64,000 bases of DNA, from the IMG/VR virus record IMGVR_UViG_3300012952_002053, positions 1 through 64,000 of that record; one strand, 5' to 3'. A program made the position numbers and the translations under genes. The stretch is from a virus (lineage: Duplodnaviria; Caudoviricetes). Of this stretch, positions 1-64,000 are shown one piece after another (position 1 is the stretch's first letter; each line of letters starts with the position of its first letter). The notes beneath the pieces were generated by a model. It worked only from the letters and a program-made list of their open reading frames with translations. It was not told the DNA's origin and did not search any database.

Positions 1-2
1 CA

Positions 3-191
3 AATGGTGCTGTTAATTGGAACTATGTGGATGCTGATGTGTATATGGCAGTAGGTCCTAGGACACATGGGTGTGAGAACACACCAGCAGAGCTCAGTAT
101 GATTAACACACACTATGCACTATTTGATGTGCTGGCTAATGCTTATGAGCAGGCTAACGGTGTACAGGAGCAACTGCCCACACTAGTATAA
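3..191 (+). CDS. 3' end of a hypothetical phage protein (5'-truncated by the window; not in ORF track)
   Basis: Open frame from nt 3: NGAVNWNYVDADVYMAVGPRTHGCENTPAELSMINTHYALFDVLANAYEQANGVQEQLPTLV, stop TAA at 189-191. The NWNxVDAD motif resembles small hypothetical proteins of marine phages. Confidence 0.6.
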   Translation, partial: NGAVNWNYVDADVYMAVGPRTHGCENTPAELSMINTHYALFDVLANAYEQANGVQEQLPTLV

Positions 192-193
192 CG

Positions 194-238
194 TTCTGGC
201 AAAAAAGAAATTATCAAGAATAATTTTATTTTTCAGAA
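194..238. repeat. AT-rich imperfect inverted repeat, possible terminator or cruciform
   Basis: TTCTG(194-198)/CAGAA(234-238) flank AAATTAT(208-214)/ATAATTT(220-226) with A and T runs. It lies directly after the stop at 191. Confidence 0.35.
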
Positions 239-517
239 TTCGGTGGGGGTACCGGCTTACAGCCTGTAAAGGTTGACTTTTGGATTTTGGGCATCGGTGG
301 AAATACCAAAATTATGCACACAACTATGCTCTTCATCGGACCCCCTATAACGAAAAATTTTGCACACAGGTTTTTTGGGATAGCATATAGGCCCTTTAAA
401 TGCCCACATAGTTCACACAGTTAAAGTTCTTACTGTATGCACTATTGCACTCTATTGTAACACTATTACCTCTCTATAGCCCAATACGACTGTTATAGTG
501 GTATTAGCATAAACACA

Positions 518-531
518 TGTTGAATTCAACA
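518..531. promoter_or_regulatory. Perfect 14-bp palindrome TGTTGAATTCAACA, candidate operator
   Basis: Self-complementary sequence about 45 nt upstream of the -35 box at 575. Confidence 0.4.
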
Positions 532-542
532 CTACATATACA

Positions 543-549
543 GTAAATA
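543..549 (+). promoter_or_regulatory. Candidate T4-late-like box GTAAATA
   Basis: GTAAATA-N5-G, the same geometry as the - strand intergenic NTAAATA boxes, upstream of ORF 637. Confidence 0.3.
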
Positions 550-574
550 CTACTGTCAACTAGGATTGCAAAGG

Positions 575-602
575 TTGACTATTTCTGTATATAGTGTATA
601 AT
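575..602 (+). promoter_or_regulatory. sigma70-type promoter
   Basis: TTGACT(575-580), 16-nt spacer, TATAAT(597-602). AGGAGG RBS at 626-631 and ATG at 637. Confidence 0.75.
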
Positions 603-636
603 ATACAGTTCAATATTAAATTCATAGGAGGTTTTT

Positions 637-876
637 ATGAATAGTATAATTGAAACAGTACACTCAGTAGTTGGTGGTTTAACATCAATACTACTAGGTT
701 TACTAGGATTGGGCATAGTTGCTAACATACTGTTTGGAGCAAACATGTTCATAGGAGATGTTATTGGTAACATCACTGGTATCGTTGCTAGTTTAGGCGA
801 GCAAGGATTAGTGGGACTTATCGTGGCAATCATCATTATTCACATTTTGGGTATTGGTGACAAAGCCAAGAAGTAA
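637..876 (+). CDS. Small two-helix membrane protein, hypothetical (79 aa)
   Basis: Strong RBS and promoter. Two Gly-rich hydrophobic segments and a basic C-terminus (KAKK). Confidence 0.8.
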   Translation: MNSIIETVHSVVGGLTSILLGLLGLGIVANILFGANMFIGDVIGNITGIVASLGEQGLVGLIVAIIIIHILGIGDKAKK

Positions 877-891
877 CATTCCGGTTATTGT

Positions 892-995
892 TAATGCGTA
901 TCTTAACGGTACGCATTACCTTAGGTCGTTACGCACCTCTTTACGCATCTTGCGAACGTAACGCATTTTTTTAACTTAACGCAATTTTTACGCAT
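892..995. repeat. Array of T(A/T)ACGCA-type repeats with embedded hairpins
   Basis: ACGCA starts at 911, 931, 943, 961, 979 and 990, with an inverted copy at 895-899. Stems: TAATGCGTA(892-900)/TACGCATTA(910-918) and CGTTACG(927-933)/CGTAACG(957-963), the latter followed by a T run. Confidence 0.8.
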
Positions 996-1350
996 GACCA
1001 AAGCAACATACAACGAACAAACTAACAGATACGAAGTTGGAGAACAACTGACCAGCAACTGTATCAGCCATCAAGAGATAGCAAGAGTATTACATTCAGA
1101 CCACAGCGAATACAAAATGGGTACACTGGTATATGGTACCTATGAAGAAATAGAACAGTGGTGTGATAAAAACGACATGTTTGTGGACAAGTATCTGGAC
1201 CATGTTAATCCCAGTACCATATACAATACTGCTGAATGGGTAGGCACAGGCATATCAGATCCATTTAGTGTGAGTGTTCCATTTGATTATAGAAAGAACA
1301 GAGCAATGGGCACATTCAATACCAGAGGTGTAAACTTGGATAAATGGTAG
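994..1350 (+). CDS. Hypothetical protein (118 aa)
   Basis: Open frame with protein-like composition. No SD before the ATG, so the start is uncertain. Confidence 0.6.
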   Translation: MTKATYNEQTNRYEVGEQLTSNCISHQEIARVLHSDHSEYKMGTLVYGTYEEIEQWCDKNDMFVDKYLDHVNPSTIYNTAEWVGTGISDPFSVSVPFDYRKNRAMGTFNTRGVNLDKW

Positions 1351-1351
1351 A

Positions 1352-1849
1352 CTACCAAGTGTGTTGCCAGTGTCTCACAGTATCTTCCCAACTCATATCA
1401 CCATTCACAGTCACATATACTGCTTCTGTGCTACTGTGTACGTTGTTGTAATGAAAGTTATGGTGTGTGCTTAGTATAAAAGTATCACCTGCACTGATAG
1501 TTTTGTAGTGAAACTCATTGTTTCTTGGATCTGTGTAACCCAATTCAGTAGGATTCTCTCCTATGTATATCATCAAACAAGCACGTCTGTCCTTAAATCC
1601 ACTCCAACTGTGCTTGTGACTCTCCCCTCCACCGCTGATACTCTCTATGTTCACAGTGAATCCTGTGCGTAGTCGTAAGTCTTTTATGACCTTCGGCCCA
1701 AAAGCATACACTAGTTCACTGGGTACTGGGTGTACACTACGGTGTATGTTCATGTGATTGGGTGGTAATGGCATGTGTTTGCCACTGTAATCAGTCACAA
1801 CATCACTAATCTGCTTGACTAATCGCTTGCCTAACATGATTGGTGTCAT
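1352..1849 (-). CDS. Cupin / double-stranded beta-helix metal-binding protein
   Basis: HKH motif, beta-rich segments CLMIYIG and GDTFILS, distal His (NFH). ATGA overlap with the upstream gene. Confidence 0.5.
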   Translation of the reverse strand: MTPIMLGKRLVKQISDVVTDYSGKHMPLPPNHMNIHRSVHPVPSELVYAFGPKVIKDLRLRTGFTVNIESISGGGESHKHSWSGFKDRRACLMIYIGENPTELGYTDPRNNEFHYKTISAGDTFILSTHHNFHYNNVHSSTEAVYVTVNGDMSWEDTVRHWQHTW

Positions 1850-2553
1850 TGATAATGCTCCTGTATGGTGTTGTCTTTACATCTCCAAGGCTTATGTCCG
1901 CCTGTGAACACTATAATTTTTACATCTTTGGGTATTTCACTGGCAGTAATATCTGTTTTTAAACTGACCATGTGGTGTAATCCCTTCTGTAATATGGTGT
2001 GTTCATAATTAATTATCCACTCTTTGGGAAAACATTTGCTATTATTGTCCAAATTACTGGTGTATTGTTCGTCACCATGGAAATATTTTCGTTGTATTTG
2101 TGCATAATCTGTTTGATAATGTTCCCATATATAAGTAAAGTCCGAAATTCTATATCTAATTACTGAACTGTTGTACTTGTGTCCTACTGCATTTGCATAG
2201 AAATCACTCACATTGTACAGTTTTACAGGCTCACCTGGCATGTAATCCCACATACAATCCAAGTTATCCACTACCACACAGTCTAAATCTATGTATAAAT
2301 TGTCTCCTGTTACTGGTAATTTCGGATTAAAGGTTTCTATTTTCGCCCACCAACCTTCATGTTGTGGTATATCCTGTATGGCTATCAGTTCTATATCACT
2401 GGGCATACCTTCTGTTTGGTCTGATATACACACAAAATTATCATATTCACAGCCGTGTCTGTCCAACATGTTCTTCATTATGTTCACATGTTCGCTGGTG
2501 TACAGCCTAGTACGTTTAGTTCCACGTTTGCATACTGTGATTATGTTTCTCAT
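1846..2553 (-). CDS. GT-A glycosyltransferase (GT8-like, phage type)
   Basis: TVCKRGT..Y...VN, FVCISD, WWAKIETF, LYIDLDCVV (DxD), YNSSV, GDEQY, IIVFTGGHKPW. Confidence 0.75.
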   Translation of the reverse strand: MRNIITVCKRGTKRTRLYTSEHVNIMKNMLDRHGCEYDNFVCISDQTEGMPSDIELIAIQDIPQHEGWWAKIETFNPKLPVTGDNLYIDLDCVVVDNLDCMWDYMPGEPVKLYNVSDFYANAVGHKYNSSVIRYRISDFTYIWEHYQTDYAQIQRKYFHGDEQYTSNLDNNSKCFPKEWIINYEHTILQKGLHHMVSLKTDITASEIPKDVKIIVFTGGHKPWRCKDNTIQEHYQ

Positions 2554-3266
2554 TTGTGTCCTATCTGCATGAATCTGGTGTATGCTGGTGTAATCATTTC
2601 ACCTACATATATAGTGTCCTTGAGTGGATACATCTGTTGCATGTCTTGTATGCTGTCAACAGGATTGATATGACCTGCAAACTCTTCGCTGTTGTTGGTT
2701 TGCATTATCACAAGTTGGTCTTCATCTATGCTGTCAAACCATAATGTACTCATATGTTCACAACTGGTATTAATAATCCAATCAGGCTTACAGTTAATAA
2801 GTTCTCCGCCTGTTTCAAAATGCATATCACTACAGTCCAACAAGTCAACATCATGTGTAACGCCTTTGTACTTCCATCCGTCTTGCACAAAGTCTCGATT
2901 TAATGTTTCACTCTTCTCTATGCTTTCAGGATCTTTGTCTATGCCATATATTCTTTCTATGGTAAAGTGCTGATGTAAACTGTGTACCATAGTGCCTATC
3001 CAACAACCTAGTATAGCAACTGTGGGGTCTGATAATCCCACAACACCATTTCTCAGAGAAATTTCGAATGCAGGGTCTACCACACTGGTATTCAATTCTT
3101 TTAGTAACCAACTCTTACTGGCTAACTGTCCTTTGCTGAATGCATGTGGTGGATAGTATGTGTTGCGTTGAACTATGTGTTCAAAGTATGTAGGTGCAGG
3201 TTGCCAAAACCCTTTGTCTATGTAATTGCTTACTGCCTTCCAACTGTCTAACTTAATTGTTTCCAT
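2550..3266 (-). CDS. Class I SAM-dependent methyltransferase-like protein
   Basis: AFSKGQLASKSWL, ILGCWIG (motif I), GIDKDP, INTSCEH, RFMQIGHK. Probable start at 3266 after a GGAG SD; the track starts at 3281. Confidence 0.65.
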   Translation of the reverse strand: METIKLDSWKAVSNYIDKGFWQPAPTYFEHIVQRNTYYPPHAFSKGQLASKSWLLKELNTSVVDPAFEISLRNGVVGLSDPTVAILGCWIGTMVHSLHQHFTIERIYGIDKDPESIEKSETLNRDFVQDGWKYKGVTHDVDLLDCSDMHFETGGELINCKPDWIINTSCEHMSTLWFDSIDEDQLVIMQTNNSEEFAGHINPVDSIQDMQQMYPLKDTIYVGEMITPAYTRFMQIGHK

Positions 3267-6200
3267 GTGTTCTCCAACCATTCGTAATCATTAATGTTGT
3301 TTAATACATCTGGTTTGTCTTTGTTTTCCAATGCAAACTCTTTACCCATGTTAGCACCTAACATAGCATCATCACAGTAATCGCAATCTGCTAGTGGGTT
3401 AAGCCATTTGTTTAATCTTCTGTCTGCATCAGGATCTTTACTTAATGCTAGTTTAACAGTTTCTCTGAATGCACTACGCCATGTGCTGTATGCATCTATG
3501 TTAAACTTAGTTGTACAACTTATCTGTGGCATACTTTTAAAACGTGTACTTAATCCTGTTGTGAAGTCCAGTCCCCAACTAGTCGCTTCCCTAACCTGTT
3601 GTGTATTAAACAACTTAACACCACCGTAACCATACTGGTCACCTGTAACAGGATTCTCACTTGCCCATACATGCACAACATCTAAATCATATTGGTCAGG
3701 TATGTAATCAAAATCAAAGTCATCATTTATCAATGCATCAGCATCCATTACCCAAAACATTTTGCTTTTGCATTTCTCAGCACAGGCTTTGTGTGCCTCA
3801 AATATTCCTTCAACACCTCTTATGTGTTGTACATAATGTCCTTTAGTATTAACCAGTTGTATGTTATGTTCAACACTTTTGATATCTTCTTTGTAACTGA
3901 TACAGTATATTTCAAAAGGTTCTATGCTACTTGCAATAGACTTAACATACTGTAAACTGTTTGCTTTAATTTTATTAAAACGTATTTTATCTGATGTTAA
4001 GTCACCCATTGCTGTTTCAGGTGGGTTGGGCCACAATCTAATTCCCCCATAACTATGTACCAACCCTGTTCTCTGATTTGTTCTTTGCCATACATGTGTT
4101 TTGTTTACGTTATCCAAATTAGGTGTGTAAGTAAACTTAAACTCTTTATCCACTATAGTATGTTCGTCTACAGTAAAGAAACATTTTAAATGTTTGCTCT
4201 CTGCATGGCATCCAAACTGTTCTAACTGAAACTTCAATCCCATACTGCCATGTTCTTTTGCTACTACACCTTGCCCAAAGTAGTATATGGGCCATGCTGT
4301 AGGTGTTGTTATTTGTCTGTACACTTGTTTTAAATCTTTAAAACTGTTGTTTACTATTTGTTTTAATGTGTATTGTTTCTTATCAAATGTTCCTTTAGGT
4401 ACTAGTCTTACACTTCTAAAGTCTTCGTTTGTGTCTTGAAACACATGAACAACTTGTTCTTCCCACTTAGTAGGAATAAAATCCCACTGCCAATCACGTG
4501 TAAATGTAACAAAAGGATCAACTATCCAGTACATATTGGTATCACAACCACTGTCAATGTCTGCTAATTGTTGTAATATATCGCCATCTTCTAACAAATA
4601 ATGCACAGGATATTCCTTTTGTGTACCGCCAACAGCACTTAATATCAACTGTTCTGGTATGCTACATGTGGTAACTTGCTCATCTGTTAGTGAATCTATG
4701 TCGTAATTAGTGGGCCAAAGCCTTAATCCACCATGTCCAATTACTAGTCCTTCGCTGTTTGTACGTTGCCAAACGTGTACATTATCTAAAAATTCCTCAT
4801 GTGGTGTAACTTGTTCCACAGTATCTACATCAATATCTGGGTCTACTGTATATACATATTGCACATCTTTGTGCGAATCTAGTATATCTTTTACACCTTT
4901 TACTGTAGTTTCTGTTAATTGTTCTATGGGCCATGTCATATCTTTACTTGCAATAGTGGGCATTTCCTTTAATTTATCGAATGCATTCTGTAATATAGTG
5001 TCATGACTTTCAAATTTAATGCCCGTAGGCACTAGTTTTACACCAGTAACTCTGCTTGTTCCATCGTGTTTCCATACATGTACAACCTCTTTATCGTATT
5101 GAGTAGGGTAATAACTAAAGTCAAAGTCCTCTTCTAGTTGTACTAAACTGTCAACTATCCACATCATTGTGCTGTTAGATTGTGTTGCTAGACGCTCGTA
5201 GACGTCGTCTAAGCCGCACTTGATATCATTTGGCTGTATGTGGTACACTGGAAATTCTCGTTGCTTACAGGCAGGTTCTCGTATGTATTTAGGTCTACCT
5301 TTCTTTTCATGTTTATGACGTAATGCAACACCACCATAATCATATTGCTTGTTAGTTATAGGATTTAGTTTTTGCCATACGTGAGCCTTACCTTCATCGA
5401 ACACATTAGGTTGGAAACTAAAGTCAAATGCATCTAATACATCTACATCTTTATCCACTACCCAGAACCATGGGAACAAACTTTTGTCTTTACCTTCCTC
5501 ATAAGTTGAAAAGACTTCATATTCTATATCCAATACTACAGGACTAAAGTCATGATTCTTTATTTCGTCATTCCAATCTGCTGGCATCCATTTTAATAAT
5601 CCATTAGCAAACACATGACATGTTTGTTTTTCAAATACATTAGGTTGCCAAGGCACTACACTAACTACATCTTTAAATGCTGTAGGCACTATCCAACTGT
5701 CTTCTGTAGGCACTATGTCTGTATCATCTGTAAATACTATAGGATAAACTTTTCCTCCTACAGGTGATTGGTCCACATACTTGGCATCATCGGTATAGGA
5801 TACAGGAACAAGTTTAATACCTCCTGCTCTGTTGTCGCTGATATTCGTAATGGCTCTTGGGTATTTGTGTTCCAAGTCATTTGGAAACTTGAATACCTGT
5901 ATGTATCGTTGGTCATATTGTTGTGGTACATATCTAAACTCCTCGTTAATTTGATGTTCACTGTCTACTAACCAGAACATTTTAGTTCTGCTTTTTCTTG
6001 CAGGTGTTTCATAATCGTTTATATCATCTGCATAGAATATATCATAACGTACAGGACATACATCTTCTTGGTATTTGTGTCTTGTTACATCAAACTCTTT
6101 ATTCATTAATCTAACACCGCCACATCTTATATCCCATGCGTCTGTGTTGTCTAATGGATAACGTTCTTCTAAATGTCCTGGTACTTTAAATACATGTATA

Positions 6201-7198
6201 AATTCTTCTTCGTGCTTTGCAGGCACATACAATAACTTGCCGTTAAATGTATGTTCTCTGTCTACAATCCAAAACCAATTTGTTTTACTACGTTCTGCAT
6301 ACTCGCTGTATGTGTCAGGTGTAAACTCATCACTGTCTATATAGAACACATCATATGCTTCATCTTCTATTGGACATGCTTTGTGTATTTTAATTTGTGC
6401 ATCTTTCCAATCCTTTGGTACAAGTCTTATACCTCCCATTTGCATTGGATATTTTTCTTTTAATTGATATGGCATTTTAAATACATGTATGAAGTTATAT
6501 TCAAATGCATTAGGTACCCAATCAACTGTTTTAACATTAATAGAATAATCTCTGTCTATTAACCAAACATAATCTTCTTCTAGTATATCACGTTGTTGCA
6601 TATCATTTACATCTTCTACATACAGTATAGGATATGTAACATTTGCATCTAAGAACTTGTGATACTTAGTTTCTGCAGATGACCATTCGCGTGGGTATAA
6701 CTTAACTCCCCCTTCAAGTTCTGGATACTTGTGTTCAAGTTGTCCACGCAAATGGAAACTGTGGATATAGTCTGGTTCAAAATTCCCTGGTGCCCAATCT
6801 ATATCATCATTTAGTATGTAGTCTTTATCTACACACCATACGTGAGTTGCATAAGCATTCTGTTCAAAGTAATTCCCTGGTGCTCCTTCAAACAGTATAT
6901 CAAAGTATTTTTTACAAACAACTTTGTTGTGCCATACTGTTTCCTCACTTCCCCCCTTTGGCGTAAGACTTACTCCGCCATAGTTCTCTTGATTCCATTT
7001 CCATACATGCATAAAGTTTTCTGTATGTACGTCTGGTTTAAAATCAAATAGTTCCCAATCAGTAATTTTAGTATTACTGTCCACAAGCCAATACATCTTT
7101 GTATTAGACTTTATATCTTTTGTATCATCAATACGAGTTGCAAAAGGTAATCTATCTTTTAGAGATTCATTATCGCCAATGTAAAATATATCGTACAT
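3248..7198 (-). CDS. 1316-aa protein of 12 tandem glycosyltransferase-like units
   Basis: Unit Y(D/P)(I/V)(F/Y)...(W/Y/F)x(V/I)D...(F/W)xP...HV(W/F)...GG(V/I)xLxP recurs 12 times. The last unit is complete and homologous to 32406-33404. Confidence 0.8.
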   Translation of the reverse strand: MYDIFYIGDNESLKDRLPFATRIDDTKDIKSNTKMYWLVDSNTKITDWELFDFKPDVHTENFMHVWKWNQENYGGVSLTPKGGSEETVWHNKVVCKKYFDILFEGAPGNYFEQNAYATHVWCVDKDYILNDDIDWAPGNFEPDYIHSFHLRGQLEHKYPELEGGVKLYPREWSSAETKYHKFLDANVTYPILYVEDVNDMQQRDILEEDYVWLIDRDYSINVKTVDWVPNAFEYNFIHVFKMPYQLKEKYPMQMGGIRLVPKDWKDAQIKIHKACPIEDEAYDVFYIDSDEFTPDTYSEYAERSKTNWFWIVDREHTFNGKLLYVPAKHEEEFIHVFKVPGHLEERYPLDNTDAWDIRCGGVRLMNKEFDVTRHKYQEDVCPVRYDIFYADDINDYETPARKSRTKMFWLVDSEHQINEEFRYVPQQYDQRYIQVFKFPNDLEHKYPRAITNISDNRAGGIKLVPVSYTDDAKYVDQSPVGGKVYPIVFTDDTDIVPTEDSWIVPTAFKDVVSVVPWQPNVFEKQTCHVFANGLLKWMPADWNDEIKNHDFSPVVLDIEYEVFSTYEEGKDKSLFPWFWVVDKDVDVLDAFDFSFQPNVFDEGKAHVWQKLNPITNKQYDYGGVALRHKHEKKGRPKYIREPACKQREFPVYHIQPNDIKCGLDDVYERLATQSNSTMMWIVDSLVQLEEDFDFSYYPTQYDKEVVHVWKHDGTSRVTGVKLVPTGIKFESHDTILQNAFDKLKEMPTIASKDMTWPIEQLTETTVKGVKDILDSHKDVQYVYTVDPDIDVDTVEQVTPHEEFLDNVHVWQRTNSEGLVIGHGGLRLWPTNYDIDSLTDEQVTTCSIPEQLILSAVGGTQKEYPVHYLLEDGDILQQLADIDSGCDTNMYWIVDPFVTFTRDWQWDFIPTKWEEQVVHVFQDTNEDFRSVRLVPKGTFDKKQYTLKQIVNNSFKDLKQVYRQITTPTAWPIYYFGQGVVAKEHGSMGLKFQLEQFGCHAESKHLKCFFTVDEHTIVDKEFKFTYTPNLDNVNKTHVWQRTNQRTGLVHSYGGIRLWPNPPETAMGDLTSDKIRFNKIKANSLQYVKSIASSIEPFEIYCISYKEDIKSVEHNIQLVNTKGHYVQHIRGVEGIFEAHKACAEKCKSKMFWVMDADALINDDFDFDYIPDQYDLDVVHVWASENPVTGDQYGYGGVKLFNTQQVREATSWGLDFTTGLSTRFKSMPQISCTTKFNIDAYSTWRSAFRETVKLALSKDPDADRRLNKWLNPLADCDYCDDAMLGANMGKEFALENKDKPDVLNNINDYEWLENTWKQLS

Positions 7199-7485
7199 TA
7201 ATATTCTTGCTCTCTAGTGTTAAAGTATTCTGCTAACTCTTCTGGGTCTAGATGTTCTAGACTAGATGTTCTTTCAAGTTCTCTTTCTATACTGGCAAAC
7301 GATAACTGTACATCACTAAACGGACAATCATCTTTATGATGTTTAACATCGTATCTACATATATGACACTTGCCTTTTAATTTCCAAATCATTCTTTCTT
7401 CATCAGACAATGACTCATCATAGAGCCAAGGTTCTTGACTCATTCTGTGATGCTTTACTACTTGTTTATTATTCATCTTGTACAT
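7198..7485 (-). CDS. Small hypothetical protein with a zinc-knuckle-like motif
   Basis: CHICRYDVKHHKDDC (C-x2-C-x5-H-x4-C). Start probably at 7485 or 7476, overlapping the upstream stop. Confidence 0.55.
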   Translation of the reverse strand: MYKMNNKQVVKHHRMSQEPWLYDESLSDEERMIWKLKGKCHICRYDVKHHKDDCPFSDVQLSFASIERELERTSSLEHLDPEELAEYFNTREQEY

Positions 7486-9022
7486 GGACTGGGACCTTAT
7501 AGTGAGTTGCAAACTCTTTTGCTTCTTGTTCTGTATTAACGATAGGCTGTCCTTTAATGTTTAAACTTGTATTAAGAACAACTGGACACCCAGACTCGGC
7601 ATGCCATTGCCTCATAGCATGATATAGTTCTGGATGATTCCTTCTATTAACTGTTTGCACTCTGCTTGTACCATCCCCATGTACTACTGCAGGTATTATA
7701 TCTGGTTGTTTGCATTTAGCCACAAACTGCATGTAAGGACTATCTATAACTCCGCCAGGCATTTCAAACCAGTCGCTGGCGTGTTCTTCTAAAACTATAG
7801 GAGCAAAAGGTCTAAACTTTTGTCTACGTTTTATTTCATTTACTTTATCTTTTATTTCATCACCTCTAGGATCAGCAAACAAACTTCTATTACCCAATGC
7901 TCTAGGTCCATACTCTGCTTTGCCATTAGCAACTCCAAATATTTGTCCTTTACGCATACTCTCTAGAAACTTCTCTTTGGGCCATTCGCCTTTTATGTTG
8001 TAACCTAAGAACGGTCCTTGCCAATTTACTTTCTCACCTGTTTGTTTGTGATAGGCTAAAGCCGCGGCACCTAAGGCACTTCCGGCATCTCCTGGGTTTG
8101 GCATTATGTGAACGTTTTGGTATTGGTCATACAATAAACTGTTAGCGACACAGTTTAATGCACAACCACCCATGAACACTAAGTTCTTGCTCTGTGTATA
8201 TGTCCAAGCCAATCTAGCATAAGCCATAATTCTTTCTTCACACACTTGTTGGGCACTAGCCGCCAAGTCAAACTGTACTTGTTCATCTTGTAATGCTTCT
8301 TCAGTCATAAACTTCTTTGGCAAACCTTTACTCATATTAATTGTGTGTAAACATTCATGCAAGTTATCATCTGCATTTTCATGTTTAAATAGTTCTTTGT
8401 TTATTTTATCTGCATACACAGGATTACCATATGCCGCCATACCCATTAAGATGTATTCATCTTCCATAGGTTTTAAACCTACAGCACTTGTAATAGCACT
8501 ATAGAATAAACCTAAACTGTTAGGATAGTTTGTTTCATGTAGTAACTCCATTTTAGTTTTACCATAGTTGTCGTTACCCCAACGATATATTGTTGATGTT
8601 TGATATTCGCCTATAGCATCTATAGTCATTATTACTGCATCTTTAAAATGCTCAGGTGCTGTCATTATACCAGCCGCCGCATGACTTTCGTGATGTAAGC
8701 AATTAATAATTGGGATACCTTTCAACTGTGGATAAAACTTTTCAATCCATTCTTCAGCAGTTGGCTCTGTGAATGCCGCTTTGATACTTGCCCAAGTGAA
8801 TTGTTTTAGTCTACGTTTGTTTTTTAGTTTACTGCTTTCATGTAAAACAATAATGTCTGGTAATCCATACTTTAATGTGTCCTTCATAAGACGTTGATTT
8901 AAGTATGCATCGTTTTTGACTCTGCTGTATCTTTCTGAATGACCAGCAAATAATATTTCGCCATCTTCTATGACACATGTACTTGCGTCATGAAACATGC
9001 TACTAATTCCTAATATTCTCAT
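7469..9022 (-). CDS. nodU: O-carbamoyltransferase, NodU/CmcH family
   Basis: HDAS, ERYSRVKND, HHESHAA, EYILMGMAAYG, GGCALNC, DAGSALGAA, EYGPRALGNRS, RPFAP, HGDGTSRVQTV, LNTSLN. Confidence 0.95.
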   Translation of the reverse strand: MRILGISSMFHDASTCVIEDGEILFAGHSERYSRVKNDAYLNQRLMKDTLKYGLPDIIVLHESSKLKNKRRLKQFTWASIKAAFTEPTAEEWIEKFYPQLKGIPIINCLHHESHAAAGIMTAPEHFKDAVIMTIDAIGEYQTSTIYRWGNDNYGKTKMELLHETNYPNSLGLFYSAITSAVGLKPMEDEYILMGMAAYGNPVYADKINKELFKHENADDNLHECLHTINMSKGLPKKFMTEEALQDEQVQFDLAASAQQVCEERIMAYARLAWTYTQSKNLVFMGGCALNCVANSLLYDQYQNVHIMPNPGDAGSALGAAALAYHKQTGEKVNWQGPFLGYNIKGEWPKEKFLESMRKGQIFGVANGKAEYGPRALGNRSLFADPRGDEIKDKVNEIKRRQKFRPFAPIVLEEHASDWFEMPGGVIDSPYMQFVAKCKQPDIIPAVVHGDGTSRVQTVNRRNHPELYHAMRQWHAESGCPVVLNTSLNIKGQPIVNTEQEAKEFATHYKVPVHVQDE

Positions 9023-9228
9023 CTATATATAAATGGATCGTTCTTTCGAATCTGTTCAAGTTTCTTTTTAAGTAACTCTTCTTCCTCTTCTGATAATTCA
9101 ACGTCATCTAAGTCTACGTCCACGTCCTTCTGTGTGTTGTCTGTAATCGGATTGCCTTGCAAGTCTCCCATGTCAACGACCTTATCAGGTTCGCCTAATC
9201 CGTTCATGTCTTCTTTGTCTTTATTCAT
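9019..9228 (-). CDS. Small acidic hypothetical protein (69 aa)
   Basis: Coupled by overlaps on both sides. Asp/Glu-rich, with C-terminal RKNDPFIYR. Confidence 0.65.
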   Translation of the reverse strand: MNKDKEDMNGLGEPDKVVDMGDLQGNPITDNTQKDVDVDLDDVELSEEEEELLKKKLEQIRKNDPFIYR

Positions 9229-9955
9229 TATCTAACCTTTGTTTTATTTTGTTAAAGTATTTTTCATGTACAACTTTATCTGCATGTAGCCAATCTGAAA
9301 AATGTTCTTTATGTGTGTCTTTGTATTGGTCAACAAAACTATCATACGGTTCTATAAATGTATCAAATGGAAATGTTTTTAGCATGTGCTCTATATTTAA
9401 AAATTCCCATTGCCCTTCATCCATCTTAGCACAATTATTAACTTGAATATATTCTACATTGTTGCTTTTTAAAAAAGCATCTAGTAAAGTAATATTTATT
9501 ACACGTTTAATTCTACCGAAGTCAAAGTCGGTATGATATAATTGCAATGCTTTAAACCAGTTCTCAAATTTAGGACCTTTACCTTCTTTATAGAAAGGTC
9601 TCCAATCACAACCATTGGCCCAATGAAAGTGTTCCATTGTGTTGTTGTTTTCATGTGTAAATTCTATACGTTCGTCTGTAGTCCATCCTATTACTACTGC
9701 AAGTTCACTAGGTTCCCTGCCTTGTGTTAGCCATTTGTTTACAAAATGCATTACACTTCTAACCATATACTCATTACTGCCACCTGGCTCTGAATCGTTA
9801 ATGTAATGTAATCCATAATGCTTTGCTAACAGTCCGGGCCATGCATATTTAATAGACTCGTGTGTTCTAGCAGTATTGCCAAACTCTATAACTTCACTGC
9901 CTGCCATATGGCTACAACCTACTGCGTACATATACTTTTTATTTGTTATGTCCAA
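9221..9955 (-). CDS. SGNH/GDSL hydrolase-like protein (possible acyltransferase or esterase)
   Basis: Block I GCSH, block II PGGSN, VIGWT, block V DWLH (DxxH). Confidence 0.7.
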   Translation of the reverse strand: MDITNKKYMYAVGCSHMAGSEVIEFGNTARTHESIKYAWPGLLAKHYGLHYINDSEPGGSNEYMVRSVMHFVNKWLTQGREPSELAVVIGWTTDERIEFTHENNNTMEHFHWANGCDWRPFYKEGKGPKFENWFKALQLYHTDFDFGRIKRVINITLLDAFLKSNNVEYIQVNNCAKMDEGQWEFLNIEHMLKTFPFDTFIEPYDSFVDQYKDTHKEHFSDWLHADKVVHEKYFNKIKQRLDNE

Positions 9956-11247
9956 TTTAATCTACTCCATAGTTGTGGCAAACTTTGTTCTATGCTTTGG
10001 TCTCTTTTCTCATCTAATAGTAATGTGTACTTTTTAAATATTTCCATTTGTTGTTCTGCATCGTCATTTACATTACTGTCATCTAATGCATTGATTAATC
10101 CTAATATACTTTGCTTGTTACGTTCATCATTATCAAAGTATGTGCTTTTGTTTAACCATTGCTGTAAATTTGTTTGTGCTTCAACTCTTATATCCTTAGG
10201 CAAGTTTCTTATGTCTAAACATTTAGGATAGTTGTTTAATAAAAAACTAATATCTATTCTACGTCCTGTGTCTGCTAGTATCTGTTCTGCATAGTCAAGT
10301 AAGTCTGTTATTGTTAGTATGTTATATATTTGTACAACTGGACTAAACAATATATTACCAACAACATCAGATGTTGCATAGTCTCTGATATGCTTGTCTA
10401 CAATACTCCAAGTACTTCCACTTCTAATATATTCGTTTGTTGTTCCATAGCCATCAACACTTAAACACATCAACACATCTTTAAACTTGGCTATTAAGTC
10501 TAAAAACCTTGGTTGTATGTTTGTCATATTACTATTAAATACTAAATCTATATTATCGTTTATTCCGAGCTCGACGCATTTTTCGAGGATCCAATACACA
10601 CGTTGGATAATTGTGGGCTCACCCCCTGTGAAGTAAAGCCTGTTGACACTAGGCAACCATGTTTCCACTGTGCTAAGGAACCCAGGATCATCAAACCAAG
10701 GCTGAGTGTAATCACTGAAATCATTCCAATGACTTGTTTCCACGATAAACTTTCTTTCTTCTTCATTATATAATTCCTCATCTTTTAATTCTTTATAGAT
10801 GGCACTACTGTTTTGACTCTGACACATTCTGCAACGCAAGTTACATAATGTTCCTAATCTAAAATCTAAGTACTGTGGTGATTCTTCCACCACATAATCA
10901 TTGTCAATACTTTTATCAATAATTTGTTGTATTTGTTCTGCATTAGGATGAAAGCCTAACCAGTCCTTTATATAGTTTTCCCTATAACTAGGTATTCCTA
11001 AATCTTCTAAATCATAGCAAGGCTCACATCCGTCTACACGTTCGCCTTCTATCATTTGACGTCTTATCTTTTTATAATGATTGTTATTCCAAACTGTGCC
11101 TATGTCATCACCTTTGTTTAACATCAATATACTTCCGTCATCATTCTTTATCTGTCCATTAGCAACACAACAAAAGTTTACAGTACTGCTAGGTTGTGTC
11201 ATTACATGTATCCAAGGATAAGGACAAAACGTTTTACTATATGTCAT
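9946..11247 (-). CDS. N-terminal twitch-domain radical SAM protein #1
   Basis: FCPYPWIH..CC..CEPC auxiliary-cluster motif, CNLRCRMC, FTGGEP, SNMTN, SVDG. Start at 11247 after a GGAG SD; the track starts at 11271. Confidence 0.9.
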   Translation of the reverse strand: MTYSKTFCPYPWIHVMTQPSSTVNFCCVANGQIKNDDGSILMLNKGDDIGTVWNNNHYKKIRRQMIEGERVDGCEPCYDLEDLGIPSYRENYIKDWLGFHPNAEQIQQIIDKSIDNDYVVEESPQYLDFRLGTLCNLRCRMCQSQNSSAIYKELKDEELYNEEERKFIVETSHWNDFSDYTQPWFDDPGFLSTVETWLPSVNRLYFTGGEPTIIQRVYWILEKCVELGINDNIDLVFNSNMTNIQPRFLDLIAKFKDVLMCLSVDGYGTTNEYIRSGSTWSIVDKHIRDYATSDVVGNILFSPVVQIYNILTITDLLDYAEQILADTGRRIDISFLLNNYPKCLDIRNLPKDIRVEAQTNLQQWLNKSTYFDNDERNKQSILGLINALDDSNVNDDAEQQMEIFKKYTLLLDEKRDQSIEQSLPQLWSRLNWT

Positions 11248-11860
11248 GTTTGTCTCCATACCTTGTATCAAATTCTATTTTACCATATGCAACTGCTATG
11301 TCTGAGTATCTTGCATGACAGTTAGTAATAAATTTTCTTACATTATCATAATCTTCTATTGCGTCCTCATGCTTTATAGACTTCTTGTGTTCTAAATGAC
11401 TCCAATCTTCTTGTAGTAATTGTTCCATAGTAACATGCTTTATAGATTTCCAAGGAAGAAACTTAGTTACATATTTCATATATGTATTAAAACTCACATG
11501 TCTAATTACTTCTCGTTTAATTGTTTGCTTGTCTACTACAATCTTTTCAGGTAAGTCTGCAACTCCATGCCAAACATCTGTGTGATGAGATACAATACTA
11601 CTACATATTTGGCTAGTAATATTTCCTCTAGTGTTTACAATCAAATCCCAATCCTGTGTTTGTTCTGGTAATTGTTTTAAATGACATTGCACTATAAAAT
11701 CAAAATCAAATGGAAAGAAACTTTCAGTTATTTGATATTCATATAAGGATTGTTGTTCATGCGTTGCTGTAAAGTAAACTTTATATCCGTCTTGCTCATA
11801 CTCGTCTAACAGCAAATGCGATCCTGTTCTACCTGATGTTTTTAATAATACTCTACTCAT
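11237..11860 (-). CDS. Sulfotransferase-like protein
   Basis: N-terminal strand followed by SGRTGSHLL (5'-phosphosulfate-binding-like loop). VNTRGN..QICS resembles the 3'-PB region. Confidence 0.5.
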   Translation of the reverse strand: MSRVLLKTSGRTGSHLLLDEYEQDGYKVYFTATHEQQSLYEYQITESFFPFDFDFIVQCHLKQLPEQTQDWDLIVNTRGNITSQICSSIVSHHTDVWHGVADLPEKIVVDKQTIKREVIRHVSFNTYMKYVTKFLPWKSIKHVTMEQLLQEDWSHLEHKKSIKHEDAIEDYDNVRKFITNCHARYSDIAVAYGKIEFDTRYGDKHDI

Positions 11861-13101
11861 ATCCTGTCGTGCTTATCTAATAATTTTATTTCGTCCATAG
11901 TACCCATTAGTTCCATAGCATTCTGACTTTCTGCTTTAAAGTATGGCTCCATATATTTCCATAATTCAGGAAACGTATCTGCTAAACTTTCATCTCTATA
12001 CTTGTCACTGAAACTTGTTTGTCTAACAAACTCATCCATGTATCCGTCATAGTGTTCTTGGTTCATAAAGTTTAATGTACTTTGTATTCTTGGATCATTG
12101 TTTCCTCTAAACTTTTCTGTTATAACATTCTTTATATTTTTAGGTAATGCTTTAGGACTTATGTGCTGTGGTACATACACCATATTAAAATGTATCTCAC
12201 CATCTATGTTATGTTCTGCATCATACTTTAATAATTCATCCATATACATAACATTAAAAATACTTACAGTATAGAAAACATTAGTTCTAATAAAGTTTGT
12301 ATTCTTAAACTTCCAATAGTTTTCTATTACTTCATCGAACTGTTGTGGATGTCTTATGTAATTAAACCTTTCACCTACTCCGTCTATACTAAAGAACACT
12401 TGTACATCTTTAAATTCTTTTAGCAAGTCCATGTGTTGTTTTGGATATATAGAACCATTTGTATTATAACTTAACGTAATATCTTTTGCTCTACCTTTGT
12501 CTACAAGTGTTTGTAATATATCAAAGTGTCTTTTTATTAAGAAAGGCTCACCACCAAAAAACTCTAAACTTTCTACTTCTTCAATTTGATTTTCTATGTC
12601 GTCCCAAAACTTTTCGTTTAGTTCGGGCCAACGTCCTAGTCTACCCATGAGGTGTGCAAACTGATTAGTTTCACCATCACGTTCTATTTCTTCTGGTACC
12701 CATTGACTACTAGCAAAGCCTGTACATATTCTACATTTGGTATTACATATATTTCCTAATTTTAAATCCATGCTCTTAGGCTTTGTATGTTCTAAATTAT
12801 CTATATGATGAGGAAACTTTTTAAGTTCACGTAATCGTTTACTTTCTATACCTGCTTCTTCTTCGTTCCAGCAGTTATAACATGACTCAGGCTTTTTACC
12901 ATCTAAAAAGTCTTGCTTAAGATTTGCTAACCATTCGCTATCCCATGCATCTTTTAATGTATGACCATCTGCTAAATTTATCCCTGGTGCTGTTTCTTGC
13001 ATTACACAGCACACACCAATCTCCCCATTGGTGCGAGCCTCTTGGTTTATCCAAGGCAATATGCAAAAATGTTCTGGTCTAGTCATCTCGTTCCTCATCA
13101 T
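11857..13101 (-). CDS. N-terminal twitch-domain radical SAM protein #2
   Basis: FCILPW..CC..CYNC, CNTKCRIC, FFGGEP, YNTNG, SIDG. The real start may be 13086. Confidence 0.9.
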   Translation of the reverse strand: MMRNEMTRPEHFCILPWINQEARTNGEIGVCCVMQETAPGINLADGHTLKDAWDSEWLANLKQDFLDGKKPESCYNCWNEEEAGIESKRLRELKKFPHHIDNLEHTKPKSMDLKLGNICNTKCRICTGFASSQWVPEEIERDGETNQFAHLMGRLGRWPELNEKFWDDIENQIEEVESLEFFGGEPFLIKRHFDILQTLVDKGRAKDITLSYNTNGSIYPKQHMDLLKEFKDVQVFFSIDGVGERFNYIRHPQQFDEVIENYWKFKNTNFIRTNVFYTVSIFNVMYMDELLKYDAEHNIDGEIHFNMVYVPQHISPKALPKNIKNVITEKFRGNNDPRIQSTLNFMNQEHYDGYMDEFVRQTSFSDKYRDESLADTFPELWKYMEPYFKAESQNAMELMGTMDEIKLLDKHDRI

Positions 13102-14389
13102 ACCACGGTCTTAAATCTTCTAATTCAGGAAACACTTGGAACAAGTTCTCTGCTCTAAACCTATCCATCTCTTTTGCTTCTTGTAAACTATCAGATAATA
13201 AATGACTATCATCGCCATCCATAAACTGATGTAAACTTTTAAACGTGTCTGTTACACGACCTACGGTATCTCTATCTCCAATCCATTCTAATGTTTCTTC
13301 AATATTCTTTTGTACTTGCTTTCTCATGTGTTCAGGTAATACTGTTGCTCTGTGAACATGCTTACCAAGTAAAATGTTTACGCCAAAGTCTTTTGGCTCT
13401 ATGAATCCTATATCACATAGTTCTCTATAAAAGTTGCATACATCTAAAGCATTAAACATGCTGACAGTACAACTAATATTAAAATCTGTATCGGGCAGTT
13501 CTTTTTTCATACGTTCTCTATTAGCAAGTGTTTCATTCCATATGGTACCTTTACGCAGATACTCTCCTCTTTTCCATCCTGCATCTAAACTTGCACCAAC
13601 ACTTACCTCATCAAACTTTTTCCATAACTCTATGGCGTCTTGTTCTTTATAAACTAATTTACTAAAGTTTGTATTATAAAAAATTCTCATAGGAGTATCT
13701 TTTTTGGTTCTGCCCATTTCTACTAACTTGTTCATTATATACCAATGCTCGTCCATTATCAATGGCTCACCACCTGCCCAATATATTTTCTCCACAGTAT
13801 CTAAGTATGGATCAAACTGTTCCATAAATTCTGTATTACCTTTTCTTATTTGCAGTATGGGTGTAGGGTTTGTAGGAGTTCTATTAAACTTACTGTCCGT
13901 TGCATCATGGAACCACTGGCTACTTAAATCAGGTCCACATGTTCTACATCTCATGTTACAGATATTACTAAAACGTATGTCCATATAAGTTAAGTGTACT
14001 TTGTCTACACTACCATCTACATTTGTTTGTTGTACTATATCTGCTTTACTTTTATGTATGTCAAACTTTTCTGAAATAAATTCACTGTTGCTACGTTTAC
14101 GCAGAGTGTCATGTCCTATGTCTTCTAACTCCCAACATCTAGAACAGTTGTCTATACGTTTGCCATTTAACATATCAAGTCTAAACTTTTTCATGTTATC
14201 ACTATTGTAACATTCGTCTAAGTCCATTTCATTTAAGTTACCGATTGGACTATGGTGTTCACTTAAACAACAAGTAAACACTCTGCCATCGGGCCAAGGG
14301 TGCATGTGTATCCATGGTAGGATACAAAACGCATCGCCTTTGGCTAACTCTTTAATCTCTTCTATTGTTTTATTAATTTTATTATCCAT
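13079..14389 (-). CDS. N-terminal twitch-domain radical SAM protein #3
   Basis: FCILPWIH..CC..CSRC, CNMRCRTC, WAGGEP, YNTNF, SLDA. Probable start at 14389; the track starts at 14434. Confidence 0.9.
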   Translation of the reverse strand: MDNKINKTIEEIKELAKGDAFCILPWIHMHPWPDGRVFTCCLSEHHSPIGNLNEMDLDECYNSDNMKKFRLDMLNGKRIDNCSRCWELEDIGHDTLRKRSNSEFISEKFDIHKSKADIVQQTNVDGSVDKVHLTYMDIRFSNICNMRCRTCGPDLSSQWFHDATDSKFNRTPTNPTPILQIRKGNTEFMEQFDPYLDTVEKIYWAGGEPLIMDEHWYIMNKLVEMGRTKKDTPMRIFYNTNFSKLVYKEQDAIELWKKFDEVSVGASLDAGWKRGEYLRKGTIWNETLANRERMKKELPDTDFNISCTVSMFNALDVCNFYRELCDIGFIEPKDFGVNILLGKHVHRATVLPEHMRKQVQKNIEETLEWIGDRDTVGRVTDTFKSLHQFMDGDDSHLLSDSLQEAKEMDRFRAENLFQVFPELEDLRPWYDEERDD

Positions 14390-15129
14390 GCGTTCAAGTC
14401 CCACTCCCACCAACGTTCTCCTCCTTGATGCCAAGCACCAGGTTTGTTATGGTGGTTGTTATGCCAACCCTCTCCAAATGTTATTAAGTTTACTAAGTGG
14501 TGGTTTACACTTTCATCTTTTGTGTCCCATGTTCTATATCCCAACCACTTTAATCCTTTGCCATGTCCCCATGTGTTAAAGGCACCTGTTGCCCATACAC
14601 ATAAACTTGCTGGCACAAGGTATGCATAAATTATTAGCATAGGATCTATTACTGCTAGTATAGAACAGTATGCCAATATGTATGCAAAGAAATAATGATG
14701 TGCATTCATTACATCTTTATTTTTAATCCAGTCTTTTGCATTACGCAAATTCCAACGTCCTGTATCTGTTAAGTCTAATGTCCAACTTTGAAACAGACTC
14801 ATATGATGTGGGCTATGTGGATCTAACTCTTTGTCAGAGTATTTGTGATGTTCTCTGTGAGTTACTATATAACCAAATACAGAACTTACACTTGCCAACG
14901 TTGCACTTACTATTAATATTCGTTCCCAAAACTTATTAGTTTTAAATACTTTATGAGCAAAGTATCTATGTTGCCCAACACTATTACCTATACTTGCAAA
15001 CCAAAAATATACTGCTAGTGATATCCACCAGTAGTTGCTTGGTCCTAGTACCACAGCCGTAGCAAGTCCTAAATGCATTAAGCATCTAAGTATTACTAAC
15101 TTAGGTCTAGTAAATGCTAGTATTTCCAC
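14362..15129 (-). CDS. Membrane fatty-acid desaturase (delta-9 / DesC-OLE1-like)
   Basis: Three His boxes HRYFAH, HREHH and GEGWHNNHH, plus DPHSP and hydrophobic helices. Confidence 0.92.
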   Translation of the reverse strand: MEILAFTRPKLVILRCLMHLGLATAVVLGPSNYWWISLAVYFWFASIGNSVGQHRYFAHKVFKTNKFWERILIVSATLASVSSVFGYIVTHREHHKYSDKELDPHSPHHMSLFQSWTLDLTDTGRWNLRNAKDWIKNKDVMNAHHYFFAYILAYCSILAVIDPMLIIYAYLVPASLCVWATGAFNTWGHGKGLKWLGYRTWDTKDESVNHHLVNLITFGEGWHNNHHNKPGAWHQGGERWWEWDLNAWIIKLIKQ

Positions 15130-16357
15130 TTTCTTCTACCTTGCTTACGAGCTCACTGAATATTTTTCTCCAGTCACTCTTATCATTATTATCCATTAAA
15201 TCGTTGTAACGACAAAACTGTTCCCACTTCAACTCGTCCCATTCGTCATTATTGAACATGCTTAATAACGTTCCGAGTTTGTGGTCATTACCCAATGCTT
15301 CTCTAAATTTTGTATGTATCAACTCTCTCGCCTTAACCGGTATTACCGCAGGACTTAGGTAATCAGGATCATACACGAAGTTCATGTCAACCTCTATCCC
15401 AATGCTGTTTGCCCATTCGAAAAACTCAGGTAATGTCGCATAGTTATATGCACTCACAGTTTGTGTTATCCTTAATGTTAATTTATCTTTATTATCTAAA
15501 AGTTTACTGACTGTATTATTTACAGCCTGCCAACTTGTTCCAGTTCTTATAAATGCATTACGTTCATGTAAGTCATCTATACTAAGACAAATCCTTGCTT
15601 CTTTAAACTCGGGCCATAGTTCCAAAGCAATTGGTGGTAACATTGTGCAATTAATATTATACCATAGTGTAATATTTTTGCTTCTACCACTCTCTACTAA
15701 CTTTCGTAAGTATTCCCAATGTTGTTTTATTAATGTTGGTTCTCCTCCATTAATATAAAGTACTTCTAAATTTGGAGCAGAGTTATATAAGTCTTCATAA
15801 AAATTATCATCCTCTGCCCACTTAAAGTCTTCAGGAAAATTTAATCCTAAGTAACCTTTGTTGATGAAGTCTGCTTTCTCAACAATGTCTTTGTAATCTT
15901 CCAACCACTTACTACTACTTGCCGGATTGCAAGTACGACAGCGGACGTTACATACATTACCAAGACGCAACTCAACAAAACGAAGGTCCATAGGAATACT
16001 GCCATCTTCCCTAGTAATCCCACTCGCCCAATCAAAGGAGTTTTGTGGAAAAACTGTTTTCTCATGGTCACGTTTGGATTTAATTCCTTTATCTTCTTCA
16101 TTGTAGCACCTCATACATGCCTTAGGCATCTTATTATTTAACATATCTAAGCGAACTTCTTTATAGTAGTCACTATTCATATGTTCTTCTATCGTTTGTT
16201 TATTTAAATCAAAGAATTCGTTGTGTTCCTCCTTATAATTCCTTGCTCGGTTCAAGCCGTCAGTATGGTCACTTATACAACATAGTGTCACGCCACCGTG
16301 CGGATGTGTTGCTAAATGTTGCCAAGGTAGTGGGCAAAATGTATCTGGTCTACTCAA
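15107..16357 (-). CDS. N-terminal twitch-domain radical SAM protein #4
   Basis: FCPLPWQH..CC..CMRC, CNVRCRTC, INGGEP, SIDD. Confidence 0.9.
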   Translation of the reverse strand: MSRPDTFCPLPWQHLATHPHGGVTLCCISDHTDGLNRARNYKEEHNEFFDLNKQTIEEHMNSDYYKEVRLDMLNNKMPKACMRCYNEEDKGIKSKRDHEKTVFPQNSFDWASGITREDGSIPMDLRFVELRLGNVCNVRCRTCNPASSSKWLEDYKDIVEKADFINKGYLGLNFPEDFKWAEDDNFYEDLYNSAPNLEVLYINGGEPTLIKQHWEYLRKLVESGRSKNITLWYNINCTMLPPIALELWPEFKEARICLSIDDLHERNAFIRTGTSWQAVNNTVSKLLDNKDKLTLRITQTVSAYNYATLPEFFEWANSIGIEVDMNFVYDPDYLSPAVIPVKARELIHTKFREALGNDHKLGTLLSMFNNDEWDELKWEQFCRYNDLMDNNDKSDWRKIFSELVSKVEESGNTSIY

Positions 16358-17787
16358 TTGCTATACTCCCCTTGACTGACAGGCAGGAACCCTGCTGTCG
16401 ACACAGTTTCATATTCATGAATATAATCAAATGATGATTTAACTAATTCATACAGTTCAGGAAATACCTGAACAAAGTTTTCTTCTCTGTATATATCACC
16501 TCCAACTATTTGTGATTTAAAAATTTCCCATTTCTTTTCTATACTACGTTCGTCAAAGAATTTTAATTTACTTTCATCGAACTTATTTCTTAAACTATCT
16601 ACTACACTAGAACCATTCTCATATAGTGGAGAGTTCATAAAATCTATTAATGCTTGTATCTCACTTTTGTATTGAGGCAACCATTCATGTCTTAATAGTT
16701 TGTCTGTAATTATTTTTTTAGCATTAGCCGGCAATACACTTGCACATATCCATTTAGGATAGTGTACAGCATTGTTCCATATCTTAAAGTTTGGATAATG
16801 TTGTTTAAAGTAATCGTGAAACTCTGGCAAGTACATTATATTTAATGCACTTACAGTATGTGTAATTTGTACAAATACTGGATACTCACTGTTGTGCAAT
16901 TCATAATAGTAATCTAAATTTTGTTTTACTTCACTCCAATCACCTGGATGTCGTAAGTATGTGAACCTGTCTTCTATACCATCTATGCTTACACTAAATG
17001 CCAAGTCCTTAAAGTTCTTTGCCATCTTATCTAAAAAGTTTTTGTCTGCAATAGTTCCATTAGTGCTAAGTGTGAGTGCTATCTTTTTTGACCTACCTGT
17101 TTCAATTAGTATATCTACAAAACGTTTGAACTCTTTCATATAAAAAGGTTCACCGCCCATTATTTCTAAACGTAATACTTCAGAAGTCCACTCGTCCATT
17201 GTTTTCCAAAATGCACTATTCTCCATATCGTTCATATGTATCTTTGCTGTAGTTTCCCAAAAAGGAATATTTCTATCTACTGCTTCTTCTTTCCATTTAC
17301 TGCTATAGTTTGTATTGCAACTTCTACATTTTAAGTTACAAGTGTTATCAAATATTAATTGTGCGTCTATTAATCTATCTGGTTCTTCGTCCCACACTAT
17401 AGCATCTTTGCCGTACCATTGCTTGTAGTAATCATTGTACTGCATACGTTTAGATACTTTACCATTATCTTCATCTATCCAACATGTTTGACAGTTGCCT
17501 ATGTCTTGTCCATTCCTGATTTGATTTCTGTACTCTCGCATAGTATCGCTTTTTAAAATATCAAGCATACCATGTTCTCCCAAGTTAAAATCTTGTCCTT
17601 GGTTATCTTTAATTCTTTCTGTAGCAATACAACAAGTTCTTACAGTACCGCCCGGCTCATTACTGATATGACTCCACAGCAAGGCACAGTACTTGTAGTC
17701 TGGATCAAAAAGTTGCTTTTCTTCGTGTGCCTGATATTGGAACCCGAATCTATTTTGCTTGGCTGTTGTCATAATTTTCTTTAACAA
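16354..17787 (-). CDS. N-terminal twitch-domain radical SAM protein #5
   Basis: YCALLWSH..CC..CQTC, CNLKCRSC, IMGGEP, STNG, SIDG. The real start may be 17772. Confidence 0.9.
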   Translation of the reverse strand: MLKKIMTTAKQNRFGFQYQAHEEKQLFDPDYKYCALLWSHISNEPGGTVRTCCIATERIKDNQGQDFNLGEHGMLDILKSDTMREYRNQIRNGQDIGNCQTCWIDEDNGKVSKRMQYNDYYKQWYGKDAIVWDEEPDRLIDAQLIFDNTCNLKCRSCNTNYSSKWKEEAVDRNIPFWETTAKIHMNDMENSAFWKTMDEWTSEVLRLEIMGGEPFYMKEFKRFVDILIETGRSKKIALTLSTNGTIADKNFLDKMAKNFKDLAFSVSIDGIEDRFTYLRHPGDWSEVKQNLDYYYELHNSEYPVFVQITHTVSALNIMYLPEFHDYFKQHYPNFKIWNNAVHYPKWICASVLPANAKKIITDKLLRHEWLPQYKSEIQALIDFMNSPLYENGSSVVDSLRNKFDESKLKFFDERSIEKKWEIFKSQIVGGDIYREENFVQVFPELYELVKSSFDYIHEYETVSTAGFLPVSQGEYSN

Positions 17788-18769
17788 ATTTACTTAAACA
17801 GAGCCTTGTTGTTAAATTTCCTCTGTTTATATCTTTATATTTTGCATTGCGACTGAGTGCCCACAGAACACTATTAGTGATTAACAAATCGTGTGCAGAA
17901 CATAAATCATAGTATGCATCGTAATATTTATGTGGTATGTAGTCTGGAGTCCAGTTGTTCATACAATGTACACCTATTTTACATGCGAAGTTATTTACTA
18001 TACCGTTTTGATTTCCAAAGGTTACAGGATCATCTACTAATGTTTTCTGGTATCTTATACCTGCTCTTGCTCCAATAATAGGAAATGTTTTACCTAAACT
18101 AAAACAAATTTCTTCTATAGCAGGATATCTTTCTGTATCAATATCTATGTTTACACATGTACCAAAGTATGCCATGTCTAGTAAAACTGGAACCTCACAC
18201 TGGTTTGCTAAGTCCATCCAACGGTCAAAGTCATCTGGGAACCTTGCAGTATCACTGAAAGGACAACTTACTATTAAAGCATCTCCATATTCTATTGTTC
18301 CGTTATCATCTATCCATTCCCAATCCACATCTGCAACATTACTTGCAACTTTATGCATCATAAAATCACCTTGAAAGAATTTGAATCTTCTTTGATTGTG
18401 TCTAAGCATAAACATTGTAAATGCTTCAGATGTTCCGTTTGTAATAGAAGCAAAATTTAGATTATCAAATTTCACATTGTTAAGTGTGCTACTGTAAATC
18501 CATCTTTTAAATATTTCTCTGAATTCATCTTGTATAGGATGTACTCCATTTGCTACAAAAAAGCCATCCCAATTTGTTGACCTCATATAGTCAACAAGTT
18601 CTTTTGTTACATACTCATCTTGAATAGCATAGCCACCTTTAAATGCTTCTGCTGGAACATCTGCTATATCAAGTGTTTGAAAGCCTGTTTCTTTTACTTC
18701 GTCAGAGTGGAGTGGATTATTATAGCCATGCATCCACCAATTGTTGTTTGGGTTAAGAGTCTTTATCAT
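17750..18769 (-). CDS. PLP-dependent enzyme, fold type I (aminotransferase-like)
   Basis: ITNGTSEAF, IVSCPF, VLLDMAYF (PLP-contacting Asp), FSLGKTFP (Schiff-base Lys), RAGIRY. Confidence 0.75.
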   Translation of the reverse strand: MIKTLNPNNNWWMHGYNNPLHSDEVKETGFQTLDIADVPAEAFKGGYAIQDEYVTKELVDYMRSTNWDGFFVANGVHPIQDEFREIFKRWIYSSTLNNVKFDNLNFASITNGTSEAFTMFMLRHNQRRFKFFQGDFMMHKVASNVADVDWEWIDDNGTIEYGDALIVSCPFSDTARFPDDFDRWMDLANQCEVPVLLDMAYFGTCVNIDIDTERYPAIEEICFSLGKTFPIIGARAGIRYQKTLVDDPVTFGNQNGIVNNFACKIGVHCMNNWTPDYIPHKYYDAYYDLCSAHDLLITNSVLWALSRNAKYKDINRGNLTTRLCLSKFVKENYDNSQAK

Positions 18770-19544
18770 CTAAATTTCCATGTCCGTATTCTGAATCTAC
18801 ATGGTATGGCTGATTCTTATCTTTGTCATACCAATATAAACTTTTGTGTGGTGGGTCTCGCCAATCGTGAATACTATCACTGATGTAATAGAATAACCTA
18901 AAGCCTACTCTAAATTTGTCATCAGGACAGTCAATTGGATTTGGGTGTCCATGGAAGCCACGTTTATGATATTTCCATACAACTACATTGCCCATCATTG
19001 GTGGGTAACTTGTTATTCTTTTCTTTTTATCAAAATCCCAAAACTGTAAGTCACCATGCCAATCCTTTTCCCATTCTGGTGTAAAGTATAGTATTAAACT
19101 TAATGCTCTGTGTGTTTGACATTCTTCGTTCCAATTAAAGTCTGTATGTATTTTTAAACTATCACCTTTGTAACTTTTCATGTATCCCGCCCCCACAAGA
19201 TACGGATCAGGAAGTAGATGTTGTACGTCACATATTTTGCTTAACCATTTTAAAAATGGTTTACTATGCATTGCACTTACAACTGCTCGGGCAACTGGTG
19301 CCTCTTCTAAATCCTTGCACTCTTCCATATAACTACCTGCTCTAGTAAAGGTTGACCAATACTGTTTGGGTATAGTTAAACTTTCTTCGTAAAGTGCTTG
19401 TGATACTTTTTCAGGAATAAAATCTTCTAGATGCAAAGTAGGATAAGGAGGGGTATAGCGATACTGTTCATTTAACTGACGCATCTCTTCTTTCTTACCC
19501 CACTTAGCAAAGATATAATCTAGTATTTCCTGATCCGTAATCAT
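18753..19544 (-). CDS. 2OG-Fe(II) oxygenase
   Basis: LKIHTDFN (HxD), RALSLILY, GDLQFWD, FHGHP (distal His), RVGFR. Confidence 0.88.
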   Translation of the reverse strand: MITDQEILDYIFAKWGKKEEMRQLNEQYRYTPPYPTLHLEDFIPEKVSQALYEESLTIPKQYWSTFTRAGSYMEECKDLEEAPVARAVVSAMHSKPFLKWLSKICDVQHLLPDPYLVGAGYMKSYKGDSLKIHTDFNWNEECQTHRALSLILYFTPEWEKDWHGDLQFWDFDKKKRITSYPPMMGNVVVWKYHKRGFHGHPNPIDCPDDKFRVGFRLFYYISDSIHDWRDPPHKSLYWYDKDKNQPYHVDSEYGHGNLDDKDS

Positions 19545-19547
19545 ATC

Positions 19548-20864
19548 TTATCTATTCCTTGTGTTACCGTAATGTATTACAGTTATTCCTGGCGCTTCTG
19601 GAGTTTTTCTCCATGGGTCTATGATAACACTTCCTTCAGCAAAACCTAAGTTGCTACCATTAGCAGTTGTAATAAAACTGGCTTCCTCACCTGTTGTAGT
19701 ATGATTACCATACCACCCAGGTACAGTATCTAACTGTTCACCATATGTGACTTGAGGATTATGTGCTAGTAAATATACTGCTGGTTGACTTAGTACTTCT
19801 ACTGGAGGTATGTCACCTGTTTGCTCATCGTAGTAATATAGTGTACCACCTAACTCCTGGACATAATGTCCTACAAGCATACTACTTGAACCTGCTTCAT
19901 AAGGAACCATTGGCTTATATGCTTTACCTACAATAATTATAGGTTTGCTAGTATAAGTAACTCCCTCCTTCATAAAGCCTGAAGTATGTTTGACTAATTC
20001 CTTAGCCATGTTCTCTGCTTGTACTTCTCTACTACGCATTACCGCATCAAATAAGTCGTAACCTAATCCAAGTTCTTCTGCCATAAAACGTAAAGCAATG
20101 TTGTCTCTAGGGTGACAAGCACCACCATCGCCCATACCTGGCTTCATATAACCTGGTCCCATAATACGTCTGTCGCTGTTAGCAAGAGCATCACATACAA
20201 CTTCTGCATTGATGTTGCCTTGCTTTTCTGCTACGTCTTGTATCATGTTTACTAAACTTACTTTTGCACTAATAAAAGTATTGTAAAAGACTTTGATACA
20301 TTCTACTTCGTCCCATGTACCTATTACATAGTTGGGTTCGTTTTGCATAATGGTATCATAAAAGTCTCTTAATTGTTTGGCATCTCCAGTTTCTGAACCG
20401 TCTTCGGTTCCTATCATTACCATCTCTGGATTAACCATGTCCCACTTAACTGTACCCATAGCAATTAAGTATGGGTTGTAGACAAATCTTGCATTGCCTA
20501 TAAGTTGAACAAATTCACGTCTTACTGTACCTGGTAAGACAGTTGATATAAGGACTACTAGTTGTTCTTTTGTCGCCACAGCATTTACCTGGCTAAGAAC
20601 ATTTTTTACAGTATTGTAATCGAAGTCCTTGTTTGGTAAATGGCTGGTAGGTGCCTTTCCATCATATTGTGGATCATGTGGAGTTTGAACTGCAACAAAG
20701 ACTATGTCTTTACCTTTTACAGCATCTTCCATTTTATTAACCATTGCAAAGTTTTCAGGCTCTACAGGGTTAATATCATACCCAACAACATCATGTACCT
20801 CGGCGACCATTTCAGCACAGGCTTGTCCTAACTTGCCTACGCCGATAAATCCGATTGAGGCCAT
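19548..20864 (-). CDS. ugd: UDP-glucose/GDP-mannose dehydrogenase family protein
   Basis: GVGKLG Rossmann motif, FVAVQTP, ISTVLPGT, YNP, KVFYNTFISAKVSLVN, GDGGACHPRD (catalytic Cys). AGGAG SD. Confidence 0.92.
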   Translation of the reverse strand: MASIGFIGVGKLGQACAEMVAEVHDVVGYDINPVEPENFAMVNKMEDAVKGKDIVFVAVQTPHDPQYDGKAPTSHLPNKDFDYNTVKNVLSQVNAVATKEQLVVLISTVLPGTVRREFVQLIGNARFVYNPYLIAMGTVKWDMVNPEMVMIGTEDGSETGDAKQLRDFYDTIMQNEPNYVIGTWDEVECIKVFYNTFISAKVSLVNMIQDVAEKQGNINAEVVCDALANSDRRIMGPGYMKPGMGDGGACHPRDNIALRFMAEELGLGYDLFDAVMRSREVQAENMAKELVKHTSGFMKEGVTYTSKPIIIVGKAYKPMVPYEAGSSSMLVGHYVQELGGTLYYYDEQTGDIPPVEVLSQPAVYLLAHNPQVTYGEQLDTVPGWYGNHTTTGEEASFITTANGSNLGFAEGSVIIDPWRKTPEAPGITVIHYGNTRNR

Positions 20865-20913
20865 TTTTATCTCCTAATTTAGTTTGTTGTGTGTGTAGAA
20901 TTAACTACTAGTA

Positions 20914-20921
20914 TATTTATC
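20914..20921 (-). promoter_or_regulatory. T4-late-like promoter GATAAATA heading the 20864-1352 operon
   Basis: Intergenic GATAAATA-N5-GTAGTTAA, then a CA-rich leader and AGGAG SD. The layout is identical to the site at 33436-33443. Confidence 0.65.
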
Positions 20922-20959
20922 ATCTAAAATAAACATAGTATTTAAGTTGTGATTTGTTA

Positions 20960-21967
20960 TTAAATGCTTATTTCTACTTGATTCCTAAACTCGTCACTTT
21001 GCAAATGTAAAAAATTAGCGGCCCGGCGTTGTGCTGTATTATGATATATGTCCATAATATTATCGTTAAGTCGCTCGATTTCTTGTACGCACATTGTAAT
21101 ACGTTTTACTAAGTCCTGTTCTTCATCATATGAATGGTCAATGAAGTCTCTAAAAACATCAAAACCAAAATGTTCTAATTTTTTTATAGAGCCTGGTGCA
21201 TTTATAGACAGAAATAATTGTTTTGCATATATAGGCTTCCATGTTTTCTCTGTAAAAAAGAGTCGAGTAAACGAACTTTCTGTTATAACATGTAGTGCTG
21301 TTTGATTGTATGCAGGACTGCTCACGGTGTGGTCATTGAGGTATGGGTTTCTGTCAGCATTGTCATCTATAGTAATAGGACAAATATGCTTGAGTGTATT
21401 AGAAAAATAATTGTATTCATCAGCATAATTTATAATATCTTGTTTCCAATAATCTGTTTTCAAGTGATTCCTATTATGCTCCTGCTTATCCCAAAGGAAA
21501 CTATGTAACACAGAATCTTGTAGATTATACTGATAAATTTTGTTAAGTGTAATCAGTCTGTGTATTTTAGGTACAGAATTAAGACAGGAAAATTTTTGTG
21601 TTATAGGCTTTTCTTCAAAAGGATAAACTGCTCGACTGTACCGCAAGTGAAAATAAGATGTATAATGTTTCTCATTAGCATCATCGCTGAGTACTATTAC
21701 TTTTTTACTGCTATGCTTATCAACAAAAGACTGCACTAACTCCAGGTGTCCTACTGAGTCTACAGGGTTGTGACTCATGTCTAACACTATAGTATCGAAC
21801 TGTTCGAGTTCTGGCAGTTCTTGAGTATAAAGGTTGTCGTTTACTATAATGTAGTTATCGCTGATACCTAACTTGTTGGATATCCATGGTATGAGATATT
21901 TTCTACTAACAGTTCCAGTTTTATATACTTCTGCTAAGTCTACAATATTTTTATCTGTTATGTGCAT
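20960..21967 (-). CDS. Putative GT-B glycosyltransferase, paralogue A
   Basis: FSCLNSVPKIHRL, VITES..FFTEKTWKP, LEHFGFDVF...IDHSYD. The E-x(n)-TEK motif resembles the GT10 fucosyltransferase motif. Confidence 0.55.
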   Translation of the reverse strand: MHITDKNIVDLAEVYKTGTVSRKYLIPWISNKLGISDNYIIVNDNLYTQELPELEQFDTIVLDMSHNPVDSVGHLELVQSFVDKHSSKKVIVLSDDANEKHYTSYFHLRYSRAVYPFEEKPITQKFSCLNSVPKIHRLITLNKIYQYNLQDSVLHSFLWDKQEHNRNHLKTDYWKQDIINYADEYNYFSNTLKHICPITIDDNADRNPYLNDHTVSSPAYNQTALHVITESSFTRLFFTEKTWKPIYAKQLFLSINAPGSIKKLEHFGFDVFRDFIDHSYDEEQDLVKRITMCVQEIERLNDNIMDIYHNTAQRRAANFLHLQSDEFRNQVEISI

Positions 21968-23103
21968 ATCTGTTGTAAGATACTTTCAAAATATTTTTTC
22001 TTATCCCATTCTTGCAAAGTAAGTATATTTTGTTTTGCTATTTCTCTTATCCTATGCCAATCGTATGAATCAATCTTTTTAATTATTTCCACAATGTTGT
22101 TATTAGTTGTCTTGTAATCTTCGTCTATGTAGTTGCCAAAAATTTCTTTATAAGAATTATATCCCATATCTTCTAAAGCATCCAATGTATGTATTGTACC
22201 ATGTATTAAGAAAGGCATGCCATAACGTATAGGCTTAAATGTTTTTTCTGTAATTTGTGTTATTGGATATATTCCATTTTGCTGTTCCGGAAAAGATTCT
22301 AATGCAATCCAAACTTTAGATTTTTCTATCCATTGTCTTTTTATAATTCTATCTTTTTCTTGATCCGGCTCGTCTTCATACTTAGGATTAATAATATGCT
22401 TTGCCCAACTGCCTACAATATTATGTTCTACTAAACTGTTGTTAATTAGTTTAAACCAAAAGTCTAGTCTGTGTGGTTTTTCTTTTCCTATTAAACATGT
22501 AAAGTCATGTTCTTTGTTATTATGTGTATTAGTATCTATGAATGCATTCATGTCTACATGTTCTATAAAAGGTGCTCTAATAATTGAACTAGCATCAGTA
22601 AAACTTAAAAAGGCTTCGCTGTGCCACATGTTAGGACATACCCAGTTTATATTTGGATAACGTTCTTTTAACCTTGGGTCCATATTGTCGAGTACAAATG
22701 TAAAACTTTTTGCTGTGTCTACACAATCAAACAATGTGGGATCATCAAAAACTCTAGGCATCATATCTAATTGGTCGTCAAATGGAATACCAATTATCCA
22801 AGGTTCATACATGTTTGTTACAATAATATTTTTATCTTTAATCCAACTTCTGTCTTTTAATGCAAAAAATTGAAACGTAGACATCTCAAAGTATGCTGTA
22901 TTACGCATTAGGTTTACGTCTTTGAACTCAACTACATCTGGTACTCCATCTGTTAGTTGTGCATATACACTAAAGATATCGTGTACCGACTCCATTGCTT
23001 TTGGATCATTTAAAAATCTTCTTTGGAAATTAGACGCATGATTATATCTAGTATCTTCGAAGTCTTCTCTTTTAAACTTTATAGATTTAATACTAATAGC
23101 CAT
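21958..23103 (-). CDS. Putative GT-B glycosyltransferase, paralogue B
   Basis: FTCLIGKEKPHRL, IALES..ITEKTFKP..GMPFLIHG..LEDMGY. Confidence 0.55.
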   Translation of the reverse strand: MAISIKSIKFKREDFEDTRYNHASNFQRRFLNDPKAMESVHDIFSVYAQLTDGVPDVVEFKDVNLMRNTAYFEMSTFQFFALKDRSWIKDKNIIVTNMYEPWIIGIPFDDQLDMMPRVFDDPTLFDCVDTAKSFTFVLDNMDPRLKERYPNINWVCPNMWHSEAFLSFTDASSIIRAPFIEHVDMNAFIDTNTHNNKEHDFTCLIGKEKPHRLDFWFKLINNSLVEHNIVGSWAKHIINPKYEDEPDQEKDRIIKRQWIEKSKVWIALESFPEQQNGIYPITQITEKTFKPIRYGMPFLIHGTIHTLDALEDMGYNSYKEIFGNYIDEDYKTTNNNIVEIIKKIDSYDWHRIREIAKQNILTLQEWDKKKYFESILQQICT

Positions 23104-24448
23104 ACTTCACCTTTAATGCTGAACGACTAAATGGATCTTGTTTTGCAGTATTTAAAAATAAATTTTTATTGATTTCTATTTTTTCTTGAACTTCTTTACT
23201 CCAAAATATGTCATGTATTTCTTCAATTGGCTTTTCTAAAAATTTTGATATCTCACGTTTAATTAATTCTAAACGAACAGCATCGTCCTCAACTGTATCA
23301 AATGACTCGTCCCAAAACTCTGGAAACGTTGCATAGCCTAAACTTCTTAAATGATTGTAAGTCCTAGGTAATCCTACAACAAGCACAGGCAGTTCATAAT
23401 AATATGCTTTGAATGTTTTTTCTGTAACAAAGCCTTCTATTATTTGTAATTGGTCATTATATGTTCCCCAACCGTTAGGACTTTCAGAACCTACAGGATC
23501 ATGACTGCCATAAAATAAAGTTTCGTTTGCTATCCAACTATATGTGTTTGATATAATTCTCCATGGAACAGAATCTTGATTACGCATAAAATTATGGTCA
23601 AACAGTCGTTTAAATTTTGGAGTTATTTCTTTTTCTAAGTATATTTCTTTTTCTCTGTACGAATAGTATATGTCATCTTTAAAATTTTCTATGCAATCAA
23701 CAATTTCACTTCTATGTCTCTTCTCAAAATTATTTAAACAAATGGTTTTCTTTTTTCTTATTTTGTTTTTAGTTTTTTCTACAATACGTTTAGGTAAATT
23801 CTTTTTGCCTGGACTGTCAAATATTCTAGCATGATATATTGTATAGTATTGTACATCTGCATTTGGAAATGCTCTTCTGTATTTACGCACAATTTTATTA
23901 TTGCACATTAAAAACTTTAATTTTTCTTCGGGCCAATTTCTAAAACAATGTTTAAACTTTTCAAGTCTATCAAAATCAAGATATGTGTCTGTGTACATGT
24001 CCCAACCATTTACAAAACAAAAATGTATGTTATCACAATCAAGTTCTACAATTTGTTCTATTATGTTTTCATATGAAACATTTTTATCATTTAAAGGAAA
24101 TGTAGATATGCCCGTGGTAAAATAAAATGTTTTGTCTGGATATGTTTCACATAATTTTTTAAGGTCTAAAAGTTTGTGGTCTTCCGACATTAATATTCTT
24201 GCTACAAAGACATTTGTAAAATTGCCTTCTGCTATGTATGGACTTATACTCACTAACTGATTATTGTCTGCAAGTATTCTGCTATGGTCACTGGATAGTC
24301 CACCCATATCGTCACCTGTAGCCAATGTTGATACAACAAAGAATTCATCTATTTTGTCTATTGTGTCTTTATACTTTAATGACTTAGTGCTTAGTATTTC
24401 GTTTATTCTCCAAACTAATGCGTCATTGTATGTTACATAGTCTAACAT
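23093..24448 (-). CDS. Putative GT-B glycosyltransferase, paralogue C
   Basis: ICLNNFEKRHR, IANET..FVTEKTFKA..LPVLVVG..LRSLGYATF...DESFD. Probable start at 24448; the track starts at 24496. Confidence 0.55.
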   Translation of the reverse strand: MLDYVTYNDALVWRINEILSTKSLKYKDTIDKIDEFFVVSTLATGDDMGGLSSDHSRILADNNQLVSISPYIAEGNFTNVFVARILMSEDHKLLDLKKLCETYPDKTFYFTTGISTFPLNDKNVSYENIIEQIVELDCDNIHFCFVNGWDMYTDTYLDFDRLEKFKHCFRNWPEEKLKFLMCNNKIVRKYRRAFPNADVQYYTIYHARIFDSPGKKNLPKRIVEKTKNKIRKKKTICLNNFEKRHRSEIVDCIENFKDDIYYSYREKEIYLEKEITPKFKRLFDHNFMRNQDSVPWRIISNTYSWIANETLFYGSHDPVGSESPNGWGTYNDQLQIIEGFVTEKTFKAYYYELPVLVVGLPRTYNHLRSLGYATFPEFWDESFDTVEDDAVRLELIKREISKFLEKPIEEIHDIFWSKEVQEKIEINKNLFLNTAKQDPFSRSALKVKYGY

Positions 24449-24450
24449 GT

Positions 24451-25872
24451 TTACCTGCTGTTGTGTTTCGGGTCTGTGCGACTCCACCAGTCCCAAAGTT
24501 CTGGGTCCGCACTATATATTTCTTCTATTGTAATACTGTTACCTGGGTAACCGTCCTCTCTAATTCTTGCTATTTCTCTTTGCCATTGCCTACCATTGAA
24601 GAACTGATCCTCTGCTGTATCAGGAAACTGTTCTTGAAACGTAGGTGTATTTAATATTTGATTAAGTTGATTAATTACTGTTTGCTGTTTGGGTGTTATA
24701 ATAGGTGTAAGGTCTTCTATTAGTTTACGCACAATCCTATCTAATATGTGTCTGGGCCAACTCATAAAACTAAACACAATGTCAGGATGGAATGCAAACA
24801 TATTCTTTGTTTCTATTTTAACATCTAGTTCTAATGCATAGTTTACAAAATCACGTAAGCCAAATAGCCCTGGTCCTGTTAGTGTTAGATCCATTAGCAT
24901 TTTATCGTTGCCGCCTGGTAATGCTACACCTTCTCTAAAGTTTTGGTCCCACTCTTCCCAATCAAGTCCTGTTCTAATAAACTCTCCTATACGTCCTATA
25001 CCGTCTATACTTGCACACATAGTCCAGTCTTTTGCTTGTGGTAACCAATCATATAAGTAATGCTTTCCATAACGCACTCTGCTTAAATTACTATTGTATC
25101 TTAAATGAACTTTGTTTAAATTATTATCTTCAGCAAGTCTATTCATTGCTCGCCAATGTATATCGTACATTAAAGGTTCACCACCTACCCAATAAATTTC
25201 TTCTACAATACCTCTGCAAATGCTATCCCAAAACTCTTCTTCCACAACTTCCTTTTGAAACTTTTCTATAATCTTTTTATTTTCCGGAACCATGAACGGT
25301 TGATTCTCAGGAGTCCAATGGTCATGTTTTCTTTTCTCAGCCTCCCAAGAAGAACTTAGTTGCTCTCCACACATTCTACATTTAAAGTTACATAAGTTGC
25401 TTACACGATAATCAAAACTGATAGGCTCCATTGTAGTATAGCCGTTTTCATCTGTACTATCAAAGCATTGGTCTATTTTGTCATTAAACAAGAATCCTGT
25501 AAACCATTGTCTGTAATTACTTTGACTTAACAAATTATCGTTACACACATCACATTGTGGAATCTTTTCACCTGCCATAAGTTTCTTTCTTATATCCATC
25601 ATGTATGGACTGTTCCAATGTTCTTTAAGTGTAACAACATGTTGCTTATAATCTTCTATAGTACCAGACTCTTTTACAGCACCATACTTTGCATCATTAC
25701 TGGCATCTATATATTGTTTTTGGAATTTGTGTTCTTCTCTACTAGCACAACACATACGTCTTTCTGATTGTGGACTGATATAGGTATGGGTCCAAGGTGC
25801 TGTACAAAACACTTTGTTTTCTGAATCAGGATGAACGTTTCCGTGTTCCCATTTTGGTTTAATTTTTTTCAT
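24451..25872 (-). CDS. N-terminal twitch-domain radical SAM protein #6
   Basis: FCTAPWTH..CC..CDVC, CNFKCRMC, WVGGEP, YNSNL, SIDG. Confidence 0.9.
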   Translation of the reverse strand: MKKIKPKWEHGNVHPDSENKVFCTAPWTHTYISPQSERRMCCASREEHKFQKQYIDASNDAKYGAVKESGTIEDYKQHVVTLKEHWNSPYMMDIRKKLMAGEKIPQCDVCNDNLLSQSNYRQWFTGFLFNDKIDQCFDSTDENGYTTMEPISFDYRVSNLCNFKCRMCGEQLSSSWEAEKRKHDHWTPENQPFMVPENKKIIEKFQKEVVEEEFWDSICRGIVEEIYWVGGEPLMYDIHWRAMNRLAEDNNLNKVHLRYNSNLSRVRYGKHYLYDWLPQAKDWTMCASIDGIGRIGEFIRTGLDWEEWDQNFREGVALPGGNDKMLMDLTLTGPGLFGLRDFVNYALELDVKIETKNMFAFHPDIVFSFMSWPRHILDRIVRKLIEDLTPIITPKQQTVINQLNQILNTPTFQEQFPDTAEDQFFNGRQWQREIARIREDGYPGNSITIEEIYSADPELWDWWSRTDPKHNSR

Positions 25873-26428
25873 ATATTCCTGACCAACAATTATGTTTACT
25901 TTTTTCCCAGCCTGTTAAATCTATATCATTGTAAGATTCATTTAATATTTTTTGTGTATATCCTACACTTTCTAAAAGCCTAGTAATTTCCTTTTCGTTC
26001 AATCTAAAATTAAATTGAAAAGGATTACTTATACCTCTATCACTAAATGCATTACCTGGTAAATTAAATTCTTCTTCATCTATGCTTAATATACAATGTA
26101 TAGATTCTATGATTAACGTTTTAGGTTCGCTTATATTAATTATCTGTTCTAGTAAATGTATTGGGCTATGTAAATGATACAATAAACCCATACACACTAC
26201 AACATCATATTTCCCGTGGCTATTTTTATAAAAGTCGTTTGCTGTACCTACAAATGTATTTGCATTTAAAGGTGCTACATCTGTGTTAGGCTCTACACTT
26301 AACACTTTTTTAGGTTTGTGTTTTAATATTTCTTTAGTAAAGTGTCCAGCAAAACTTCCAAGTTCTAAAACTGTTTTGTCTTCACAATGTGCAAATAATG
26401 TATCCAGTACGTCACTATATTTCTTCAT
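25859..26428 (-). CDS. Class I SAM-dependent methyltransferase
   Basis: VLELGSFAG (motif I), LSVEP, YDVVVCMGLLYHL. Confidence 0.85.
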   Translation of the reverse strand: MKKYSDVLDTLFAHCEDKTVLELGSFAGHFTKEILKHKPKKVLSVEPNTDVAPLNANTFVGTANDFYKNSHGKYDVVVCMGLLYHLHSPIHLLEQIINISEPKTLIIESIHCILSIDEEEFNLPGNAFSDRGISNPFQFNFRLNEKEITRLLESVGYTQKILNESYNDIDLTGWEKSKHNCWSGIYEKN

Positions 26429-28103
26429 CTACTGTTCCGCCTAATCCATCAACTTCTGTGTCCCAGCCTATACTACTGCCTGCCTTACGTTTTATATTTG
26501 GATTATAATCTGGGTCGTCTTTATATTTTTCATCATCATAGTCATCATCACTTTCACCTGTTTGGCGTCCACGCACTTTCATTTCTACAACTTTTACTTC
26601 ACCATCTTCTGTTACAATACGTTTAGCATATAATGTATTAGTTACACCAACACTATCTGGTGCTTGTATATCATTTATTTCATCGTCTGATATATCTTTT
26701 ACTTCAATACTATCATACCATTCTGTTAATCTTGGAAATGTTTCTCTGAAATTAAATCCACGTCTTGCATCATATTGTTCATAAAATACTTTAAAGTCAT
26801 GGTGTAATAAATCTTGTTCTGCTGTATTTCTATGAGGAGTCTTAACAACATCTAAATATTCTATTAGTCTACTAATTTGATCCTGCTCCCATGGTTGCAA
26901 TAACTCTGCACCTGTTATCTCAGACTTTTCACCTTTGTCCCTTACTGCTTGTAGCCAATCACTTATCTCATCATGATACATTTTTCTTAAATGGTCTGGT
27001 AATGTTAGTGGACTTTGGAAACTTGGAAAACGTAATATGTTTACACTAATGCCTGGAACATGATGTCCATATTTACGTTTCATGTCTAAGCACCAATCCC
27101 AAAACTCTGTAATACTATCTAAGCACAATGCATTAATAGTCATCATCATATGTACGCCTTCGTATCTTGCCTCTGTGGCAAAACGTTCAAACTGGCTAGT
27201 CCATATTTCCCAATCTAATCCATCTCTAATATATTCTGCTTGTGGACCCTTTGCTTCACAACTAGTATATACATGGAAGTGGTCTATGTGTTGTGTAGCA
27301 TCTATAAACTTATTAAGTAAACCTTCTTTAGCCATTAAGTTACTGTTGATAGCAAGACGCATGTTTTTTGCATTGGGTTCATCTGTTTCTTTAAACCAAT
27401 CAAACAATTTGTATATGCTAGGAGTCATTAATGGCTCTCCACCTGTAACTCTTATCTCTTCTAGTTCTTTACTTAGTTCGGGCCACCATCTCCAAAAAGC
27501 ATCCACATAAGGATTATCTTCTCCTTGGTCAAAAGGTTCGGCGTATGGTGCGTCATCAATAAAGTGTCCACGTGCATCACTCTTAATACCTTGATAGCCT
27601 CCGTTAGTACGAATATCTTTTACCCATGTGCTACTAAATGCTGGATTACAATAACTACATGCTAACTGACATGTTCTATCAAATGCAACTTCACATGTTT
27701 TTAAATTTACATCTTCGTTAGGATCTGCTGTTGCGGCCCATTCTAAATCTCTATCTTCATATATAACTGTTTTATATACTCTGTCTGACACAGGTACATT
27801 ACCATCTGCGTCTTTACCCATGTCCTCAATCTTCCAACAATACTCACACTCTTTAGGACGTGAACCTGTTTGCATCATGTCACGCATTTTCTTTTTGTGT
27901 CTACTATTGTGTATAGCACTAGGATTTGTTTTTATCTCTTCTAAATCTATTTGGTGTGCAGGAGGGTGATGGCAACTAGTTGTTCCACCATGTCCTAACC
28001 ATATTGTAGCATTGTACCATTTAGCACCACAAAAACTTTCAGAGACGGAATCAATCATCCTCTCTTTAAATTCTCTATGTGACTCTCCTACTTTTCTAAC
28101 CAT
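26415..28103 (-). CDS. Radical SAM protein #7 (CxHP subtype of the N-terminal auxiliary domain)
   Basis: FCGAKW..SCHHPP..CEYC, CQLACSYC, VTGGEP, INSNL. Long acidic C-terminal tail. Confidence 0.9.
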   Translation of the reverse strand: MVRKVGESHREFKERMIDSVSESFCGAKWYNATIWLGHGGTTSCHHPPAHQIDLEEIKTNPSAIHNSRHKKKMRDMMQTGSRPKECEYCWKIEDMGKDADGNVPVSDRVYKTVIYEDRDLEWAATADPNEDVNLKTCEVAFDRTCQLACSYCNPAFSSTWVKDIRTNGGYQGIKSDARGHFIDDAPYAEPFDQGEDNPYVDAFWRWWPELSKELEEIRVTGGEPLMTPSIYKLFDWFKETDEPNAKNMRLAINSNLMAKEGLLNKFIDATQHIDHFHVYTSCEAKGPQAEYIRDGLDWEIWTSQFERFATEARYEGVHMMMTINALCLDSITEFWDWCLDMKRKYGHHVPGISVNILRFPSFQSPLTLPDHLRKMYHDEISDWLQAVRDKGEKSEITGAELLQPWEQDQISRLIEYLDVVKTPHRNTAEQDLLHHDFKVFYEQYDARRGFNFRETFPRLTEWYDSIEVKDISDDEINDIQAPDSVGVTNTLYAKRIVTEDGEVKVVEMKVRGRQTGESDDDYDDEKYKDDPDYNPNIKRKAGSSIGWDTEVDGLGGTVDEEI

Positions 28104-28695
28104 CGAAATTTCCTACGTCAAAACTTAAAGTTCTCATTTGAGTGTTATCCTCTAATTCAATTACCCATTCAATCATTTCTGCTACACTATCAGCAGTCAT
28201 CATTATATCTTCTATGTTATTTACACCTTTTAGCCATGCAGTACTGTCTGTGTCTACCATTCCAGGTTTAATCATAGTTACTCTACACATACCAGGTTTA
28301 AACTGATTTGCTAACTGTAAACATGCCCAATCCAATCTTGCTTTGTCACTTACATAAGGTGTCCAGTCTTTATTGTAACCCATTTGTGCAAAGTTACTAA
28401 TACTATCGCTACTAATAGCACCCATATTAATAATTAACTTAGGTGTGTTTACCCATTGTTCATACATTGTATATAACAGTCTTACTTGATTGTCCGGCAC
28501 ATAAGCATTGTTTACCAATACATCGGCATCCCATTCCAAGCACTCATTAACAACTTTCTTTACTGTGCTTACACGTTGCAAGTTGTATCCTGTACTTTGA
28601 CTAAAGCCTTTTACTTCATAGTTGTCTTGGTCTAGTCTATCTACTAATGCTTTACCAATGCCTCTTGTATGTCCTGTTATTGCTATCTTTTTCAT
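28096..28695 (-). CDS. Short-chain dehydrogenase/reductase (SDR)
   Basis: ITGHTRGIG (TGxxxGIG), LVNNA, YVSDK (YxxxK), IKPGMVDT. Confidence 0.85.
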   Translation of the reverse strand: MKKIAITGHTRGIGKALVDRLDQDNYEVKGFSQSTGYNLQRVSTVKKVVNECLEWDADVLVNNAYVPDNQVRLLYTMYEQWVNTPKLIINMGAISSDSISNFAQMGYNKDWTPYVSDKARLDWACLQLANQFKPGMCRVTMIKPGMVDTDSTAWLKGVNNIEDIMMTADSVAEMIEWVIELEDNTQMRTLSFDVGNFDG

Positions 28696-28696
28696 A

Positions 28697-28867
28697 TTAA
28701 ATTTCTATCATATCAAAGTCATCTTTGCCTACGCCACATTCCGGGCAATACCAATCATCTGGTACATCTTCCCATTTAGTGCCTGGCTCAATACCATCTT
28801 CAGGAACTCCATGCTCCTCATAGTATATCCATCCACAAACAATACATTCATATGTTTTAAATTCCAT
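28697..28867 (-). CDS. rub: Rubredoxin (56 aa; missing from the ORF track)
   Basis: Hand translation: MEFKTYECIVCGWIYYEEHGVPEDGIEPGTKWEDVPDDWYCPECGVGKDDFDMIEI*. It has CxxCG and WxCPxCG and abuts the flanking genes. Confidence 0.95.
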   Translation of the reverse strand: MEFKTYECIVCGWIYYEEHGVPEDGIEPGTKWEDVPDDWYCPECGVGKDDFDMIEI

Positions 28868-29122
28868 TTACTCAATGACTTCCTCTAGTATGCCTAACAG
28901 TTCTGCTAATAATAAACTAATTGCTAATACTACTATACTCATTGACGCCCATGCCCAAATACATCCGCCAATTCTGATAGCACTTTTAACCATGCTTATT
29001 TTATAATGCATGTTGCCTGGGTCTTTTCCTATACTCATATAATTCTCCGCTATTTGACTACCAGGCAAATCTTCTCGCCTCTTAGGTAATCTGTCTAAAT
29101 GTCTTTTTAAACTTTGTTCCAT
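28868..29122 (-). CDS. Small membrane protein, hypothetical (84 aa)
   Basis: DPG..HYKISMVKSAIRI and a hydrophobic C-terminus ending AELLGILEE. Coupled within the operon. Confidence 0.65.
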   Translation of the reverse strand: MEQSLKRHLDRLPKRREDLPGSQIAENYMSIGKDPGNMHYKISMVKSAIRIGGCIWAWASMSIVVLAISLLLAELLGILEEVIE

Positions 29123-29295
29123 ATTCTTTCGTGTATATAATAAATTACCATCTTAGCAAAAAATTCTATGCCTCCAATGGCTAATGCTACACTTACATCT
29201 CCAATAATAAAATATGCTATTCCAATTGTCGTGAGTGTTGCTGTAATTCTCCATGTAAATGTTTTTAGTAAACTTCTAAGTTTGCTTTCCTTCAT
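29107..29295 (-). CDS. DUF2061-type small membrane protein
   Basis: RSLLKTFTWRITAT...YYIHERIW signature. This family commonly lies next to APS kinase genes. Confidence 0.85.
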   Translation of the reverse strand: MKESKLRSLLKTFTWRITATLTTIGIAYFIIGDVSVALAIGGIEFFAKMVIYYIHERIWNKV

Positions 29296-30040
29296 TCCTT
29301 ATTTTAGTTGCACTAATTTCTTCTATGCTTTTATCAAAGTGTTCTTGTTCTATTTTATACCCTACATCTCTTCCGTATGTTATATTCACGATGTTTGGTA
29401 CCACTTTAATCTGCAACTTTCCTGCATAGTGTACTAATTCAAATTTTAGTTTTTGTGCTATGTCTTGTGCTAGATATGGATTACTTTCATCAGTAGCCAT
29501 GTTTCTAATCATTAAACATACTTGTCCATGTTTTGCCATTGCACGTTCTAACAATGCTTGATGTCCTTCATGCCATGGCTGAAATCTACCAAGCATTTGT
29601 GTTGTGGGAGCCTGTTCATCCCACATAAACACATTACCTAAACTCCATGCTATGTTCATAGCATCTTTATCATTCTTAGTTTTTATTCTGTAATCGTAGT
29701 TATCATCTTTCTCAAAAACTTTATTAGTATCTTCAAATCTTCCTTTTTTAATTGTGTCTACAAATATATTATAGTCTGCATTAAAATCTTTCCTAGCAGA
29801 TTTAAATGGACAAACAAAATCTGCTAATGCAATTTTTCCTTGTGCTTCTACTTGTTCACATTTACGTTGCATTCTAATTTTTTGTCTTAGCCTTCCGTCA
29901 TCTGAAAAGTCCCAATCATTTGCTTCTTCTCTAACTTTGTCTGCATTTATCCATGCAACTTTGTCTCCCAAATACTCGCAAAGTTTTTCTGCTAAAAAAC
30001 TTTTACCTGCACCAGGTAATCCATAAATTAAAACTTTCAT
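29276..30040 (-). CDS. cysC: Adenylyl-sulfate (APS) kinase fused to an HxGH nucleotidyltransferase-like domain
   Basis: P-loop GLPGAGKS, INADKVR, DWDFSDDGR, DFVCP, RFEDTNKVFE. The C-terminal domain has MLGRFQPWHEGH and ITYGRDVGY. Confidence 0.8.
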   Translation of the reverse strand: MKVLIYGLPGAGKSFLAEKLCEYLGDKVAWINADKVREEANDWDFSDDGRLRQKIRMQRKCEQVEAQGKIALADFVCPFKSARKDFNADYNIFVDTIKKGRFEDTNKVFEKDDNYDYRIKTKNDKDAMNIAWSLGNVFMWDEQAPTTQMLGRFQPWHEGHQALLERAMAKHGQVCLMIRNMATDESNPYLAQDIAQKLKFELVHYAGKLQIKVVPNIVNITYGRDVGYKIEQEHFDKSIEEISATKIRNEGKQT

Positions 30041-30360
30041 TTCACAAATAAGCCTTTAATGCTTTTCCCTTTACCCATGTCACCGTTAAAAGTCATTTGT
30101 CCTTTTAACACTAATGACATTGGATTTGCACCTTTTGTAAACATGTCTATCATTACATCTTTGTTTACAAAGCCTACTGTAATGTCAGCATTATCTAAGT
30201 TGCCTTCTTCTAGTGTTACTGAAGAGTCATGTACTTGCACATTAAACTTTCCATTGTCCTCATTTATTACATTTACATTTATGTCTATGTCTATTCCTTC
30301 AGATTTTACTTCGTTTAAATTAGTTGTTAGTGTGTTTCTTATACTGTCTATGTCTAGCAT
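30037..30360 (-). CDS. SCP2 (sterol carrier protein 2-like) lipid-binding protein
   Basis: EGNLDNADITV...MF...ANPMSLVLKGQMTFNGDM pattern. Start at 30360 after AAGGAG; the track starts at 30390. Confidence 0.8.
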   Translation of the reverse strand: MLDIDSIRNTLTTNLNEVKSEGIDIDINVNVINEDNGKFNVQVHDSSVTLEEGNLDNADITVGFVNKDVMIDMFTKGANPMSLVLKGQMTFNGDMGKGKSIKGLFVK

Positions 30361-30617
30361 ACTGTCTCCTTTGGATAACCTAAGTACCATTCTTTTATTG
30401 TGTTTACTCTTACATCACGCCACGCATCAACATCTAAGCCGTAACAGACTATTGTGTCGTTACTGCTATAGTTTTTGAATATCATTTGTTGTCCTGATAT
30501 ATCATTGTTCAACGTGCATGGCATAGTTCGAATTTCTTTTGTGTCTATCTTTTCAAATACAATAGTTACTACTTCTTTTTTAAGTGCATTAATTAATTCT
30601 TTTGTATTCACGTTCAT
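30354..30617 (-). CDS. SH3-like / WYL_2 (DUF2693-type) small phage protein
   Basis: LKKEVVTIVFEKIDTKEIRTMPCTL...GLDVDAWRDVRV. Start at 30617 by ATGA overlap. Confidence 0.7.
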   Translation of the reverse strand: MNVNTKELINALKKEVVTIVFEKIDTKEIRTMPCTLNNDISGQQMIFKNYSSNDTIVCYGLDVDAWRDVRVNTIKEWYLGYPKETVC

Positions 30618-32248
30618 TGTAATGCCTCTGCTTCTTCGCACATAAAATAGAATTGACTCATTTCAGGAAATGTTGCTAAAAAATCTGTGCCTCTTCTAGC
30701 ATCATGTTCATTAAAAAATTTACTGAAGTCTGCTCTATCTCTTAATAATTTGTCTCTAGGTAATTCTTTTTTCATATGTTCTAAATTTCTTTTTACCTTT
30801 TCTATTTCAAAATCTTTAAAACCTTCGTAGTCTACAAATTCTTCATTTGCTTTATTACGTTCCATAAACTGTATTGCTTCAACTAAATACTCCTGATAAT
30901 CCTCAGGAAGTATTTGTATGCTTTGCCAAGCAGGATTACGCAATAACGGTATGTCAAACCATATACGTTGTTCTGGTGTCTCCCAACCTAATGCATATTG
31001 TGTTTGCTTGTTCCATCTTTTTCTTAATGTTAATACACCTTCTAAAAATTCTTTTAAACTTGGTAAACTCATACAATTAAATGTGTTAATAAAATTAATA
31101 CTAGTATGATGTGTTTCATCTAAAAATCTATTTACATTGCTCCACACTTTGTTAAAATCCATACCATGTCTTATATATTCTGCTTGTTGTCCCCAGCCAT
31201 CTAAACTTACGAACACACTAAAGTTATGATATGCTTTGTCTTGATATTTGTATTCATATGTATAACTGTTGTCACCTTGTTCTTCACATTGTCCTATTTG
31301 TAAAAATGTTTGTTTAATTTCATCTCGTTCTATACTAGGCAAATCACTGTCATGATAACGTTTTGCATCTGCACCAATTATATAGTGGTCCCATGTTTGC
31401 CAATCTGTGCCGTCGTATGGATCTGGCACATATACTTCTGCACTATGCTCTACATTGTCTAATTTTTTAATCAACGTCATAAATCTATCAAACAATGCTG
31501 GTACTATAGGACACATGTTTGTTGTTATACTTAATTCTAAATCTTTGTTTGGATTTTCTAATACATACTCCATTACCTTAAATGTATTTTTATCCATTAG
31601 TGGTTCACCACCTGTCATACGAAAAACTCTTAATGTTTTAAACATTTCGGGCCACCATTTCCAAAATGCATTGACATATGGATTATCATCTTGCGATACT
31701 TTTAATGGCATAAGATTTTTATTTCTTAAACTGTCTATGTTATTATGTGGAGCAGTAGTTGGGTATTCTCCAAACTCGTCTATCTCTTCTTGCCATGCTG
31801 TACTTAGATGTGGACTGCAATAACTACATTTGAAATTACATGCTTGATTAAAATTTACTTCTACATAACGTGGATTTATATTACCACTAGCACCAGCATC
31901 CATTATATCTTCTTTACTTTCCTGTGCCCAATATTCTCCACTTCGATATATTCTGTCGCTTCTGTCACCTTGGTCTTCTATGTTCCAGCAATAACTACAC
32001 CCATCTGGTCTTTCTCCTTTTAACATTAATCTACGTTGTTCTTTCTTTTCTTCTGTGTTGTGTAGTGCTGTAGGATTGTTTTCTAATTCTTCTAAAGGTA
32101 CTTTATGAGTAGGTGGGTGGTAACAACTATGCGTCATGCCATTAGTCAAATGCATGGATACCTGGCTCCATTTGGCATAACACATTGATGGACTTATCTT
32201 GTCCAGTTGTTCTTGCGCCTTGTCGGCGTCTTTATCGTATATACTCAT
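30614..32248 (-). CDS. Radical SAM protein #8 (CxHP subtype)
   Basis: MCYAKW..SCYHPP..CSYC, CNFKCSYC, MTGGEP, ITTNM, SLDG. ATG at 32248 by TAATG overlap. Has a ~75-aa internal insertion. Confidence 0.9.
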   Translation of the reverse strand: MSIYDKDADKAQEQLDKISPSMCYAKWSQVSMHLTNGMTHSCYHPPTHKVPLEELENNPTALHNTEEKKEQRRLMLKGERPDGCSYCWNIEDQGDRSDRIYRSGEYWAQESKEDIMDAGASGNINPRYVEVNFNQACNFKCSYCSPHLSTAWQEEIDEFGEYPTTAPHNNIDSLRNKNLMPLKVSQDDNPYVNAFWKWWPEMFKTLRVFRMTGGEPLMDKNTFKVMEYVLENPNKDLELSITTNMCPIVPALFDRFMTLIKKLDNVEHSAEVYVPDPYDGTDWQTWDHYIIGADAKRYHDSDLPSIERDEIKQTFLQIGQCEEQGDNSYTYEYKYQDKAYHNFSVFVSLDGWGQQAEYIRHGMDFNKVWSNVNRFLDETHHTSINFINTFNCMSLPSLKEFLEGVLTLRKRWNKQTQYALGWETPEQRIWFDIPLLRNPAWQSIQILPEDYQEYLVEAIQFMERNKANEEFVDYEGFKDFEIEKVKRNLEHMKKELPRDKLLRDRADFSKFFNEHDARRGTDFLATFPEMSQFYFMCEEAEALQ

Positions 32249-32409
32249 TACCAATTATGTACTATATTTGTCATAATAAAAAATGCACAAACAACGTTGA
32301 CTAGTACAACAAATGTTCTTATAATTGTAACATAGTCATCATACTCTGCTGTTTTGTCGTCACTGAATGAACCTATGGCATATTTCCATATAGTCCAAAT
32401 TTTCTTCAT
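32248..32409 (-). CDS. Small membrane protein (53 aa; missing from the ORF track)
   Basis: MKKIWTIWKYAIGSFSDDKTAEYDDYVTIIRTFVVLVNVVCAFFIMTNIVHNW*. Overlaps of 4 nt and 1 nt fill the gap exactly. It resembles a family of small marine myophage proteins. Confidence 0.75.
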   Translation of the reverse strand: MKKIWTIWKYAIGSFSDDKTAEYDDYVTIIRTFVVLVNVVCAFFIMTNIVHNW

Positions 32410-33404
32410 TGTATCAATCCTTTCTCTAACAAATCTTGTATTTGTTTTTCACGTATCATTACACCCCAACGCCTAGGATTAACGTATGTCTTTTTAAAGA
32501 ACTTACACATTTGTTCGTTAGGATCAAACAACATCATTTCATTTATTGTGTCGTTTAGTTCTACACCTAAGTCTTGTATTCCTATGTATAGCATTTCTTT
32601 ATTCCAATTTACTTTTGTATATCTACAAACTTCGTCTCCTGGAAAACGTGGGAGTACGTCATTATTAAAAAATTCTTTAAACCAATCATAGTCTGATATT
32701 AAATTAGTATCCCAATCACTTAACACGGTCATCTTACATCCTAACCTTGCTCCGAAGATAGCCCATAAGCCATTCTCGACATCACTGCCTATGTTACACC
32801 ATGTTTGTAATCGATTGTAATTTTGCCACCATACTCTGTCTTTGAATTCATCAGGTTTAATTCTATCACCTTGGTCTAAACTCATCTTAACACCCTCACG
32901 GAAGCCAGCTCTAAAGGCTTGGAATGGACTGGCTGTTTGATGTACTTCTGAGAACGTATCGTTCAGTTGTATGTAGTTAAGTTTCCAACAAAACTCCATA
33001 CCTTCACCGTCAGTAGCGGCTTCGTGAGTGTTAATTGATTTAGTGTACTCTGTAGGCCAACACTTTAGTCCGCCATTGCCATAAACTAAACCATTTAAAA
33101 TATTTTTACCATTCCAACTAAAGATACTTTCAGCAATATTATTGCCGTCGTGGTCTGTGTCTGGAATGTCTAAACTTTGTTCGAAAAAATCATCCATAAC
33201 AATATTATCACCATCTACTGTGATAAATCTATCTGTTTCGGATTGGTTTGCACATTCTTTATGTGCGGCGTCGAAACCTTTTACTCCGTGAACACGTTTT
33301 GCCCAAGGTACTTTGTTAAGTAGGTCGGACCAATGTTCTTCGCAGTTGGGTTCGTCGTATGAAATGTAAAAAATATCTAGTTCTGTAACGTCTAGTTTAG
33401 CCAT
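32406..33404 (-). CDS. Glycosyltransferase-like protein (single-unit homologue of 3248-7198)
   Basis: LDIFYISYDEPN, KRVHGVKGFDAAHKECA, FITVDGD (DxD), YGNGGLKCW, FRAGFREGVKM. Confidence 0.7.
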   Translation of the reverse strand: MAKLDVTELDIFYISYDEPNCEEHWSDLLNKVPWAKRVHGVKGFDAAHKECANQSETDRFITVDGDNIVMDDFFEQSLDIPDTDHDGNNIAESIFSWNGKNILNGLVYGNGGLKCWPTEYTKSINTHEAATDGEGMEFCWKLNYIQLNDTFSEVHQTASPFQAFRAGFREGVKMSLDQGDRIKPDEFKDRVWWQNYNRLQTWCNIGSDVENGLWAIFGARLGCKMTVLSDWDTNLISDYDWFKEFFNNDVLPRFPGDEVCRYTKVNWNKEMLYIGIQDLGVELNDTINEMMLFDPNEQMCKFFKKTYVNPRRWGVMIREKQIQDLLEKGLIQ

Positions 33405-33443
33405 ATGTGCGTCCTGTTGTGTTTAACTACGCACATATTTATC
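33403..33443 (-). promoter_or_regulatory. T4-late-like promoter (33436-33443) overlapping a 10-bp hairpin that occludes the translation start
   Basis: The - strand reads GATAAATA TGTGC GTAGTTAAACACAAC AGGA CGCACAT ATG. Perfect inverted repeat at 33403-33412 / 33429-33438. Confidence 0.7.
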
Positions 33444-34052
33444 TTAATTTCTTGAGTATTTGTCGAAATTCTTGTGAGTGTATATACTGAACTTTTCCGG
33501 TATATCGTTTTTTCTTTTCAAAAGCACTACATTATCATTAGCAAATTCTTCTAAAGGTACTGCAACACGTTCTAAAAGTATGTGAGGTTCTTTTTCAGGT
33601 GTAACATAAAAGTTCATCTGTTGCTTAATCTTAGTTCCTTCTTTTACTGATATTACCCAATCATCTTTTGTAAAACTAAATTTTACATCGTAATCATCAT
33701 CTGTACTTGTAATCTCAGACAAAAAATCTCTACTTGCTTTTATCTTTGTTGTTTCTAAAGTTTTTAATTTAATATGACACACATCATGTTCATCTTCTTC
33801 TATGATAAACTCCGCCATACTTTTGCCTTGTGTGTCTATAATTTTTACATCTGAAGTTTTAAATTTATACATTTTACATTTTTTATAACTTCTCATGTCT
33901 GGCTTTTGTAAACCTTTACTAATAATATTTCCGTCCTCATCATACACAATGTATGTGTGACTTATCATTTCTGCTTGGGCTTCTTTTAATCCGCCTTTTT
34001 GTTCTTTTAATAGTGCCAGACGTTCGCCTGGTGTTAAATTATCCATCTGCAT
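33444..34052 (-). CDS. Hypothetical protein
   Basis: Long ORF coupled within the operon; no recognisable catalytic motif. Confidence 0.7.
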   Translation of the reverse strand: MQMDNLTPGERLALLKEQKGGLKEAQAEMISHTYIVYDEDGNIISKGLQKPDMRSYKKCKMYKFKTSDVKIIDTQGKSMAEFIIEEDEHDVCHIKLKTLETTKIKASRDFLSEITSTDDDYDVKFSFTKDDWVISVKEGTKIKQQMNFYVTPEKEPHILLERVAVPLEEFANDNVVLLKRKNDIPEKFSIYTHKNFDKYSRN

Positions 34053-34605
34053 ACCTATGATTTACTTTACTGTGATGCATTTCGTCTGCTCTAACTTTTA
34101 CAATTAAATCAGATAATTTTGCATCCTTTTTCATTTTATAATAATCAATTGCTAACTGAGGAGCAGGAACATTTTCAACTTGTCCGCTTTCTACTAATTC
34201 TAAATAGTCTGTATAACTCTTTACTGCTTCTTCCTCAAAGTATGCAATCATTCTATGTGCTAATTTATAACTGATAACATATAGTATAAAATAATATATC
34301 ATAAATGTTATTTGTGCGATTAACACTAAGGCTCTTTCTAACACATTGGGTTGAGCAATCTCAATAAAGAACATTAAATGCATTCTTTCATTTTCTGCTT
34401 CTGCCAACATTTCTCTTATGTCTGCTCCGTAGCCTGTTCGCATTTTTCTTAAACTTTTAAAATGCAACCACATACCTGCTACCATGCCAGGTACTCCTGC
34501 TACTGTTTCTAGTACAACTGCTCTGTGTCCATATCTTTTTGCAAAAAATGTGTCTGCAAAAAATCTAAAGAATTTAGCCATGCCTTTTGCTATTCTGTCT
34601 CTCAT
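34039..34605 (-). CDS. aox: Alternative oxidase (ubiquinol oxidase, di-iron carboxylate)
   Basis: LETVAGVPGMV, AENERMHL, FEEEAVKSYT, PAPQLAIDYY, VRADEMHH. All four Glu and two His ligands plus the conserved Tyr are present. Confidence 0.95.
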   Translation of the reverse strand: MRDRIAKGMAKFFRFFADTFFAKRYGHRAVVLETVAGVPGMVAGMWLHFKSLRKMRTGYGADIREMLAEAENERMHLMFFIEIAQPNVLERALVLIAQITFMIYYFILYVISYKLAHRMIAYFEEEAVKSYTDYLELVESGQVENVPAPQLAIDYYKMKKDAKLSDLIVKVRADEMHHSKVNHRYADG

Positions 34606-35465
34606 CTATTGACCTCTAATTCCATCTGTTGTATCTTGTCTTTCGACATCCATTCTTTTTGTACATAATGGAATGGTTGTGTAATTTGAAAATTACCTAT
34701 TTTAAAATCATTATAGTTTTTATAATATGTTGGAATACTTTTTGTCCAATCATCTTCTATTTCACTAGTAGGAATATTTTGTACAAAACTTTTCATATGA
34801 ATAAAAGTAGGCATATCTTCTATATGATCCATTGTGCATTCATCTTCTATACCTAAAAGTTGTATTGCTAAACTAAATGCCACATCAGCACTTAACCATT
34901 CTGGTTTGCCTTTTGGCATATATTTAAAATAAAACCTTTGCCAATTTTCAAAAATGATTTGAATCATTTTAAATAATTCTGTTGCAGTATCGCTTTTCTT
35001 AAAATAAAAAAATGCTGTATATACATTAGGCATTTTATTTCTTTTCATATGTAAACGATAATGTAAATCTTCTACTTTCTCTCCTCTAAATGTTTTAACA
35101 TTTGTACATGCCCAAACATCTTTAGTACTGAGATGTTCCCACCAATTACTTATGTCAAAAGGAAATATCATATCTGTATCTAGTATTACTGTTTCATCGT
35201 ATGGAGTCATATAATAATATTTCCACTTGTTATTAATTTTCCAGTCGGCATCAGTGGCTTCATCATTCCAAGGTATGTCAACTATTTTATCAAACATTTT
35301 TTTGTGTTTTGGTTGTATTAACGACTTTGTCTTTTTGTCTACACATACTGTTAGATTGCTTACAGTACTCTGCGTTAGTTTTAAATTCATAGCAAGAGCA
35401 TACGCCTGTTCAAGATAATCAACAGTATCGTTATTTTGTGCTATTACTATATAACCTTTACTCAT
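34602..35465 (-). CDS. GT8-like (GT-A) protein, paralogue 1
   Basis: MSKGYIVIAQNN..DY...AYALA, YYMTPYDETVILDTDM (DxD), YTAFFYFKK, ADVAFSLA, FHYVQK. Start at 35465. Confidence 0.65.
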   Translation of the reverse strand: MSKGYIVIAQNNDTVDYLEQAYALAMNLKLTQSTVSNLTVCVDKKTKSLIQPKHKKMFDKIVDIPWNDEATDADWKINNKWKYYYMTPYDETVILDTDMIFPFDISNWWEHLSTKDVWACTNVKTFRGEKVEDLHYRLHMKRNKMPNVYTAFFYFKKSDTATELFKMIQIIFENWQRFYFKYMPKGKPEWLSADVAFSLAIQLLGIEDECTMDHIEDMPTFIHMKSFVQNIPTSEIEDDWTKSIPTYYKNYNDFKIGNFQITQPFHYVQKEWMSKDKIQQMELEVNR

Positions 35466-35655
35466 TATTGTCAACTGTATTTTGTGTTTTGTTATTACTA
35501 TATAACTTTAACCACTCCCTATAAGACATTGGGTTTCTTTGTCTGTCGGCATATTTTTTATACTTCTCTTTATGTTCTTTTGATTTGTTCATTGTAGCAA
35601 CCCAACCATCGGAATTATTTTGCCAAGACTTACTGTTTGTCCATCCTTTAGTCAT
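35458..35655 (-). CDS. Small basic hypothetical protein
   Basis: Coupled ORF, Lys- and Trp-rich. Confidence 0.55.
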   Translation of the reverse strand: MTKGWTNSKSWQNNSDGWVATMNKSKEHKEKYKKYADRQRNPMSYREWLKLYSNNKTQNTVDNNE

Positions 35656-36130
35656 ACTTTGCTATTACATACATATTATGAACTATTACTGTACCTGTAA
35701 TGTAATTCATAACTACTATTTGTGGTTGATTACTATTTTGATATATAGGTATTGTTAATAATTTATTTGTAATTAATGCACGATTAGTTGGATCATCACT
35801 TAAAAATATATTACCTTCCTTAACGTTATCTCGATTGTTTAATGCCCATATAGTCATGCCAACATCTATAGCATGTAAAATATAAAATGTTCTACGTTCT
35901 TGTTGAGTAGGGTATTTGTCTATTTCAACAAATTGTAATCGTCTTTCTCTTTCTCTAAACAATAAAGTTTTATATGCTTCTGCATCTTTGCTAATTTGTT
36001 CAAAGTCAAAAGGTGTATTTTGTACATGCTGTTTTATTTCATCTTTTGTTAGTGCATTTGCTTTACTTGGTAAAAACAATAATATTGCTAAACCAATTAC
36101 TGCTCCCCACATTATTATTTTTTCTTTCAT
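35648..36130 (-). CDS. Hypothetical exported or membrane protein
   Basis: N-terminal signal-peptide-like segment ending ANA-L, with amphipathic C-terminal helices. Confidence 0.6.
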   Translation of the reverse strand: MKEKIIMWGAVIGLAILLFLPSKANALTKDEIKQHVQNTPFDFEQISKDAEAYKTLLFRERERRLQFVEIDKYPTQQERRTFYILHAIDVGMTIWALNNRDNVKEGNIFLSDDPTNRALITNKLLTIPIYQNSNQPQIVVMNYITGTVIVHNMYVIAKYD

Positions 36131-36131
36131 A

Positions 36132-36371
36132 TTATCTCCAAGGTAACATTGTCATACCAAGTTGATTCAAACCCAACTCTAATAATATGAATACTAATAG
36201 ACATGGGCCTAATTGCCATGCCCACCATTGCCAACCTTCTAAACTATCTACCCATTGTCTGAGTTTACTGTTTCGTGCTTTATCATATGCACCACTCTTT
36301 TCACCTATTCTGTTTGCCCAATAGTTTGGGTCAACCCAATCTTTTAATTTTTTTAAAAACTTAACTATCAT
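36132..36371 (-). CDS. Small membrane protein, hypothetical
   Basis: Trp-rich, with one C-terminal hydrophobic helix. Confidence 0.55.
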   Translation of the reverse strand: MIVKFLKKLKDWVDPNYWANRIGEKSGAYDKARNSKLRQWVDSLEGWQWWAWQLGPCLLVFILLELGLNQLGMTMLPWR

Positions 36372-36552
36372 CTATATGTTTCCAATCTTCTCTAAACAAA
36401 CAGAAGCGAGTATTGCCATCTCCAGTTTCATATACAAACTGCATTCCTAATAGTTGTACAACTGTGCCTTGGAATGTTCCGTTTAATCTACATGTATGCT
36501 CTATTAGGTCTCCTAATTCAGGTTGACGTTTTTTCTTACTAGGCATTAACAT
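36361..36552 (-). CDS. Small hypothetical protein (SH3/KOW-like beta pattern)
   Basis: LGDLIEH...FQGTVVQLL..QFVYET. Overlaps both neighbours. Confidence 0.5.
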   Translation of the reverse strand: MLMPSKKKRQPELGDLIEHTCRLNGTFQGTVVQLLGMQFVYETGDGNTRFCLFREDWKHIDDS

Positions 36553-37429
36553 ACTCCATTAATTTGTTACTAACTCTATTTATCGCCCATTTGTTCATAA
36601 CATGGATATCCAGCCCACGCCACCTGCATAACATAAAGTCGCCTAAACTTTTTGGTTTCTCAAGATAAAAAATGATTTCATTTTGCGCCGGAGCACTATG
36701 TATATCATCTGTATCAAAAGTTTTATACAAATGGGGGACTGGAAGTTGTGGTATACCTTTATCAACAAATCCACTCATCATGTGTGCGGCTACACTGAAA
36801 CTGTAGTCGTTTCTGTATAAGTTGCCGGGCCACTTGTAGACATCTTGATAAAATTCTCTATTGTCTCTTACGTGAGCAACTGTCTTAAAAAATTGTTCTG
36901 CAAATGCAGACTTTTTAAAATATACGACAGTTGCCCAGTACATCGTAATTCCTGTGCCACTTAATCTTTTAAGTGTTGGGTCATCTCTTTCAGACATTAT
37001 ATCTTGGTACGACCAGTTCATCATAAATTCGTTTTCATGTCCCCAACAACTATTTAATGTGTTACTTAAAATTAAATAATCAGCGTCTATAAGCAACGTT
37101 TCATCGTATGGTGACAAATTGTATGCATCACATCTATCAACGTTGTAGAAGGGCAATGGCTTGCTTGTATGACTGGTATCTTTGTATAGTCTGGTATTAA
37201 TGTTTTTAAAGTGCTTGTCTTTCTCTGTTATGATTATATTTGATATAGCATTGTTTACAAACTCCTCTCCTAGTTCAGAAGTTGTATAATCATAACTTGC
37301 TTGGTTTGTTACAACTGTAACATCTTTTATATTACAATTTTGTTTTATAAGTAAAGCATTAACCACAGCAAGTTTGAGATAGTCTATCTCATTATTGTTG
37401 TGGGCAAACATGATAAATCCTTTACTCAT
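36539..37429 (-). CDS. GT8-like (GT-A) protein, paralogue 2
   Basis: MSKGFIMFAHNN..DY..LA, YNLSPYDETLLIDADY (DxD), YWATVVYFKK, RNDYSFSVA, HVMNK. Confidence 0.65.
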   Translation of the reverse strand: MSKGFIMFAHNNNEIDYLKLAVVNALLIKQNCNIKDVTVVTNQASYDYTTSELGEEFVNNAISNIIITEKDKHFKNINTRLYKDTSHTSKPLPFYNVDRCDAYNLSPYDETLLIDADYLILSNTLNSCWGHENEFMMNWSYQDIMSERDDPTLKRLSGTGITMYWATVVYFKKSAFAEQFFKTVAHVRDNREFYQDVYKWPGNLYRNDYSFSVAAHMMSGFVDKGIPQLPVPHLYKTFDTDDIHSAPAQNEIIFYLEKPKSLGDFMLCRWRGLDIHVMNKWAINRVSNKLMEYVNA

Positions 37430-38117
37430 TTGATAATAATGTCCTTGTTTCTTTCCAATCTTTTACAGCAAATACTTGATGTGGTTGTAAAAGTTTTGCT
37501 AATGGATAATCGTTTCCTGCAGGATCTGTCCTGTCACCATAAAATTTAATTCTATTTGTATTACTGAACTCATTTAAAATTTGTGCTTTGTTACAGCCTT
37601 TTTTAAATATATCTATACCTGTTTCTCCACCTACGTCTGCTAGTAAGTCAGGATACTTTTCATTAAATGCTGTAGCAATTTTTTCTCTTTCTTTTGTTTT
37701 ACAATCGTATTCATAATATTCTTTACGTTGTTCTTGATTTGCATTACGACCTACTACACTAAAATTACACATGCCTGTTCTATCTTCAAAGTGTAACCCT
37801 GTGCGTAACGGAAAAGGACTGTGTTCTAATTTGAAATTTAACCATTGCTTTGCATCTAAAGGCAGTTCCCAATCGTTGTAGTATAATTCTTTATCTCTTA
37901 TCCATCGACTGTTACCACTACAGTTGTAAACTCGCATACATGCATTGTAAATTGTTTCACCTACTTGCTCTACAGTTTTATCTCTGTCACTGCCTGTGAC
38001 TAAAAATACTCTGTGTGTATGACAAAATTTTAAAAACTCTTTTTCAAATGCAGAGTCTATTTTTCCTCTACTTGGAGTTAAAGTTCCGTCTACGTCAAAT
38101 ATATAATCATGTATCAT
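37422..38117 (-). CDS. HAD-IIB phosphomannomutase-like protein (eukaryotic PMM/SEC53 type)
   Basis: FDVDGTLTPSR (DxDGT), LVTGSD, RTGMCNFSVVGRNA..EQR, GGETGIDIF, FYGD..GNDYPL. Confidence 0.85.
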   Translation of the reverse strand: MIHDYIFDVDGTLTPSRGKIDSAFEKEFLKFCHTHRVFLVTGSDRDKTVEQVGETIYNACMRVYNCSGNSRWIRDKELYYNDWELPLDAKQWLNFKLEHSPFPLRTGLHFEDRTGMCNFSVVGRNANQEQRKEYYEYDCKTKEREKIATAFNEKYPDLLADVGGETGIDIFKKGCNKAQILNEFSNTNRIKFYGDRTDPAGNDYPLAKLLQPHQVFAVKDWKETRTLLSNE

Positions 38118-38469
38118 CGATATCTAAATCAATCAACTTATGTACTTTTCTAGCCTTCTTTAATTTAGTGTACTCTGCATGATATTCGTTTACGGCTTCA
38201 AAGTATCGTGATAAGATTTCCTCTAAAAATTTTTCTAAATCATCTATCTTTATTGGATTGTTGTAAACATCTAACAAAACTGCATTAGAATATTCTTTTT
38301 CCATTAATAATTTTACAAATGAAATAAGTTCTTGTGAAATCTCGAATGTGCCACCATTTATGCTGTAACTTAATAATGTTTGTACTTTTGCCTTTAAGGC
38401 ATTGTGCTGTACATTCAAAGTCGTGCGATAATTAGCGAACTCGAGTGCTTTTGTTAGTTTAGACGACAT
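38107..38469 (-). CDS. Conserved hypothetical large-myovirus protein
   Basis: KALEFANYRTTL...GGTF...LISFV...LLDVYNNPI pattern. Appears leaderless. Confidence 0.7.
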   Translation of the reverse strand: MSSKLTKALEFANYRTTLNVQHNALKAKVQTLLSYSINGGTFEISQELISFVKLLMEKEYSNAVLLDVYNNPIKIDDLEKFLEEILSRYFEAVNEYHAEYTKLKKARKVHKLIDLDIDDT

Positions 38470-38475
38470 GTTACA

Positions 38476-38483
38476 TATTTATT
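38476..38483 (-). promoter_or_regulatory. T4-late-like promoter AATAAATA heading the 38469-33444 unit
   Basis: AATAAATA-N6-ATG, directly downstream of the terminator; no SD. Confidence 0.55.
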
Positions 38484-38489
38484 AGTCAT

Positions 38490-38518
38490 AAAAAAAGCCA
38501 GTGTTACTAACTGGCTTT
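38490..38518 (-). terminator. Rho-independent terminator ending the structural-gene transcript
   Basis: GCCAGT/ACTGGC stem (38497-38502 / 38510-38515) extended by AAA/TTT, with a 7-nt loop and a 7-T tract on the - strand, just after the stop at 38536. Confidence 0.85.
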
Positions 38519-38535
38519 CTTTAATTTGTTTATTC

Positions 38536-39582
38536 TTATAATCCGTCTGAAGAAGCATAAGTTGGTGCTGTAACTACAACACCGTTGTTTGCCCTTTTTG
38601 TTTGAACAACACTTGATATTGTGCCGTCTACACCGTCAACGTATCCGTCGCTGTCATCTGCGTTACCGTCAATACCGTCTGGTCCAATACCGTCACCTAA
38701 TGCGTGGTCATCTCGCATAATAACTTTAAATGTTACTACTGTTGGATTTGTTGTGCTATTTACTGCCGCCTCTATTTTATAATAGTTACTTGCATAAGAA
38801 CCTGAACCATATTTAATATACAGTTGTTGGTAACTTGTTGTTAATTCGTAAAAACCTTTGTTAGCACTTGTACCTGTACTTGCTGAACTTGTGGTGTTGT
38901 TTAAGTTAAAAGTAATAGTACCCATTCCACTTAATAAGTTTGTCCAGTTAGTATTTTGTGAGCCTATAGTTCCTGCACTACTGCCTGAAGTACCACCACT
39001 TCTTGAACCTGTAAATAGTACTTCACCACCTGCATTGAAAAATGCTCTTGCATGTGCCTCACTACTAAATGTCGTTGTAAATACATGTGTAATTTCTGGA
39101 GTTGCTGAACTACCCCAACCAGTTGTTCTTGAACTTGTACCTGCGGAGTCTGTTGTTAAACTTGCACTTGGTACAGTTAGTCTAGCATCAAAAACGTCTT
39201 TTACATCGTCCATCAAGTTGCTCCAGTCAGTTGCTGTAATACTATCACCTGAACTGCTGTCTGAACTACTTGAACTGTTTAATGAATGTCCTAAGAAAGT
39301 AGCAAGAGATTGTACCTCGTCCTGTAAGTTTTTATAACCGTTATCAGTACTGCTGGCATTAATGGTTTCACCTGTTGCCGCATCTAAACTACCAGTTGAC
39401 TGATTATAACCATATGTAGTACTTGCTGAGTATGTACCTAATGTTATATCATTCGGTGTACCAAGTTGTCTATAAACATTGGCAACCATATTGTCATAAT
39501 CTGCTGATGCAATAGTATCACCTGCAACGACTTGAACCATATTAGTTCCGCCTGTTACTGTTAAAGTTGATCCACTTGCCAT
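38536..39582 (-). CDS. Ser/Thr/Gly-rich virion structural protein (tail/baseplate associated)
   Basis: TTTFSSEAHARAFFNAGGEVLF..NTNWTNLL..GFYELT pattern of large-myovirus tail proteins. AGGAG SD. Confidence 0.65.
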   Translation of the reverse strand: MASGSTLTVTGGTNMVQVVAGDTIASADYDNMVANVYRQLGTPNDITLGTYSASTTYGYNQSTGSLDAATGETINASSTDNGYKNLQDEVQSLATFLGHSLNSSSSSDSSSGDSITATDWSNLMDDVKDVFDARLTVPSASLTTDSAGTSSRTTGWGSSATPEITHVFTTTFSSEAHARAFFNAGGEVLFTGSRSGGTSGSSAGTIGSQNTNWTNLLSGMGTITFNLNNTTSSASTGTSANKGFYELTTSYQQLYIKYGSGSYASNYYKIEAAVNSTTNPTVVTFKVIMRDDHALGDGIGPDGIDGNADDSDGYVDGVDGTISSVVQTKRANNGVVVTAPTYASSDGL

Positions 39583-39607
39583 AATATTATCTCCTACTTA
39601 ATAAGTG

Positions 39608-39615
39608 TATTTACC
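39608..39615 (-). promoter_or_regulatory. Candidate late promoter GGTAAATA
   Basis: Intergenic NTAAATA-N5-A upstream of the AGGAG SD of the 39582 gene. Confidence 0.4.
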
Positions 39616-41580
39616 TTATTTAACTCCAATGACTGCTTCTATAATACCTGCGTCACCATCTTCTTTATCTTGTAATGCTCTACCAATTACTGCTCTTGCA
39701 TCATACTCATCTGAGCCTAATGCCCAAGCAACACCTGGAACATCTGAACTTACAAGTCTTTCACCTTTTGCAACTTTACCAATTACTTTTACAGGAACTC
39801 TTCCTGCTAGTGCTATTGGTAGACCTTCTGCTTCTGCGTTCATTAAGTATGCTGGACTTGTTGAAACAACACCAAACACATCTACATCTGCATGTGATTC
39901 TGTTTGTGTAATTTCCGCTGATCCACCAATTTTAACAACCGTTCCTGCTTCGTAGTCTTCATCTGAGGAATACACCTCAGCCATATCCGCATATTGGGCC
40001 GCTGTTGCTGTTCCAACAAAGAAGTTACCAGTAATGTTACCTGATGCTGTAACTGTTGTTGCACCAGTAATAGCACCTGCTGTAGAACTTAATGTTCCAT
40101 CAGTCAATGTACCACCTTGTACTGTACCTGATAATGTTGCAGAAGCACCTGCTACGTTACCGTTAAATGTAACAGCATTTGCTTGTCCTGTTAATACTGC
40201 ATCAACACCACTAAATGTTGAACTGTGAACAGTACCAAATTTTGTTCCTGCATTACCAATGTTTATACTGTTGTCTGTTGCAAGTATGTGGCTACCAAAT
40301 GTTTTGTTTGACATTGTAGCAACACCTGTAGTTGTTAAAACTGCATCACCACTTACATCAACAACAATATTTCCTGTTGCTGGATTTCTTAAGTCTCCGT
40401 AGAATCCTAAGTTGTTTACCCAAACGTTTCCTTCATTAACTGTTACATTAGAAATAAATGCTTGGTCAATAGGTGCCGCATTAGAACCAAAACTTTCAAC
40501 GTTTAGTCCACTAATACCACCACCGTTTGCTAATGTTACGTTTGTAACATATAAGTTATCAATTGGAGCATCGCTCTCACCAATATCTAAAACAACACTG
40601 GTTGAACCACCTGTTTTTGCTTTCTTAATATATTGTGCTGAACTTGATGCTGGGTCACCAACAAAAATTGTATCAATGTGCAATTCACTAAATCTAGATC
40701 CTGCATCACCTAACTTCTCTTGGTCTGTTGTTGTAGGAACATAACTACGTCCTACATGAATAATATTGTTTGCATCTACGTTACCACTACCTGTTTGTAT
40801 AGCATTTGCAATGTTGGCTTCTAATGCCACGTTTGCCAATGCAATAGCAGTACCTGAATATTTTTGTCTTAAGTTCATACCAGGTTTAATTTTGTTACCA
40901 ATACCTGAAGTATCTGTAAACTCTGTGTATAAACTTACATCTGCTAAACCTTCAATTTCCCAAGCCGCTGTTGAATCAATTTCAAACTCAGTATGGTCAC
41001 TGAATATTGCCATTACACTTTCACCACTAGTGGCTCCAGCATAAGCATTAACACCGTTGTTCACATACATTAATGCTAGTACGGCACGTTTGATTCCATC
41101 GTTACCTGGAACATACATGGTTCTAATTCTAGTACCATATAAACTTGGACTACCTACGTCGGTAATACCACTGAAAGTATTTGTTACTTTACCTGCATAA
41201 CTGGCATCTACAAACGCCGTTCCATTATGCACTTTTAATTTGTCATCTTTTGTATCATAGTAAGCAGTACCTGTGTTCACACCGCCGCTTGGTGCCGCCG
41301 CACTTACTGTAATACTCATTCTTTGCCAACCACTACCATCGTAAACTCTCATTACGTCTTCATTCTTGTCGTACCAAATCTGACCTGTTAATAAAATGTC
41401 ATCACTTGGTGCTGAGCTACTGGCAAAGTTTTCTAAATGTCTTACTGAGTTTTGAACAAAGTATTGTCCATAACCAGAAACATTTCTACCGACCAATGCA
41501 ACACTGAAAGAAGAGTTTACCTGACTAGCGGCTACGTTAATGGTTCTTGAACCATCTGTATTTTGTACTGAATAAGTCAT
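39616..41580 (-). CDS. Tail fibre/spike-like protein with a C-terminal peptidase-G2-like intramolecular chaperone
   Basis: N-terminal GRNVSGYGQ..LENFA..GQIWYD attachment-type module. C-terminal YADMAE..GTVV..G...GVVS..PAYLMN..ALAGRVPVKVIG. Confidence 0.7.
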   Translation of the reverse strand: MTYSVQNTDGSRTINVAASQVNSSFSVALVGRNVSGYGQYFVQNSVRHLENFASSSAPSDDILLTGQIWYDKNEDVMRVYDGSGWQRMSITVSAAAPSGGVNTGTAYYDTKDDKLKVHNGTAFVDASYAGKVTNTFSGITDVGSPSLYGTRIRTMYVPGNDGIKRAVLALMYVNNGVNAYAGATSGESVMAIFSDHTEFEIDSTAAWEIEGLADVSLYTEFTDTSGIGNKIKPGMNLRQKYSGTAIALANVALEANIANAIQTGSGNVDANNIIHVGRSYVPTTTDQEKLGDAGSRFSELHIDTIFVGDPASSSAQYIKKAKTGGSTSVVLDIGESDAPIDNLYVTNVTLANGGGISGLNVESFGSNAAPIDQAFISNVTVNEGNVWVNNLGFYGDLRNPATGNIVVDVSGDAVLTTTGVATMSNKTFGSHILATDNSINIGNAGTKFGTVHSSTFSGVDAVLTGQANAVTFNGNVAGASATLSGTVQGGTLTDGTLSSTAGAITGATTVTASGNITGNFFVGTATAAQYADMAEVYSSDEDYEAGTVVKIGGSAEITQTESHADVDVFGVVSTSPAYLMNAEAEGLPIALAGRVPVKVIGKVAKGERLVSSDVPGVAWALGSDEYDARAVIGRALQDKEDGDAGIIEAVIGVK

Positions 41581-41593
41581 TTTTTATCCTCTA

Positions 41594-42217
41594 TTAATTT
41601 AACTGTACTCTCACAGTATATATAATTTCAATTGTTCTGTTTGCACTTTTTTGAACTGGGTGAAATATTACATGTGTTAGCAATTTACTATCAGTAGGGT
41701 CTGTTGCATAACTGAGCAAACCAAGTTCATCAAAAACGTATGTGCCTTCATTAGTTGTACTACTATCAAAGTCGTCTTGTCCTGCAGGTTGGTTATAACC
41801 TAATGTACAAGTCATCTTTAAATCTGTAAAACTAGTTCCTGTGATTATTTCAATCTTATCTGTAGTTGTATTGTTGCTTATGACTTTTTCATAAGTTCTA
41901 CTATACAGAGTTGCACTATTTTCAAAAGACTCGCTCACACGTGGTGCTTTGTAAATTACTTTACCTGCTGAGTCTACACTTGTTGCTCCGTTACCAAAAG
42001 CCATATAATGGATATACGCACCAGCCTGATTTGTTAAAGCATTTGCAATAATGTTCGCCATGTTACCATAGTGAATTGCGTTTCGCTTATTAACAAACTC
42101 TTCTTTAGTTTCTGCATCTCTAATCAGGATGTGACCTGACATTTTGATACCAGCATTTTCGTCGACTGGTTTAGTCTTGTCCATTTCTTTCTCTGCTTTG
42201 TCATTGCTAACGTTCAT
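41594..42217 (-). CDS. Conserved virion/baseplate structural protein
   Basis: GHILIRD..NKRNAIH, MAFGNG, FDELGL, LLTHVIFHPVQKSANR. Probable ATG at 42217; the track starts at 42232. Confidence 0.7.
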   Translation of the reverse strand: MNVSNDKAEKEMDKTKPVDENAGIKMSGHILIRDAETKEEFVNKRNAIHYGNMANIIANALTNQAGAYIHYMAFGNGATSVDSAGKVIYKAPRVSESFENSATLYSRTYEKVISNNTTTDKIEIITGTSFTDLKMTCTLGYNQPAGQDDFDSSTTNEGTYVFDELGLLSYATDPTDSKLLTHVIFHPVQKSANRTIEIIYTVRVQLN

Positions 42218-42222
42218 ATTCT

Positions 42223-42230
42223 TATTTATC
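42223..42230 (-). promoter_or_regulatory. T4-late-like promoter GATAAATA
   Basis: GATAAATA-N5-ATG, intergenic, no SD. Confidence 0.55.
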
Positions 42231-42257
42231 ACTTTTTGTTAAAATATGTTTTAATTC

Positions 42258-45200
42258 TTAATCGAAATTGTGCAAGAAGTCGATTATACTTGTATTGGCT
42301 TGCAATACAGTACCTTTATCTGTTAAACTTCCTGCCTCTTTAAGGGTTTTATCACCCGAATCCCAACCTGTGTTTTCGTCTACATCAAAGGATGGGAGTG
42401 TATAATTTTCTACACCACCAGATGTTGGTTTGAATGAACCCACGCCGTCCCAACTAGAGTCAAATCCAAATGTAACATTTCCTGCATCAACATCATATGG
42501 TAGGTCACCTACAATACCTGCTGTGGTCATTACATTGTTTTGGAATCCTGTTAGAGCACCTGAGCCATCCCAATCATCATCAAATGGTATAGTATCATCA
42601 AATATTTCTACTGGTTTAATCCAGTTAAAGTCCTCAGGATCTCTTAATAAGTTGCCATTGGCATCTCTTAATCTTATATTCTCAGATTCTTCTCCGTTGA
42701 ATATACCTTCTCCTGATGTAATAACTGTATTAGGTGTAGTACCTTTTGTTCCTCTTGTGATACCTTTTAATTTATTGTTTACTGTATCACGTAATTCGTA
42801 TTCTATTCTTTCACCGTTGATCCAAACAACTGCTGTGTCTTGTATAGATGCTCTTGGCAATTTACTTGCATCTGCAACACTAATTTCGTTATCCCAAATA
42901 TTTACATCTGCTGTTGTTGTAGTCAATGCATTGATAGTTCTTCTGTAGTATTCGCTTTGTCCAAATATATCTAAGAATACCAAGTAACGTACATCAGTAC
43001 TATCTGAACTAATTTGTGTATTACCTTTAGTGTAAACATCCATAGTTAATGTTTCTAGTGGCTGTACTACTGCAAGTTCTTCTGGTCTGTCTGGACCATA
43101 TCTATGTTTTAAGAATGTTGTTGCATCAAAACCGTAAACAGTTTCATCGTTCACTCTGTAATTAACATTACCTGATGCTGTTTCACTGAATATGCCAACA
43201 AAGTTATCAACTTCTGTTTCTCTGTCAAACAATCCATCGTCCCAACCATATGTGTCAAAACCTCTAGTGTCTGTGTAGAAGTTTGATGGATGTGTTCCAG
43301 GTACAACATCTGTAAACACATTAGCATCTAATGTTTCACCTTGGAATGTTGCATGTACTTTACTCTTAATTAAGTCTAGTGCAGATTTTAAGTTACCGTC
43401 TGCAACCATATTAGTCATTATAGAAACATTAGTTGTAATTGTTGTATTTGAACCTGAACCTACACCATATGCTGTATCAAACGCATTGGTAATAGCAGTT
43501 CTTACATCAGGATCAAACTTCCAAAGTCTTTCTGGTGCTGTCCATTTTAGTTCTACATTAGAAATGTTTATATTACTATTTGATTCTATTGCTACTAAGT
43601 TTTTGGCAATAGACACATTCATAGTTTCTAATGTTGGATCAAATCCGTCTATGTATTTGAACTCAATTTTATCACCATTGTTTGGTACACCAATTCTATT
43701 ATTAGTGTTTGCAGTATCTGTGAAACTTATAAATGAGTTGCCAACATCAACAGTATAGTTTGTAACATTGCCACTATCTGATGTTTTGGAAATTTTTTCA
43801 CCATTTACAAAAACTTCTAATCTATTTTCGTCTTCTACAGTAAAGTTAAAGTTGAATATAGTTGAAGTTCCATCTGCTATAATTTGTTGTGTAGAGCCAC
43901 CAGACGTATTTTCATACATGTCGCCTTTGACTCTATCAAAAATAATTCTTTGGTCAAACGTTCTTATTTTATCACTGTTGCTTATGAATCCTGCATAATC
44001 TTTATTTGAATTCAATATAGTATTATCTGCGGCTACTCCGGCATTTAATATTCTTACACTATAATTGTCTTCGTCATAGTATGGAGGTCTATCAAAGTCT
44101 GATGTACTTCCTGACAATATTTCTACAGGTGCCTTTTTAATATCACTATAGTTTCTAATCTTACTACTGTAAGGTTTAACTTCGTTAAAGTAATCAATTG
44201 CTTTATCAAAGTTATCTACTTTAAATCCTTTAAATGGTATAAGGTCTGTTTCTTCTTTTACAACTTTTAAGTATGTTGTCTTAAATGCCCAGTCAAGTTC
44301 ACCTTGTTCTGCATAAGCATATTTTAACATTTCAAAGAAGAATTTATTCCAATGCACTTCGTATGTGTTAGTGAATACTTTTTCATATAATGCTATAAGA
44401 ATATTTCTTATTTCCATTCCTCTCAGTAAAGTTTGAGAATCTTTATGTACACCTTCAATCCATTTAACAGTTTCATTTTCCATTGCAATTAGATTAAATG
44501 TATTAGTTTTCTTGTCGTATTCATATAGTCTGTATCGTTCACTATCATTTTTCTGTACTTGAATAATACTTTTATCTAATACATTTTCTAATAATCCAAA
44601 CTGTTTTGTATCTGTAACTTTTCTTAATGGCTTAAATGTGTTGTCATAATATACAGTACTGTTGTCTATTTTATTAACTCTTTGCTTTTCATACCAGTTA
44701 GTATCTTGTAACAATGTGTACCCTGTTGGCAAATTATCTTTCCAATCAATAAATGATGTTTCCATTTTAAGGTCTCTGAATATTTCATTCATCACAGAAA
44801 ACATTTGCTTTCTTGCTTTTTTAATATCCTTAAACATTGTTTGTCTAGGTCTAAATTTAGAACCAAATCTTTCTGATAAACTTAATCCAGTACCTGGTAC
44901 TATTTGTTGTATAGCATTATATCCTGCTAAACTGTCTATTAGTTTAATACTTAAATTTCTAGGTATAGCACCATCAATATCATTTTCACCTGCTAAGTTC
45001 CAACTAGTATGTTTTTGTGATGCTTCAGTTTCTTTACGTTTAAAGTTTACACTTAAGATACTATCTTCTGTTTTAATTAAATCGCCTAAAGTGTTGACAA
45101 CAAGTGCGTCAGGTGATATAATACCTGTGTAAGCAACTCTTTCACCGTCAATATTTTGTAGCAATCTAGTAATGTCTCTTGTATTTCTTTCTTTACCGTA

Positions 45201-48200
45201 ATTAATTCTTGCTCTATCTGAAATCTCATTTAATTCTGTTGCCCAGAAATAATAATGTGTTAATGGCTTACCTGTTTTATCAGGATGAGATTCTACAATA
45301 AAGTTTCCATCTGGATGTGGTGTACCCAACGTATATGATGAAGGAGGCGTTAAACTTTCTACCCATTCATAGATATTAATTTGGCTTCCAGGGAACATGT
45401 TACCCCAATTGATAGTACGTTCATAATTGTTAAATCCATTAGCACCGTAGTTGCCACTACCTTGCTCGTACCATTCATATCTTACATTAGTGGTATCCCA
45501 CCATCTTAATCCAACTTGCTTTCTTCCATATCTTGTTTTTCTTCCATCATAAACAATTGGATCTCTTAAAGTTTTTAAGTCTATTTCTTTGTCTATAAAT
45601 CCTGGCAATATGCCTTTGAACGGATCATATAAATCTATATCAAATTCTTTTTCTGCTGTTTCATTATCGTATGTGAATACATCTCTTATAAATCTAGTAT
45701 TAACTAAATCTTCTTGTTGTCTTATAATTGTATTACTTTCTAAGTATGCCCATTTTCCAGTACCTGCATAATTATCAATCCAAACATTGGAAATGTTTGC
45801 CATATCTAATCCGGTTTCTGTAGCATGTCTTACACTTTCTAATGCAAGAGCATCAACATGTATTGCATTAACATTTTGTGCAGTCATTTGTATTGGTGAG
45901 TTGCCATCTAGTCTTCTCAGTTCGTATTTGTATAATCCATTCTGCATGATGTAATCACCAATGTCGCCGTGAATACCAAATGGATGTCTACTAGAGAATC
46001 TGATTCCTTTACCTCTATCAGGTCCGCCTGTTCCGCCTGTGCCATCTCCTGATGCTGGGCTACCATCTACTAAATTAACATGTGGTGGTATTTCAGGAAT
46101 ATATGCACCTGGGTCTATATTAAATGATTCCAAGTCTCCAGGTCTTCCGCCACTGAGCTCAACTCCGTCTCCACTATCACTACCTATTCTTATTTTAGGC
46201 AAGCCGCCATTGTTATCTAGACCAGCTCTAAAGTAAGGATTACCATTAGGATCTAATGTTGAGTTATCGTTAATAAAGTCAATTATATGTTCTGGAAGTC
46301 CGCCTTTCCCTACAGGTCCTTCTGCTAGACCCATGTCTTGTAGTGCAGAACCTTTTTGTCTACAGTCACCAATTAATCTTGCAGTCATAAACACACGACC
46401 ACCTTTACCAGATCCAGTTGAACCTGTTGGTGTTGAACCTATACTTGCTGTTACTGGTTTTCCATCTGGACCAGGTCCAGTTTTTGCTGTGTGATATTCT
46501 AATGGAATACCTGAGTTTAAGTCTCCTGGGAAAGTTTCATACAATCCTCTGTTAAGTATTTTTAATGCTCTAATCTGACCTTCGTCTCCAACAGATGTAA
46601 CTTTATAAACAGCAACTTCTTCTTTCTTAGAAGCAGAACCGCCAAGTCCCCATTCTATTTCAAATCTTGCACCTATGCCTGTTCCTGTAATATTAATAAC
46701 AGGAGGATCATTTTTAACATATTTTTCTCCTGTTAATCCAGGTATTGCAGGAAGTCCTCTACCGCCTGTTCCAAAAATAGGATCATAGTTACATGTTAAA
46801 GCACCTGTAATAGGATCTACATCTAACCCAAATAAATCAGGTTCAAATCCGTATCCTGGAGTACCTGGTCCGCCAACAGTTATTTTTACTGTTGTAGGAT
46901 CAAATCTAAATTCTCCTACTTCATTGTTCCAATATCCATAACCACTTCCGCCTCTTACAAGTTTTAATCCTGCAATGGTTTGTGTTGGCATACTTTGTCT
47001 TGATACTGCTGTTCCACCTACTGCTCTTAATATGTCGCCAACTGCATAGCCTGAACCATTGTGTCCTACACTAATAGTTGTAGGAGCATCTCTATTTCTT
47101 CTATCTTCAGCAGTAATTGTGTTTGTTATAAAATCTGTTCCTGTAGCAGTGGTTGTTACACGACCTACTTCAACATCAGCCGTGTTTGCGTCTGCATCAG
47201 TATCAGCATTTACATAAGTGGTTGTCTGTTGTGTATTTGTTCTTGAACCTGCTGTTACAGTTGTTTCGCTGTATGACCTATCTTCTTTGTTGTTTACTGT
47301 AAAGTCTAATACTTCTTTTAGTATGCCACCTTTACAACCATTTCTTAAAATAGGAACTCCTGCACTTGTGTCTCTAAATGCTACTCTTACACACTTAGTT
47401 CCATCATCATTTGTAACAACATTAACATTTACTTTGTCGCCCATTTGTTTTCTAATCTCAGCCGCCATGTCTGTAGCACTACCAACTCCTACTGTGGATA
47501 TTTGTGTAGTGCCTACCCAAAAAGTATCACCTTCTCTAATTTTATATTGGCTATGGTCTATTGATAAACTGCCTTCTGAATTGGCCCCTGAACCATCTAC
47601 TCCTTGTGGATTTATCCACTCATTAGAAGCACAGAAACTAACTTTAGGTCTAATACAATATTCTTCTAGAGGAATTTCTAATTCTACAGGACTTCCGCCA
47701 CCTATCTTAGGTATGTAAACGCCTGTTTTAGTTTTCTCTAGCAATTTCAATTTCATTGTTCTTGCTCTAGGCTTCATAGGAGCACTTTCAGGATTAAATG
47801 CACTATTATCTGGTATAGGTGTATCTGCTCTATCAGTTATTCCACCTAATTGATTTTGGAAACTAGGTCTGCCATCCAATGGCTTAGTTCCTTTGTAATC
47901 CATATTACTGAAATCGCTTGGTGTGGCTACTATACTTCCTCTTGCAAATCCTGGATCAGGTGCAAAAGTTTTCTTTCTAACCCTAGCACTTGGTACAGTA
48001 CTGCCTGAAGGCTTAGTACCAAATCCAGGTCCATTACCATGCTGGGAGTATGAGCCATAACTATTATAACCAGCCATGCCTAAGTTTATATGTAAACCAA
48101 TTGGATTTGACGGCATCATTGGCACATTACCAAAGTTTGGTATTCCTAATGGAATAGGAGTAATTGGTCCTATATTATATGACGGTGCTGGTGTAGTTAC

Positions 48201-51200
48201 TACAGGATTGACATTGAATGATGCCTGAGATTTTGCTGTAGTGTGACCACCTTGATGTCCGCCTTCTTTTTCAAAGTACCAAGGATTCTCTCCTTGATTA
48301 ATACATACTGCTCCCCACCATCTAAATACAACACTACCACTGCTTGTATTTCTGTCTGTTACAACTGTGAGATATCTACCGTTACCTGCATTGTATGTAA
48401 CTGGTATAACACCAGCATATGGTCTACCTCCAGCACTATCAGGCGACCCCATATCTGTAAAAGTGTCACCACCTGCTTGATAGTTAGCATCATTGGCACT
48501 TAGTATAACTTTCTTAAATGCGTTCTTTTCTGCCGCTGTCATATTTCTTGCACTACCACCTGAGTGAGTGCCACCGAGCAAAGTTGTTTTACCATACTTG
48601 GTATGACTTTGATAAATCTTCATTCCATCATTTGCACTATACATATCAAAGTGGAATTTCATTTCATGATTTTTACTTGTGTCTGCTGTACATAAGAAAC
48701 TGGTTGTTTCTGGATCAGGTCCACTTCTATGATATAAGAAATAGTCCACACATTCATATGGCGGTACAGGAGATAAAGAATCATCTGTTATTGTTGCTGT
48801 AACCGAATTTGGTAATCCTGCACTAGCACCGTTACTGTCTGTACTTGCTAACGTAACAGTTAATGATTCGTTACCTTCTGTGGTAACATCTGCAATAGCA
48901 CCTATTCGTTTTGTGTCTGACACATATACATTTCCGCCTTGGTCAGACATTGTAAATGTCATTTGTAAACTGCTGTTTAAGTCACTGCCGGCAGTAAAGT
49001 CGCTTCTCGTAATACCTGAACCACTTACTGTTGCAACAATAGTTGCTCCATTAGTTAAGTGTTCGCCTGTAACTTGTAATTCTACCATACCACCATTTTC
49101 ATTCAGTGTGTTACTGCTAATGGTAATATTGTTATATGTTGGTACTGGGTCTAAACTTGTGTCGTTAATATTTAATTGAGCTCGTCTTTGCCCTGTTGGG
49201 TTATTGTCACTATCATATTCTGCTAATGTAAAGATTAATGTTTCTGTACCTTCTGTTGTTGCATCTGCAGTGAAGTTAATAGTTTTAGTTGCTTTCTGAT
49301 TTTGTATAGTCAGTTCGAAACTAGTTGTAGTTCCTAAATCACTATCTGCCAATGAAGCAGTACCACTTACATTGACTTGTACTTTTGTTCCGTTTCTTAC
49401 ATGCTTATCTGTTTTAACTGTGTAAACTGTAGAAGCACCTTCATTAACTGATGATGCACTAAACTGAGCACTTGTATATCCACCATAAGGTTGAATACAT
49501 TCTGCAACACCAGTTTCCTCAAAAATAACTTTACCATTTGAAGCGGCATGTTCACAGCCTGAATCGTTACCTTTGTTGTTTACATGTGTCATACATTGTT
49601 TAGTAACGTGTCTTTTTCCTTCTGGGTTTCTTCCATTTGCATCTAAAACACAGACATTTGAAATTTCTTTGAAATCATGCGTATGAGGAATTAACGTTTC
49701 ACAAGCCGCATCTGCATGTTGAATTGTTAGATAAGGATCTTTGCCGCCAGCAGAACTTGTAAGACTTGTAGTAGAAGTACCAGTTCCACTTCCTCCACCT
49801 CCAAGTCCACTGTAATCTTGATTAGGTCCAAACCCTGGAGTATAGTTTTTATTAAATAAGGCAAGTTTTGCTCTTAATTGTGGATCTGCCTTTTTCCTTC
49901 CTTCTTCAGTTAATCCTGTAAGTCCATAATCTCCACCTGGGCCTTCGCCAGCACCTGTTAATCCATCTGAAGCAATTCTAGTTCCTGTTGTACCCCATAT
50001 AGTACCATCACTACCATGTATAGTACCATCTCCCATCATTGTGTATTCTACATCACCTTGTGTCCACTTAGAACCTGAAGGTACACTATCCCATTGACCT
50101 GTTTCGTAATTGTAAACCATTTCAGATGAGCCATAGGATTGGTCACCTGGTCCATACTCTGTACCTGTTCCAGTGTTTCTAGGTCCACCTACTGAATAAC
50201 CACCACCTGATTGTGTGCCTTGTTGTTCAACATAAACTTGTGCTTGTGGCTTGACAATCTCTTGCTGATGTGGTAAAATATTAGTTGCTTGGAAATCCAT
50301 CTGAGCCAGTAATGCCTGTGCCGCAATTTGTTGCGGAGATAAAGTAGGCTTTTGAGGCTCTTCAACAATCTTTTGAGGAGGACAAACAATAATTGGCGGA
50401 TCTTCTATAATATTCTGTTGCGCCTGTCTAGCCGCCTCCATGTCCATTTGCTGTTGCATCAAACCATTTGATGTGTTTTGCATGTATTGTAATTCTTGCT
50501 GTATTTGAGCCTGTTGCATTTGACCAAAGTCGGGTCCTGCCGCCGCAACTGTATTAATTCCAAGTGTAGGATCATATATTTGTGTTCCTTTATACATTGG
50601 GAAAGTATCAAATCCTGGATAAGATGTTGAACCTGTATCCATAATTTTATAAGACATGTTCATACCAACATCAATAAATGGTATATCAAATGCAAACGAA
50701 CCTTTCTTAGATATCATTGCCGCTTTGTTATACATTTGGTCAGCAATATCATTTGCATATTGTTCAACACTATGGAATGGGAAAGCATTTGTTACAACAT
50801 TTGCTCCGTTAATTTGAATATTACCTAAGTGATTTGCAATAAAGAATGGAGTCCAACCTACATTACCTGTTACTCCAGGTGCTTCGTCACCATATATCTC
50901 ATAATCAAATCTAGATATGTATGTGTTACCACTTACTGTATGTGGATGAGAAAATGCTGGGAAGTCAACAACTATTGTGTTTGCTGTTGGAATGTCCACA
51001 ACTTTCATACTGTCATTGTAATAATCTGGATACATCATATACACTTGAACATTACTGCCAAGCAGTTTGTCTGAGCCATCTATAGCAAAAGAGTGATCCT
51101 CTTTTGTTGTAATGACTGTGTTCGAAGTCATAAATGTTGCATCTTGGAATGTTGTTCTGTATATCTGTATAACATCATCTTCTGATACTGTAACATTATT

Positions 51201-54200
51201 TGTTACTGTAAATGCTGAAGGACCTATAACATTTGCAATTTTAGTATTTGTAGGTATTCCTGTACCTTCTACTTGCATACCTGGTGCAATTATTTCTGCT
51301 GTATCTCTAATTGTGATAGTTGTGTTTGAACTTACATTTGCATTTACTATGTAATCAAATTTAGGTTCTTCTAAAACTGTTTGCAATACTGTGAATGTAT
51401 TAGCACTAGCATCTACTTTTAATGTTCTTTGATATGTATCATAAACTGCACCTGCATTAATCTTCACCATAGTACCAACCGGAACACTACTTAAATCTAC
51501 GTCTGTTGTATATTTTGTTCCTTCATTGATTGTGTAAGATAAATTTGCTTCACTTAAATCACTACCTGTATAAGTTGTTGGCTCAATGTCAAAAAAGACA
51601 ACTTCACGTTCAAACTCTGGACCATTAAATTCAGGTATTTCATATTGAGCTCTTGTAAAGTCAACTCTGGTGTTTGTATCAAGTGTTACATTAGATGCTA
51701 ATAATACGTTTGCAACTTTACCATCACCGTCATGTCTGAATTTTAATGCTTCATCGCTTCTAATTGATATGCCATTTGCTAAATTAATATTAAATGTACT
51801 AAAGTCATCATTAACGATTGTAGTACCTTCTGGTGTACCCGATGGTGGAGTTAGTATAGTAGTTTTTGATGTTATGTTTTCTGATAATGTAATATTAGAT
51901 CCTGAAATACTTGCAACTGTAATGTTTGATGAAGGATCTATAACACCTGAAACTAATACTTTATCTCCTACACTAATACCGTCTGTGTTTGAAATAGTAA
52001 TTACGTTTGCTGTTGCATTAGCATCTCTAATAATTCTTACAGGTTCGTTACCAACATTACTTAGGTCAAATCTTACTTCTTTAACTTCTACTGGATCTGT
52101 TAAAGTATCTGTCCACATGTACATACCAGGTGATACAGGATCAAGTAATGTAACTTGCCCTTCTAGTTCTGTATCTTTTACTGGTACAACTTTACTGTTG
52201 GACACACTACTTTCAACAACTTTTAAAATAGGTGCTGTAACATTTGCAAAATTACCTACTACATCTGTAATTTGGTCAATAGTTGTAGTTTCTGTTCTCA
52301 CATTTCTTATTAAGAATGAGTTGTTGTTTAATTCTGTTCCAGAAGTATCAAAAAACTTAACACTTAAACCATCAAATAATGATTCACCTAATGGGAAACT
52401 TCCACCCATTGTAGATATATCGTTAGGTACTGCTGTAATTTTAATTCTTGTATTTGCATGTGAAAGTGTTGCAGTATCTGTTATAACATTTAATGCTGTA
52501 TTAGTTCCATAGTATGCTGAATCTAAAAAGAAAGTATTTGGACTTCTTTGTTCTTTAACTACAAATTTGGTTCCTGCTGATCCACCTAAGTTGTCTACAT
52601 TAAATACGAGATTTTCTCTTTCTCTAAATTCATGTCCTCTTGCAAATACCTGTACAGAATAATCTATGTTTGCATTTGCAAATCTGTTTTTACCAAAGTT
52701 TACAAAACTTAATGTATCTTTGCTTATTAATGATGTCATTCCATTTAATACTGTTGCATTTGCATATAAAGATATTTTACCTTCTGGTTTTATAGTAGCA
52801 ACTTGGAATACATTTCCGTTTAGGTTTGAACTGTTAGTGTCTGTGAATTTTAAGAAGTCACCAATCTGTACACCTTCTATTTCTCCGTTTCCTATATCAA
52901 ATGTTAATTGGTTGTTAAATTTAATTTGTGTGTTAGGATCTGCGTCTACATTTCTGAAAATAGAAATATTAGATGTAGTAGTAACAACGTTTGCTCTTGC
53001 AAACTGTTTCATGTTTTGTACTGGTACAGATTCTGTGCTTACAATATTACCACTTAATTGTGGAACTATGCTTTCAATACTTTTAACGTCTGGTACTGTA
53101 TGCGTAATGTTACCCATTTCAACATAAGAATCTAAAACTTTTTCTTCGCTAGTAAATCTTGTAACAGGATGATCCACTTCTAATTGGTCTGTTACATAAA
53201 CTGGATTGCCTTCCATTGTTTTTAATGCTTTGTTATATGGATCTACAATGTATTTTCCTTTTAGTGCTAACACATAATCATACCATTTTGTGTGGTCATA
53301 ACTTGCACTACTATTTGATAATTCATTACCATCTAAAATTATATTGGACAGACTGTTGTCTGTGTATAAAAATGTTGTTCCAGCACTATCATCGTATTCA
53401 ATATAAGATACATTTGAACTTGTATTAGAAAGTCTATACACATCAAATTCTTCATGTTCACCTTTTGCAAAATGAACTACATTACCTTCTTTGGGTAATT
53501 GTGTTGCACTATCTAATTTTGTTACGTCAAATAGATTTTCAAAATCAAATATATCAAATGCTTGATATTGTACGTTGTATCTTGAAACATAACCTGCATT
53601 TGGCAATGTGTTATATTTAGAATCTACAATACCTAAATAACTAACACTAGATGTCTTGGGCCATAAACCTTTCTCTGCCATGTCTGTTGGTCTAACAGGT
53701 AATCTTTCTGCATCATCTACGTCAATTAATAGTGTAGCATCGCCTTTAGCATCTGGATAAATTTCAAATGTTCTCATTTGCTCCAACTTAGCCGCTAAAG
53801 CATCATTGGCAAATACTTTAATGTTCATTGAACTTCCAGGTAGGTCACCTTGATAAGTGTCTTCTAAGTCAATGGTTGCTCTTTCAATAATTTGTATTTT
53901 TGAATTTGGTTGTATGGGTGCACCTGGAATAGCACCAACATCTAAAAAGTTAATTGTAGATGTATTTGCAGAAGCATTACTTGTTATAGTATATAATGCT
54001 TCTTCGCTTGTCTCTGGTAATTTTAATCCGTTGATTTCAACATCAATATGTGGGTAACTACCGTTAATTATTGTTAAGTTATCTGTTGCAATAGAATCTG
54101 TTGCAGTTTCACCGTCTGAAACACTGATAGGACTAAATGTAAATGATTGTGATACATTACCTGATAGCAACGAATTAGTTACAATAGTTGTTCTACTGCC

Positions 54201-57200
54201 AGGATCAAATGCCCAATCAGTATTTGCTGTTGTGGCATTACCATCAACTGTGACTACAACATCACTCGCTGATGTGCTGTTAGCAGTTTCAAAACTGTAA
54301 CGTTGTCTAGGTTGATAACGTTTGCTTTCTATGTTTACTACATTTGCTAAAGTATTTCCAGCACCTTCTTCTGCTAGTGTAAAATCATCACCTTTAATAG
54401 TTAAGTAAAAACTTTCTGCATTTCCAGTTATTGTCCTTGTAAAGGATGCTACAATATTTGCATTTACTCCTGCTGTAGTATTAATTACATTTGCAACATC
54501 TTCTGTTGTAGATACATTGCTTAAATCAATTATAGTATTCGTATTAGCACTGAAGTGGTCTGTAATTAAAATATTACTTGCATTTGCCAATGCACTAACA
54601 TCTACATTAGATGTTGATACTGCATATGGTTTTAAGAATTGTGTTGTAATATTTGCAGTCAATAATTGAGCGGCAATAACTGTTACTGACGGATTAATAG
54701 TATAACCATATCCTGGTTCAGTAACTGTAACATCTGAAATTCTACCATCAGTACCAATGTTCACAGTTGCCTGTGCTGTAGTACCTCCACCATATTCAAA
54801 ACTTCCTGGAATCTCTGCAGGTGGTGGTTCAATTTCTAAGAATGGTCTTTGATAAAATTTTGTTGTTCTATCTAATACTTCAACTTCTTTTACTTTACTT
54901 ACAATATCTTCTGGATATGCAATTTGTATTAATTGTTTTTCATCTGTAATTTCTGAATCAGTAATCTTCATGTCAATTGTTTGGAAATTCTCTACATCAC
55001 CAAACTCACCTGACTTCAATGCCCATTCATCATAAACATTAACACTACCTGGTACTAAAACTTTATCACTGTTTAACAATACTTCTAAACTGTTCTTAGT
55101 ACCTTTACTTCTTATCATACCAACATAAAAATCATATTGGTCATCTTGTGTTAATTCAAATTCTCTTAAATATTTTCTTTCATTGTAACCATACTGTCTT
55201 CTACTTGCTTCATAAACTTGTTTTTCAACAGGCACATGTCCAATCTCATTGTATTTGCCCATGTCACCTGCAAGAGTATCAAAGTTTGGTTTCAATCCAT
55301 CTGTGGTAATAACATAACCTTCGGCTGTTAGTGTTCCGTTCCAGTTCTTTGTTCTTTTACCTTTTATTTTTAATCTTCTTTGTCTTTGGTTTAAAACATC
55401 ATTGTAAATTGTGTCGCCAAATATTGTTTTGTTTGAAACTACCATTGCATGTTCAATTTCATTTGTGTACAATATTAAGCCATAAATTTGTTTTCCTTCT
55501 GGAGGTCTAATTTCTAAATTCTGTCCGTCTCTTATAATCTCACATTCTGTGGCTTTGATGTTTTTGCCTTCTTCATCTAATATGCTATACTGACTTTGGT
55601 CAACGTCTATAATTTTACTAACTCTACCCATAGGTGCAGTAAACTTAATACCACCTGCCGCTGGACTTAAATTAATTGTATTACCTGAACTCCAATTACC
55701 TATACTCCAGAACAGCATTTGTCTACCGCTGTATAGCCAATCGTTCACATCATTTATTTCTGAATTAAATTCTCCAAAATTATATCCCATTTTGGCTTGT
55801 TTTCTTCCTAAACTAATTAAAAAGTCAAATAGTTCATTTGCAGTATCATAAACTGTGCCGTATTCTACTCTTATAGTTTTTCCTGTGCCATCTAGATATA
55901 AAGTTGCTTCTGCGGCATTTACTTGTGGCAATGTAGAAAGTCTTTGCCATGTAGTTGTGTCAGTTACGCCTGTGCCTTTAGCCGCAAATTTTAATGCTTG
56001 GAAAAAATTAAATCCAGATTTGACTATTGTTCCTTGTTGATAATTTGCTTGGTTATCAAAGTTAGTGAAGTCAGCAGGTTCACCACCGACACTTACTTCT
56101 GTAAGTCTACCATTTACTTTGTTACTTTCTTCAATTTCAAAAAATCTTTTTACACTATTGTAACCTTCTACTTTGTATTTTTTATCTTCTGTTAGAGTAA
56201 TTAATACACCAGTAAAATCATTTGTTGTGCTGTAAGGTCCAACATGTACATCTACTTGAATATCTTCTTGTGGAAGAATCAAACTAGAACTGTTACCTGT
56301 TGAACTATAACTGTCACTAAACACAGTCATTGTATCTTTGTCTACATAGCCAGCAAATTTATGTCCAAGTTTACTGTTTACACTTCTAAATGGTTTCACA
56401 AATTCTTTATTTGTGTTAAGTCCTTGGAATTTGAGGAATGAATCTACGAATTGTGTATATCCTACTGTATATACTGTTTCTTCGTTTGCATTTACTTCAC
56501 CATGTATTGCAACATTTTTGCCTTTAATTCTTCTGCCTGTGTCTTTGTCAAGCAATTGGTTGGTGTTTGCTGAACTTCGAACAATTTTTCTAGGATCAGC
56601 AAACACACTGGCAAACTTACCTGGCTTGGCAAGTAAAAGTGATTGAACTACAGCAAAAGGATATCCTTCTGATATCTTCCATGCATTTTCTACAGGAGCA
56701 TTATCGCTGTATTTCCAATCTTTATTCGTTAAGGAACTGTTAGCATTAAATGTTGTTGTTAAGGTACTTGTTAAACTGTATGTTGCAGTACCAGTATCTA
56801 ATGTAGTTGTACCTGTATTATTTGTTGTTACGTCTATAGGTGTATCTGCAAAACTTGTACCCACAGTATATGGATATGCTGGTGTAGTATCAGCATTTCT
56901 TGTTGCTACATAGTAGTAAGTACCCAACGGAAACTCTGGTGTTACACCATAACGACCATTGTATTGGTCAAGTCCATGTGAGTTAGATGCATACACATAA
57001 TCTTCTATAAATTCGCCTGTTGGTAAACCACCTGGGCCTGTTGCTATGGTATCTCTGTTTACAGTTTTTAAACTATATCCACTTTCTATTCTTACTATAC
57101 TACTACTTGCATTTGCTCTATCTTCGTAACTGTATGGTCCATATATTGGAAAACCGTCAAACGACCAACCAATAATAGGTGAATGTTCTGTTGTTGAATA

Positions 57201-60200
57201 GTCTGTTACTCCTGTAACTTTTGCAGTAGGTTGAACATAACCGTAAATATTATTACTGTCTGGATTACCGCCTGCATTATCTCTGCTTACATCATTTCTG
57301 TAAAGTGCGTTGTAGTGCCAACTAGTACTATCACTGTGAGTTACACCTGTGTTTGCATTTGTAATCAATGCTCCGTTGACTGCAATACCTATTGCAGAAC
57401 TACCTGTTGTGGTTGCATTTGCATATGAACCAGTTGCAGGATTATATTGGTCTGCTTGTAAACGTACTTTGTACTTTAATTCTTTATCTTCGATAAAGTT
57501 AGTATTATCTGTTGTTGGGAAAGTACCTGTAGTATGATTAATTATGTTATTGGTTGTAATATTAATATTTGAACCAACTTCATTTACAGATAAACCGTCA
57601 GTGATAATAAATGTATTTGCACTTGCAGTTCCTGTACCACTTGTTGTTTCTACCCAACTAATTGTTTTTGTAGTTGATGTTGTGCTAATAATATTTGCTG
57701 GTGCAACTAAATTACCACTTGCATCTACAGGTATTTCAAATTTTAATCCTATTCTTCTGTAAGGATTATTTTCTTTATATCTATCATTGGTTACATTTTC
57801 TCTTGTACCTTCTCTGATAATACCTTCTTCTAAATCTTTCCACATTACTTTGTTACTTGGGTAACTGTAATCGGTGCCGTATTGTGTTTCCCACCATGTT
57901 GGCTTTCTAATAAAGCCTAGCATTTCCCATGGATGAGTATGTGGTCTTTGTGTATCATAGCAGGATTCAAATATTCCTCTCCAATGACCTGGCTTATCTG
58001 TGCCATGGTTATAATTCCAAGTGAATAAATTATTTGCTTGATAAAATTCGTTTTTAACAAAATCAACTTCATTTCTAGTAATGTAGAAGTTAAAATTATT
58101 TCTTAACAATCCGTAAAATTCGTCTCTAGTTCTACCTGTATTTCTAAATCTTCCTGGTCTTACATCAGTTACATTTAAATCAGGTAAACTATCATTATTT
58201 CTAAATTGCTGTAATGTGCTATTGTAAACACGTTTTTCAAATTCTAATAAAATGTAATCATGTACATCACCCACTGCAACACTCTTACTGCCATCATGTC
58301 CTTGTACCATTTTAATAGATTCTACAAATGAAGTATCATCTATAATCTCTGGATAGTATAGTGGATATAATCCTAATGCACTAGGTGTTGGAGGTGTTTG
58401 ACAACTTTCTCTATTAACATCATATAATCTAACTTTAATTGTATTTCCTAATGTCAAAGTATAACTAGGATCAAATGTTACTGTTACTACACCGTTTGTA
58501 CTTGTAATGCTGTAGTCTACGTCAACGCATAACAGTTTTTCTATATTGTTTGCATCATGGTCATAAACAAAAATGGTGTTTTCAATTTTGTCTAAATCTA
58601 AATAATTTGTTAATACATATTCTTTTTTCAGTACATTGTTTATAACAATTTTTTCTTCTGTGTACTGGTCACCAAACGCCGCCATAAATGTATTATCGAA
58701 TACATTTTTACCTTGATTATATGATATAACATTTTCTAAAACAAGTTCCAATATGTCGCCATACGACATATTGCTGTAGTCGTTGTTGTCAACATATTTT
58801 ACAATTTCTTTCTTTAATCTGTTTTTGTATTTTACATATTCTTCTGCACAAAAATCTATACTGTCTTTTAAATTAAATTTATCATTACTAAACAAGAATG
58901 CAGACAACTGTAAATCATCATCAGATTGAATTAACGTGTCAGCATATTTTACATCTTTTGTGATATTATCAAAGTTATTTCCACCTAACGGATCACCTGT
59001 AATATCTTCTTGGTCTTTTACATAGTTGTTAAAATGCTCTAAGTATTCAGGCTGAGAAAGTGTTAATAAATCAGCATTGTTTAAATTACTGTGCCAACTT
59101 TTTGCAACATTATATCTACCATTTGTTTTTGTACTTTCAAAAAATCCTGATACTGTTTCTGTAAAAATATCAATTATGTCTAGTTTGCTAAATGTAAAAG
59201 AAGCAAATCTAACAGCAATTTGATTTGCATCATAACTAAAGTCAGTTTTGCGTACACCATTTACATAGACTCTTATACTTTTTTCTACTAGTCCTAATTC
59301 TGAACTATCACTATTTTTTGGAACTGCTGATATATGATAAAGTGTTTTTTCGTTTGTTACATCTTCATCTTTAATTACATATCTGTCTTCTACTTTTTGT
59401 TTTAAATCTTCTTTAAATGGACGCCATGCAGTATCGTATGTGGTCGTGCCACTTTGGTTATTCTTTTTGTAATACAAATAACCAGTAATTTGTTTTTTAG
59501 TTGTGCCACCAAAAGGAACATAAGAATAGTAATAATCATCTAGATTATTAGTAAAAGAAATCTCACTAAAATTATTAAAGTTTTTATATTCTAATGCAAA
59601 TCCTAAAACAGGATCATTTGTTGTGTTTACAGTTGCTTTTGTGTAGCCAAATATTTCATTACCTACAAATGTACTGCTAGGGTAAACACTATCGCTATCT
59701 ACTGCAACTTTGTTTTTGTCATACAAGTTAAATAAGATAGGTGTATTAATTTTAGATTTTTGTTGTCCTTTTGTCCAATCTGTACCTGTCCAATAATATT
59801 CTATACCTGTGTACCTGGCACCAAATTTTACAGTTACAACATCGCCTAATGTTGCTGTGTAGGCTACAAAGTTTGAATCACCGTCAACTGCTCCAACAGG
59901 ATTATTGTCTGCAGGTTTTCTTGTAAGTGTTACATTATCACTACCGTCTGTGCCAATTAAGTAAACATGTTGTGCAACATTTGTTTCTTCTCCTGGGAAC
60001 ATGATAAAGTTACCTACTTGCAAAGTAACATCATCTATAGTTGCTCCGTTTGGTCTGCCTAATACTTCTGCTTTACTAGAACCTTCTGCACTAATTTCAA
60101 CAGCAAATTTTCCTGTAGTACCAAAATTATATAATTCTATATCTCTGTCAAATTCTATAATAGGTCTAACAGCACGTTTATCTTTTGCTGGTAGTTGGTC

Positions 60201-61241
60201 TCCTGCATCTAAGAAATTTTGTTTGTGATGCCAAAAGTTAATTCTACTCCAAACGTTATTGTCTTTAGAACCACGTTGCATAACAATATAGTCTGTGTTT
60301 TCTTGAGTGTTGTCACTGTCATATGGACCTATGTCAAAAGCACCTACGCCGCCAGCAACATATTTTAATGCTGTTCCTACTGTAGCAACATATCCATCCC
60401 ATAACGGTTTTCCAGTTGTAGCATCTACTTGGTCTGGTGTATAATCTGGTGTGGGCCATGTGCCGTCTGAAGAAACATAATTTTCTACACCAACTAATCC
60501 GCCACTTAAAAACTTTGTATCACTGATTAATGTATCATTGTTAGGATCTATAATTGTTTGGTCATAAGGAATATAATCTTCAGTACTGAAAACTGTTGCA
60601 AAGTTTTGTTCTTTATCATACAGAATGATACCTTCGCCTACACCTTCTACAACAAATCTTTTTTCATCTTTATATCTTGATGGTATTACATAGTCGCCAC
60701 TAAATGTAACAACCATACCATTTTTTAATGTTGTGCCTGACGGTGTCGTATAAGTCTTTTTACCTTCAATATCTTTTTCAATATTAATAGGATTTGTACT
60801 TGTTCCTGAAATTATTGTAGCCGTAGGTCCTGCAGGACTCCAAAAGTATTCTTGATAGTTAATAAACTTATCAATATTAATCGGAGGTAAAAATGTATAT
60901 GCTCTCGTATCAAAAATATTATTTTGATTTAATGTATCTACACCATAACTTTTTAATACATTGATGTAATCTTCATAAAACATCAAATTGGTGTTCACAC
61001 CTGTATCTTGGTCTATGCTGTTTACTACAGGTTCTAAACTGAATTTATCTCTGTCAGCAGTAGGTTGCAAAATATATGTGTCTGTTGCAGTAAATAGGTT
61101 TTCATCTTTTTTACCTATGTATGCAGAAACAGTTTCAATATTTGCTTTGCTAAACAGTTGCTCAACTGTGGTATCAAAAAAGTTTTTGATTACAGGAGTC
61201 TGATGCGTAACTGGTAACTTTGTATATTTTTTGTCAGCCAT
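42258..61241 (-). CDS. Giant 6327-aa baseplate/tail structural protein with accessory domains
   Basis: Uninterrupted ORF. N-terminal KLPVTHQTPVIKNFFDTTVEQL, a YHYH-family-like domain, GxGY..PxVxV motifs, two Calx-beta-like domains and a C-terminal VWINGERIEY..L.GITRGTKGT. Lies downstream of a baseplate-wedge-like gene. Confidence 0.8.
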   Translation of the reverse strand: MADKKYTKLPVTHQTPVIKNFFDTTVEQLFSKANIETVSAYIGKKDENLFTATDTYILQPTADRDKFSLEPVVNSIDQDTGVNTNLMFYEDYINVLKSYGVDTLNQNNIFDTRAYTFLPPINIDKFINYQEYFWSPAGPTATIISGTSTNPINIEKDIEGKKTYTTPSGTTLKNGMVVTFSGDYVIPSRYKDEKRFVVEGVGEGIILYDKEQNFATVFSTEDYIPYDQTIIDPNNDTLISDTKFLSGGLVGVENYVSSDGTWPTPDYTPDQVDATTGKPLWDGYVATVGTALKYVAGGVGAFDIGPYDSDNTQENTDYIVMQRGSKDNNVWSRINFWHHKQNFLDAGDQLPAKDKRAVRPIIEFDRDIELYNFGTTGKFAVEISAEGSSKAEVLGRPNGATIDDVTLQVGNFIMFPGEETNVAQHVYLIGTDGSDNVTLTRKPADNNPVGAVDGDSNFVAYTATLGDVVTVKFGARYTGIEYYWTGTDWTKGQQKSKINTPILFNLYDKNKVAVDSDSVYPSSTFVGNEIFGYTKATVNTTNDPVLGFALEYKNFNNFSEISFTNNLDDYYYSYVPFGGTTKKQITGYLYYKKNNQSGTTTYDTAWRPFKEDLKQKVEDRYVIKDEDVTNEKTLYHISAVPKNSDSSELGLVEKSIRVYVNGVRKTDFSYDANQIAVRFASFTFSKLDIIDIFTETVSGFFESTKTNGRYNVAKSWHSNLNNADLLTLSQPEYLEHFNNYVKDQEDITGDPLGGNNFDNITKDVKYADTLIQSDDDLQLSAFLFSNDKFNLKDSIDFCAEEYVKYKNRLKKEIVKYVDNNDYSNMSYGDILELVLENVISYNQGKNVFDNTFMAAFGDQYTEEKIVINNVLKKEYVLTNYLDLDKIENTIFVYDHDANNIEKLLCVDVDYSITSTNGVVTVTFDPSYTLTLGNTIKVRLYDVNRESCQTPPTPSALGLYPLYYPEIIDDTSFVESIKMVQGHDGSKSVAVGDVHDYILLEFEKRVYNSTLQQFRNNDSLPDLNVTDVRPGRFRNTGRTRDEFYGLLRNNFNFYITRNEVDFVKNEFYQANNLFTWNYNHGTDKPGHWRGIFESCYDTQRPHTHPWEMLGFIRKPTWWETQYGTDYSYPSNKVMWKDLEEGIIREGTRENVTNDRYKENNPYRRIGLKFEIPVDASGNLVAPANIISTTSTTKTISWVETTSGTGTASANTFIITDGLSVNEVGSNINITTNNIINHTTGTFPTTDNTNFIEDKELKYKVRLQADQYNPATGSYANATTTGSSAIGIAVNGALITNANTGVTHSDSTSWHYNALYRNDVSRDNAGGNPDSNNIYGYVQPTAKVTGVTDYSTTEHSPIIGWSFDGFPIYGPYSYEDRANASSSIVRIESGYSLKTVNRDTIATGPGGLPTGEFIEDYVYASNSHGLDQYNGRYGVTPEFPLGTYYYVATRNADTTPAYPYTVGTSFADTPIDVTTNNTGTTTLDTGTATYSLTSTLTTTFNANSSLTNKDWKYSDNAPVENAWKISEGYPFAVVQSLLLAKPGKFASVFADPRKIVRSSANTNQLLDKDTGRRIKGKNVAIHGEVNANEETVYTVGYTQFVDSFLKFQGLNTNKEFVKPFRSVNSKLGHKFAGYVDKDTMTVFSDSYSSTGNSSSLILPQEDIQVDVHVGPYSTTNDFTGVLITLTEDKKYKVEGYNSVKRFFEIEESNKVNGRLTEVSVGGEPADFTNFDNQANYQQGTIVKSGFNFFQALKFAAKGTGVTDTTTWQRLSTLPQVNAAEATLYLDGTGKTIRVEYGTVYDTANELFDFLISLGRKQAKMGYNFGEFNSEINDVNDWLYSGRQMLFWSIGNWSSGNTINLSPAAGGIKFTAPMGRVSKIIDVDQSQYSILDEEGKNIKATECEIIRDGQNLEIRPPEGKQIYGLILYTNEIEHAMVVSNKTIFGDTIYNDVLNQRQRRLKIKGKRTKNWNGTLTAEGYVITTDGLKPNFDTLAGDMGKYNEIGHVPVEKQVYEASRRQYGYNERKYLREFELTQDDQYDFYVGMIRSKGTKNSLEVLLNSDKVLVPGSVNVYDEWALKSGEFGDVENFQTIDMKITDSEITDEKQLIQIAYPEDIVSKVKEVEVLDRTTKFYQRPFLEIEPPPAEIPGSFEYGGGTTAQATVNIGTDGRISDVTVTEPGYGYTINPSVTVIAAQLLTANITTQFLKPYAVSTSNVDVSALANASNILITDHFSANTNTIIDLSNVSTTEDVANVINTTAGVNANIVASFTRTITGNAESFYLTIKGDDFTLAEEGAGNTLANVVNIESKRYQPRQRYSFETANSTSASDVVVTVDGNATTANTDWAFDPGSRTTIVTNSLLSGNVSQSFTFSPISVSDGETATDSIATDNLTIINGSYPHIDVEINGLKLPETSEEALYTITSNASANTSTINFLDVGAIPGAPIQPNSKIQIIERATIDLEDTYQGDLPGSSMNIKVFANDALAAKLEQMRTFEIYPDAKGDATLLIDVDDAERLPVRPTDMAEKGLWPKTSSVSYLGIVDSKYNTLPNAGYVSRYNVQYQAFDIFDFENLFDVTKLDSATQLPKEGNVVHFAKGEHEEFDVYRLSNTSSNVSYIEYDDSAGTTFLYTDNSLSNIILDGNELSNSSASYDHTKWYDYVLALKGKYIVDPYNKALKTMEGNPVYVTDQLEVDHPVTRFTSEEKVLDSYVEMGNITHTVPDVKSIESIVPQLSGNIVSTESVPVQNMKQFARANVVTTTSNISIFRNVDADPNTQIKFNNQLTFDIGNGEIEGVQIGDFLKFTDTNSSNLNGNVFQVATIKPEGKISLYANATVLNGMTSLISKDTLSFVNFGKNRFANANIDYSVQVFARGHEFRERENLVFNVDNLGGSAGTKFVVKEQRSPNTFFLDSAYYGTNTALNVITDTATLSHANTRIKITAVPNDISTMGGSFPLGESLFDGLSVKFFDTSGTELNNNSFLIRNVRTETTTIDQITDVVGNFANVTAPILKVVESSVSNSKVVPVKDTELEGQVTLLDPVSPGMYMWTDTLTDPVEVKEVRFDLSNVGNEPVRIIRDANATANVITISNTDGISVGDKVLVSGVIDPSSNITVASISGSNITLSENITSKTTILTPPSGTPEGTTIVNDDFSTFNINLANGISIRSDEALKFRHDGDGKVANVLLASNVTLDTNTRVDFTRAQYEIPEFNGPEFEREVVFFDIEPTTYTGSDLSEANLSYTINEGTKYTTDVDLSSVPVGTMVKINAGAVYDTYQRTLKVDASANTFTVLQTVLEEPKFDYIVNANVSSNTTITIRDTAEIIAPGMQVEGTGIPTNTKIANVIGPSAFTVTNNVTVSEDDVIQIYRTTFQDATFMTSNTVITTKEDHSFAIDGSDKLLGSNVQVYMMYPDYYNDSMKVVDIPTANTIVVDFPAFSHPHTVSGNTYISRFDYEIYGDEAPGVTGNVGWTPFFIANHLGNIQINGANVVTNAFPFHSVEQYANDIADQMYNKAAMISKKGSFAFDIPFIDVGMNMSYKIMDTGSTSYPGFDTFPMYKGTQIYDPTLGINTVAAAGPDFGQMQQAQIQQELQYMQNTSNGLMQQQMDMEAARQAQQNIIEDPPIIVCPPQKIVEEPQKPTLSPQQIAAQALLAQMDFQATNILPHQQEIVKPQAQVYVEQQGTQSGGGYSVGGPRNTGTGTEYGPGDQSYGSSEMVYNYETGQWDSVPSGSKWTQGDVEYTMMGDGTIHGSDGTIWGTTGTRIASDGLTGAGEGPGGDYGLTGLTEEGRKKADPQLRAKLALFNKNYTPGFGPNQDYSGLGGGGSGTGTSTTSLTSSAGGKDPYLTIQHADAACETLIPHTHDFKEISNVCVLDANGRNPEGKRHVTKQCMTHVNNKGNDSGCEHAASNGKVIFEETGVAECIQPYGGYTSAQFSASSVNEGASTVYTVKTDKHVRNGTKVQVNVSGTASLADSDLGTTTSFELTIQNQKATKTINFTADATTEGTETLIFTLAEYDSDNNPTGQRRAQLNINDTSLDPVPTYNNITISSNTLNENGGMVELQVTGEHLTNGATIVATVSGSGITRSDFTAGSDLNSSLQMTFTMSDQGGNVYVSDTKRIGAIADVTTEGNESLTVTLASTDSNGASAGLPNSVTATITDDSLSPVPPYECVDYFLYHRSGPDPETTSFLCTADTSKNHEMKFHFDMYSANDGMKIYQSHTKYGKTTLLGGTHSGGSARNMTAAEKNAFKKVILSANDANYQAGGDTFTDMGSPDSAGGRPYAGVIPVTYNAGNGRYLTVVTDRNTSSGSVVFRWWGAVCINQGENPWYFEKEGGHQGGHTTAKSQASFNVNPVVTTPAPSYNIGPITPIPLGIPNFGNVPMMPSNPIGLHINLGMAGYNSYGSYSQHGNGPGFGTKPSGSTVPSARVRKKTFAPDPGFARGSIVATPSDFSNMDYKGTKPLDGRPSFQNQLGGITDRADTPIPDNSAFNPESAPMKPRARTMKLKLLEKTKTGVYIPKIGGGSPVELEIPLEEYCIRPKVSFCASNEWINPQGVDGSGANSEGSLSIDHSQYKIREGDTFWVGTTQISTVGVGSATDMAAEIRKQMGDKVNVNVVTNDDGTKCVRVAFRDTSAGVPILRNGCKGGILKEVLDFTVNNKEDRSYSETTVTAGSRTNTQQTTTYVNADTDADANTADVEVGRVTTTATGTDFITNTITAEDRRNRDAPTTISVGHNGSGYAVGDILRAVGGTAVSRQSMPTQTIAGLKLVRGGSGYGYWNNEVGEFRFDPTTVKITVGGPGTPGYGFEPDLFGLDVDPITGALTCNYDPIFGTGGRGLPAIPGLTGEKYVKNDPPVINITGTGIGARFEIEWGLGGSASKKEEVAVYKVTSVGDEGQIRALKILNRGLYETFPGDLNSGIPLEYHTAKTGPGPDGKPVTASIGSTPTGSTGSGKGGRVFMTARLIGDCRQKGSALQDMGLAEGPVGKGGLPEHIIDFINDNSTLDPNGNPYFRAGLDNNGGLPKIRIGSDSGDGVELSGGRPGDLESFNIDPGAYIPEIPPHVNLVDGSPASGDGTGGTGGPDRGKGIRFSSRHPFGIHGDIGDYIMQNGLYKYELRRLDGNSPIQMTAQNVNAIHVDALALESVRHATETGLDMANISNVWIDNYAGTGKWAYLESNTIIRQQEDLVNTRFIRDVFTYDNETAEKEFDIDLYDPFKGILPGFIDKEIDLKTLRDPIVYDGRKTRYGRKQVGLRWWDTTNVRYEWYEQGSGNYGANGFNNYERTINWGNMFPGSQINIYEWVESLTPPSSYTLGTPHPDGNFIVESHPDKTGKPLTHYYFWATELNEISDRARINYGKERNTRDITRLLQNIDGERVAYTGIISPDALVVNTLGDLIKTEDSILSVNFKRKETEASQKHTSWNLAGENDIDGAIPRNLSIKLIDSLAGYNAIQQIVPGTGLSLSERFGSKFRPRQTMFKDIKKARKQMFSVMNEIFRDLKMETSFIDWKDNLPTGYTLLQDTNWYEKQRVNKIDNSTVYYDNTFKPLRKVTDTKQFGLLENVLDKSIIQVQKNDSERYRLYEYDKKTNTFNLIAMENETVKWIEGVHKDSQTLLRGMEIRNILIALYEKVFTNTYEVHWNKFFFEMLKYAYAEQGELDWAFKTTYLKVVKEETDLIPFKGFKVDNFDKAIDYFNEVKPYSSKIRNYSDIKKAPVEILSGSTSDFDRPPYYDEDNYSVRILNAGVAADNTILNSNKDYAGFISNSDKIRTFDQRIIFDRVKGDMYENTSGGSTQQIIADGTSTIFNFNFTVEDENRLEVFVNGEKISKTSDSGNVTNYTVDVGNSFISFTDTANTNNRIGVPNNGDKIEFKYIDGFDPTLETMNVSIAKNLVAIESNSNINISNVELKWTAPERLWKFDPDVRTAITNAFDTAYGVGSGSNTTITTNVSIMTNMVADGNLKSALDLIKSKVHATFQGETLDANVFTDVVPGTHPSNFYTDTRGFDTYGWDDGLFDRETEVDNFVGIFSETASGNVNYRVNDETVYGFDATTFLKHRYGPDRPEELAVVQPLETLTMDVYTKGNTQISSDSTDVRYLVFLDIFGQSEYYRRTINALTTTTADVNIWDNEISVADASKLPRASIQDTAVVWINGERIEYELRDTVNNKLKGITRGTKGTTPNTVITSGEGIFNGEESENIRLRDANGNLLRDPEDFNWIKPVEIFDDTIPFDDDWDGSGALTGFQNNVMTTAGIVGDLPYDVDAGNVTFGFDSSWDGVGSFKPTSGGVENYTLPSFDVDENTGWDSGDKTLKEAGSLTDKGTVLQANTSIIDFLHNFD

Positions 61242-61246
61242 TAGTC

Positions 61247-64000
61247 TTAATATCCACTACCGCCGCCTCCGCCACCGGATCCGCTACCGCCTGATCCGGA
61301 AGAGCCGCTTGTTGCACTTGTACCTGAAATAGTATTATTGGTTACATCTGAAGTTGAGGTTGTTGAACTTGGAGTTGTACCTGTTTCTTCTGTGTAGTTT
61401 CCATGGAAGAAAGTAATACCATTTGGCATATAAAACGTTTTCCCAAAGAAGTCATGTTCGTGACTGGTTCCATTACCTGCAAAGTCCGCCGCTTCTTTTG
61501 TTGGATATAATGGATAGTATCCATTAATTGCAAAAGGTCCAACTTCTGCTGTTGGGTTTTTATACGATGTAAATGTAGGTGTTGCTGAGTTAGGTTTAAT
61601 ATTCTCTTTTGTAATTTTATCTACAATGTCAATATCAGTAACTGATGCTGTACTTAAGAATAATTCATCACTATCACATTTAACTTGGAATAAATCTCCG
61701 AATACTCCGTTTGCTTTTTTAGGAACAATAACTATACTTCCTATTGTGTTTCCTATTTCCTGATGTATATAACTACTGAGTTCTGTGAAGTAAAAAGTAT
61801 CACCGAACTCCCAATTTTCAATGTTAAAATATTTATTAATTGCTTTAACAATATTTGTTTTGATTTCGTTATCGCTTATGCTTGTACCTGGCAGTCTTAC
61901 AACTTTAAATCTTGCTTGTAATTCTGCAGGTGCATCATCACCGAATAACAATTTAAATCTACCACTTTTAAATAACAGTTGGTCACTTGCTGATTTAAAA
62001 GTTTCTAAATTTTGAAATTCTGTTTCAAGTTCTAGTGTACTTGGTTCTTCTGGGAACGGTGTACCTGGAACATTAAGATATGCTTTTACTTGGTCATAGT
62101 ATGAACTTGTAAGTACGAACATTTCATGTACATTACTAATACTAGGATCAATACGTTGGTCATTGTTTGCAATGTGAGTCCACTTAAACAATACATTATC
62201 TACTTTATCTTCTTTTGTATTCTGTGTAAAACTCTTACCAATTTTTGCTCTGTGTGTTGAACTCTCATAGTGGTTCACTACGTTTAAATTTGTACTACTA
62301 TAGGACATTAGATATACTTTGCCTGTATCTGCCGCATAAACTTTTTTATTGTGCAACTTACCAGCAACGTTGTCGAAGCCGCCATTAGCACCTATAACAC
62401 TTTCAGTTTTAACTAAAAAGTATTCGTAATCAGCAACATTATAATATGTACCAGTTAATGCACTTGCATCACCTGTTGAGTTTCCTGCAATTCTATCATA
62501 TGTGCCACTAAAGTTTACACCGTCTTCTCTTCTTAAATCCAATATACCTGCTTTAACAGGTTTTGTATATGTGTATCCATCGAAACTATTAAAGTCTTCA
62601 AATAATACAATATCTTGAGGACCAACAAAATCATTAAATTGTGTTGGATTGTCTGGGCTGTCATCATTTGTTGAATTAAATGGAGTTACTTGTACTTTTC
62701 TTGCATCAGTATGTCCGTCTGCGTATGTAAAGTTTTTCACTGCCGCCCATGTAATAGACTTGTCTAATTTATCTTTTGCTCTAATATAATTGATGTTTAA
62801 AACATCTTTACTTGATAGTCCACTACTATCAATTGCATAGTGTCTGTTAGTATCAAAGTTTGTTACAACTAATGTACCTGTTCCTGCAGATACATTTGCA
62901 TTAGCAACATAAATGTGTCCGCCTTGCATGTTTGATACATTACCAACGTCATTATAAACAGTATTATTATGCTTGTAACTAATATGTCCATTTGCATTCA
63001 TTATGCTATGACCAAATGTACTAGAAGTAAAGTCAACATTTAAACTGTCAGGTAAACTGTGAATTTGACCTGTGTTGTTTGAAATTGTAACGTTGATATT
63101 ACTTGTTAAATCTGAGGTGTCAAAGTTTGTTCCTAATGCAATATTATAATTGTTTACAAAACTATTACCTGTAGAATCTCCATTTTTAAATAGTCCAAAG
63201 TTAGTTGTAACATCTATTTCAACTTGGTCAAAACGTATGTTTCTAGTTTTCAAAGGAATATCTGTGAATGTAACACCATCACCTGTAGAGTACCACTTGT
63301 CTCCAATAAAGTCTGGAGTTGTTGAAGTATCTCTCCATTCGAATGTTTCTACACTACTTCCTTTTGTATTAAGTGTTGGTAATTCTAAAGTATCATATTT
63401 TGCTCTACCTGTAAAACTATCTACTATTCTGTTTTCATTAATGTTGTAAAATCTTACATCTTCAAAACTTTCGAAAATGTATCTTGTACCACGCAATTCG
63501 ACATTATATCTGTAAGACAATGTATCAATTGATTCATATACAAATTTAATGATCCAACTTCTGTCCCTTTGATTACCTGATGTATCTTTTGCGTTACCTG
63601 TATCAAATGTACTTTTTAAATCTATATTATTGTTGTTGATTACATAAAACAAATCTGCTGTTGCGTCATAACCTAAACCAAAAGTTTTCTTACTGTCAAT
63701 TGCGGCTTTAATTCTTGCTTGTTCAACTTCATAAAATCTAGTTCTTAATGTTGTAATAATTTCTTTACCTAGCCAACCGTCTTTTACATTCTCACTTAAT
63801 CTAAAAGGCCCATTTGCAGTTGTACTTGAACTTACACGTCTGCCGTTGTCTCTGATAGAAACAATTTTTACCCATTGTTGTATGGTTATGTCGTTAGGGT
63901 CTACAAATTTTATTAAGTGACCTGGTTGTATTAATGCTAGGTTACTATTTGCTATATTAACATCACTAACAGTTCCTACGTTAGTAAATGTTTCTGTTAA
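61247..64000 (-). CDS. Baseplate wedge subunit (T4 gp6-like), 5'-truncated by the window
   Basis: The frame stays open from 64000 (LTETFTNVG...ADLFYV, hand-translated). RIDPSISNVHEMFVLT and INKYFNIENWEFGDTFYFTELSSYIH are typical of the C-terminus of large-myovirus wedge proteins. Confidence 0.7.
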   Translation of the reverse strand, partial: LTETFTNVGTVSDVNIANSNLALIQPGHLIKFVDPNDITIQQWVKIVSIRDNGRRVSSSTTANGPFRLSENVKDGWLGKEIITTLRTRFYEVEQARIKAAIDSKKTFGLGYDATADLFYVINNNNIDLKSTFDTGNAKDTSGNQRDRSWIIKFVYESIDTLSYRYNVELRGTRYIFESFEDVRFYNINENRIVDSFTGRAKYDTLELPTLNTKGSSVETFEWRDTSTTPDFIGDKWYSTGDGVTFTDIPLKTRNIRFDQVEIDVTTNFGLFKNGDSTGNSFVNNYNIALGTNFDTSDLTSNINVTISNNTGQIHSLPDSLNVDFTSSTFGHSIMNANGHISYKHNNTVYNDVGNVSNMQGGHIYVANANVSAGTGTLVVTNFDTNRHYAIDSSGLSSKDVLNINYIRAKDKLDKSITWAAVKNFTYADGHTDARKVQVTPFNSTNDDSPDNPTQFNDFVGPQDIVLFEDFNSFDGYTYTKPVKAGILDLRREDGVNFSGTYDRIAGNSTGDASALTGTYYNVADYEYFLVKTESVIGANGGFDNVAGKLHNKKVYAADTGKVYLMSYSSTNLNVVNHYESSTHRAKIGKSFTQNTKEDKVDNVLFKWTHIANNDQRIDPSISNVHEMFVLTSSYYDQVKAYLNVPGTPFPEEPSTLELETEFQNLETFKSASDQLLFKSGRFKLLFGDDAPAELQARFKVVRLPGTSISDNEIKTNIVKAINKYFNIENWEFGDTFYFTELSSYIHQEIGNTIGSIVIVPKKANGVFGDLFQVKCDSDELFLSTASVTDIDIVDKITKENIKPNSATPTFTSYKNPTAEVGPFAINGYYPLYPTKEAADFAGNGTSHEHDFFGKTFYMPNGITFFHGNYTEETGTTPSSTTSTSDVTNNTISGTSATSGSSGSGGSGSGGGGGGSGY

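Follow-up and report, generated by a model that had tools for sequence, protein, structure and literature searches.

What can a phage protein made of twelve consecutive glycosyltransferase-like units be for, and how many of those units are equipped to act as enzymes? To our knowledge, glycosyltransferases of the GT-A fold nearly always consist of a single domain. The window (the whole 64,000-nucleotide stretch of DNA that was analysed) comes from a large aquatic phage and carries, on its minus strand, a single intact open reading frame without internal stops. An earlier note, made from the letters alone, had described the product as twelve tandem half-domains with a recurring acidic core motif, and had suggested a processive assembly line, a chain-length ruler or a sugar-nucleotide-binding scaffold. 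The gene, its parts and its paralog in the window are as follows.

3248-7198, minus strand: whole open reading frame of the repeat protein, P0001, 1316 aa
6911-7198, minus strand: unit 1, aa 1-96, truncated GT-A-like module (profile score, structure search)
5741-6910, minus strand: units 2-5, aa 97-486, conserved N-terminal block (ortholog conservation)
5513-5740, minus strand: unit 6 (SWIVP), aa 487-562, decayed unit in expansion zone A (profile score)
5243-5512, minus strand: unit 7, aa 563-652, boundary unit (architecture of typed relatives)
3902-5242, minus strand: units 8-11, aa 653-1099, expansion zone B (conservation, architecture of relatives)
3509-3901, minus strand: unit 12, aa 1100-1230, predicted complete, compact GT-A domain (model, ortholog conservation, paralog alignment)
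3251-3508, minus strand: predicted C-terminal helical domain with the WRSAFRETVKL helix, aa 1231-1316 (model, paralog alignment)
32406-33404, minus strand: single-unit paralog, P0002, 332 aa (homologous over its whole length to unit 12 and the C-terminal domain)

All twelve core motifs quoted in the earlier note are present in the protein, starting at aa 36, 120, 211, 309, 408, 501, 578, 679, 782, 890, 1007 and 1148 with a spacing of 77-141 aa, and the count of twelve tandem units, of 76-131 aa each, is confirmed. When each unit was scored against a profile of the other units, with shuffled sequences as control, units 1-5 and 7-12 reached 31-65 bits, whereas the shuffled sequences peaked at 5-14 bits; with 11 bits, unit 6 fell inside the shuffle range and thus, taken alone, is a decayed unit. 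Units 8-11 form two A/B pairs (8-9 and 10-11). Protein identity between units is 12-41%, and a self-BLASTP at E 1e-3 did not detect the repeats: divergence between units is too great, and profiles were required. The repeats are old at the DNA level, where only stretches of 18-65 nt with 72-83% identity were found, and ongoing slippage at DNA repeats was rejected on this ground. The segments HV(W/F) and GGxxLxP, said to follow the core, do so in most units and stray in units 2 (HSF), 5 (QVF), 6 (GLLKWMP), 8 (TGVKLVP) and 10 (RSVRLVP). The assignment of DxD to units 2 (DKD), 3 (DRD), 7 (DKD), 9 (DPD) and 12 (DAD), and of DxE to units 4 (DRE) and 5 (DSE), was correct for this sequence.

The protein is acidic, with a net charge of -73, and is predicted to be soluble, no 19-residue Kyte-Doolittle window exceeding 0.67; a membrane or secreted protein was rejected for want of a hydrophobic segment, and DNA as acceptor or anchor was dropped in view of the charge. 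Searches of Pfam, PHROG, NCBIfam and PDB sequences gave no significant match for it, nor did PHROGs for the paralog. Chance matches alone were returned by phmmer against the PDB for both proteins and by a profile of the single-unit family, so that no solved structure was found by sequence. The closest Pfam family, PF00535 (Glycos_transf_2, gathering threshold 23.3 bits), scored 12.6 bits (E 0.14, aa 1085-1161) on the whole protein and 13.6 bits on isolated unit 12; for some relatives a PF00535 flag is precomputed, and two score 17-19.5 bits. Against the phage collection, megablast with 20 kb of the window found no match, and tblastn matched the C-terminal unit alone, in Ralstonia phage RsoM2USA. 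The repeat family was not found described in literature on tandem glycosyltransferase repeats in jumbo phages, on pseudo-glycosyltransferase arrays, or on carbamoyltransferase and radical-SAM clusters in marine myoviruses. These family, PDB and literature searches bear out the remark that no characterised protein is like this one.

The fold was addressed with AlphaFold models of parts of the protein (pLDDT 82-88). In these models units 12 and 1 have the GT-A, or nucleotide-diphospho-sugar transferase, fold, and units 2-11 are linked to the same fold by sequence homology; the GT-A-like fold predicted for all twelve thus stands for two on models and extends to the other ten through homology. Solved structures of GT-A glycosyltransferases and of nucleotidyltransferases aligned with the unit 12 model (Z 10-11, rmsd 2.8-3.7, 130-143 residues). 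For unit 1, the best 50 matches among 48,161 PDB representatives were all of the GT-A/nucleotidyltransferase fold (Z 5.6-7.5, 87-101 of about 100 residues aligned). The term half-domain is apt, since each unit's alignment spreads over a 170-210-residue span of its targets. The small GT2-type proteins SpsA (1h7l), WrtF (9omh), STIV A197 (2c0n) and PBCV-1 A64R (2p6w) share the fold modelled for unit 12 (Z 9.7-10.7, 133-137 residues), with A197 also matching unit 1 at Z 7.5, and such enzymes, like unit 12, bear a DxD following the fourth strand; unit 12 differs in being more compact, in having its own C-terminal helical domain and in scoring below the Pfam GT2 threshold. With the N-terminal half as query, Foldseek found nothing in the PDB at E <=1e-3; unit 1's fold emerged only in the exhaustive VIA search. 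With the C-terminal half the best matches were GT-A-fold proteins, down to E 1e-5, all of them glycosyltransferases except HddC, a sugar nucleotidyltransferase. Heading these, COLGALT1/GLT25D1, LH3 and Mimivirus R699 (9evj, 6fxr, 9dzs; E 1e-5 to 1e-3) resemble the phage protein in their tandem GT-A domains, some non-catalytic, but have two or three full domains rather than twelve units, and the likeness holds at the domain level only (TM-scores about 0.15 over the whole model). Sugar nucleotidyltransferases also have this fold, so the fold alone is no proof of sugar transfer. The GT-A common core comprises 231 positions, 8 strands and 6 helices (PMC7185993); units 1-11, with 76-127 aa, 5-6 strands and 0-2 helices, fall short of it, and unit 12, of about 135 aa plus helices, is likewise reduced.

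Unit 12 is set apart from the other units by its motifs. A DxD follows its central strand: all 25 orthologs keep D1152-A-D1154 unchanged, and the single-unit family has it too. YGYGGVKLF, invariant in unit 12 and by its position the putative G-loop, has a counterpart in the GGxxL kept in most units. WG(L/I)DFTTGL is invariant and confined to unit 12; by motif position its D1211, where the paralog has E, is a candidate catalytic base (xED). An extra strand-helix of unit 12, VQHIRGVEGIFEAHKACAEK (model residues 474-493), is absent from units 1-11; these units have neither the WG(L/I)DFTTGL segment nor, in the nucleotide-binding half, a second strand-helix. As the earlier note had observed, no other unit has the WRSAFRE.VKL helix of unit 12, whose aligned counterpart in the gene at 32406-33404 is FRAGFREGVKM. 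The single-unit family (P0002 and Ralstonia phage RsoM2USA gp350, AVH85278.1) can be aligned over its full length with unit 12 and the C-terminal domain, at 27-37% identity. Invariant in both are AHK, DxD, the GG-K of the putative G-loop, (D/E)F and FRE-VK; the single-unit proteins lack a repeat array. Among units 1-11 the DxD mostly retains its first Asp, whereas orthologs vary in the second acid, or have none, in units 1 (where they show D/E-x-N), 3, 6, 7, 8, 10 and 11; D-x-(D/E) is retained by most orthologs in units 2, 4, 5 and 9, and by nearly all in units 4, 5 and 9. Since unit 12 alone has the complete motif set, we consider it very probable that the protein comprises one live domain and eleven stripped pseudo-domains, not twelve enzymes. 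The suggestion of a sugar-nucleotide-binding scaffold is not supported, in view of the strand-helix and WG(L/I)DFTTGL segment missing from units 1-11 and of the second DxD acid unkept in seven. Some of these units may nonetheless have a ligand-binding or even a catalytic role, which is conceivable from the acidic D-x-(D/E) of units 4, 5 and 9 and the many polar residues of units 2-5 that are invariant among orthologs.

Conservation, expressed as invariant columns among 25 orthologs, divides the array further. Units 2-5, which share an extra conserved loop, L-E-x-(K/R)-Y-P, ahead of the putative G-loop, are the best-conserved part (38-46%), unit 12 stands at 36%, and units 6-11 are the least conserved (7-17%), with units 8-11 lowest (7-13%). 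The family is widespread and nearly restricted to viral contigs, and relatives carry 1-22 units across 646 clusters at 50% identity, 10-22 in the long forms. Their order is 1-2-3-4-5, zone A, 7, zone B, 12, with zone A holding from 0 to 13 modules of the unit-6 or unit-2/3 type; unit 7 is present in typed relatives of at least 599 aa, with P0130 as the sole exception. Where relatives share 79-95% identity, clean indels separate them, either of 210-217 aa, the size of one pair, or of 118 aa, the size of one unit; between two relatives with 48% identity the indels measure 86-88 aa. The comparison of repeat number proposed in the earlier note thus revealed variation in quantised steps of one or two units, which lends indirect support to the idea of a ruler.

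The genes around the array point to sugar modification.

7469-9022, minus strand: NodU/CmcH-type carbamoyltransferase, upstream of the repeat gene
7198-7512, minus strand: small open reading frame between the carbamoyltransferase and the repeat gene (stop/start overlap)
2550-3266, minus strand: D243 gene (P0123), downstream of the repeat gene, with its ATG at 3266

The TAA stop of the small reading frame overlaps the ATG of the repeat gene (TAATG), and the D243 ATG overlaps the repeat gene's final codons. From weak leads, D243 is a probable SAM methyltransferase. Among 55 related loci, obtained with an alignment query (a single-protein query returned none), the carbamoyltransferase lies just upstream of the repeat gene in 46, D243 lies directly or almost directly downstream in 51, and the order carbamoyltransferase, repeat gene, D243 is kept in about 50. 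In these roughly 50 phage loci the repeat gene ends a sugar-modification operon, between two transferases and not amid structural genes. The window also holds a gene for a 6327-aa protein and tail-fibre genes; adjacency to fibre genes is not kept across the related loci.

On balance we lean towards an explanation in which the protein would be a cytoplasmic phage glycosyltransferase with one working catalytic domain. Unit 12 would be a compact, GT2-like GT-A catalytic domain, followed by the helical domain, and the eleven preceding units would be truncated copies that kept the core strands and lost the sugar-nucleotide-binding and catalytic parts. The block of units 1-5 may bind a conserved target, which could be the acceptor or a partner that serves as anchor, and units 6-11, variable in copy number and poorly conserved, may form a spacer of tunable length; together they would hold the catalytic head at a fixed distance from the anchor. 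The enzymes encoded on either side would then probably carbamoylate and/or methylate the added sugar. Taken by itself, the anchor-plus-spacer role of units 1-11 is tentative, and its most specific form, a molecular ruler of dead domains in which units 1-5 dock on a fixed phage or host structure and units 6-11 set the reach, is speculative. In the O-antigen chain-length rulers WbdD and WbbB, a rigid coiled-coil spacer of variable length sets the distance from anchor to active site; the ruler concept is alike, and the spacer here would consist of dead enzyme domains rather than a coiled coil. More boldly still, the polar loops that are invariant in units 2-5 (L-E-x-K-Y-P, K-x-H) may constitute a new site, for binding or for catalysis, that has nothing to do with glycosyl transfer.

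Dead GT-A domains have roles elsewhere: COSMC acts as scaffold and chaperone (PMC7185993), and in human B3GLCT, a beta-1,3-glucosyltransferase, an inactive extra GT-A domain is essential for acceptor binding (PMC13597200). As is proposed for the phage protein, B3GLCT has a catalytic C-terminal GT-A domain after an inactive copy, probably from duplication (PMC13597200); it has one full-size dead domain against eleven truncated ones (9-21 in long relatives), and no sequence similarity between the two was detected. B3GLCT, whose substrates are tandem repeats (PMC13597200), also lends weight to an alternative in which the dead units, lectin-like or substrate-binding, would form a multivalent array that holds a long acceptor of repetitive structure, either a polysaccharide or a fibre protein rich in repeats, while the head works along it processively, unit number matching the period or length of the substrate and not a distance. 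The most conserved loops of units 2-5 sit where GT-A enzymes touch substrates, and the 6327-aa protein and fibre genes are encoded in the same window. We nevertheless regard this array as unlikely: units 6-11 keep scarcely more than fold-defining residues, unlike binding sites, the fibre genes are not constant neighbours, and the net charge speaks against an anionic polymer ligand. Less probable still is a purely structural or scaffolding protein, a rod or a part of the virion or its assembly made from a recycled GT-A fold with unit 12 inactive too. It would accord with the lack of a significant curated family match and with the presence of vaccinia H3, a non-enzymatic GT-fold envelope protein, among the fold matches of unit 1; against it, the DxD, putative G-loop and acidic residue of unit 12 are invariant and common to the single-unit family, and the gene lies away from structural genes. 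Finally, the assembly line of the earlier note, with several active units adding successive sugars, is very improbable even though D-x-(D/E) persists in four of units 1-11 and multi-GT-A enzymes exist (K4CP and LARGE1 are among the fold matches), for units 1-11 are far shorter than the 231-position common core (PMC7185993) and lack the second strand-helix and the candidate-base segment, the DxD is unconserved in seven of the eleven, and free gain and loss of units between close relatives fits a defined product poorly.

The reading that we favour keeps a single catalytic head behind an array of dead copies. In B3GLCT, in COLGALT1 and, as a separate protein, in COSMC, extra dead domains have been informative about acceptor recognition and the evolution of pseudo-enzymes. 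The repeat family extends the dead-domain idea to as many as about 21 stripped copies, with clean copy-number steps between near-identical phages, and its relatives offer a natural series of length variants for asking whether pseudo-enzyme arrays serve as ruler, clamp or scaffold. The locus marks a conserved, uncharacterised glycan-decoration module, consisting of a carbamoyltransferase, a putative glycosyltransferase and a predicted methyltransferase, in large aquatic myoviruses. If the ruler is true, these phages would adjust the site at which a target is glycosylated, or how far glycosylation extends along it, through the gain or loss of pseudo-domains.

The repeat gene is a single stop-free open reading frame on the minus strand (3248-7198) encoding 1316 amino acids; its ATG and the TAA stop of a small ORF upstream overlap (TAATG), as do its final codons and the start of the gene that follows. 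All 12 acidic core motifs listed in an earlier note are found in the protein, from aa 36 to aa 1148 at spacings of 77-141 residues, and that note's assignment of DxD to units 2, 3, 7, 9 and 12 and of DxE to units 4 and 5 is right for this sequence. The repeats were tested by cutting the protein into 12 units and scoring each against a profile of the other eleven, with shuffles as the control. In this leave-one-out test units 1-5 and 7-12 scored 31-65 bits (shuffle maxima, 5-14 bits). Unit 6 (SWIVP) scored 11 bits, inside the shuffle range, and is therefore a decayed unit on its own evidence. Pairwise protein identity among the 12 units is 12-41% and similarity at the DNA level is confined to short stretches of 72-83% identity, indicating that the unit duplications are old; the DNA of the repeat gene gave no sign of current slippage. 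The protein is strongly acidic and soluble (net charge -73) and has no hydrophobic segment, which speaks against DNA or an anionic polymer being its ligand and against a membrane location.

Searches of Pfam, PHROG, NCBIfam and PDB sequences returned no significant match for the repeat protein, the Pfam GT2 family giving a sub-threshold hint of 12.6 bits versus a cut-off of 23.3 (17-19.5 bits for two relatives). Structures were predicted with AlphaFold2 for aa 650-1316 (mean pLDDT 87.8, pTM 0.67) and aa 1-665 (mean pLDDT 81.7, pTM 0.55), using input alignments of 34 colinear relatives. Comparison of these models with PDB structures bears out the proposed glycosyltransferase-like fold for unit 12 and unit 1. 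The best Foldseek PDB matches to the C-terminal half, down to E 1e-5, have the GT-A fold and are all glycosyltransferases except the sugar nucleotidyltransferase HddC; among them are Mimivirus R699, the chondroitin polymerase K4CP, LH3, COLGALT1, beta-4-GalT, PBCV-1 A64R and BcsA. VIA-align places the matched region in unit 12 (model residues 445-585, protein residues 1094-1234), with 130-143 residues aligned at Z 10-11 and rmsd 2.8-3.7; this fold also spans sugar nucleotidyltransferases. The N-terminal half had no Foldseek PDB match at E 1e-3 or better, and an exhaustive VIA search of 48,161 PDB representatives was made with it. The best 50 rows all fall on unit 1 (aa 1-100) and all have the GT-A/nucleotidyltransferase fold, with 87-101 residues aligned, rmsd 2.5-3.3 and Z 5.6-7.5, the alignment stretching across 170-210 residues of the targets. 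A Z near 7 is middling alone; the uniformity of the match list is the convincing part of the modelled fold of unit 1. Units 2-11 would share a GT-A-like fold through the profile scores that tie them to units 1 and 12. In the models a short unit begins with a strand and a helix, followed in turn by the strands bearing W-x-V-D, H-V-W and GG-x-x-L and by a long closing strand; only unit 12 also has a second strand-helix (VQHIRGV-EGIFEAHKACAEK) and five helices at the C-terminus. Relative to the GT-A common core of 231 positions, eight strands and six helices (PMC7185993), units 1-11 as modelled are stripped cores.

Conservation was assessed in 25 colinear orthologs of 12 units each, with 44-95% identity. 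All 25 keep D1152-A-D1154 of unit 12 unchanged. In units 1-11 the first Asp of DxD is mostly retained, and the second acid varies or is missing in units 1, 3, 6, 7, 8, 10 and 11. Unit 12 and the C-terminal domain align end to end with the single-unit paralog (332 aa, 32406-33404, minus strand), its phage relatives and gp350 of Ralstonia phage RsoM2USA, and share with this family an invariant AHK, DxD, a GG-K loop, an acidic residue before Phe (D1211, within WGLDFTTGL) and the FRE-VK helix. The acidic segment and the FRE-VK helix occur in none of units 1-11, and the alignment upholds the suggestion that the C-terminal helix is exclusive to unit 12 within the array and common to the single-unit gene. 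By their positions, D1211 is a candidate xED base and GGVKL a candidate G-loop. The best reading is one enzyme and eleven copies, with unit 12 the sole catalytic domain.

The proportion of invariant columns divides the protein into zones: 23% in unit 1; 41, 41, 46 and 38% in units 2, 3, 4 and 5; 17, 10, 8, 7, 13 and 11% in units 6, 7, 8, 9, 10 and 11; 36% in unit 12; and 28% in the C-terminal domain. Constraint on the protein thus peaks in the 'dead' units 2-5, which have in common additional invariant polar loops, L-E-x-K/R-Y-P ahead of the candidate G-loop and K-x-H behind it, that are missing from unit 12. Typing the units of 41 relatives, each against the 12 of this protein, revealed a common plan of units 1-2-3-4-5, zone A, unit 7, zone B and unit 12, in which zone A, the unit-6 region, holds 0-13 modules of unit-6 or unit-2/3 type and zone B, corresponding to units 8-11, holds alternating pairs (8-9, 10-9 or 10-11). 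The short forms consist of 5-7-10-11-12, 10-11-12, 8-12 or unit 12 by itself. Relatives 79-95% identical lie one clean indel apart, 210-217 aa long for a pair of units and 118 aa for a single unit, as in P0023 and P0029, two relatives that are 94.8% identical; a 48%-identical pair is separated by indels of 86-88 aa.

We propose that unit 12 would act as the sole catalytic domain, that the conserved block of units 1-5 would recognise a conserved target, and that the variable units 6-11 would form a spacer adjusted in length unit by unit. The rival explanations are that the array is a multivalent acceptor clamp, a multi-site assembly line or a purely structural rod. The closest precedent is human B3GLCT, in which an extra GT-A domain is inactive yet indispensable for binding the acceptor (PMC13597200); COSMC, a dead GT-A, serves as a scaffold (PMC7185993).

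A word-indexed search turned up 365 relatives, 723-2303 aa long; the repeat protein and the 120 relatives listed among them have 10-22 units each. A unit-profile search of 1.84 billion representatives returned 646 clusters with 1-22 units per protein, and BFVD holds two uncharacterised members from uncultured Caudovirales. IMG/VR contains 55 related loci, the longest contig among them having 339,794 bp. In a one-genome-per-species set covering 185,579 species there was one locus, carried by a 14-kb MAG contig. This only match among the prokaryote genomes (L068; CAZJZH010000028.1, 14,187 bp) is a short contig of a gammaproteobacterial MAG encoding a repeat protein with 54% identity, and is probably a phage contig mis-binned into the MAG.

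The window's own record is a viral contig of 84,961 bp (CheckV completeness estimate, 23%) with baseplate-wedge and tail-fibre genes. Four of its features are as follows.

2550-3266, minus strand: D243, a conserved 220-240-aa protein that in 51 of 55 loci follows the repeat gene immediately or almost immediately on its downstream side
34039-34605, minus strand: phage-encoded alternative oxidase (PF01786, E 1.6e-68), inside the glycan/radical-SAM cluster
37422-38117, minus strand: eukaryotic-type phosphomannomutase in a phage (PF03332, E 3e-24)
42258-61241, minus strand: single ORF of 6327 aa with one recognisable domain (YHYH, PF14240, aa 1274-1453, E 4e-34)

The gene order radical-SAM genes, DUF6071, carbamoyltransferase, (small ORF), repeat protein, D243 holds in nearly all 55 loci, and the carbamoyltransferase, of NodU/CmcH type, is present in 46. 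D243 has no Pfam match; leads to a class-I methyltransferase are weak but consistent (PDB profile E about 0.13 to BpumL and Hen1; Atlas clusters with Methyltransf_31). The wider cluster encodes radical-SAM/SPASM enzymes, a sugar-nucleotide dehydrogenase, phosphomannomutase, an SDR, a methyltransferase, a 2OG oxygenase, a desaturase and an APS-kinase fusion; it is a glycan-building and glycan-decorating operon. In the radical-SAM paralogs at 13079-14434, 15107-16357, 16354-17787 and 24451-25872 (minus strand) the usual domain order is reversed, the SPASM iron-sulfur domain (about aa 8-111) lying N-terminal to the core (about aa 130-315); homologs occur in 37 of 55 loci, several copies per locus. 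A NodU-type carbamoyltransferase, a methyltransferase, an APS-kinase/nucleotidyltransferase fusion and a candidate sulfotransferase-like gene, at 7469-9022, 11237-11860, 25859-26428 and 29276-30040 and all on the minus strand, recall the Nod-factor decoration set (NodU, NodS, NodH, NodPQ), in resemblance only. The 6327-aa ORF is flanked by a baseplate-wedge homolog (61247-63652) on one side and a tail-fibre-like gene (39616-41580) on the other, and is therefore probably a giant fibre or baseplate-associated protein.

We found no description of the repeat-protein family in the literature, and we file the protein as a GT-A glycosyltransferase with accessory pseudo-GT-A domains. What this window adds is the zoning of conservation along the array, a unit-type map of its two expansion zones, and a conserved triad of the repeat protein with the carbamoyltransferase and D243.

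Follow-up and report, generated by a model that had tools for sequence, protein, structure and literature searches.

The locus

The window, by which we mean the whole 64,000-nucleotide stretch that was analysed, covers part of the ~350 kb genome of an uncultured marine jumbo myovirus, whose baseplate is nearest to those of PA5oct, SCTP-2 and Atu_ph07 (~35% identity). Eight N_Twi_rSAM genes, all on the minus strand, span positions 9946–32254 and are arranged in two tightly packed operons; no further N_Twi_rSAM copy was found in the genome record. Around them lie approximately eight glycosyltransferase (GT) genes together with genes for an NDP-sugar dehydrogenase, a carbamoyltransferase, a methyltransferase, a short-chain dehydrogenase/reductase and a kinase/nucleotidyltransferase. 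Tail-fibre and baseplate genes adjoin the cluster, and a giant protein of 6327 aa is encoded near it. The core kept across phages consists of a GT2-like gene, the eight rSAM genes and the NDP-sugar dehydrogenase gene. The rSAM genes are:

9946..11271, minus strand: rSAM1, N_Twi_rSAM, 441 aa; NF033640 343 bits; own orthogroup with 5 phage orthologues, SH-aLRT 100; dN/dS 0.11
11857..13101, minus strand: rSAM2, N_Twi_rSAM, 414 aa; NF033640 345 bits; own orthogroup, SH-aLRT 99; dN/dS 0.07
13079..14434, minus strand: rSAM3, N_Twi_rSAM, 451 aa; NF033640 361 bits; N-terminal Pfam SPASM E 3.6e-10
15107..16357, minus strand: rSAM4, N_Twi_rSAM, 416 aa; NF033640 354 bits; own orthogroup, SH-aLRT 100
16354..17787, minus strand: rSAM5, N_Twi_rSAM, 477 aa; NF033640 291 bits; own orthogroup, SH-aLRT 100; duplicated in relative G001
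24451..25872, minus strand: rSAM6, N_Twi_rSAM, 473 aa; NF033640 292 bits; orthogroup takes in misbinned phage contigs L031 and L041
26415..28103, minus strand: rSAM7, N_Twi_rSAM, 562 aa; NF033640 315 bits; second Cys motif S-C-H-H
30614..32254, minus strand: rSAM8, N_Twi_rSAM, 546 aa; NF033640 330 bits in two stretches

Family membership and domain order

All eight ORFs matched the NF033640 (N_Twi_rSAM) model over their full length, at 291–361 bits (E 1e-86 to 6e-108) against a curated cut-off of 170 bits; the runner-up families (viperin, MoaA, NirJ and others) gave at most 40 bits, far under their own cut-offs. Alignment of the eight copies (A1) revealed invariant columns at C-x2-(P/L/K)-W, a second Cys, CxxC, CxxxCxxC and GGEP and at single N, S and R positions, with four invariant N-terminal cysteines ahead of CxxxCxxC and GGEP in every copy. 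The second Cys motif is CC in six copies and S-C-H/Y-H in copies 7 and 8, and pairwise identity to copy 1 is 18–28%. In four copies the Pfam SPASM model matched the N-terminal part (E 3.6e-10 to 4.5e-4), followed by Radical_SAM, and in a PDB profile search the C-terminal twitch domain of BtrN (residues 183–256) aligned with N-terminal positions 13–84, a similarity that is only marginal (E 0.003). These results bear out the original prediction of eight paralogous radical SAM enzymes with an inverted twitch domain; the copies do not cluster with MoaA, QueE, NrdG or anSME, which would have spoken against it. The predicted C-terminal D-x2-R...FPE(L/M) signature, borne by a helical domain of ~90 aa, is roughly as described, with D-x2-R in six copies and exact FPE(L/M) in only four, the remainder being close variants.

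The eight copies share with the catalogued NF033640 family both its cysteine motifs and the placing of the twitch ahead of the radical SAM core, and nothing sets them apart, the matches running end to end. The differences lie in an insertion of ~85 aa that interrupts the core of rSAM8 (A1 columns 330–408) and an acidic C-terminal tail of ~100 aa on rSAM7. Our literature search found no paper characterizing the N_Twi_rSAM family.

Likeness to characterized radical SAM enzymes

BtrN, 2-deoxy-scyllo-inosamine dehydrogenase, is the founding twitch-domain radical SAM enzyme and acts on a sugar-like small molecule. Like the phage rSAMs, it has one auxiliary cluster in a short SPASM-related domain; however, its twitch follows the core, whereas that of the phage enzymes precedes it, and it lacks their C-terminal helical domain. 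In published structures, enzymes of small molecules and sugars such as BtrN, MoaA and BlsE typically have a single auxiliary cluster, housed in a twitch and not in a full SPASM domain. In an AF2 model of rSAM3 (pLDDT 84), the core was structurally nearest to anSME, the anaerobic sulfatase-maturing enzyme, and BlsE, the cytosylglucuronate decarboxylase, tied at Z 12.9 each over ~215–222 aligned residues. Identity to both is 16–20%, the core alone aligns and their auxiliary domains are C-terminal; anSME also has two auxiliary clusters, compared with one in the phage rSAMs, and the NCBIfam BlsE model gave 26 bits on the phage rSAMs against a cut-off of 400. The BlsE likeness fits an operon containing an NDP-sugar dehydrogenase, since BlsE acts on a uronic-acid nucleoside.

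Other solved cores near that of the rSAMs are the peptide-modifying CteB, SkfB and SuiB and the lipid-modifying GDGT-MAS. That the core is equally close to anSME and these peptide-modifying enzymes counts against a sugar substrate, the reading that we favour below, as do TPR repeats, usually protein-binding, which are fused to some family members. It is possible that their substrate is a peptide or protein, modified in a RiPP- or anSME-like manner (thioether, epimerization or formylglycine), the GTs acting separately, and a virion protein such as the giant protein nearby could be the target; a weak subtilase fragment on one family member points the same way, as does the name ‘sulfatase maturation enzyme AslB’ given automatically by JGI to several homologues. 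We nevertheless regard a peptide substrate as quite unlikely: no RRE/PqqD-like domain was detected by Pfam in any of the eight, the small ORFs of the cluster (28868–29122, 30354–30641 and 7198–7512) show no likeness to precursor peptides, SPASM peptide maturases have two auxiliary clusters rather than one, and the gene fusion and strict synteny described below are with GTs.

Conservation of the eight copies

Every rSAM falls in a separate orthogroup, to which the five related phage records contribute one copy apiece (SH-aLRT 98–100), and dN/dS across the copies is 0.04–0.13. Many columns are fixed inside an orthogroup yet differ between orthogroups, and the cluster and SAM motifs are intact in all 48 sequences. 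The eight copies are ancient, intact and individually conserved under purifying selection, and the best explanation is that they encode functional, specialized N_Twi_rSAM members. Two complete rSAM modules are fused in tandem in at least 30 cluster representatives, and three in one; one tandem rSAM–rSAM fusion was recovered from four assemblies. Judged from these natural fusions, N_Twi_rSAM members would work together. The suggestion that the eight copies may carry out sequential radical chemistry on one scaffold thus gains indirect support from the separate ancient orthogroups, the purifying selection, the orthogroup-specific columns and the two- and three-module fusions.

Glycosyltransferase partners

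The GT genes and the sugar-nucleotide gene of the window are:

1846..7198, minus strand: further glycosyltransferases, a multi-GT-A protein of 1316 aa (3248–7198) and a GT (1846–2553); phrog_1962 glycosyltransferase, BLAST links to the GT2-like gene
19548..20864, minus strand: NDP-sugar (UDP-glucose/GDP-mannose type) dehydrogenase; Pfam UDPG_MGDP_dh central and N domains
20960–21967, 21958–23103 and 23093–24496, minus strand: three GT-B glycosyltransferase-like paralogues that share an invariant TEK motif (alignment A4)
32406..33404, minus strand: GT2-like (GT-A) glycosyltransferase, opening the upstream operon; matched to viral ‘Glycosyltransferase 2-like’ clusters of the ESM Atlas at a score of 0.99
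34602..35474, minus strand: GT8/nucleotide-diphospho-sugar-transferase-like protein, a lead only; nearest named Atlas clusters GT8 and Nucleotid_trans, score 0.95–0.96
36539–37429: GT8-like paralogue of the preceding gene, a lead only

The GT2-like gene is the most conserved partner of the array, being 81–97% identical in the five related records (G001–G005) and 39–51% in distant phages and the Ralstonia phage RsoM2USA, and a 7/8-type rSAM always lies directly downstream of it in these phages. The GT8-like protein is also kept in all related phages and RsoM2USA. An AF2 model for the GT-B-like trio (pLDDT 84) gave top Foldseek PDB matches that were nearly all GT-B, including an alpha-1,3-fucosyltransferase. 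The NDP-sugar dehydrogenase is 77–94% identical in G001–G005 and scored 142 bits with TIGR03026, under the 189.8 cut-off. In addition, one natural fusion (P0177) joins an N_Twi_rSAM to Glycos_transf_2. The N_Twi_rSAM family is thus linked genetically to glycosyltransfer, by linkage and by fusion. Given the GT2 fusion, the conserved GT2-like partner and the GT-B trio, a sugar or glycan is the most likely scaffold.

Other genes of the cluster

7469..9022, minus strand: carbamoyltransferase (NodU/CmcH type); Pfam Carbam_trans_N and _C
9221..9955, minus strand: DUF6071 protein, between rSAM1 and the carbamoyltransferase; Pfam DUF6071
14362..15129, minus strand: membrane fatty-acid-desaturase-like protein; Pfam FA_desaturase, three hydrophobic segments
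17750–18769, minus strand: PLP-dependent aminotransferase-like gene, tentative; weak CobD-like match (E 6e-4) and a motif read by eye
18753–19544, minus strand: 2OG-Fe(II) oxygenase; Pfam 2OG-FeII_Oxy_3
25859..26428, minus strand: SAM-dependent methyltransferase; Pfam Methyltransf_23, E 2.8e-14
28096..28695, minus strand: short-chain dehydrogenase/reductase; Pfam adh_short
29276..30040, minus strand: P-loop kinase (APS-kinase-like) fused to a nucleotidyltransferase-like domain; Pfam APS_kinase and CTP_transf_like, weak NCBIfam matches

The desaturase, methyltransferase and GTs predicted to be interleaved with the rSAM genes were all recovered, but the 207-aa protein called sulfotransferase-like (11237–11860) found no support in Pfam, NCBIfam or a PDB sequence search. 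Pfam also detected an SCP2/alkyl-sulfatase-C domain (SCP2-like, lipid-binding) in the cluster. Together with the desaturase, and with GDGT-MAS among the structural neighbours, this domain would suit rSAMs that modify lipids (hydrocarbon chains or a glycolipid). However, the desaturase is present in only two of five close relatives and none of four misbinned phage contigs, and has no match in RsoM2USA, so that it looks like a variable cargo gene; the rSAMs lack a membrane segment and their conserved partners are GTs and the NDP-sugar dehydrogenase. We give lipid modification only the slimmest chance.

Site and timing

No hydrophobic segment was found in any GT or rSAM of the cluster, and no flippase, polymerase, exporter or membrane-anchored GT in the cluster, which together point to the cytoplasm as the probable site of action. 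Two late-promoter-like boxes, whose function is putative, lie ahead of the operons:

20914..20921, minus strand: GATAAATA, ahead of the NDP-sugar dehydrogenase gene
33436..33443, minus strand: GATAAATA, ahead of the GT2-like gene

Since GATAAATA boxes head both operons and the genome record also codes for a gp55-like late sigma factor, both operons are probably late-transcribed. This timing bears on the idea that the product is a glycan or other hypermodification of the phage's DNA bases, made as a guard against restriction. Phage GTs hypermodify DNA with diverse glycans, as PMC12619734 states in citing Pyle et al. 2024, and the enzymes here all appear soluble and cytoplasmic. DNA modification, however, is needed during replication, in contrast with the tail-module site and late-type boxes, and no base hydroxymethylase or DNA-binding GT was found within the window; we consider DNA a very unlikely acceptor.

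Related loci in phages and bacteria

In the cultured Ralstonia phage RsoM2USA, genes 347–353 (annotated hypothetical) form a syntenic minimal module after the tail-fibre genes, with two GT8-like genes, a GT2-like gene (51% identical), one N_Twi_rSAM and a GT-A, in overlapping reading frames. Its N_Twi_rSAM scored 293 bits against a profile of the eight copies and falls with rSAM7 in a deep 7/8-type branch. In Vibrio phages K566/K567 (genes 0303–0308), K566 carries four distant N_Twi-type copies in a row. The copy number is therefore one in RsoM2USA, four in K566 and eight in the window's phage. No sugar-nucleotide or tailoring genes were seen beside the rSAM modules of RsoM2USA or K566/K567. 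Both have named hosts or isolation sources and should be open to experiment.

It had also been proposed that many ‘bacterial’ members are really phage genes. This holds for 4 of 80 GTDB loci, which are syntenic, misbinned jumbo-phage contigs (Haliscomenobacter EUL_031 ctg1 and ctg3, Legionellales SP228 and Verrucomicrobia TMED56), but 70 of the 80 are without phage synteny and include cultured isolates and Mb-scale contigs. Bacterial members are mostly genuine. A carbamoyltransferase recurs beside N_Twi_rSAM genes in loci L044, L078, L048 and L108, with a GDSL-like protein two genes downstream of it in L044. Most of the 80 loci share no sugar gene with the phage cluster, and the Oligoflexia arrays (L037 and L059) lie among unrelated genes without GTs, with only one DegT aminotransferase nearby; both observations count against the sugar reading.

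A variable island in the structural/tail region of marine T4-like phages, the host recognition cluster of pelagimyophages and cyanomyophages, is also similar (Zaragoza-Solas et al. 2020, PMC7029224). In pelagimyophages it is GT-rich, with UDP-glucose dehydrogenase and radical SAM cassettes; the authors do not identify the rSAM family and give no analysis of its copies (PMC7029224). By sequence, the window's phage is a distant jumbo lineage relative to these phages, and its rSAM set is conserved whereas the island is variable. The published view of the island is host O-chain modification (PMC7029224), which counts against a virion acceptor. The same radical sugar tailoring might instead yield a product that remodels the host envelope (O-antigen, capsule or glycolipid), blocking superinfection or altering adsorption. 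Bacterial locus L109, where a family member lies with a Wzt-like ABC ATPase, a methyltransferase and two PhyH oxygenases, is consistent with this, as are the membrane desaturase-like protein and the SCP2-like domain. Nevertheless, the missing flippase, polymerase, exporter and membrane-anchored GT, the late-promoter-like boxes and tail-module position, which suggest a product needed at assembly, and the variability of the desaturase make envelope remodelling unlikely.

Proposed function

Taken together, our results favour a cytoplasmic system in which radical chemistry edits sugars or a glycan, probably destined for the virion (probability roughly 0.55); that the substrate is a sugar, which chemistry is involved, that expression is late and that the virion is the acceptor are all inferences. 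The partial-TIM-barrel radical SAM core would cleave SAM at the CxxxCxxC [4Fe-4S] cluster to give a 5'-deoxyadenosyl radical, and the four invariant cysteines of the twitch-type domain would fully ligate a single auxiliary [4Fe-4S] cluster, whose simplest role would be to conduct electrons as in BtrN or anSME. Each paralogue may have its own position or residue, on a sugar nucleotide or growing glycan, from which it abstracts a hydrogen atom, leading to oxidation, epimerization, dehydration or decarboxylation, as in BtrN, BlsE, DesII and AprD4. In the cytoplasm, the GTs would then join the product to a late-infection acceptor, most probably a virion protein (tail-fibre or baseplate), and lengthen it there. 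What is new compared with the catalogued family is the jumbo-phage setting, where eight ancient paralogues are kept 1:1 throughout a clade, and the genetic tie to glycosyltransferases.

Eight genes of one radical SAM family with the twitch domain in front

The window carries a series of minus-strand genes, abutting or overlapping, eight of which encode radical SAM (rSAM) paralogues of the N_Twi_rSAM type, as the original prediction had proposed. All eight products matched the NCBIfam HMM NF033640 (N_Twi_rSAM, 'twitch domain-containing radical SAM protein') with 291–361 bits, against a curated cut-off of 170 bits. Searching all six frames of the entire 84,961-base record with this model returned the same eight genes and no further N_Twi_rSAM copy.

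The eight N_Twi_rSAM genes (copies 1–8), each with a full-length NCBIfam NF033640 match
9946-11271, minus strand: rSAM1
11857-13101, minus strand: rSAM2
13079-14434, minus strand: rSAM3
15107-16357, minus strand: rSAM4
16354-17787, minus strand: rSAM5
24451-25872, minus strand: rSAM6
26415-28103, minus strand: rSAM7
30614-32254, minus strand: rSAM8

Other radical SAM families in NCBIfam (viperin, MoaA, NirJ, QueE, NrdG and BlsE) all scored ≤40 bits, far under their own cut-offs. The viperin/prokaryotic viperin model (NF038283; threshold 180) gave 18–40 bits in the six copies that it matched at all, and housekeeping enzymes were likewise rejected, with MoaA at ≤35 bits (cut-off 284), QueE at ≤22 bits (206–260) and NrdG at ≤20 bits (131). 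'AslB' is the name given by JGI to several homologues. An anSME/AslB identity was not adopted, as no anSME model was among the NCBIfam matches at E ≤0.01, the domain order is reversed, the cysteine residues are enough for one cluster and the resemblance to anSME is limited to the core.

The inverted order, with an N-terminal twitch (a short SPASM-related auxiliary-cluster domain), was borne out by the Pfam SPASM match at residues ~8–111 in four of the eight copies, after which Radical_SAM follows, by four cysteine residues N-terminal to CxxxCxxC that are invariant across the eight copies and 48 orthologues, and by a profile search of PDB sequences in which the C-terminal twitch domain of BtrN aligned with the N-terminal domain of the eight (E 0.003). 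CxxxCxxC and GGEP are also invariant across the eight copies and all orthologues. In the alignment of the eight, where identity to copy 1 is 18–28%, the invariant columns are C-x2-(P/L/K)-W, a second cysteine, CxxC, CxxxCxxC, GGEP and single N, S and R columns; copies 7 and 8, which together form a deep branch, have S-C-(H/Y)-H where CC stands in the others. A full SPASM domain has 7–8 cysteine residues and two auxiliary clusters, and that of anSME is C-terminal. Outside CxxxCxxC only four cysteine residues are invariant (five in six copies), which should suffice for one cluster, as in a twitch domain, and not for a full SPASM.

Copy 7 has an acidic low-complexity C-terminal tail of ~100 aa and copy 8 an insertion of ~85 aa within the core. 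Their close orthologues share overall lengths of 544–564 aa, against 445–457 aa in distant copies on Haliscomenobacter contigs, suggesting that both additions are kept in the close clade only. Directly downstream of rSAM8, a 95-aa ORF (30354-30641, minus strand) has a WYL_2 (Sm-like SH3 barrel) domain; its product may bind a ligand or act as a small regulator within the operon.

Structural neighbours of copy 3

No solved structure matched the entire copy 3 protein, for which an AlphaFold2 model was obtained (pLDDT 84, pTM 0.82). The partial TIM-barrel core gave Z 11–13 against solved rSAM enzymes; for copy 3 (residues ~148–408) anSME and BlsE were nearest (Z 12.9 each), followed by CteB, viperin, SkfB, SuiB and MoaA, and Foldseek agreed. 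These neighbours are peptide-modifying and sugar-/nucleotide-modifying enzymes alike, and the fold therefore leaves the substrate unsettled. Peptide or protein modification, with which part of this list would agree, is in our judgement quite unlikely; by precedent, twitch enzymes with a single auxiliary cluster typically act on small molecules (BtrN, BlsE and MoaA).

Orthogroups and selection

The array is of ancient origin, and its members have been retained and have specialised. Five related virus records each hold 8–10 copies; the one of 340 kb is 91% complete. When 87 family members were placed in a maximum-likelihood tree, every window copy fell into its own orthogroup (SH-aLRT 98–100), and each of the eight orthogroups has one copy per each of the five related records. 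The tree came from a quick IQ-TREE search under LG+G4, without a mixture model, and was midpoint-rooted solely for display. Long-branch meetings were flagged at some of its deep joins; the orthogroups have short branches and strong support. dN/dS between window and nearest relative was 0.04–0.13 for all eight. Across the 48 orthologues the cluster and SAM motifs did not vary, and dozens of other columns were fixed inside orthogroups and different between them, the pattern that would be expected of one mechanism with different specificities.

In the 340-kb related record (IMGVR_UViG_3300024228_000554) the rSAM5 orthogroup is represented by two neighbouring genes at 4503-7276, so that duplication within the array is ongoing. 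The rSAM cluster of this record runs from 329 kb across its linear ends to 14 kb, as would fit circular permutation of the genome.

Glycosyltransferases and tailoring genes

The set conserved across all related phages consists of a GT2-like 332-aa protein (32406-33404, minus strand), the rSAMs and an NDP-sugar dehydrogenase (19548-20864, minus strand). The 332-aa protein grouped with viral 'glycosyltransferase 2-like' clusters in the ESM Atlas. Three adjacent paralogues at 20960-24496 have an invariant TEK motif in common, and the one modelled (pLDDT 84) had top PDB matches that were nearly all GT-B glycosyltransferases, including an alpha-1,3-fucosyltransferase. Two further conserved genes are leads only:

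34602-35474: GT8-like paralogue
36539-37429: GT8-like paralogue

A phrog_1962 glycosyltransferase is also present, and with a 1316-aa protein there are ~8 transferase genes (one GT2-like, three GT-B-like, two GT8-like, phrog_1962 and the 1316-aa protein) beside the eight rSAM genes. The variable tailoring genes encode a carbamoyltransferase, a DUF6071 protein, a 2OG oxygenase, a desaturase-like membrane protein, a methyltransferase, an SDR and an APS-kinase-like/nucleotidyltransferase fusion. A 207-aa protein among the interleaved genes had been taken for sulfotransferase-like, a label that was not supported, with no match in Pfam, NCBIfam or PDB sequences. At 17750-18769, the reading as a PLP-aminotransferase comes from a weak CobD match and a motif, the PDB search being empty. 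No hydrophobic segment was found in any glycosyltransferase or rSAM of the cluster, and lipids are, of the substrates weighed here, the one to which we give the least credence.

Cultured phages and natural fusions

A minimal version of this arrangement, in synteny, lies after the tail-fibre genes of the cultured Ralstonia phage RsoM2USA (344 kb): two GT8-like genes, the GT2-like gene (51% identical), one N_Twi_rSAM of the type of copies 7 and 8, and a GT-A gene, with overlapping reading frames and every gene annotated as hypothetical. Vibrio phages K566 and K567 each have a row of four distant N_Twi-type copies. Those of K566 (OZ196521.1, 255 kb), at 161548-168284, reached 80–130 bits with the profile built from the eight; they show the same cysteine architecture and alternate with unannotated 311–361-aa proteins.

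A search of 1.84 billion cluster representatives (50% identity clusters) with the profile of the eight copies gave 7225 matches at E ≤1e-30. At least 30 of these (among the metagenome proteins P0121–P0162) are single chains with two complete modules, one chain having three; each fused module has its own CxxxCxxC, nearly all have GGEP, and one didomain form was found in four assemblies. One representative (P0177) is a module fused to a Pfam Glycos_transf_2 domain, and several other fusions of the family involve TPR repeats.

The genetic evidence favours sugars as substrate: synteny with the GT2-like gene is strict in marine phages and in a Ralstonia phage of soil alike, an rSAM–GT2 fusion exists in nature, the NDP-sugar dehydrogenase belongs to the conserved core and carbamoyltransferase neighbours recur. 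We give this sugar/glycan reading a probability of roughly 55%. The tandem fusions and the one-to-one conservation of eight specialised copies would fit successive steps in one pathway.

The phage and a possible acceptor

CheckV rated the IMG/VR record, of which the window is the first 64 kb, as 23% complete, so the genome would be ~350 kb. Its baseplate wedge protein is nearest to those of the jumbo myoviruses PA5oct, SCTP-2 and Atu_ph07 (~35% identity), and the record also encodes a baseplate hub, a gp55-like late sigma factor, gp46/47-like nucleases and a tail-fibre-like protein. The 22-kb rSAM stretch had no match in the phage collection by megablast, and no cultured phage there is close at the DNA level. 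An alternative-oxidase gene lies at 34039-34605 (minus strand; Pfam AOX, E 1.6e-68), with a homologue of 58% identity in a misbinned TMED56 phage contig. A cyanophage host was considered and set aside, since the only match to the AOX in the phage collection was Phage C48C1 (60% identity), and none of the cyanophage PTOX genes there matched it.

The word GATAAATA occurs four times in the window, always on the coding (minus) strand: at 20914 and 33436 in the gaps before operons (ahead of 20864 and 33404), and at 36577 and 42223, which our ORF calls place at gene edges. Chance alone would give the window 11.5±3.4 occurrences of the canonical T4 late box TATAAATA, and it has none, a deficit that suggests avoidance of this word near a variant late promoter. 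Together with the gp55-like sigma factor, these boxes and this absence suggest, by inference only, late transcription of the rSAM operons. DNA hypermodification is, in our estimate, a very improbable role for these genes.

No flippase or exporter was found in the cluster. For modified sugars the acceptor would be cytoplasmic, most simply a virion protein, because the operons are soluble, exporter-free, apparently late and beside tail genes. Remodelling of the host envelope, which would place the product on the cell instead, we regard as unlikely. Glycosylated virions have a precedent in mycobacteriophages (Freeman et al. 2023, as cited in PMC12619734). Adjoining the tail-fibre-like gene is a single 6327-aa ORF (42258-61241, minus strand), in which Pfam recognises a YHYH domain (residues ~1274–1453) and nothing else, and which is weakly similar to the giant protein RsoM2USA_361; its product is a candidate acceptor for the proposed glycan.

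Bacterial members and misbinned contigs

The family is common in GTDB genomes of Bacteroidota, Bdellovibrionota, Myxococcota and Elusimicrobiota. The original prediction that many 'bacterial' members are really phage genes held in part: four of 80 GTDB loci lie on jumbo-phage contigs, syntenic with the window, that had been binned into bacterial MAGs, whereas 70 of the 80 have no phage gene in common with the window, and the bacterial members include cultured isolates and Mb-scale contigs. The four likely misbinned contigs are:

NZ_JBBAKG010000001.1 and ...003.1 (L041 and L042): Haliscomenobacter sp. EUL_031, 183 and 148 kb
PBLX01000002.1 (L031): Legionellales SP228
NHDJ01000025.1 (L032): Verrucomicrobia TMED56

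Their synteny with the window covers GT genes, 3–6 rSAM orthologues and a tail-fibre-like gene, and both Haliscomenobacter contigs additionally encode a phage baseplate wedge protein. Part of the phage arrangement is repeated at two other loci, one with an rSAM, a carbamoyltransferase and a GDSL protein (L044) and one with a methyltransferase, a Wzt-like ABC ATPase, two PhyH oxygenases and an rSAM (L109). At 25 bacterial loci whose neighbours were tallied, most of these were other rSAMs, PhyH oxygenases or T9SS-tail proteins, and no one partner gene stood out. The Oligoflexia arrays lie among unrelated genes and gave no functional clue. In practical terms, several 'bacterial' MAG records hold misbinned jumbo-phage contigs.

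Significance

Our literature search found no published characterisation of the N_Twi_rSAM family, which is catalogued. The closest account in print is that of the pelagimyophage 'host recognition cluster' (PMC7029224); the 'moraphage' paper (PMC12619734) concerns a different lineage. New here are the division into orthogroups, the naturally fused proteins and two cultured-phage systems open to experiment. A very large family without a known reaction thereby gains a concrete, testable idea, radical chemistry on sugars, and the natural rSAM–GT2 and rSAM–rSAM fusions point the same way as the eight specialised members kept with glycosyltransferases. The isolated phages for such a test are RsoM2USA (one copy) and Vibrio K566 and K567 (four copies).

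Much more tentatively, and with more doubt than belief, N_Twi_rSAM might be a large unrecognised class of 'radical glycan editors' that work on protein-linked glycans, either between glycosyl transfers or once these are done; marine jumbo phages would deploy eight to ten of them alongside an equal number of transferases, so that tail fibres or baseplate become covered in hyper-modified sugars without counterpart in known glycobiology. If radical chemistry on sugars is true, it would be new carbohydrate chemistry, and abundant ocean phages would be spending more than 20 kb on oxygen-sensitive enzymes that decorate themselves or their hosts.
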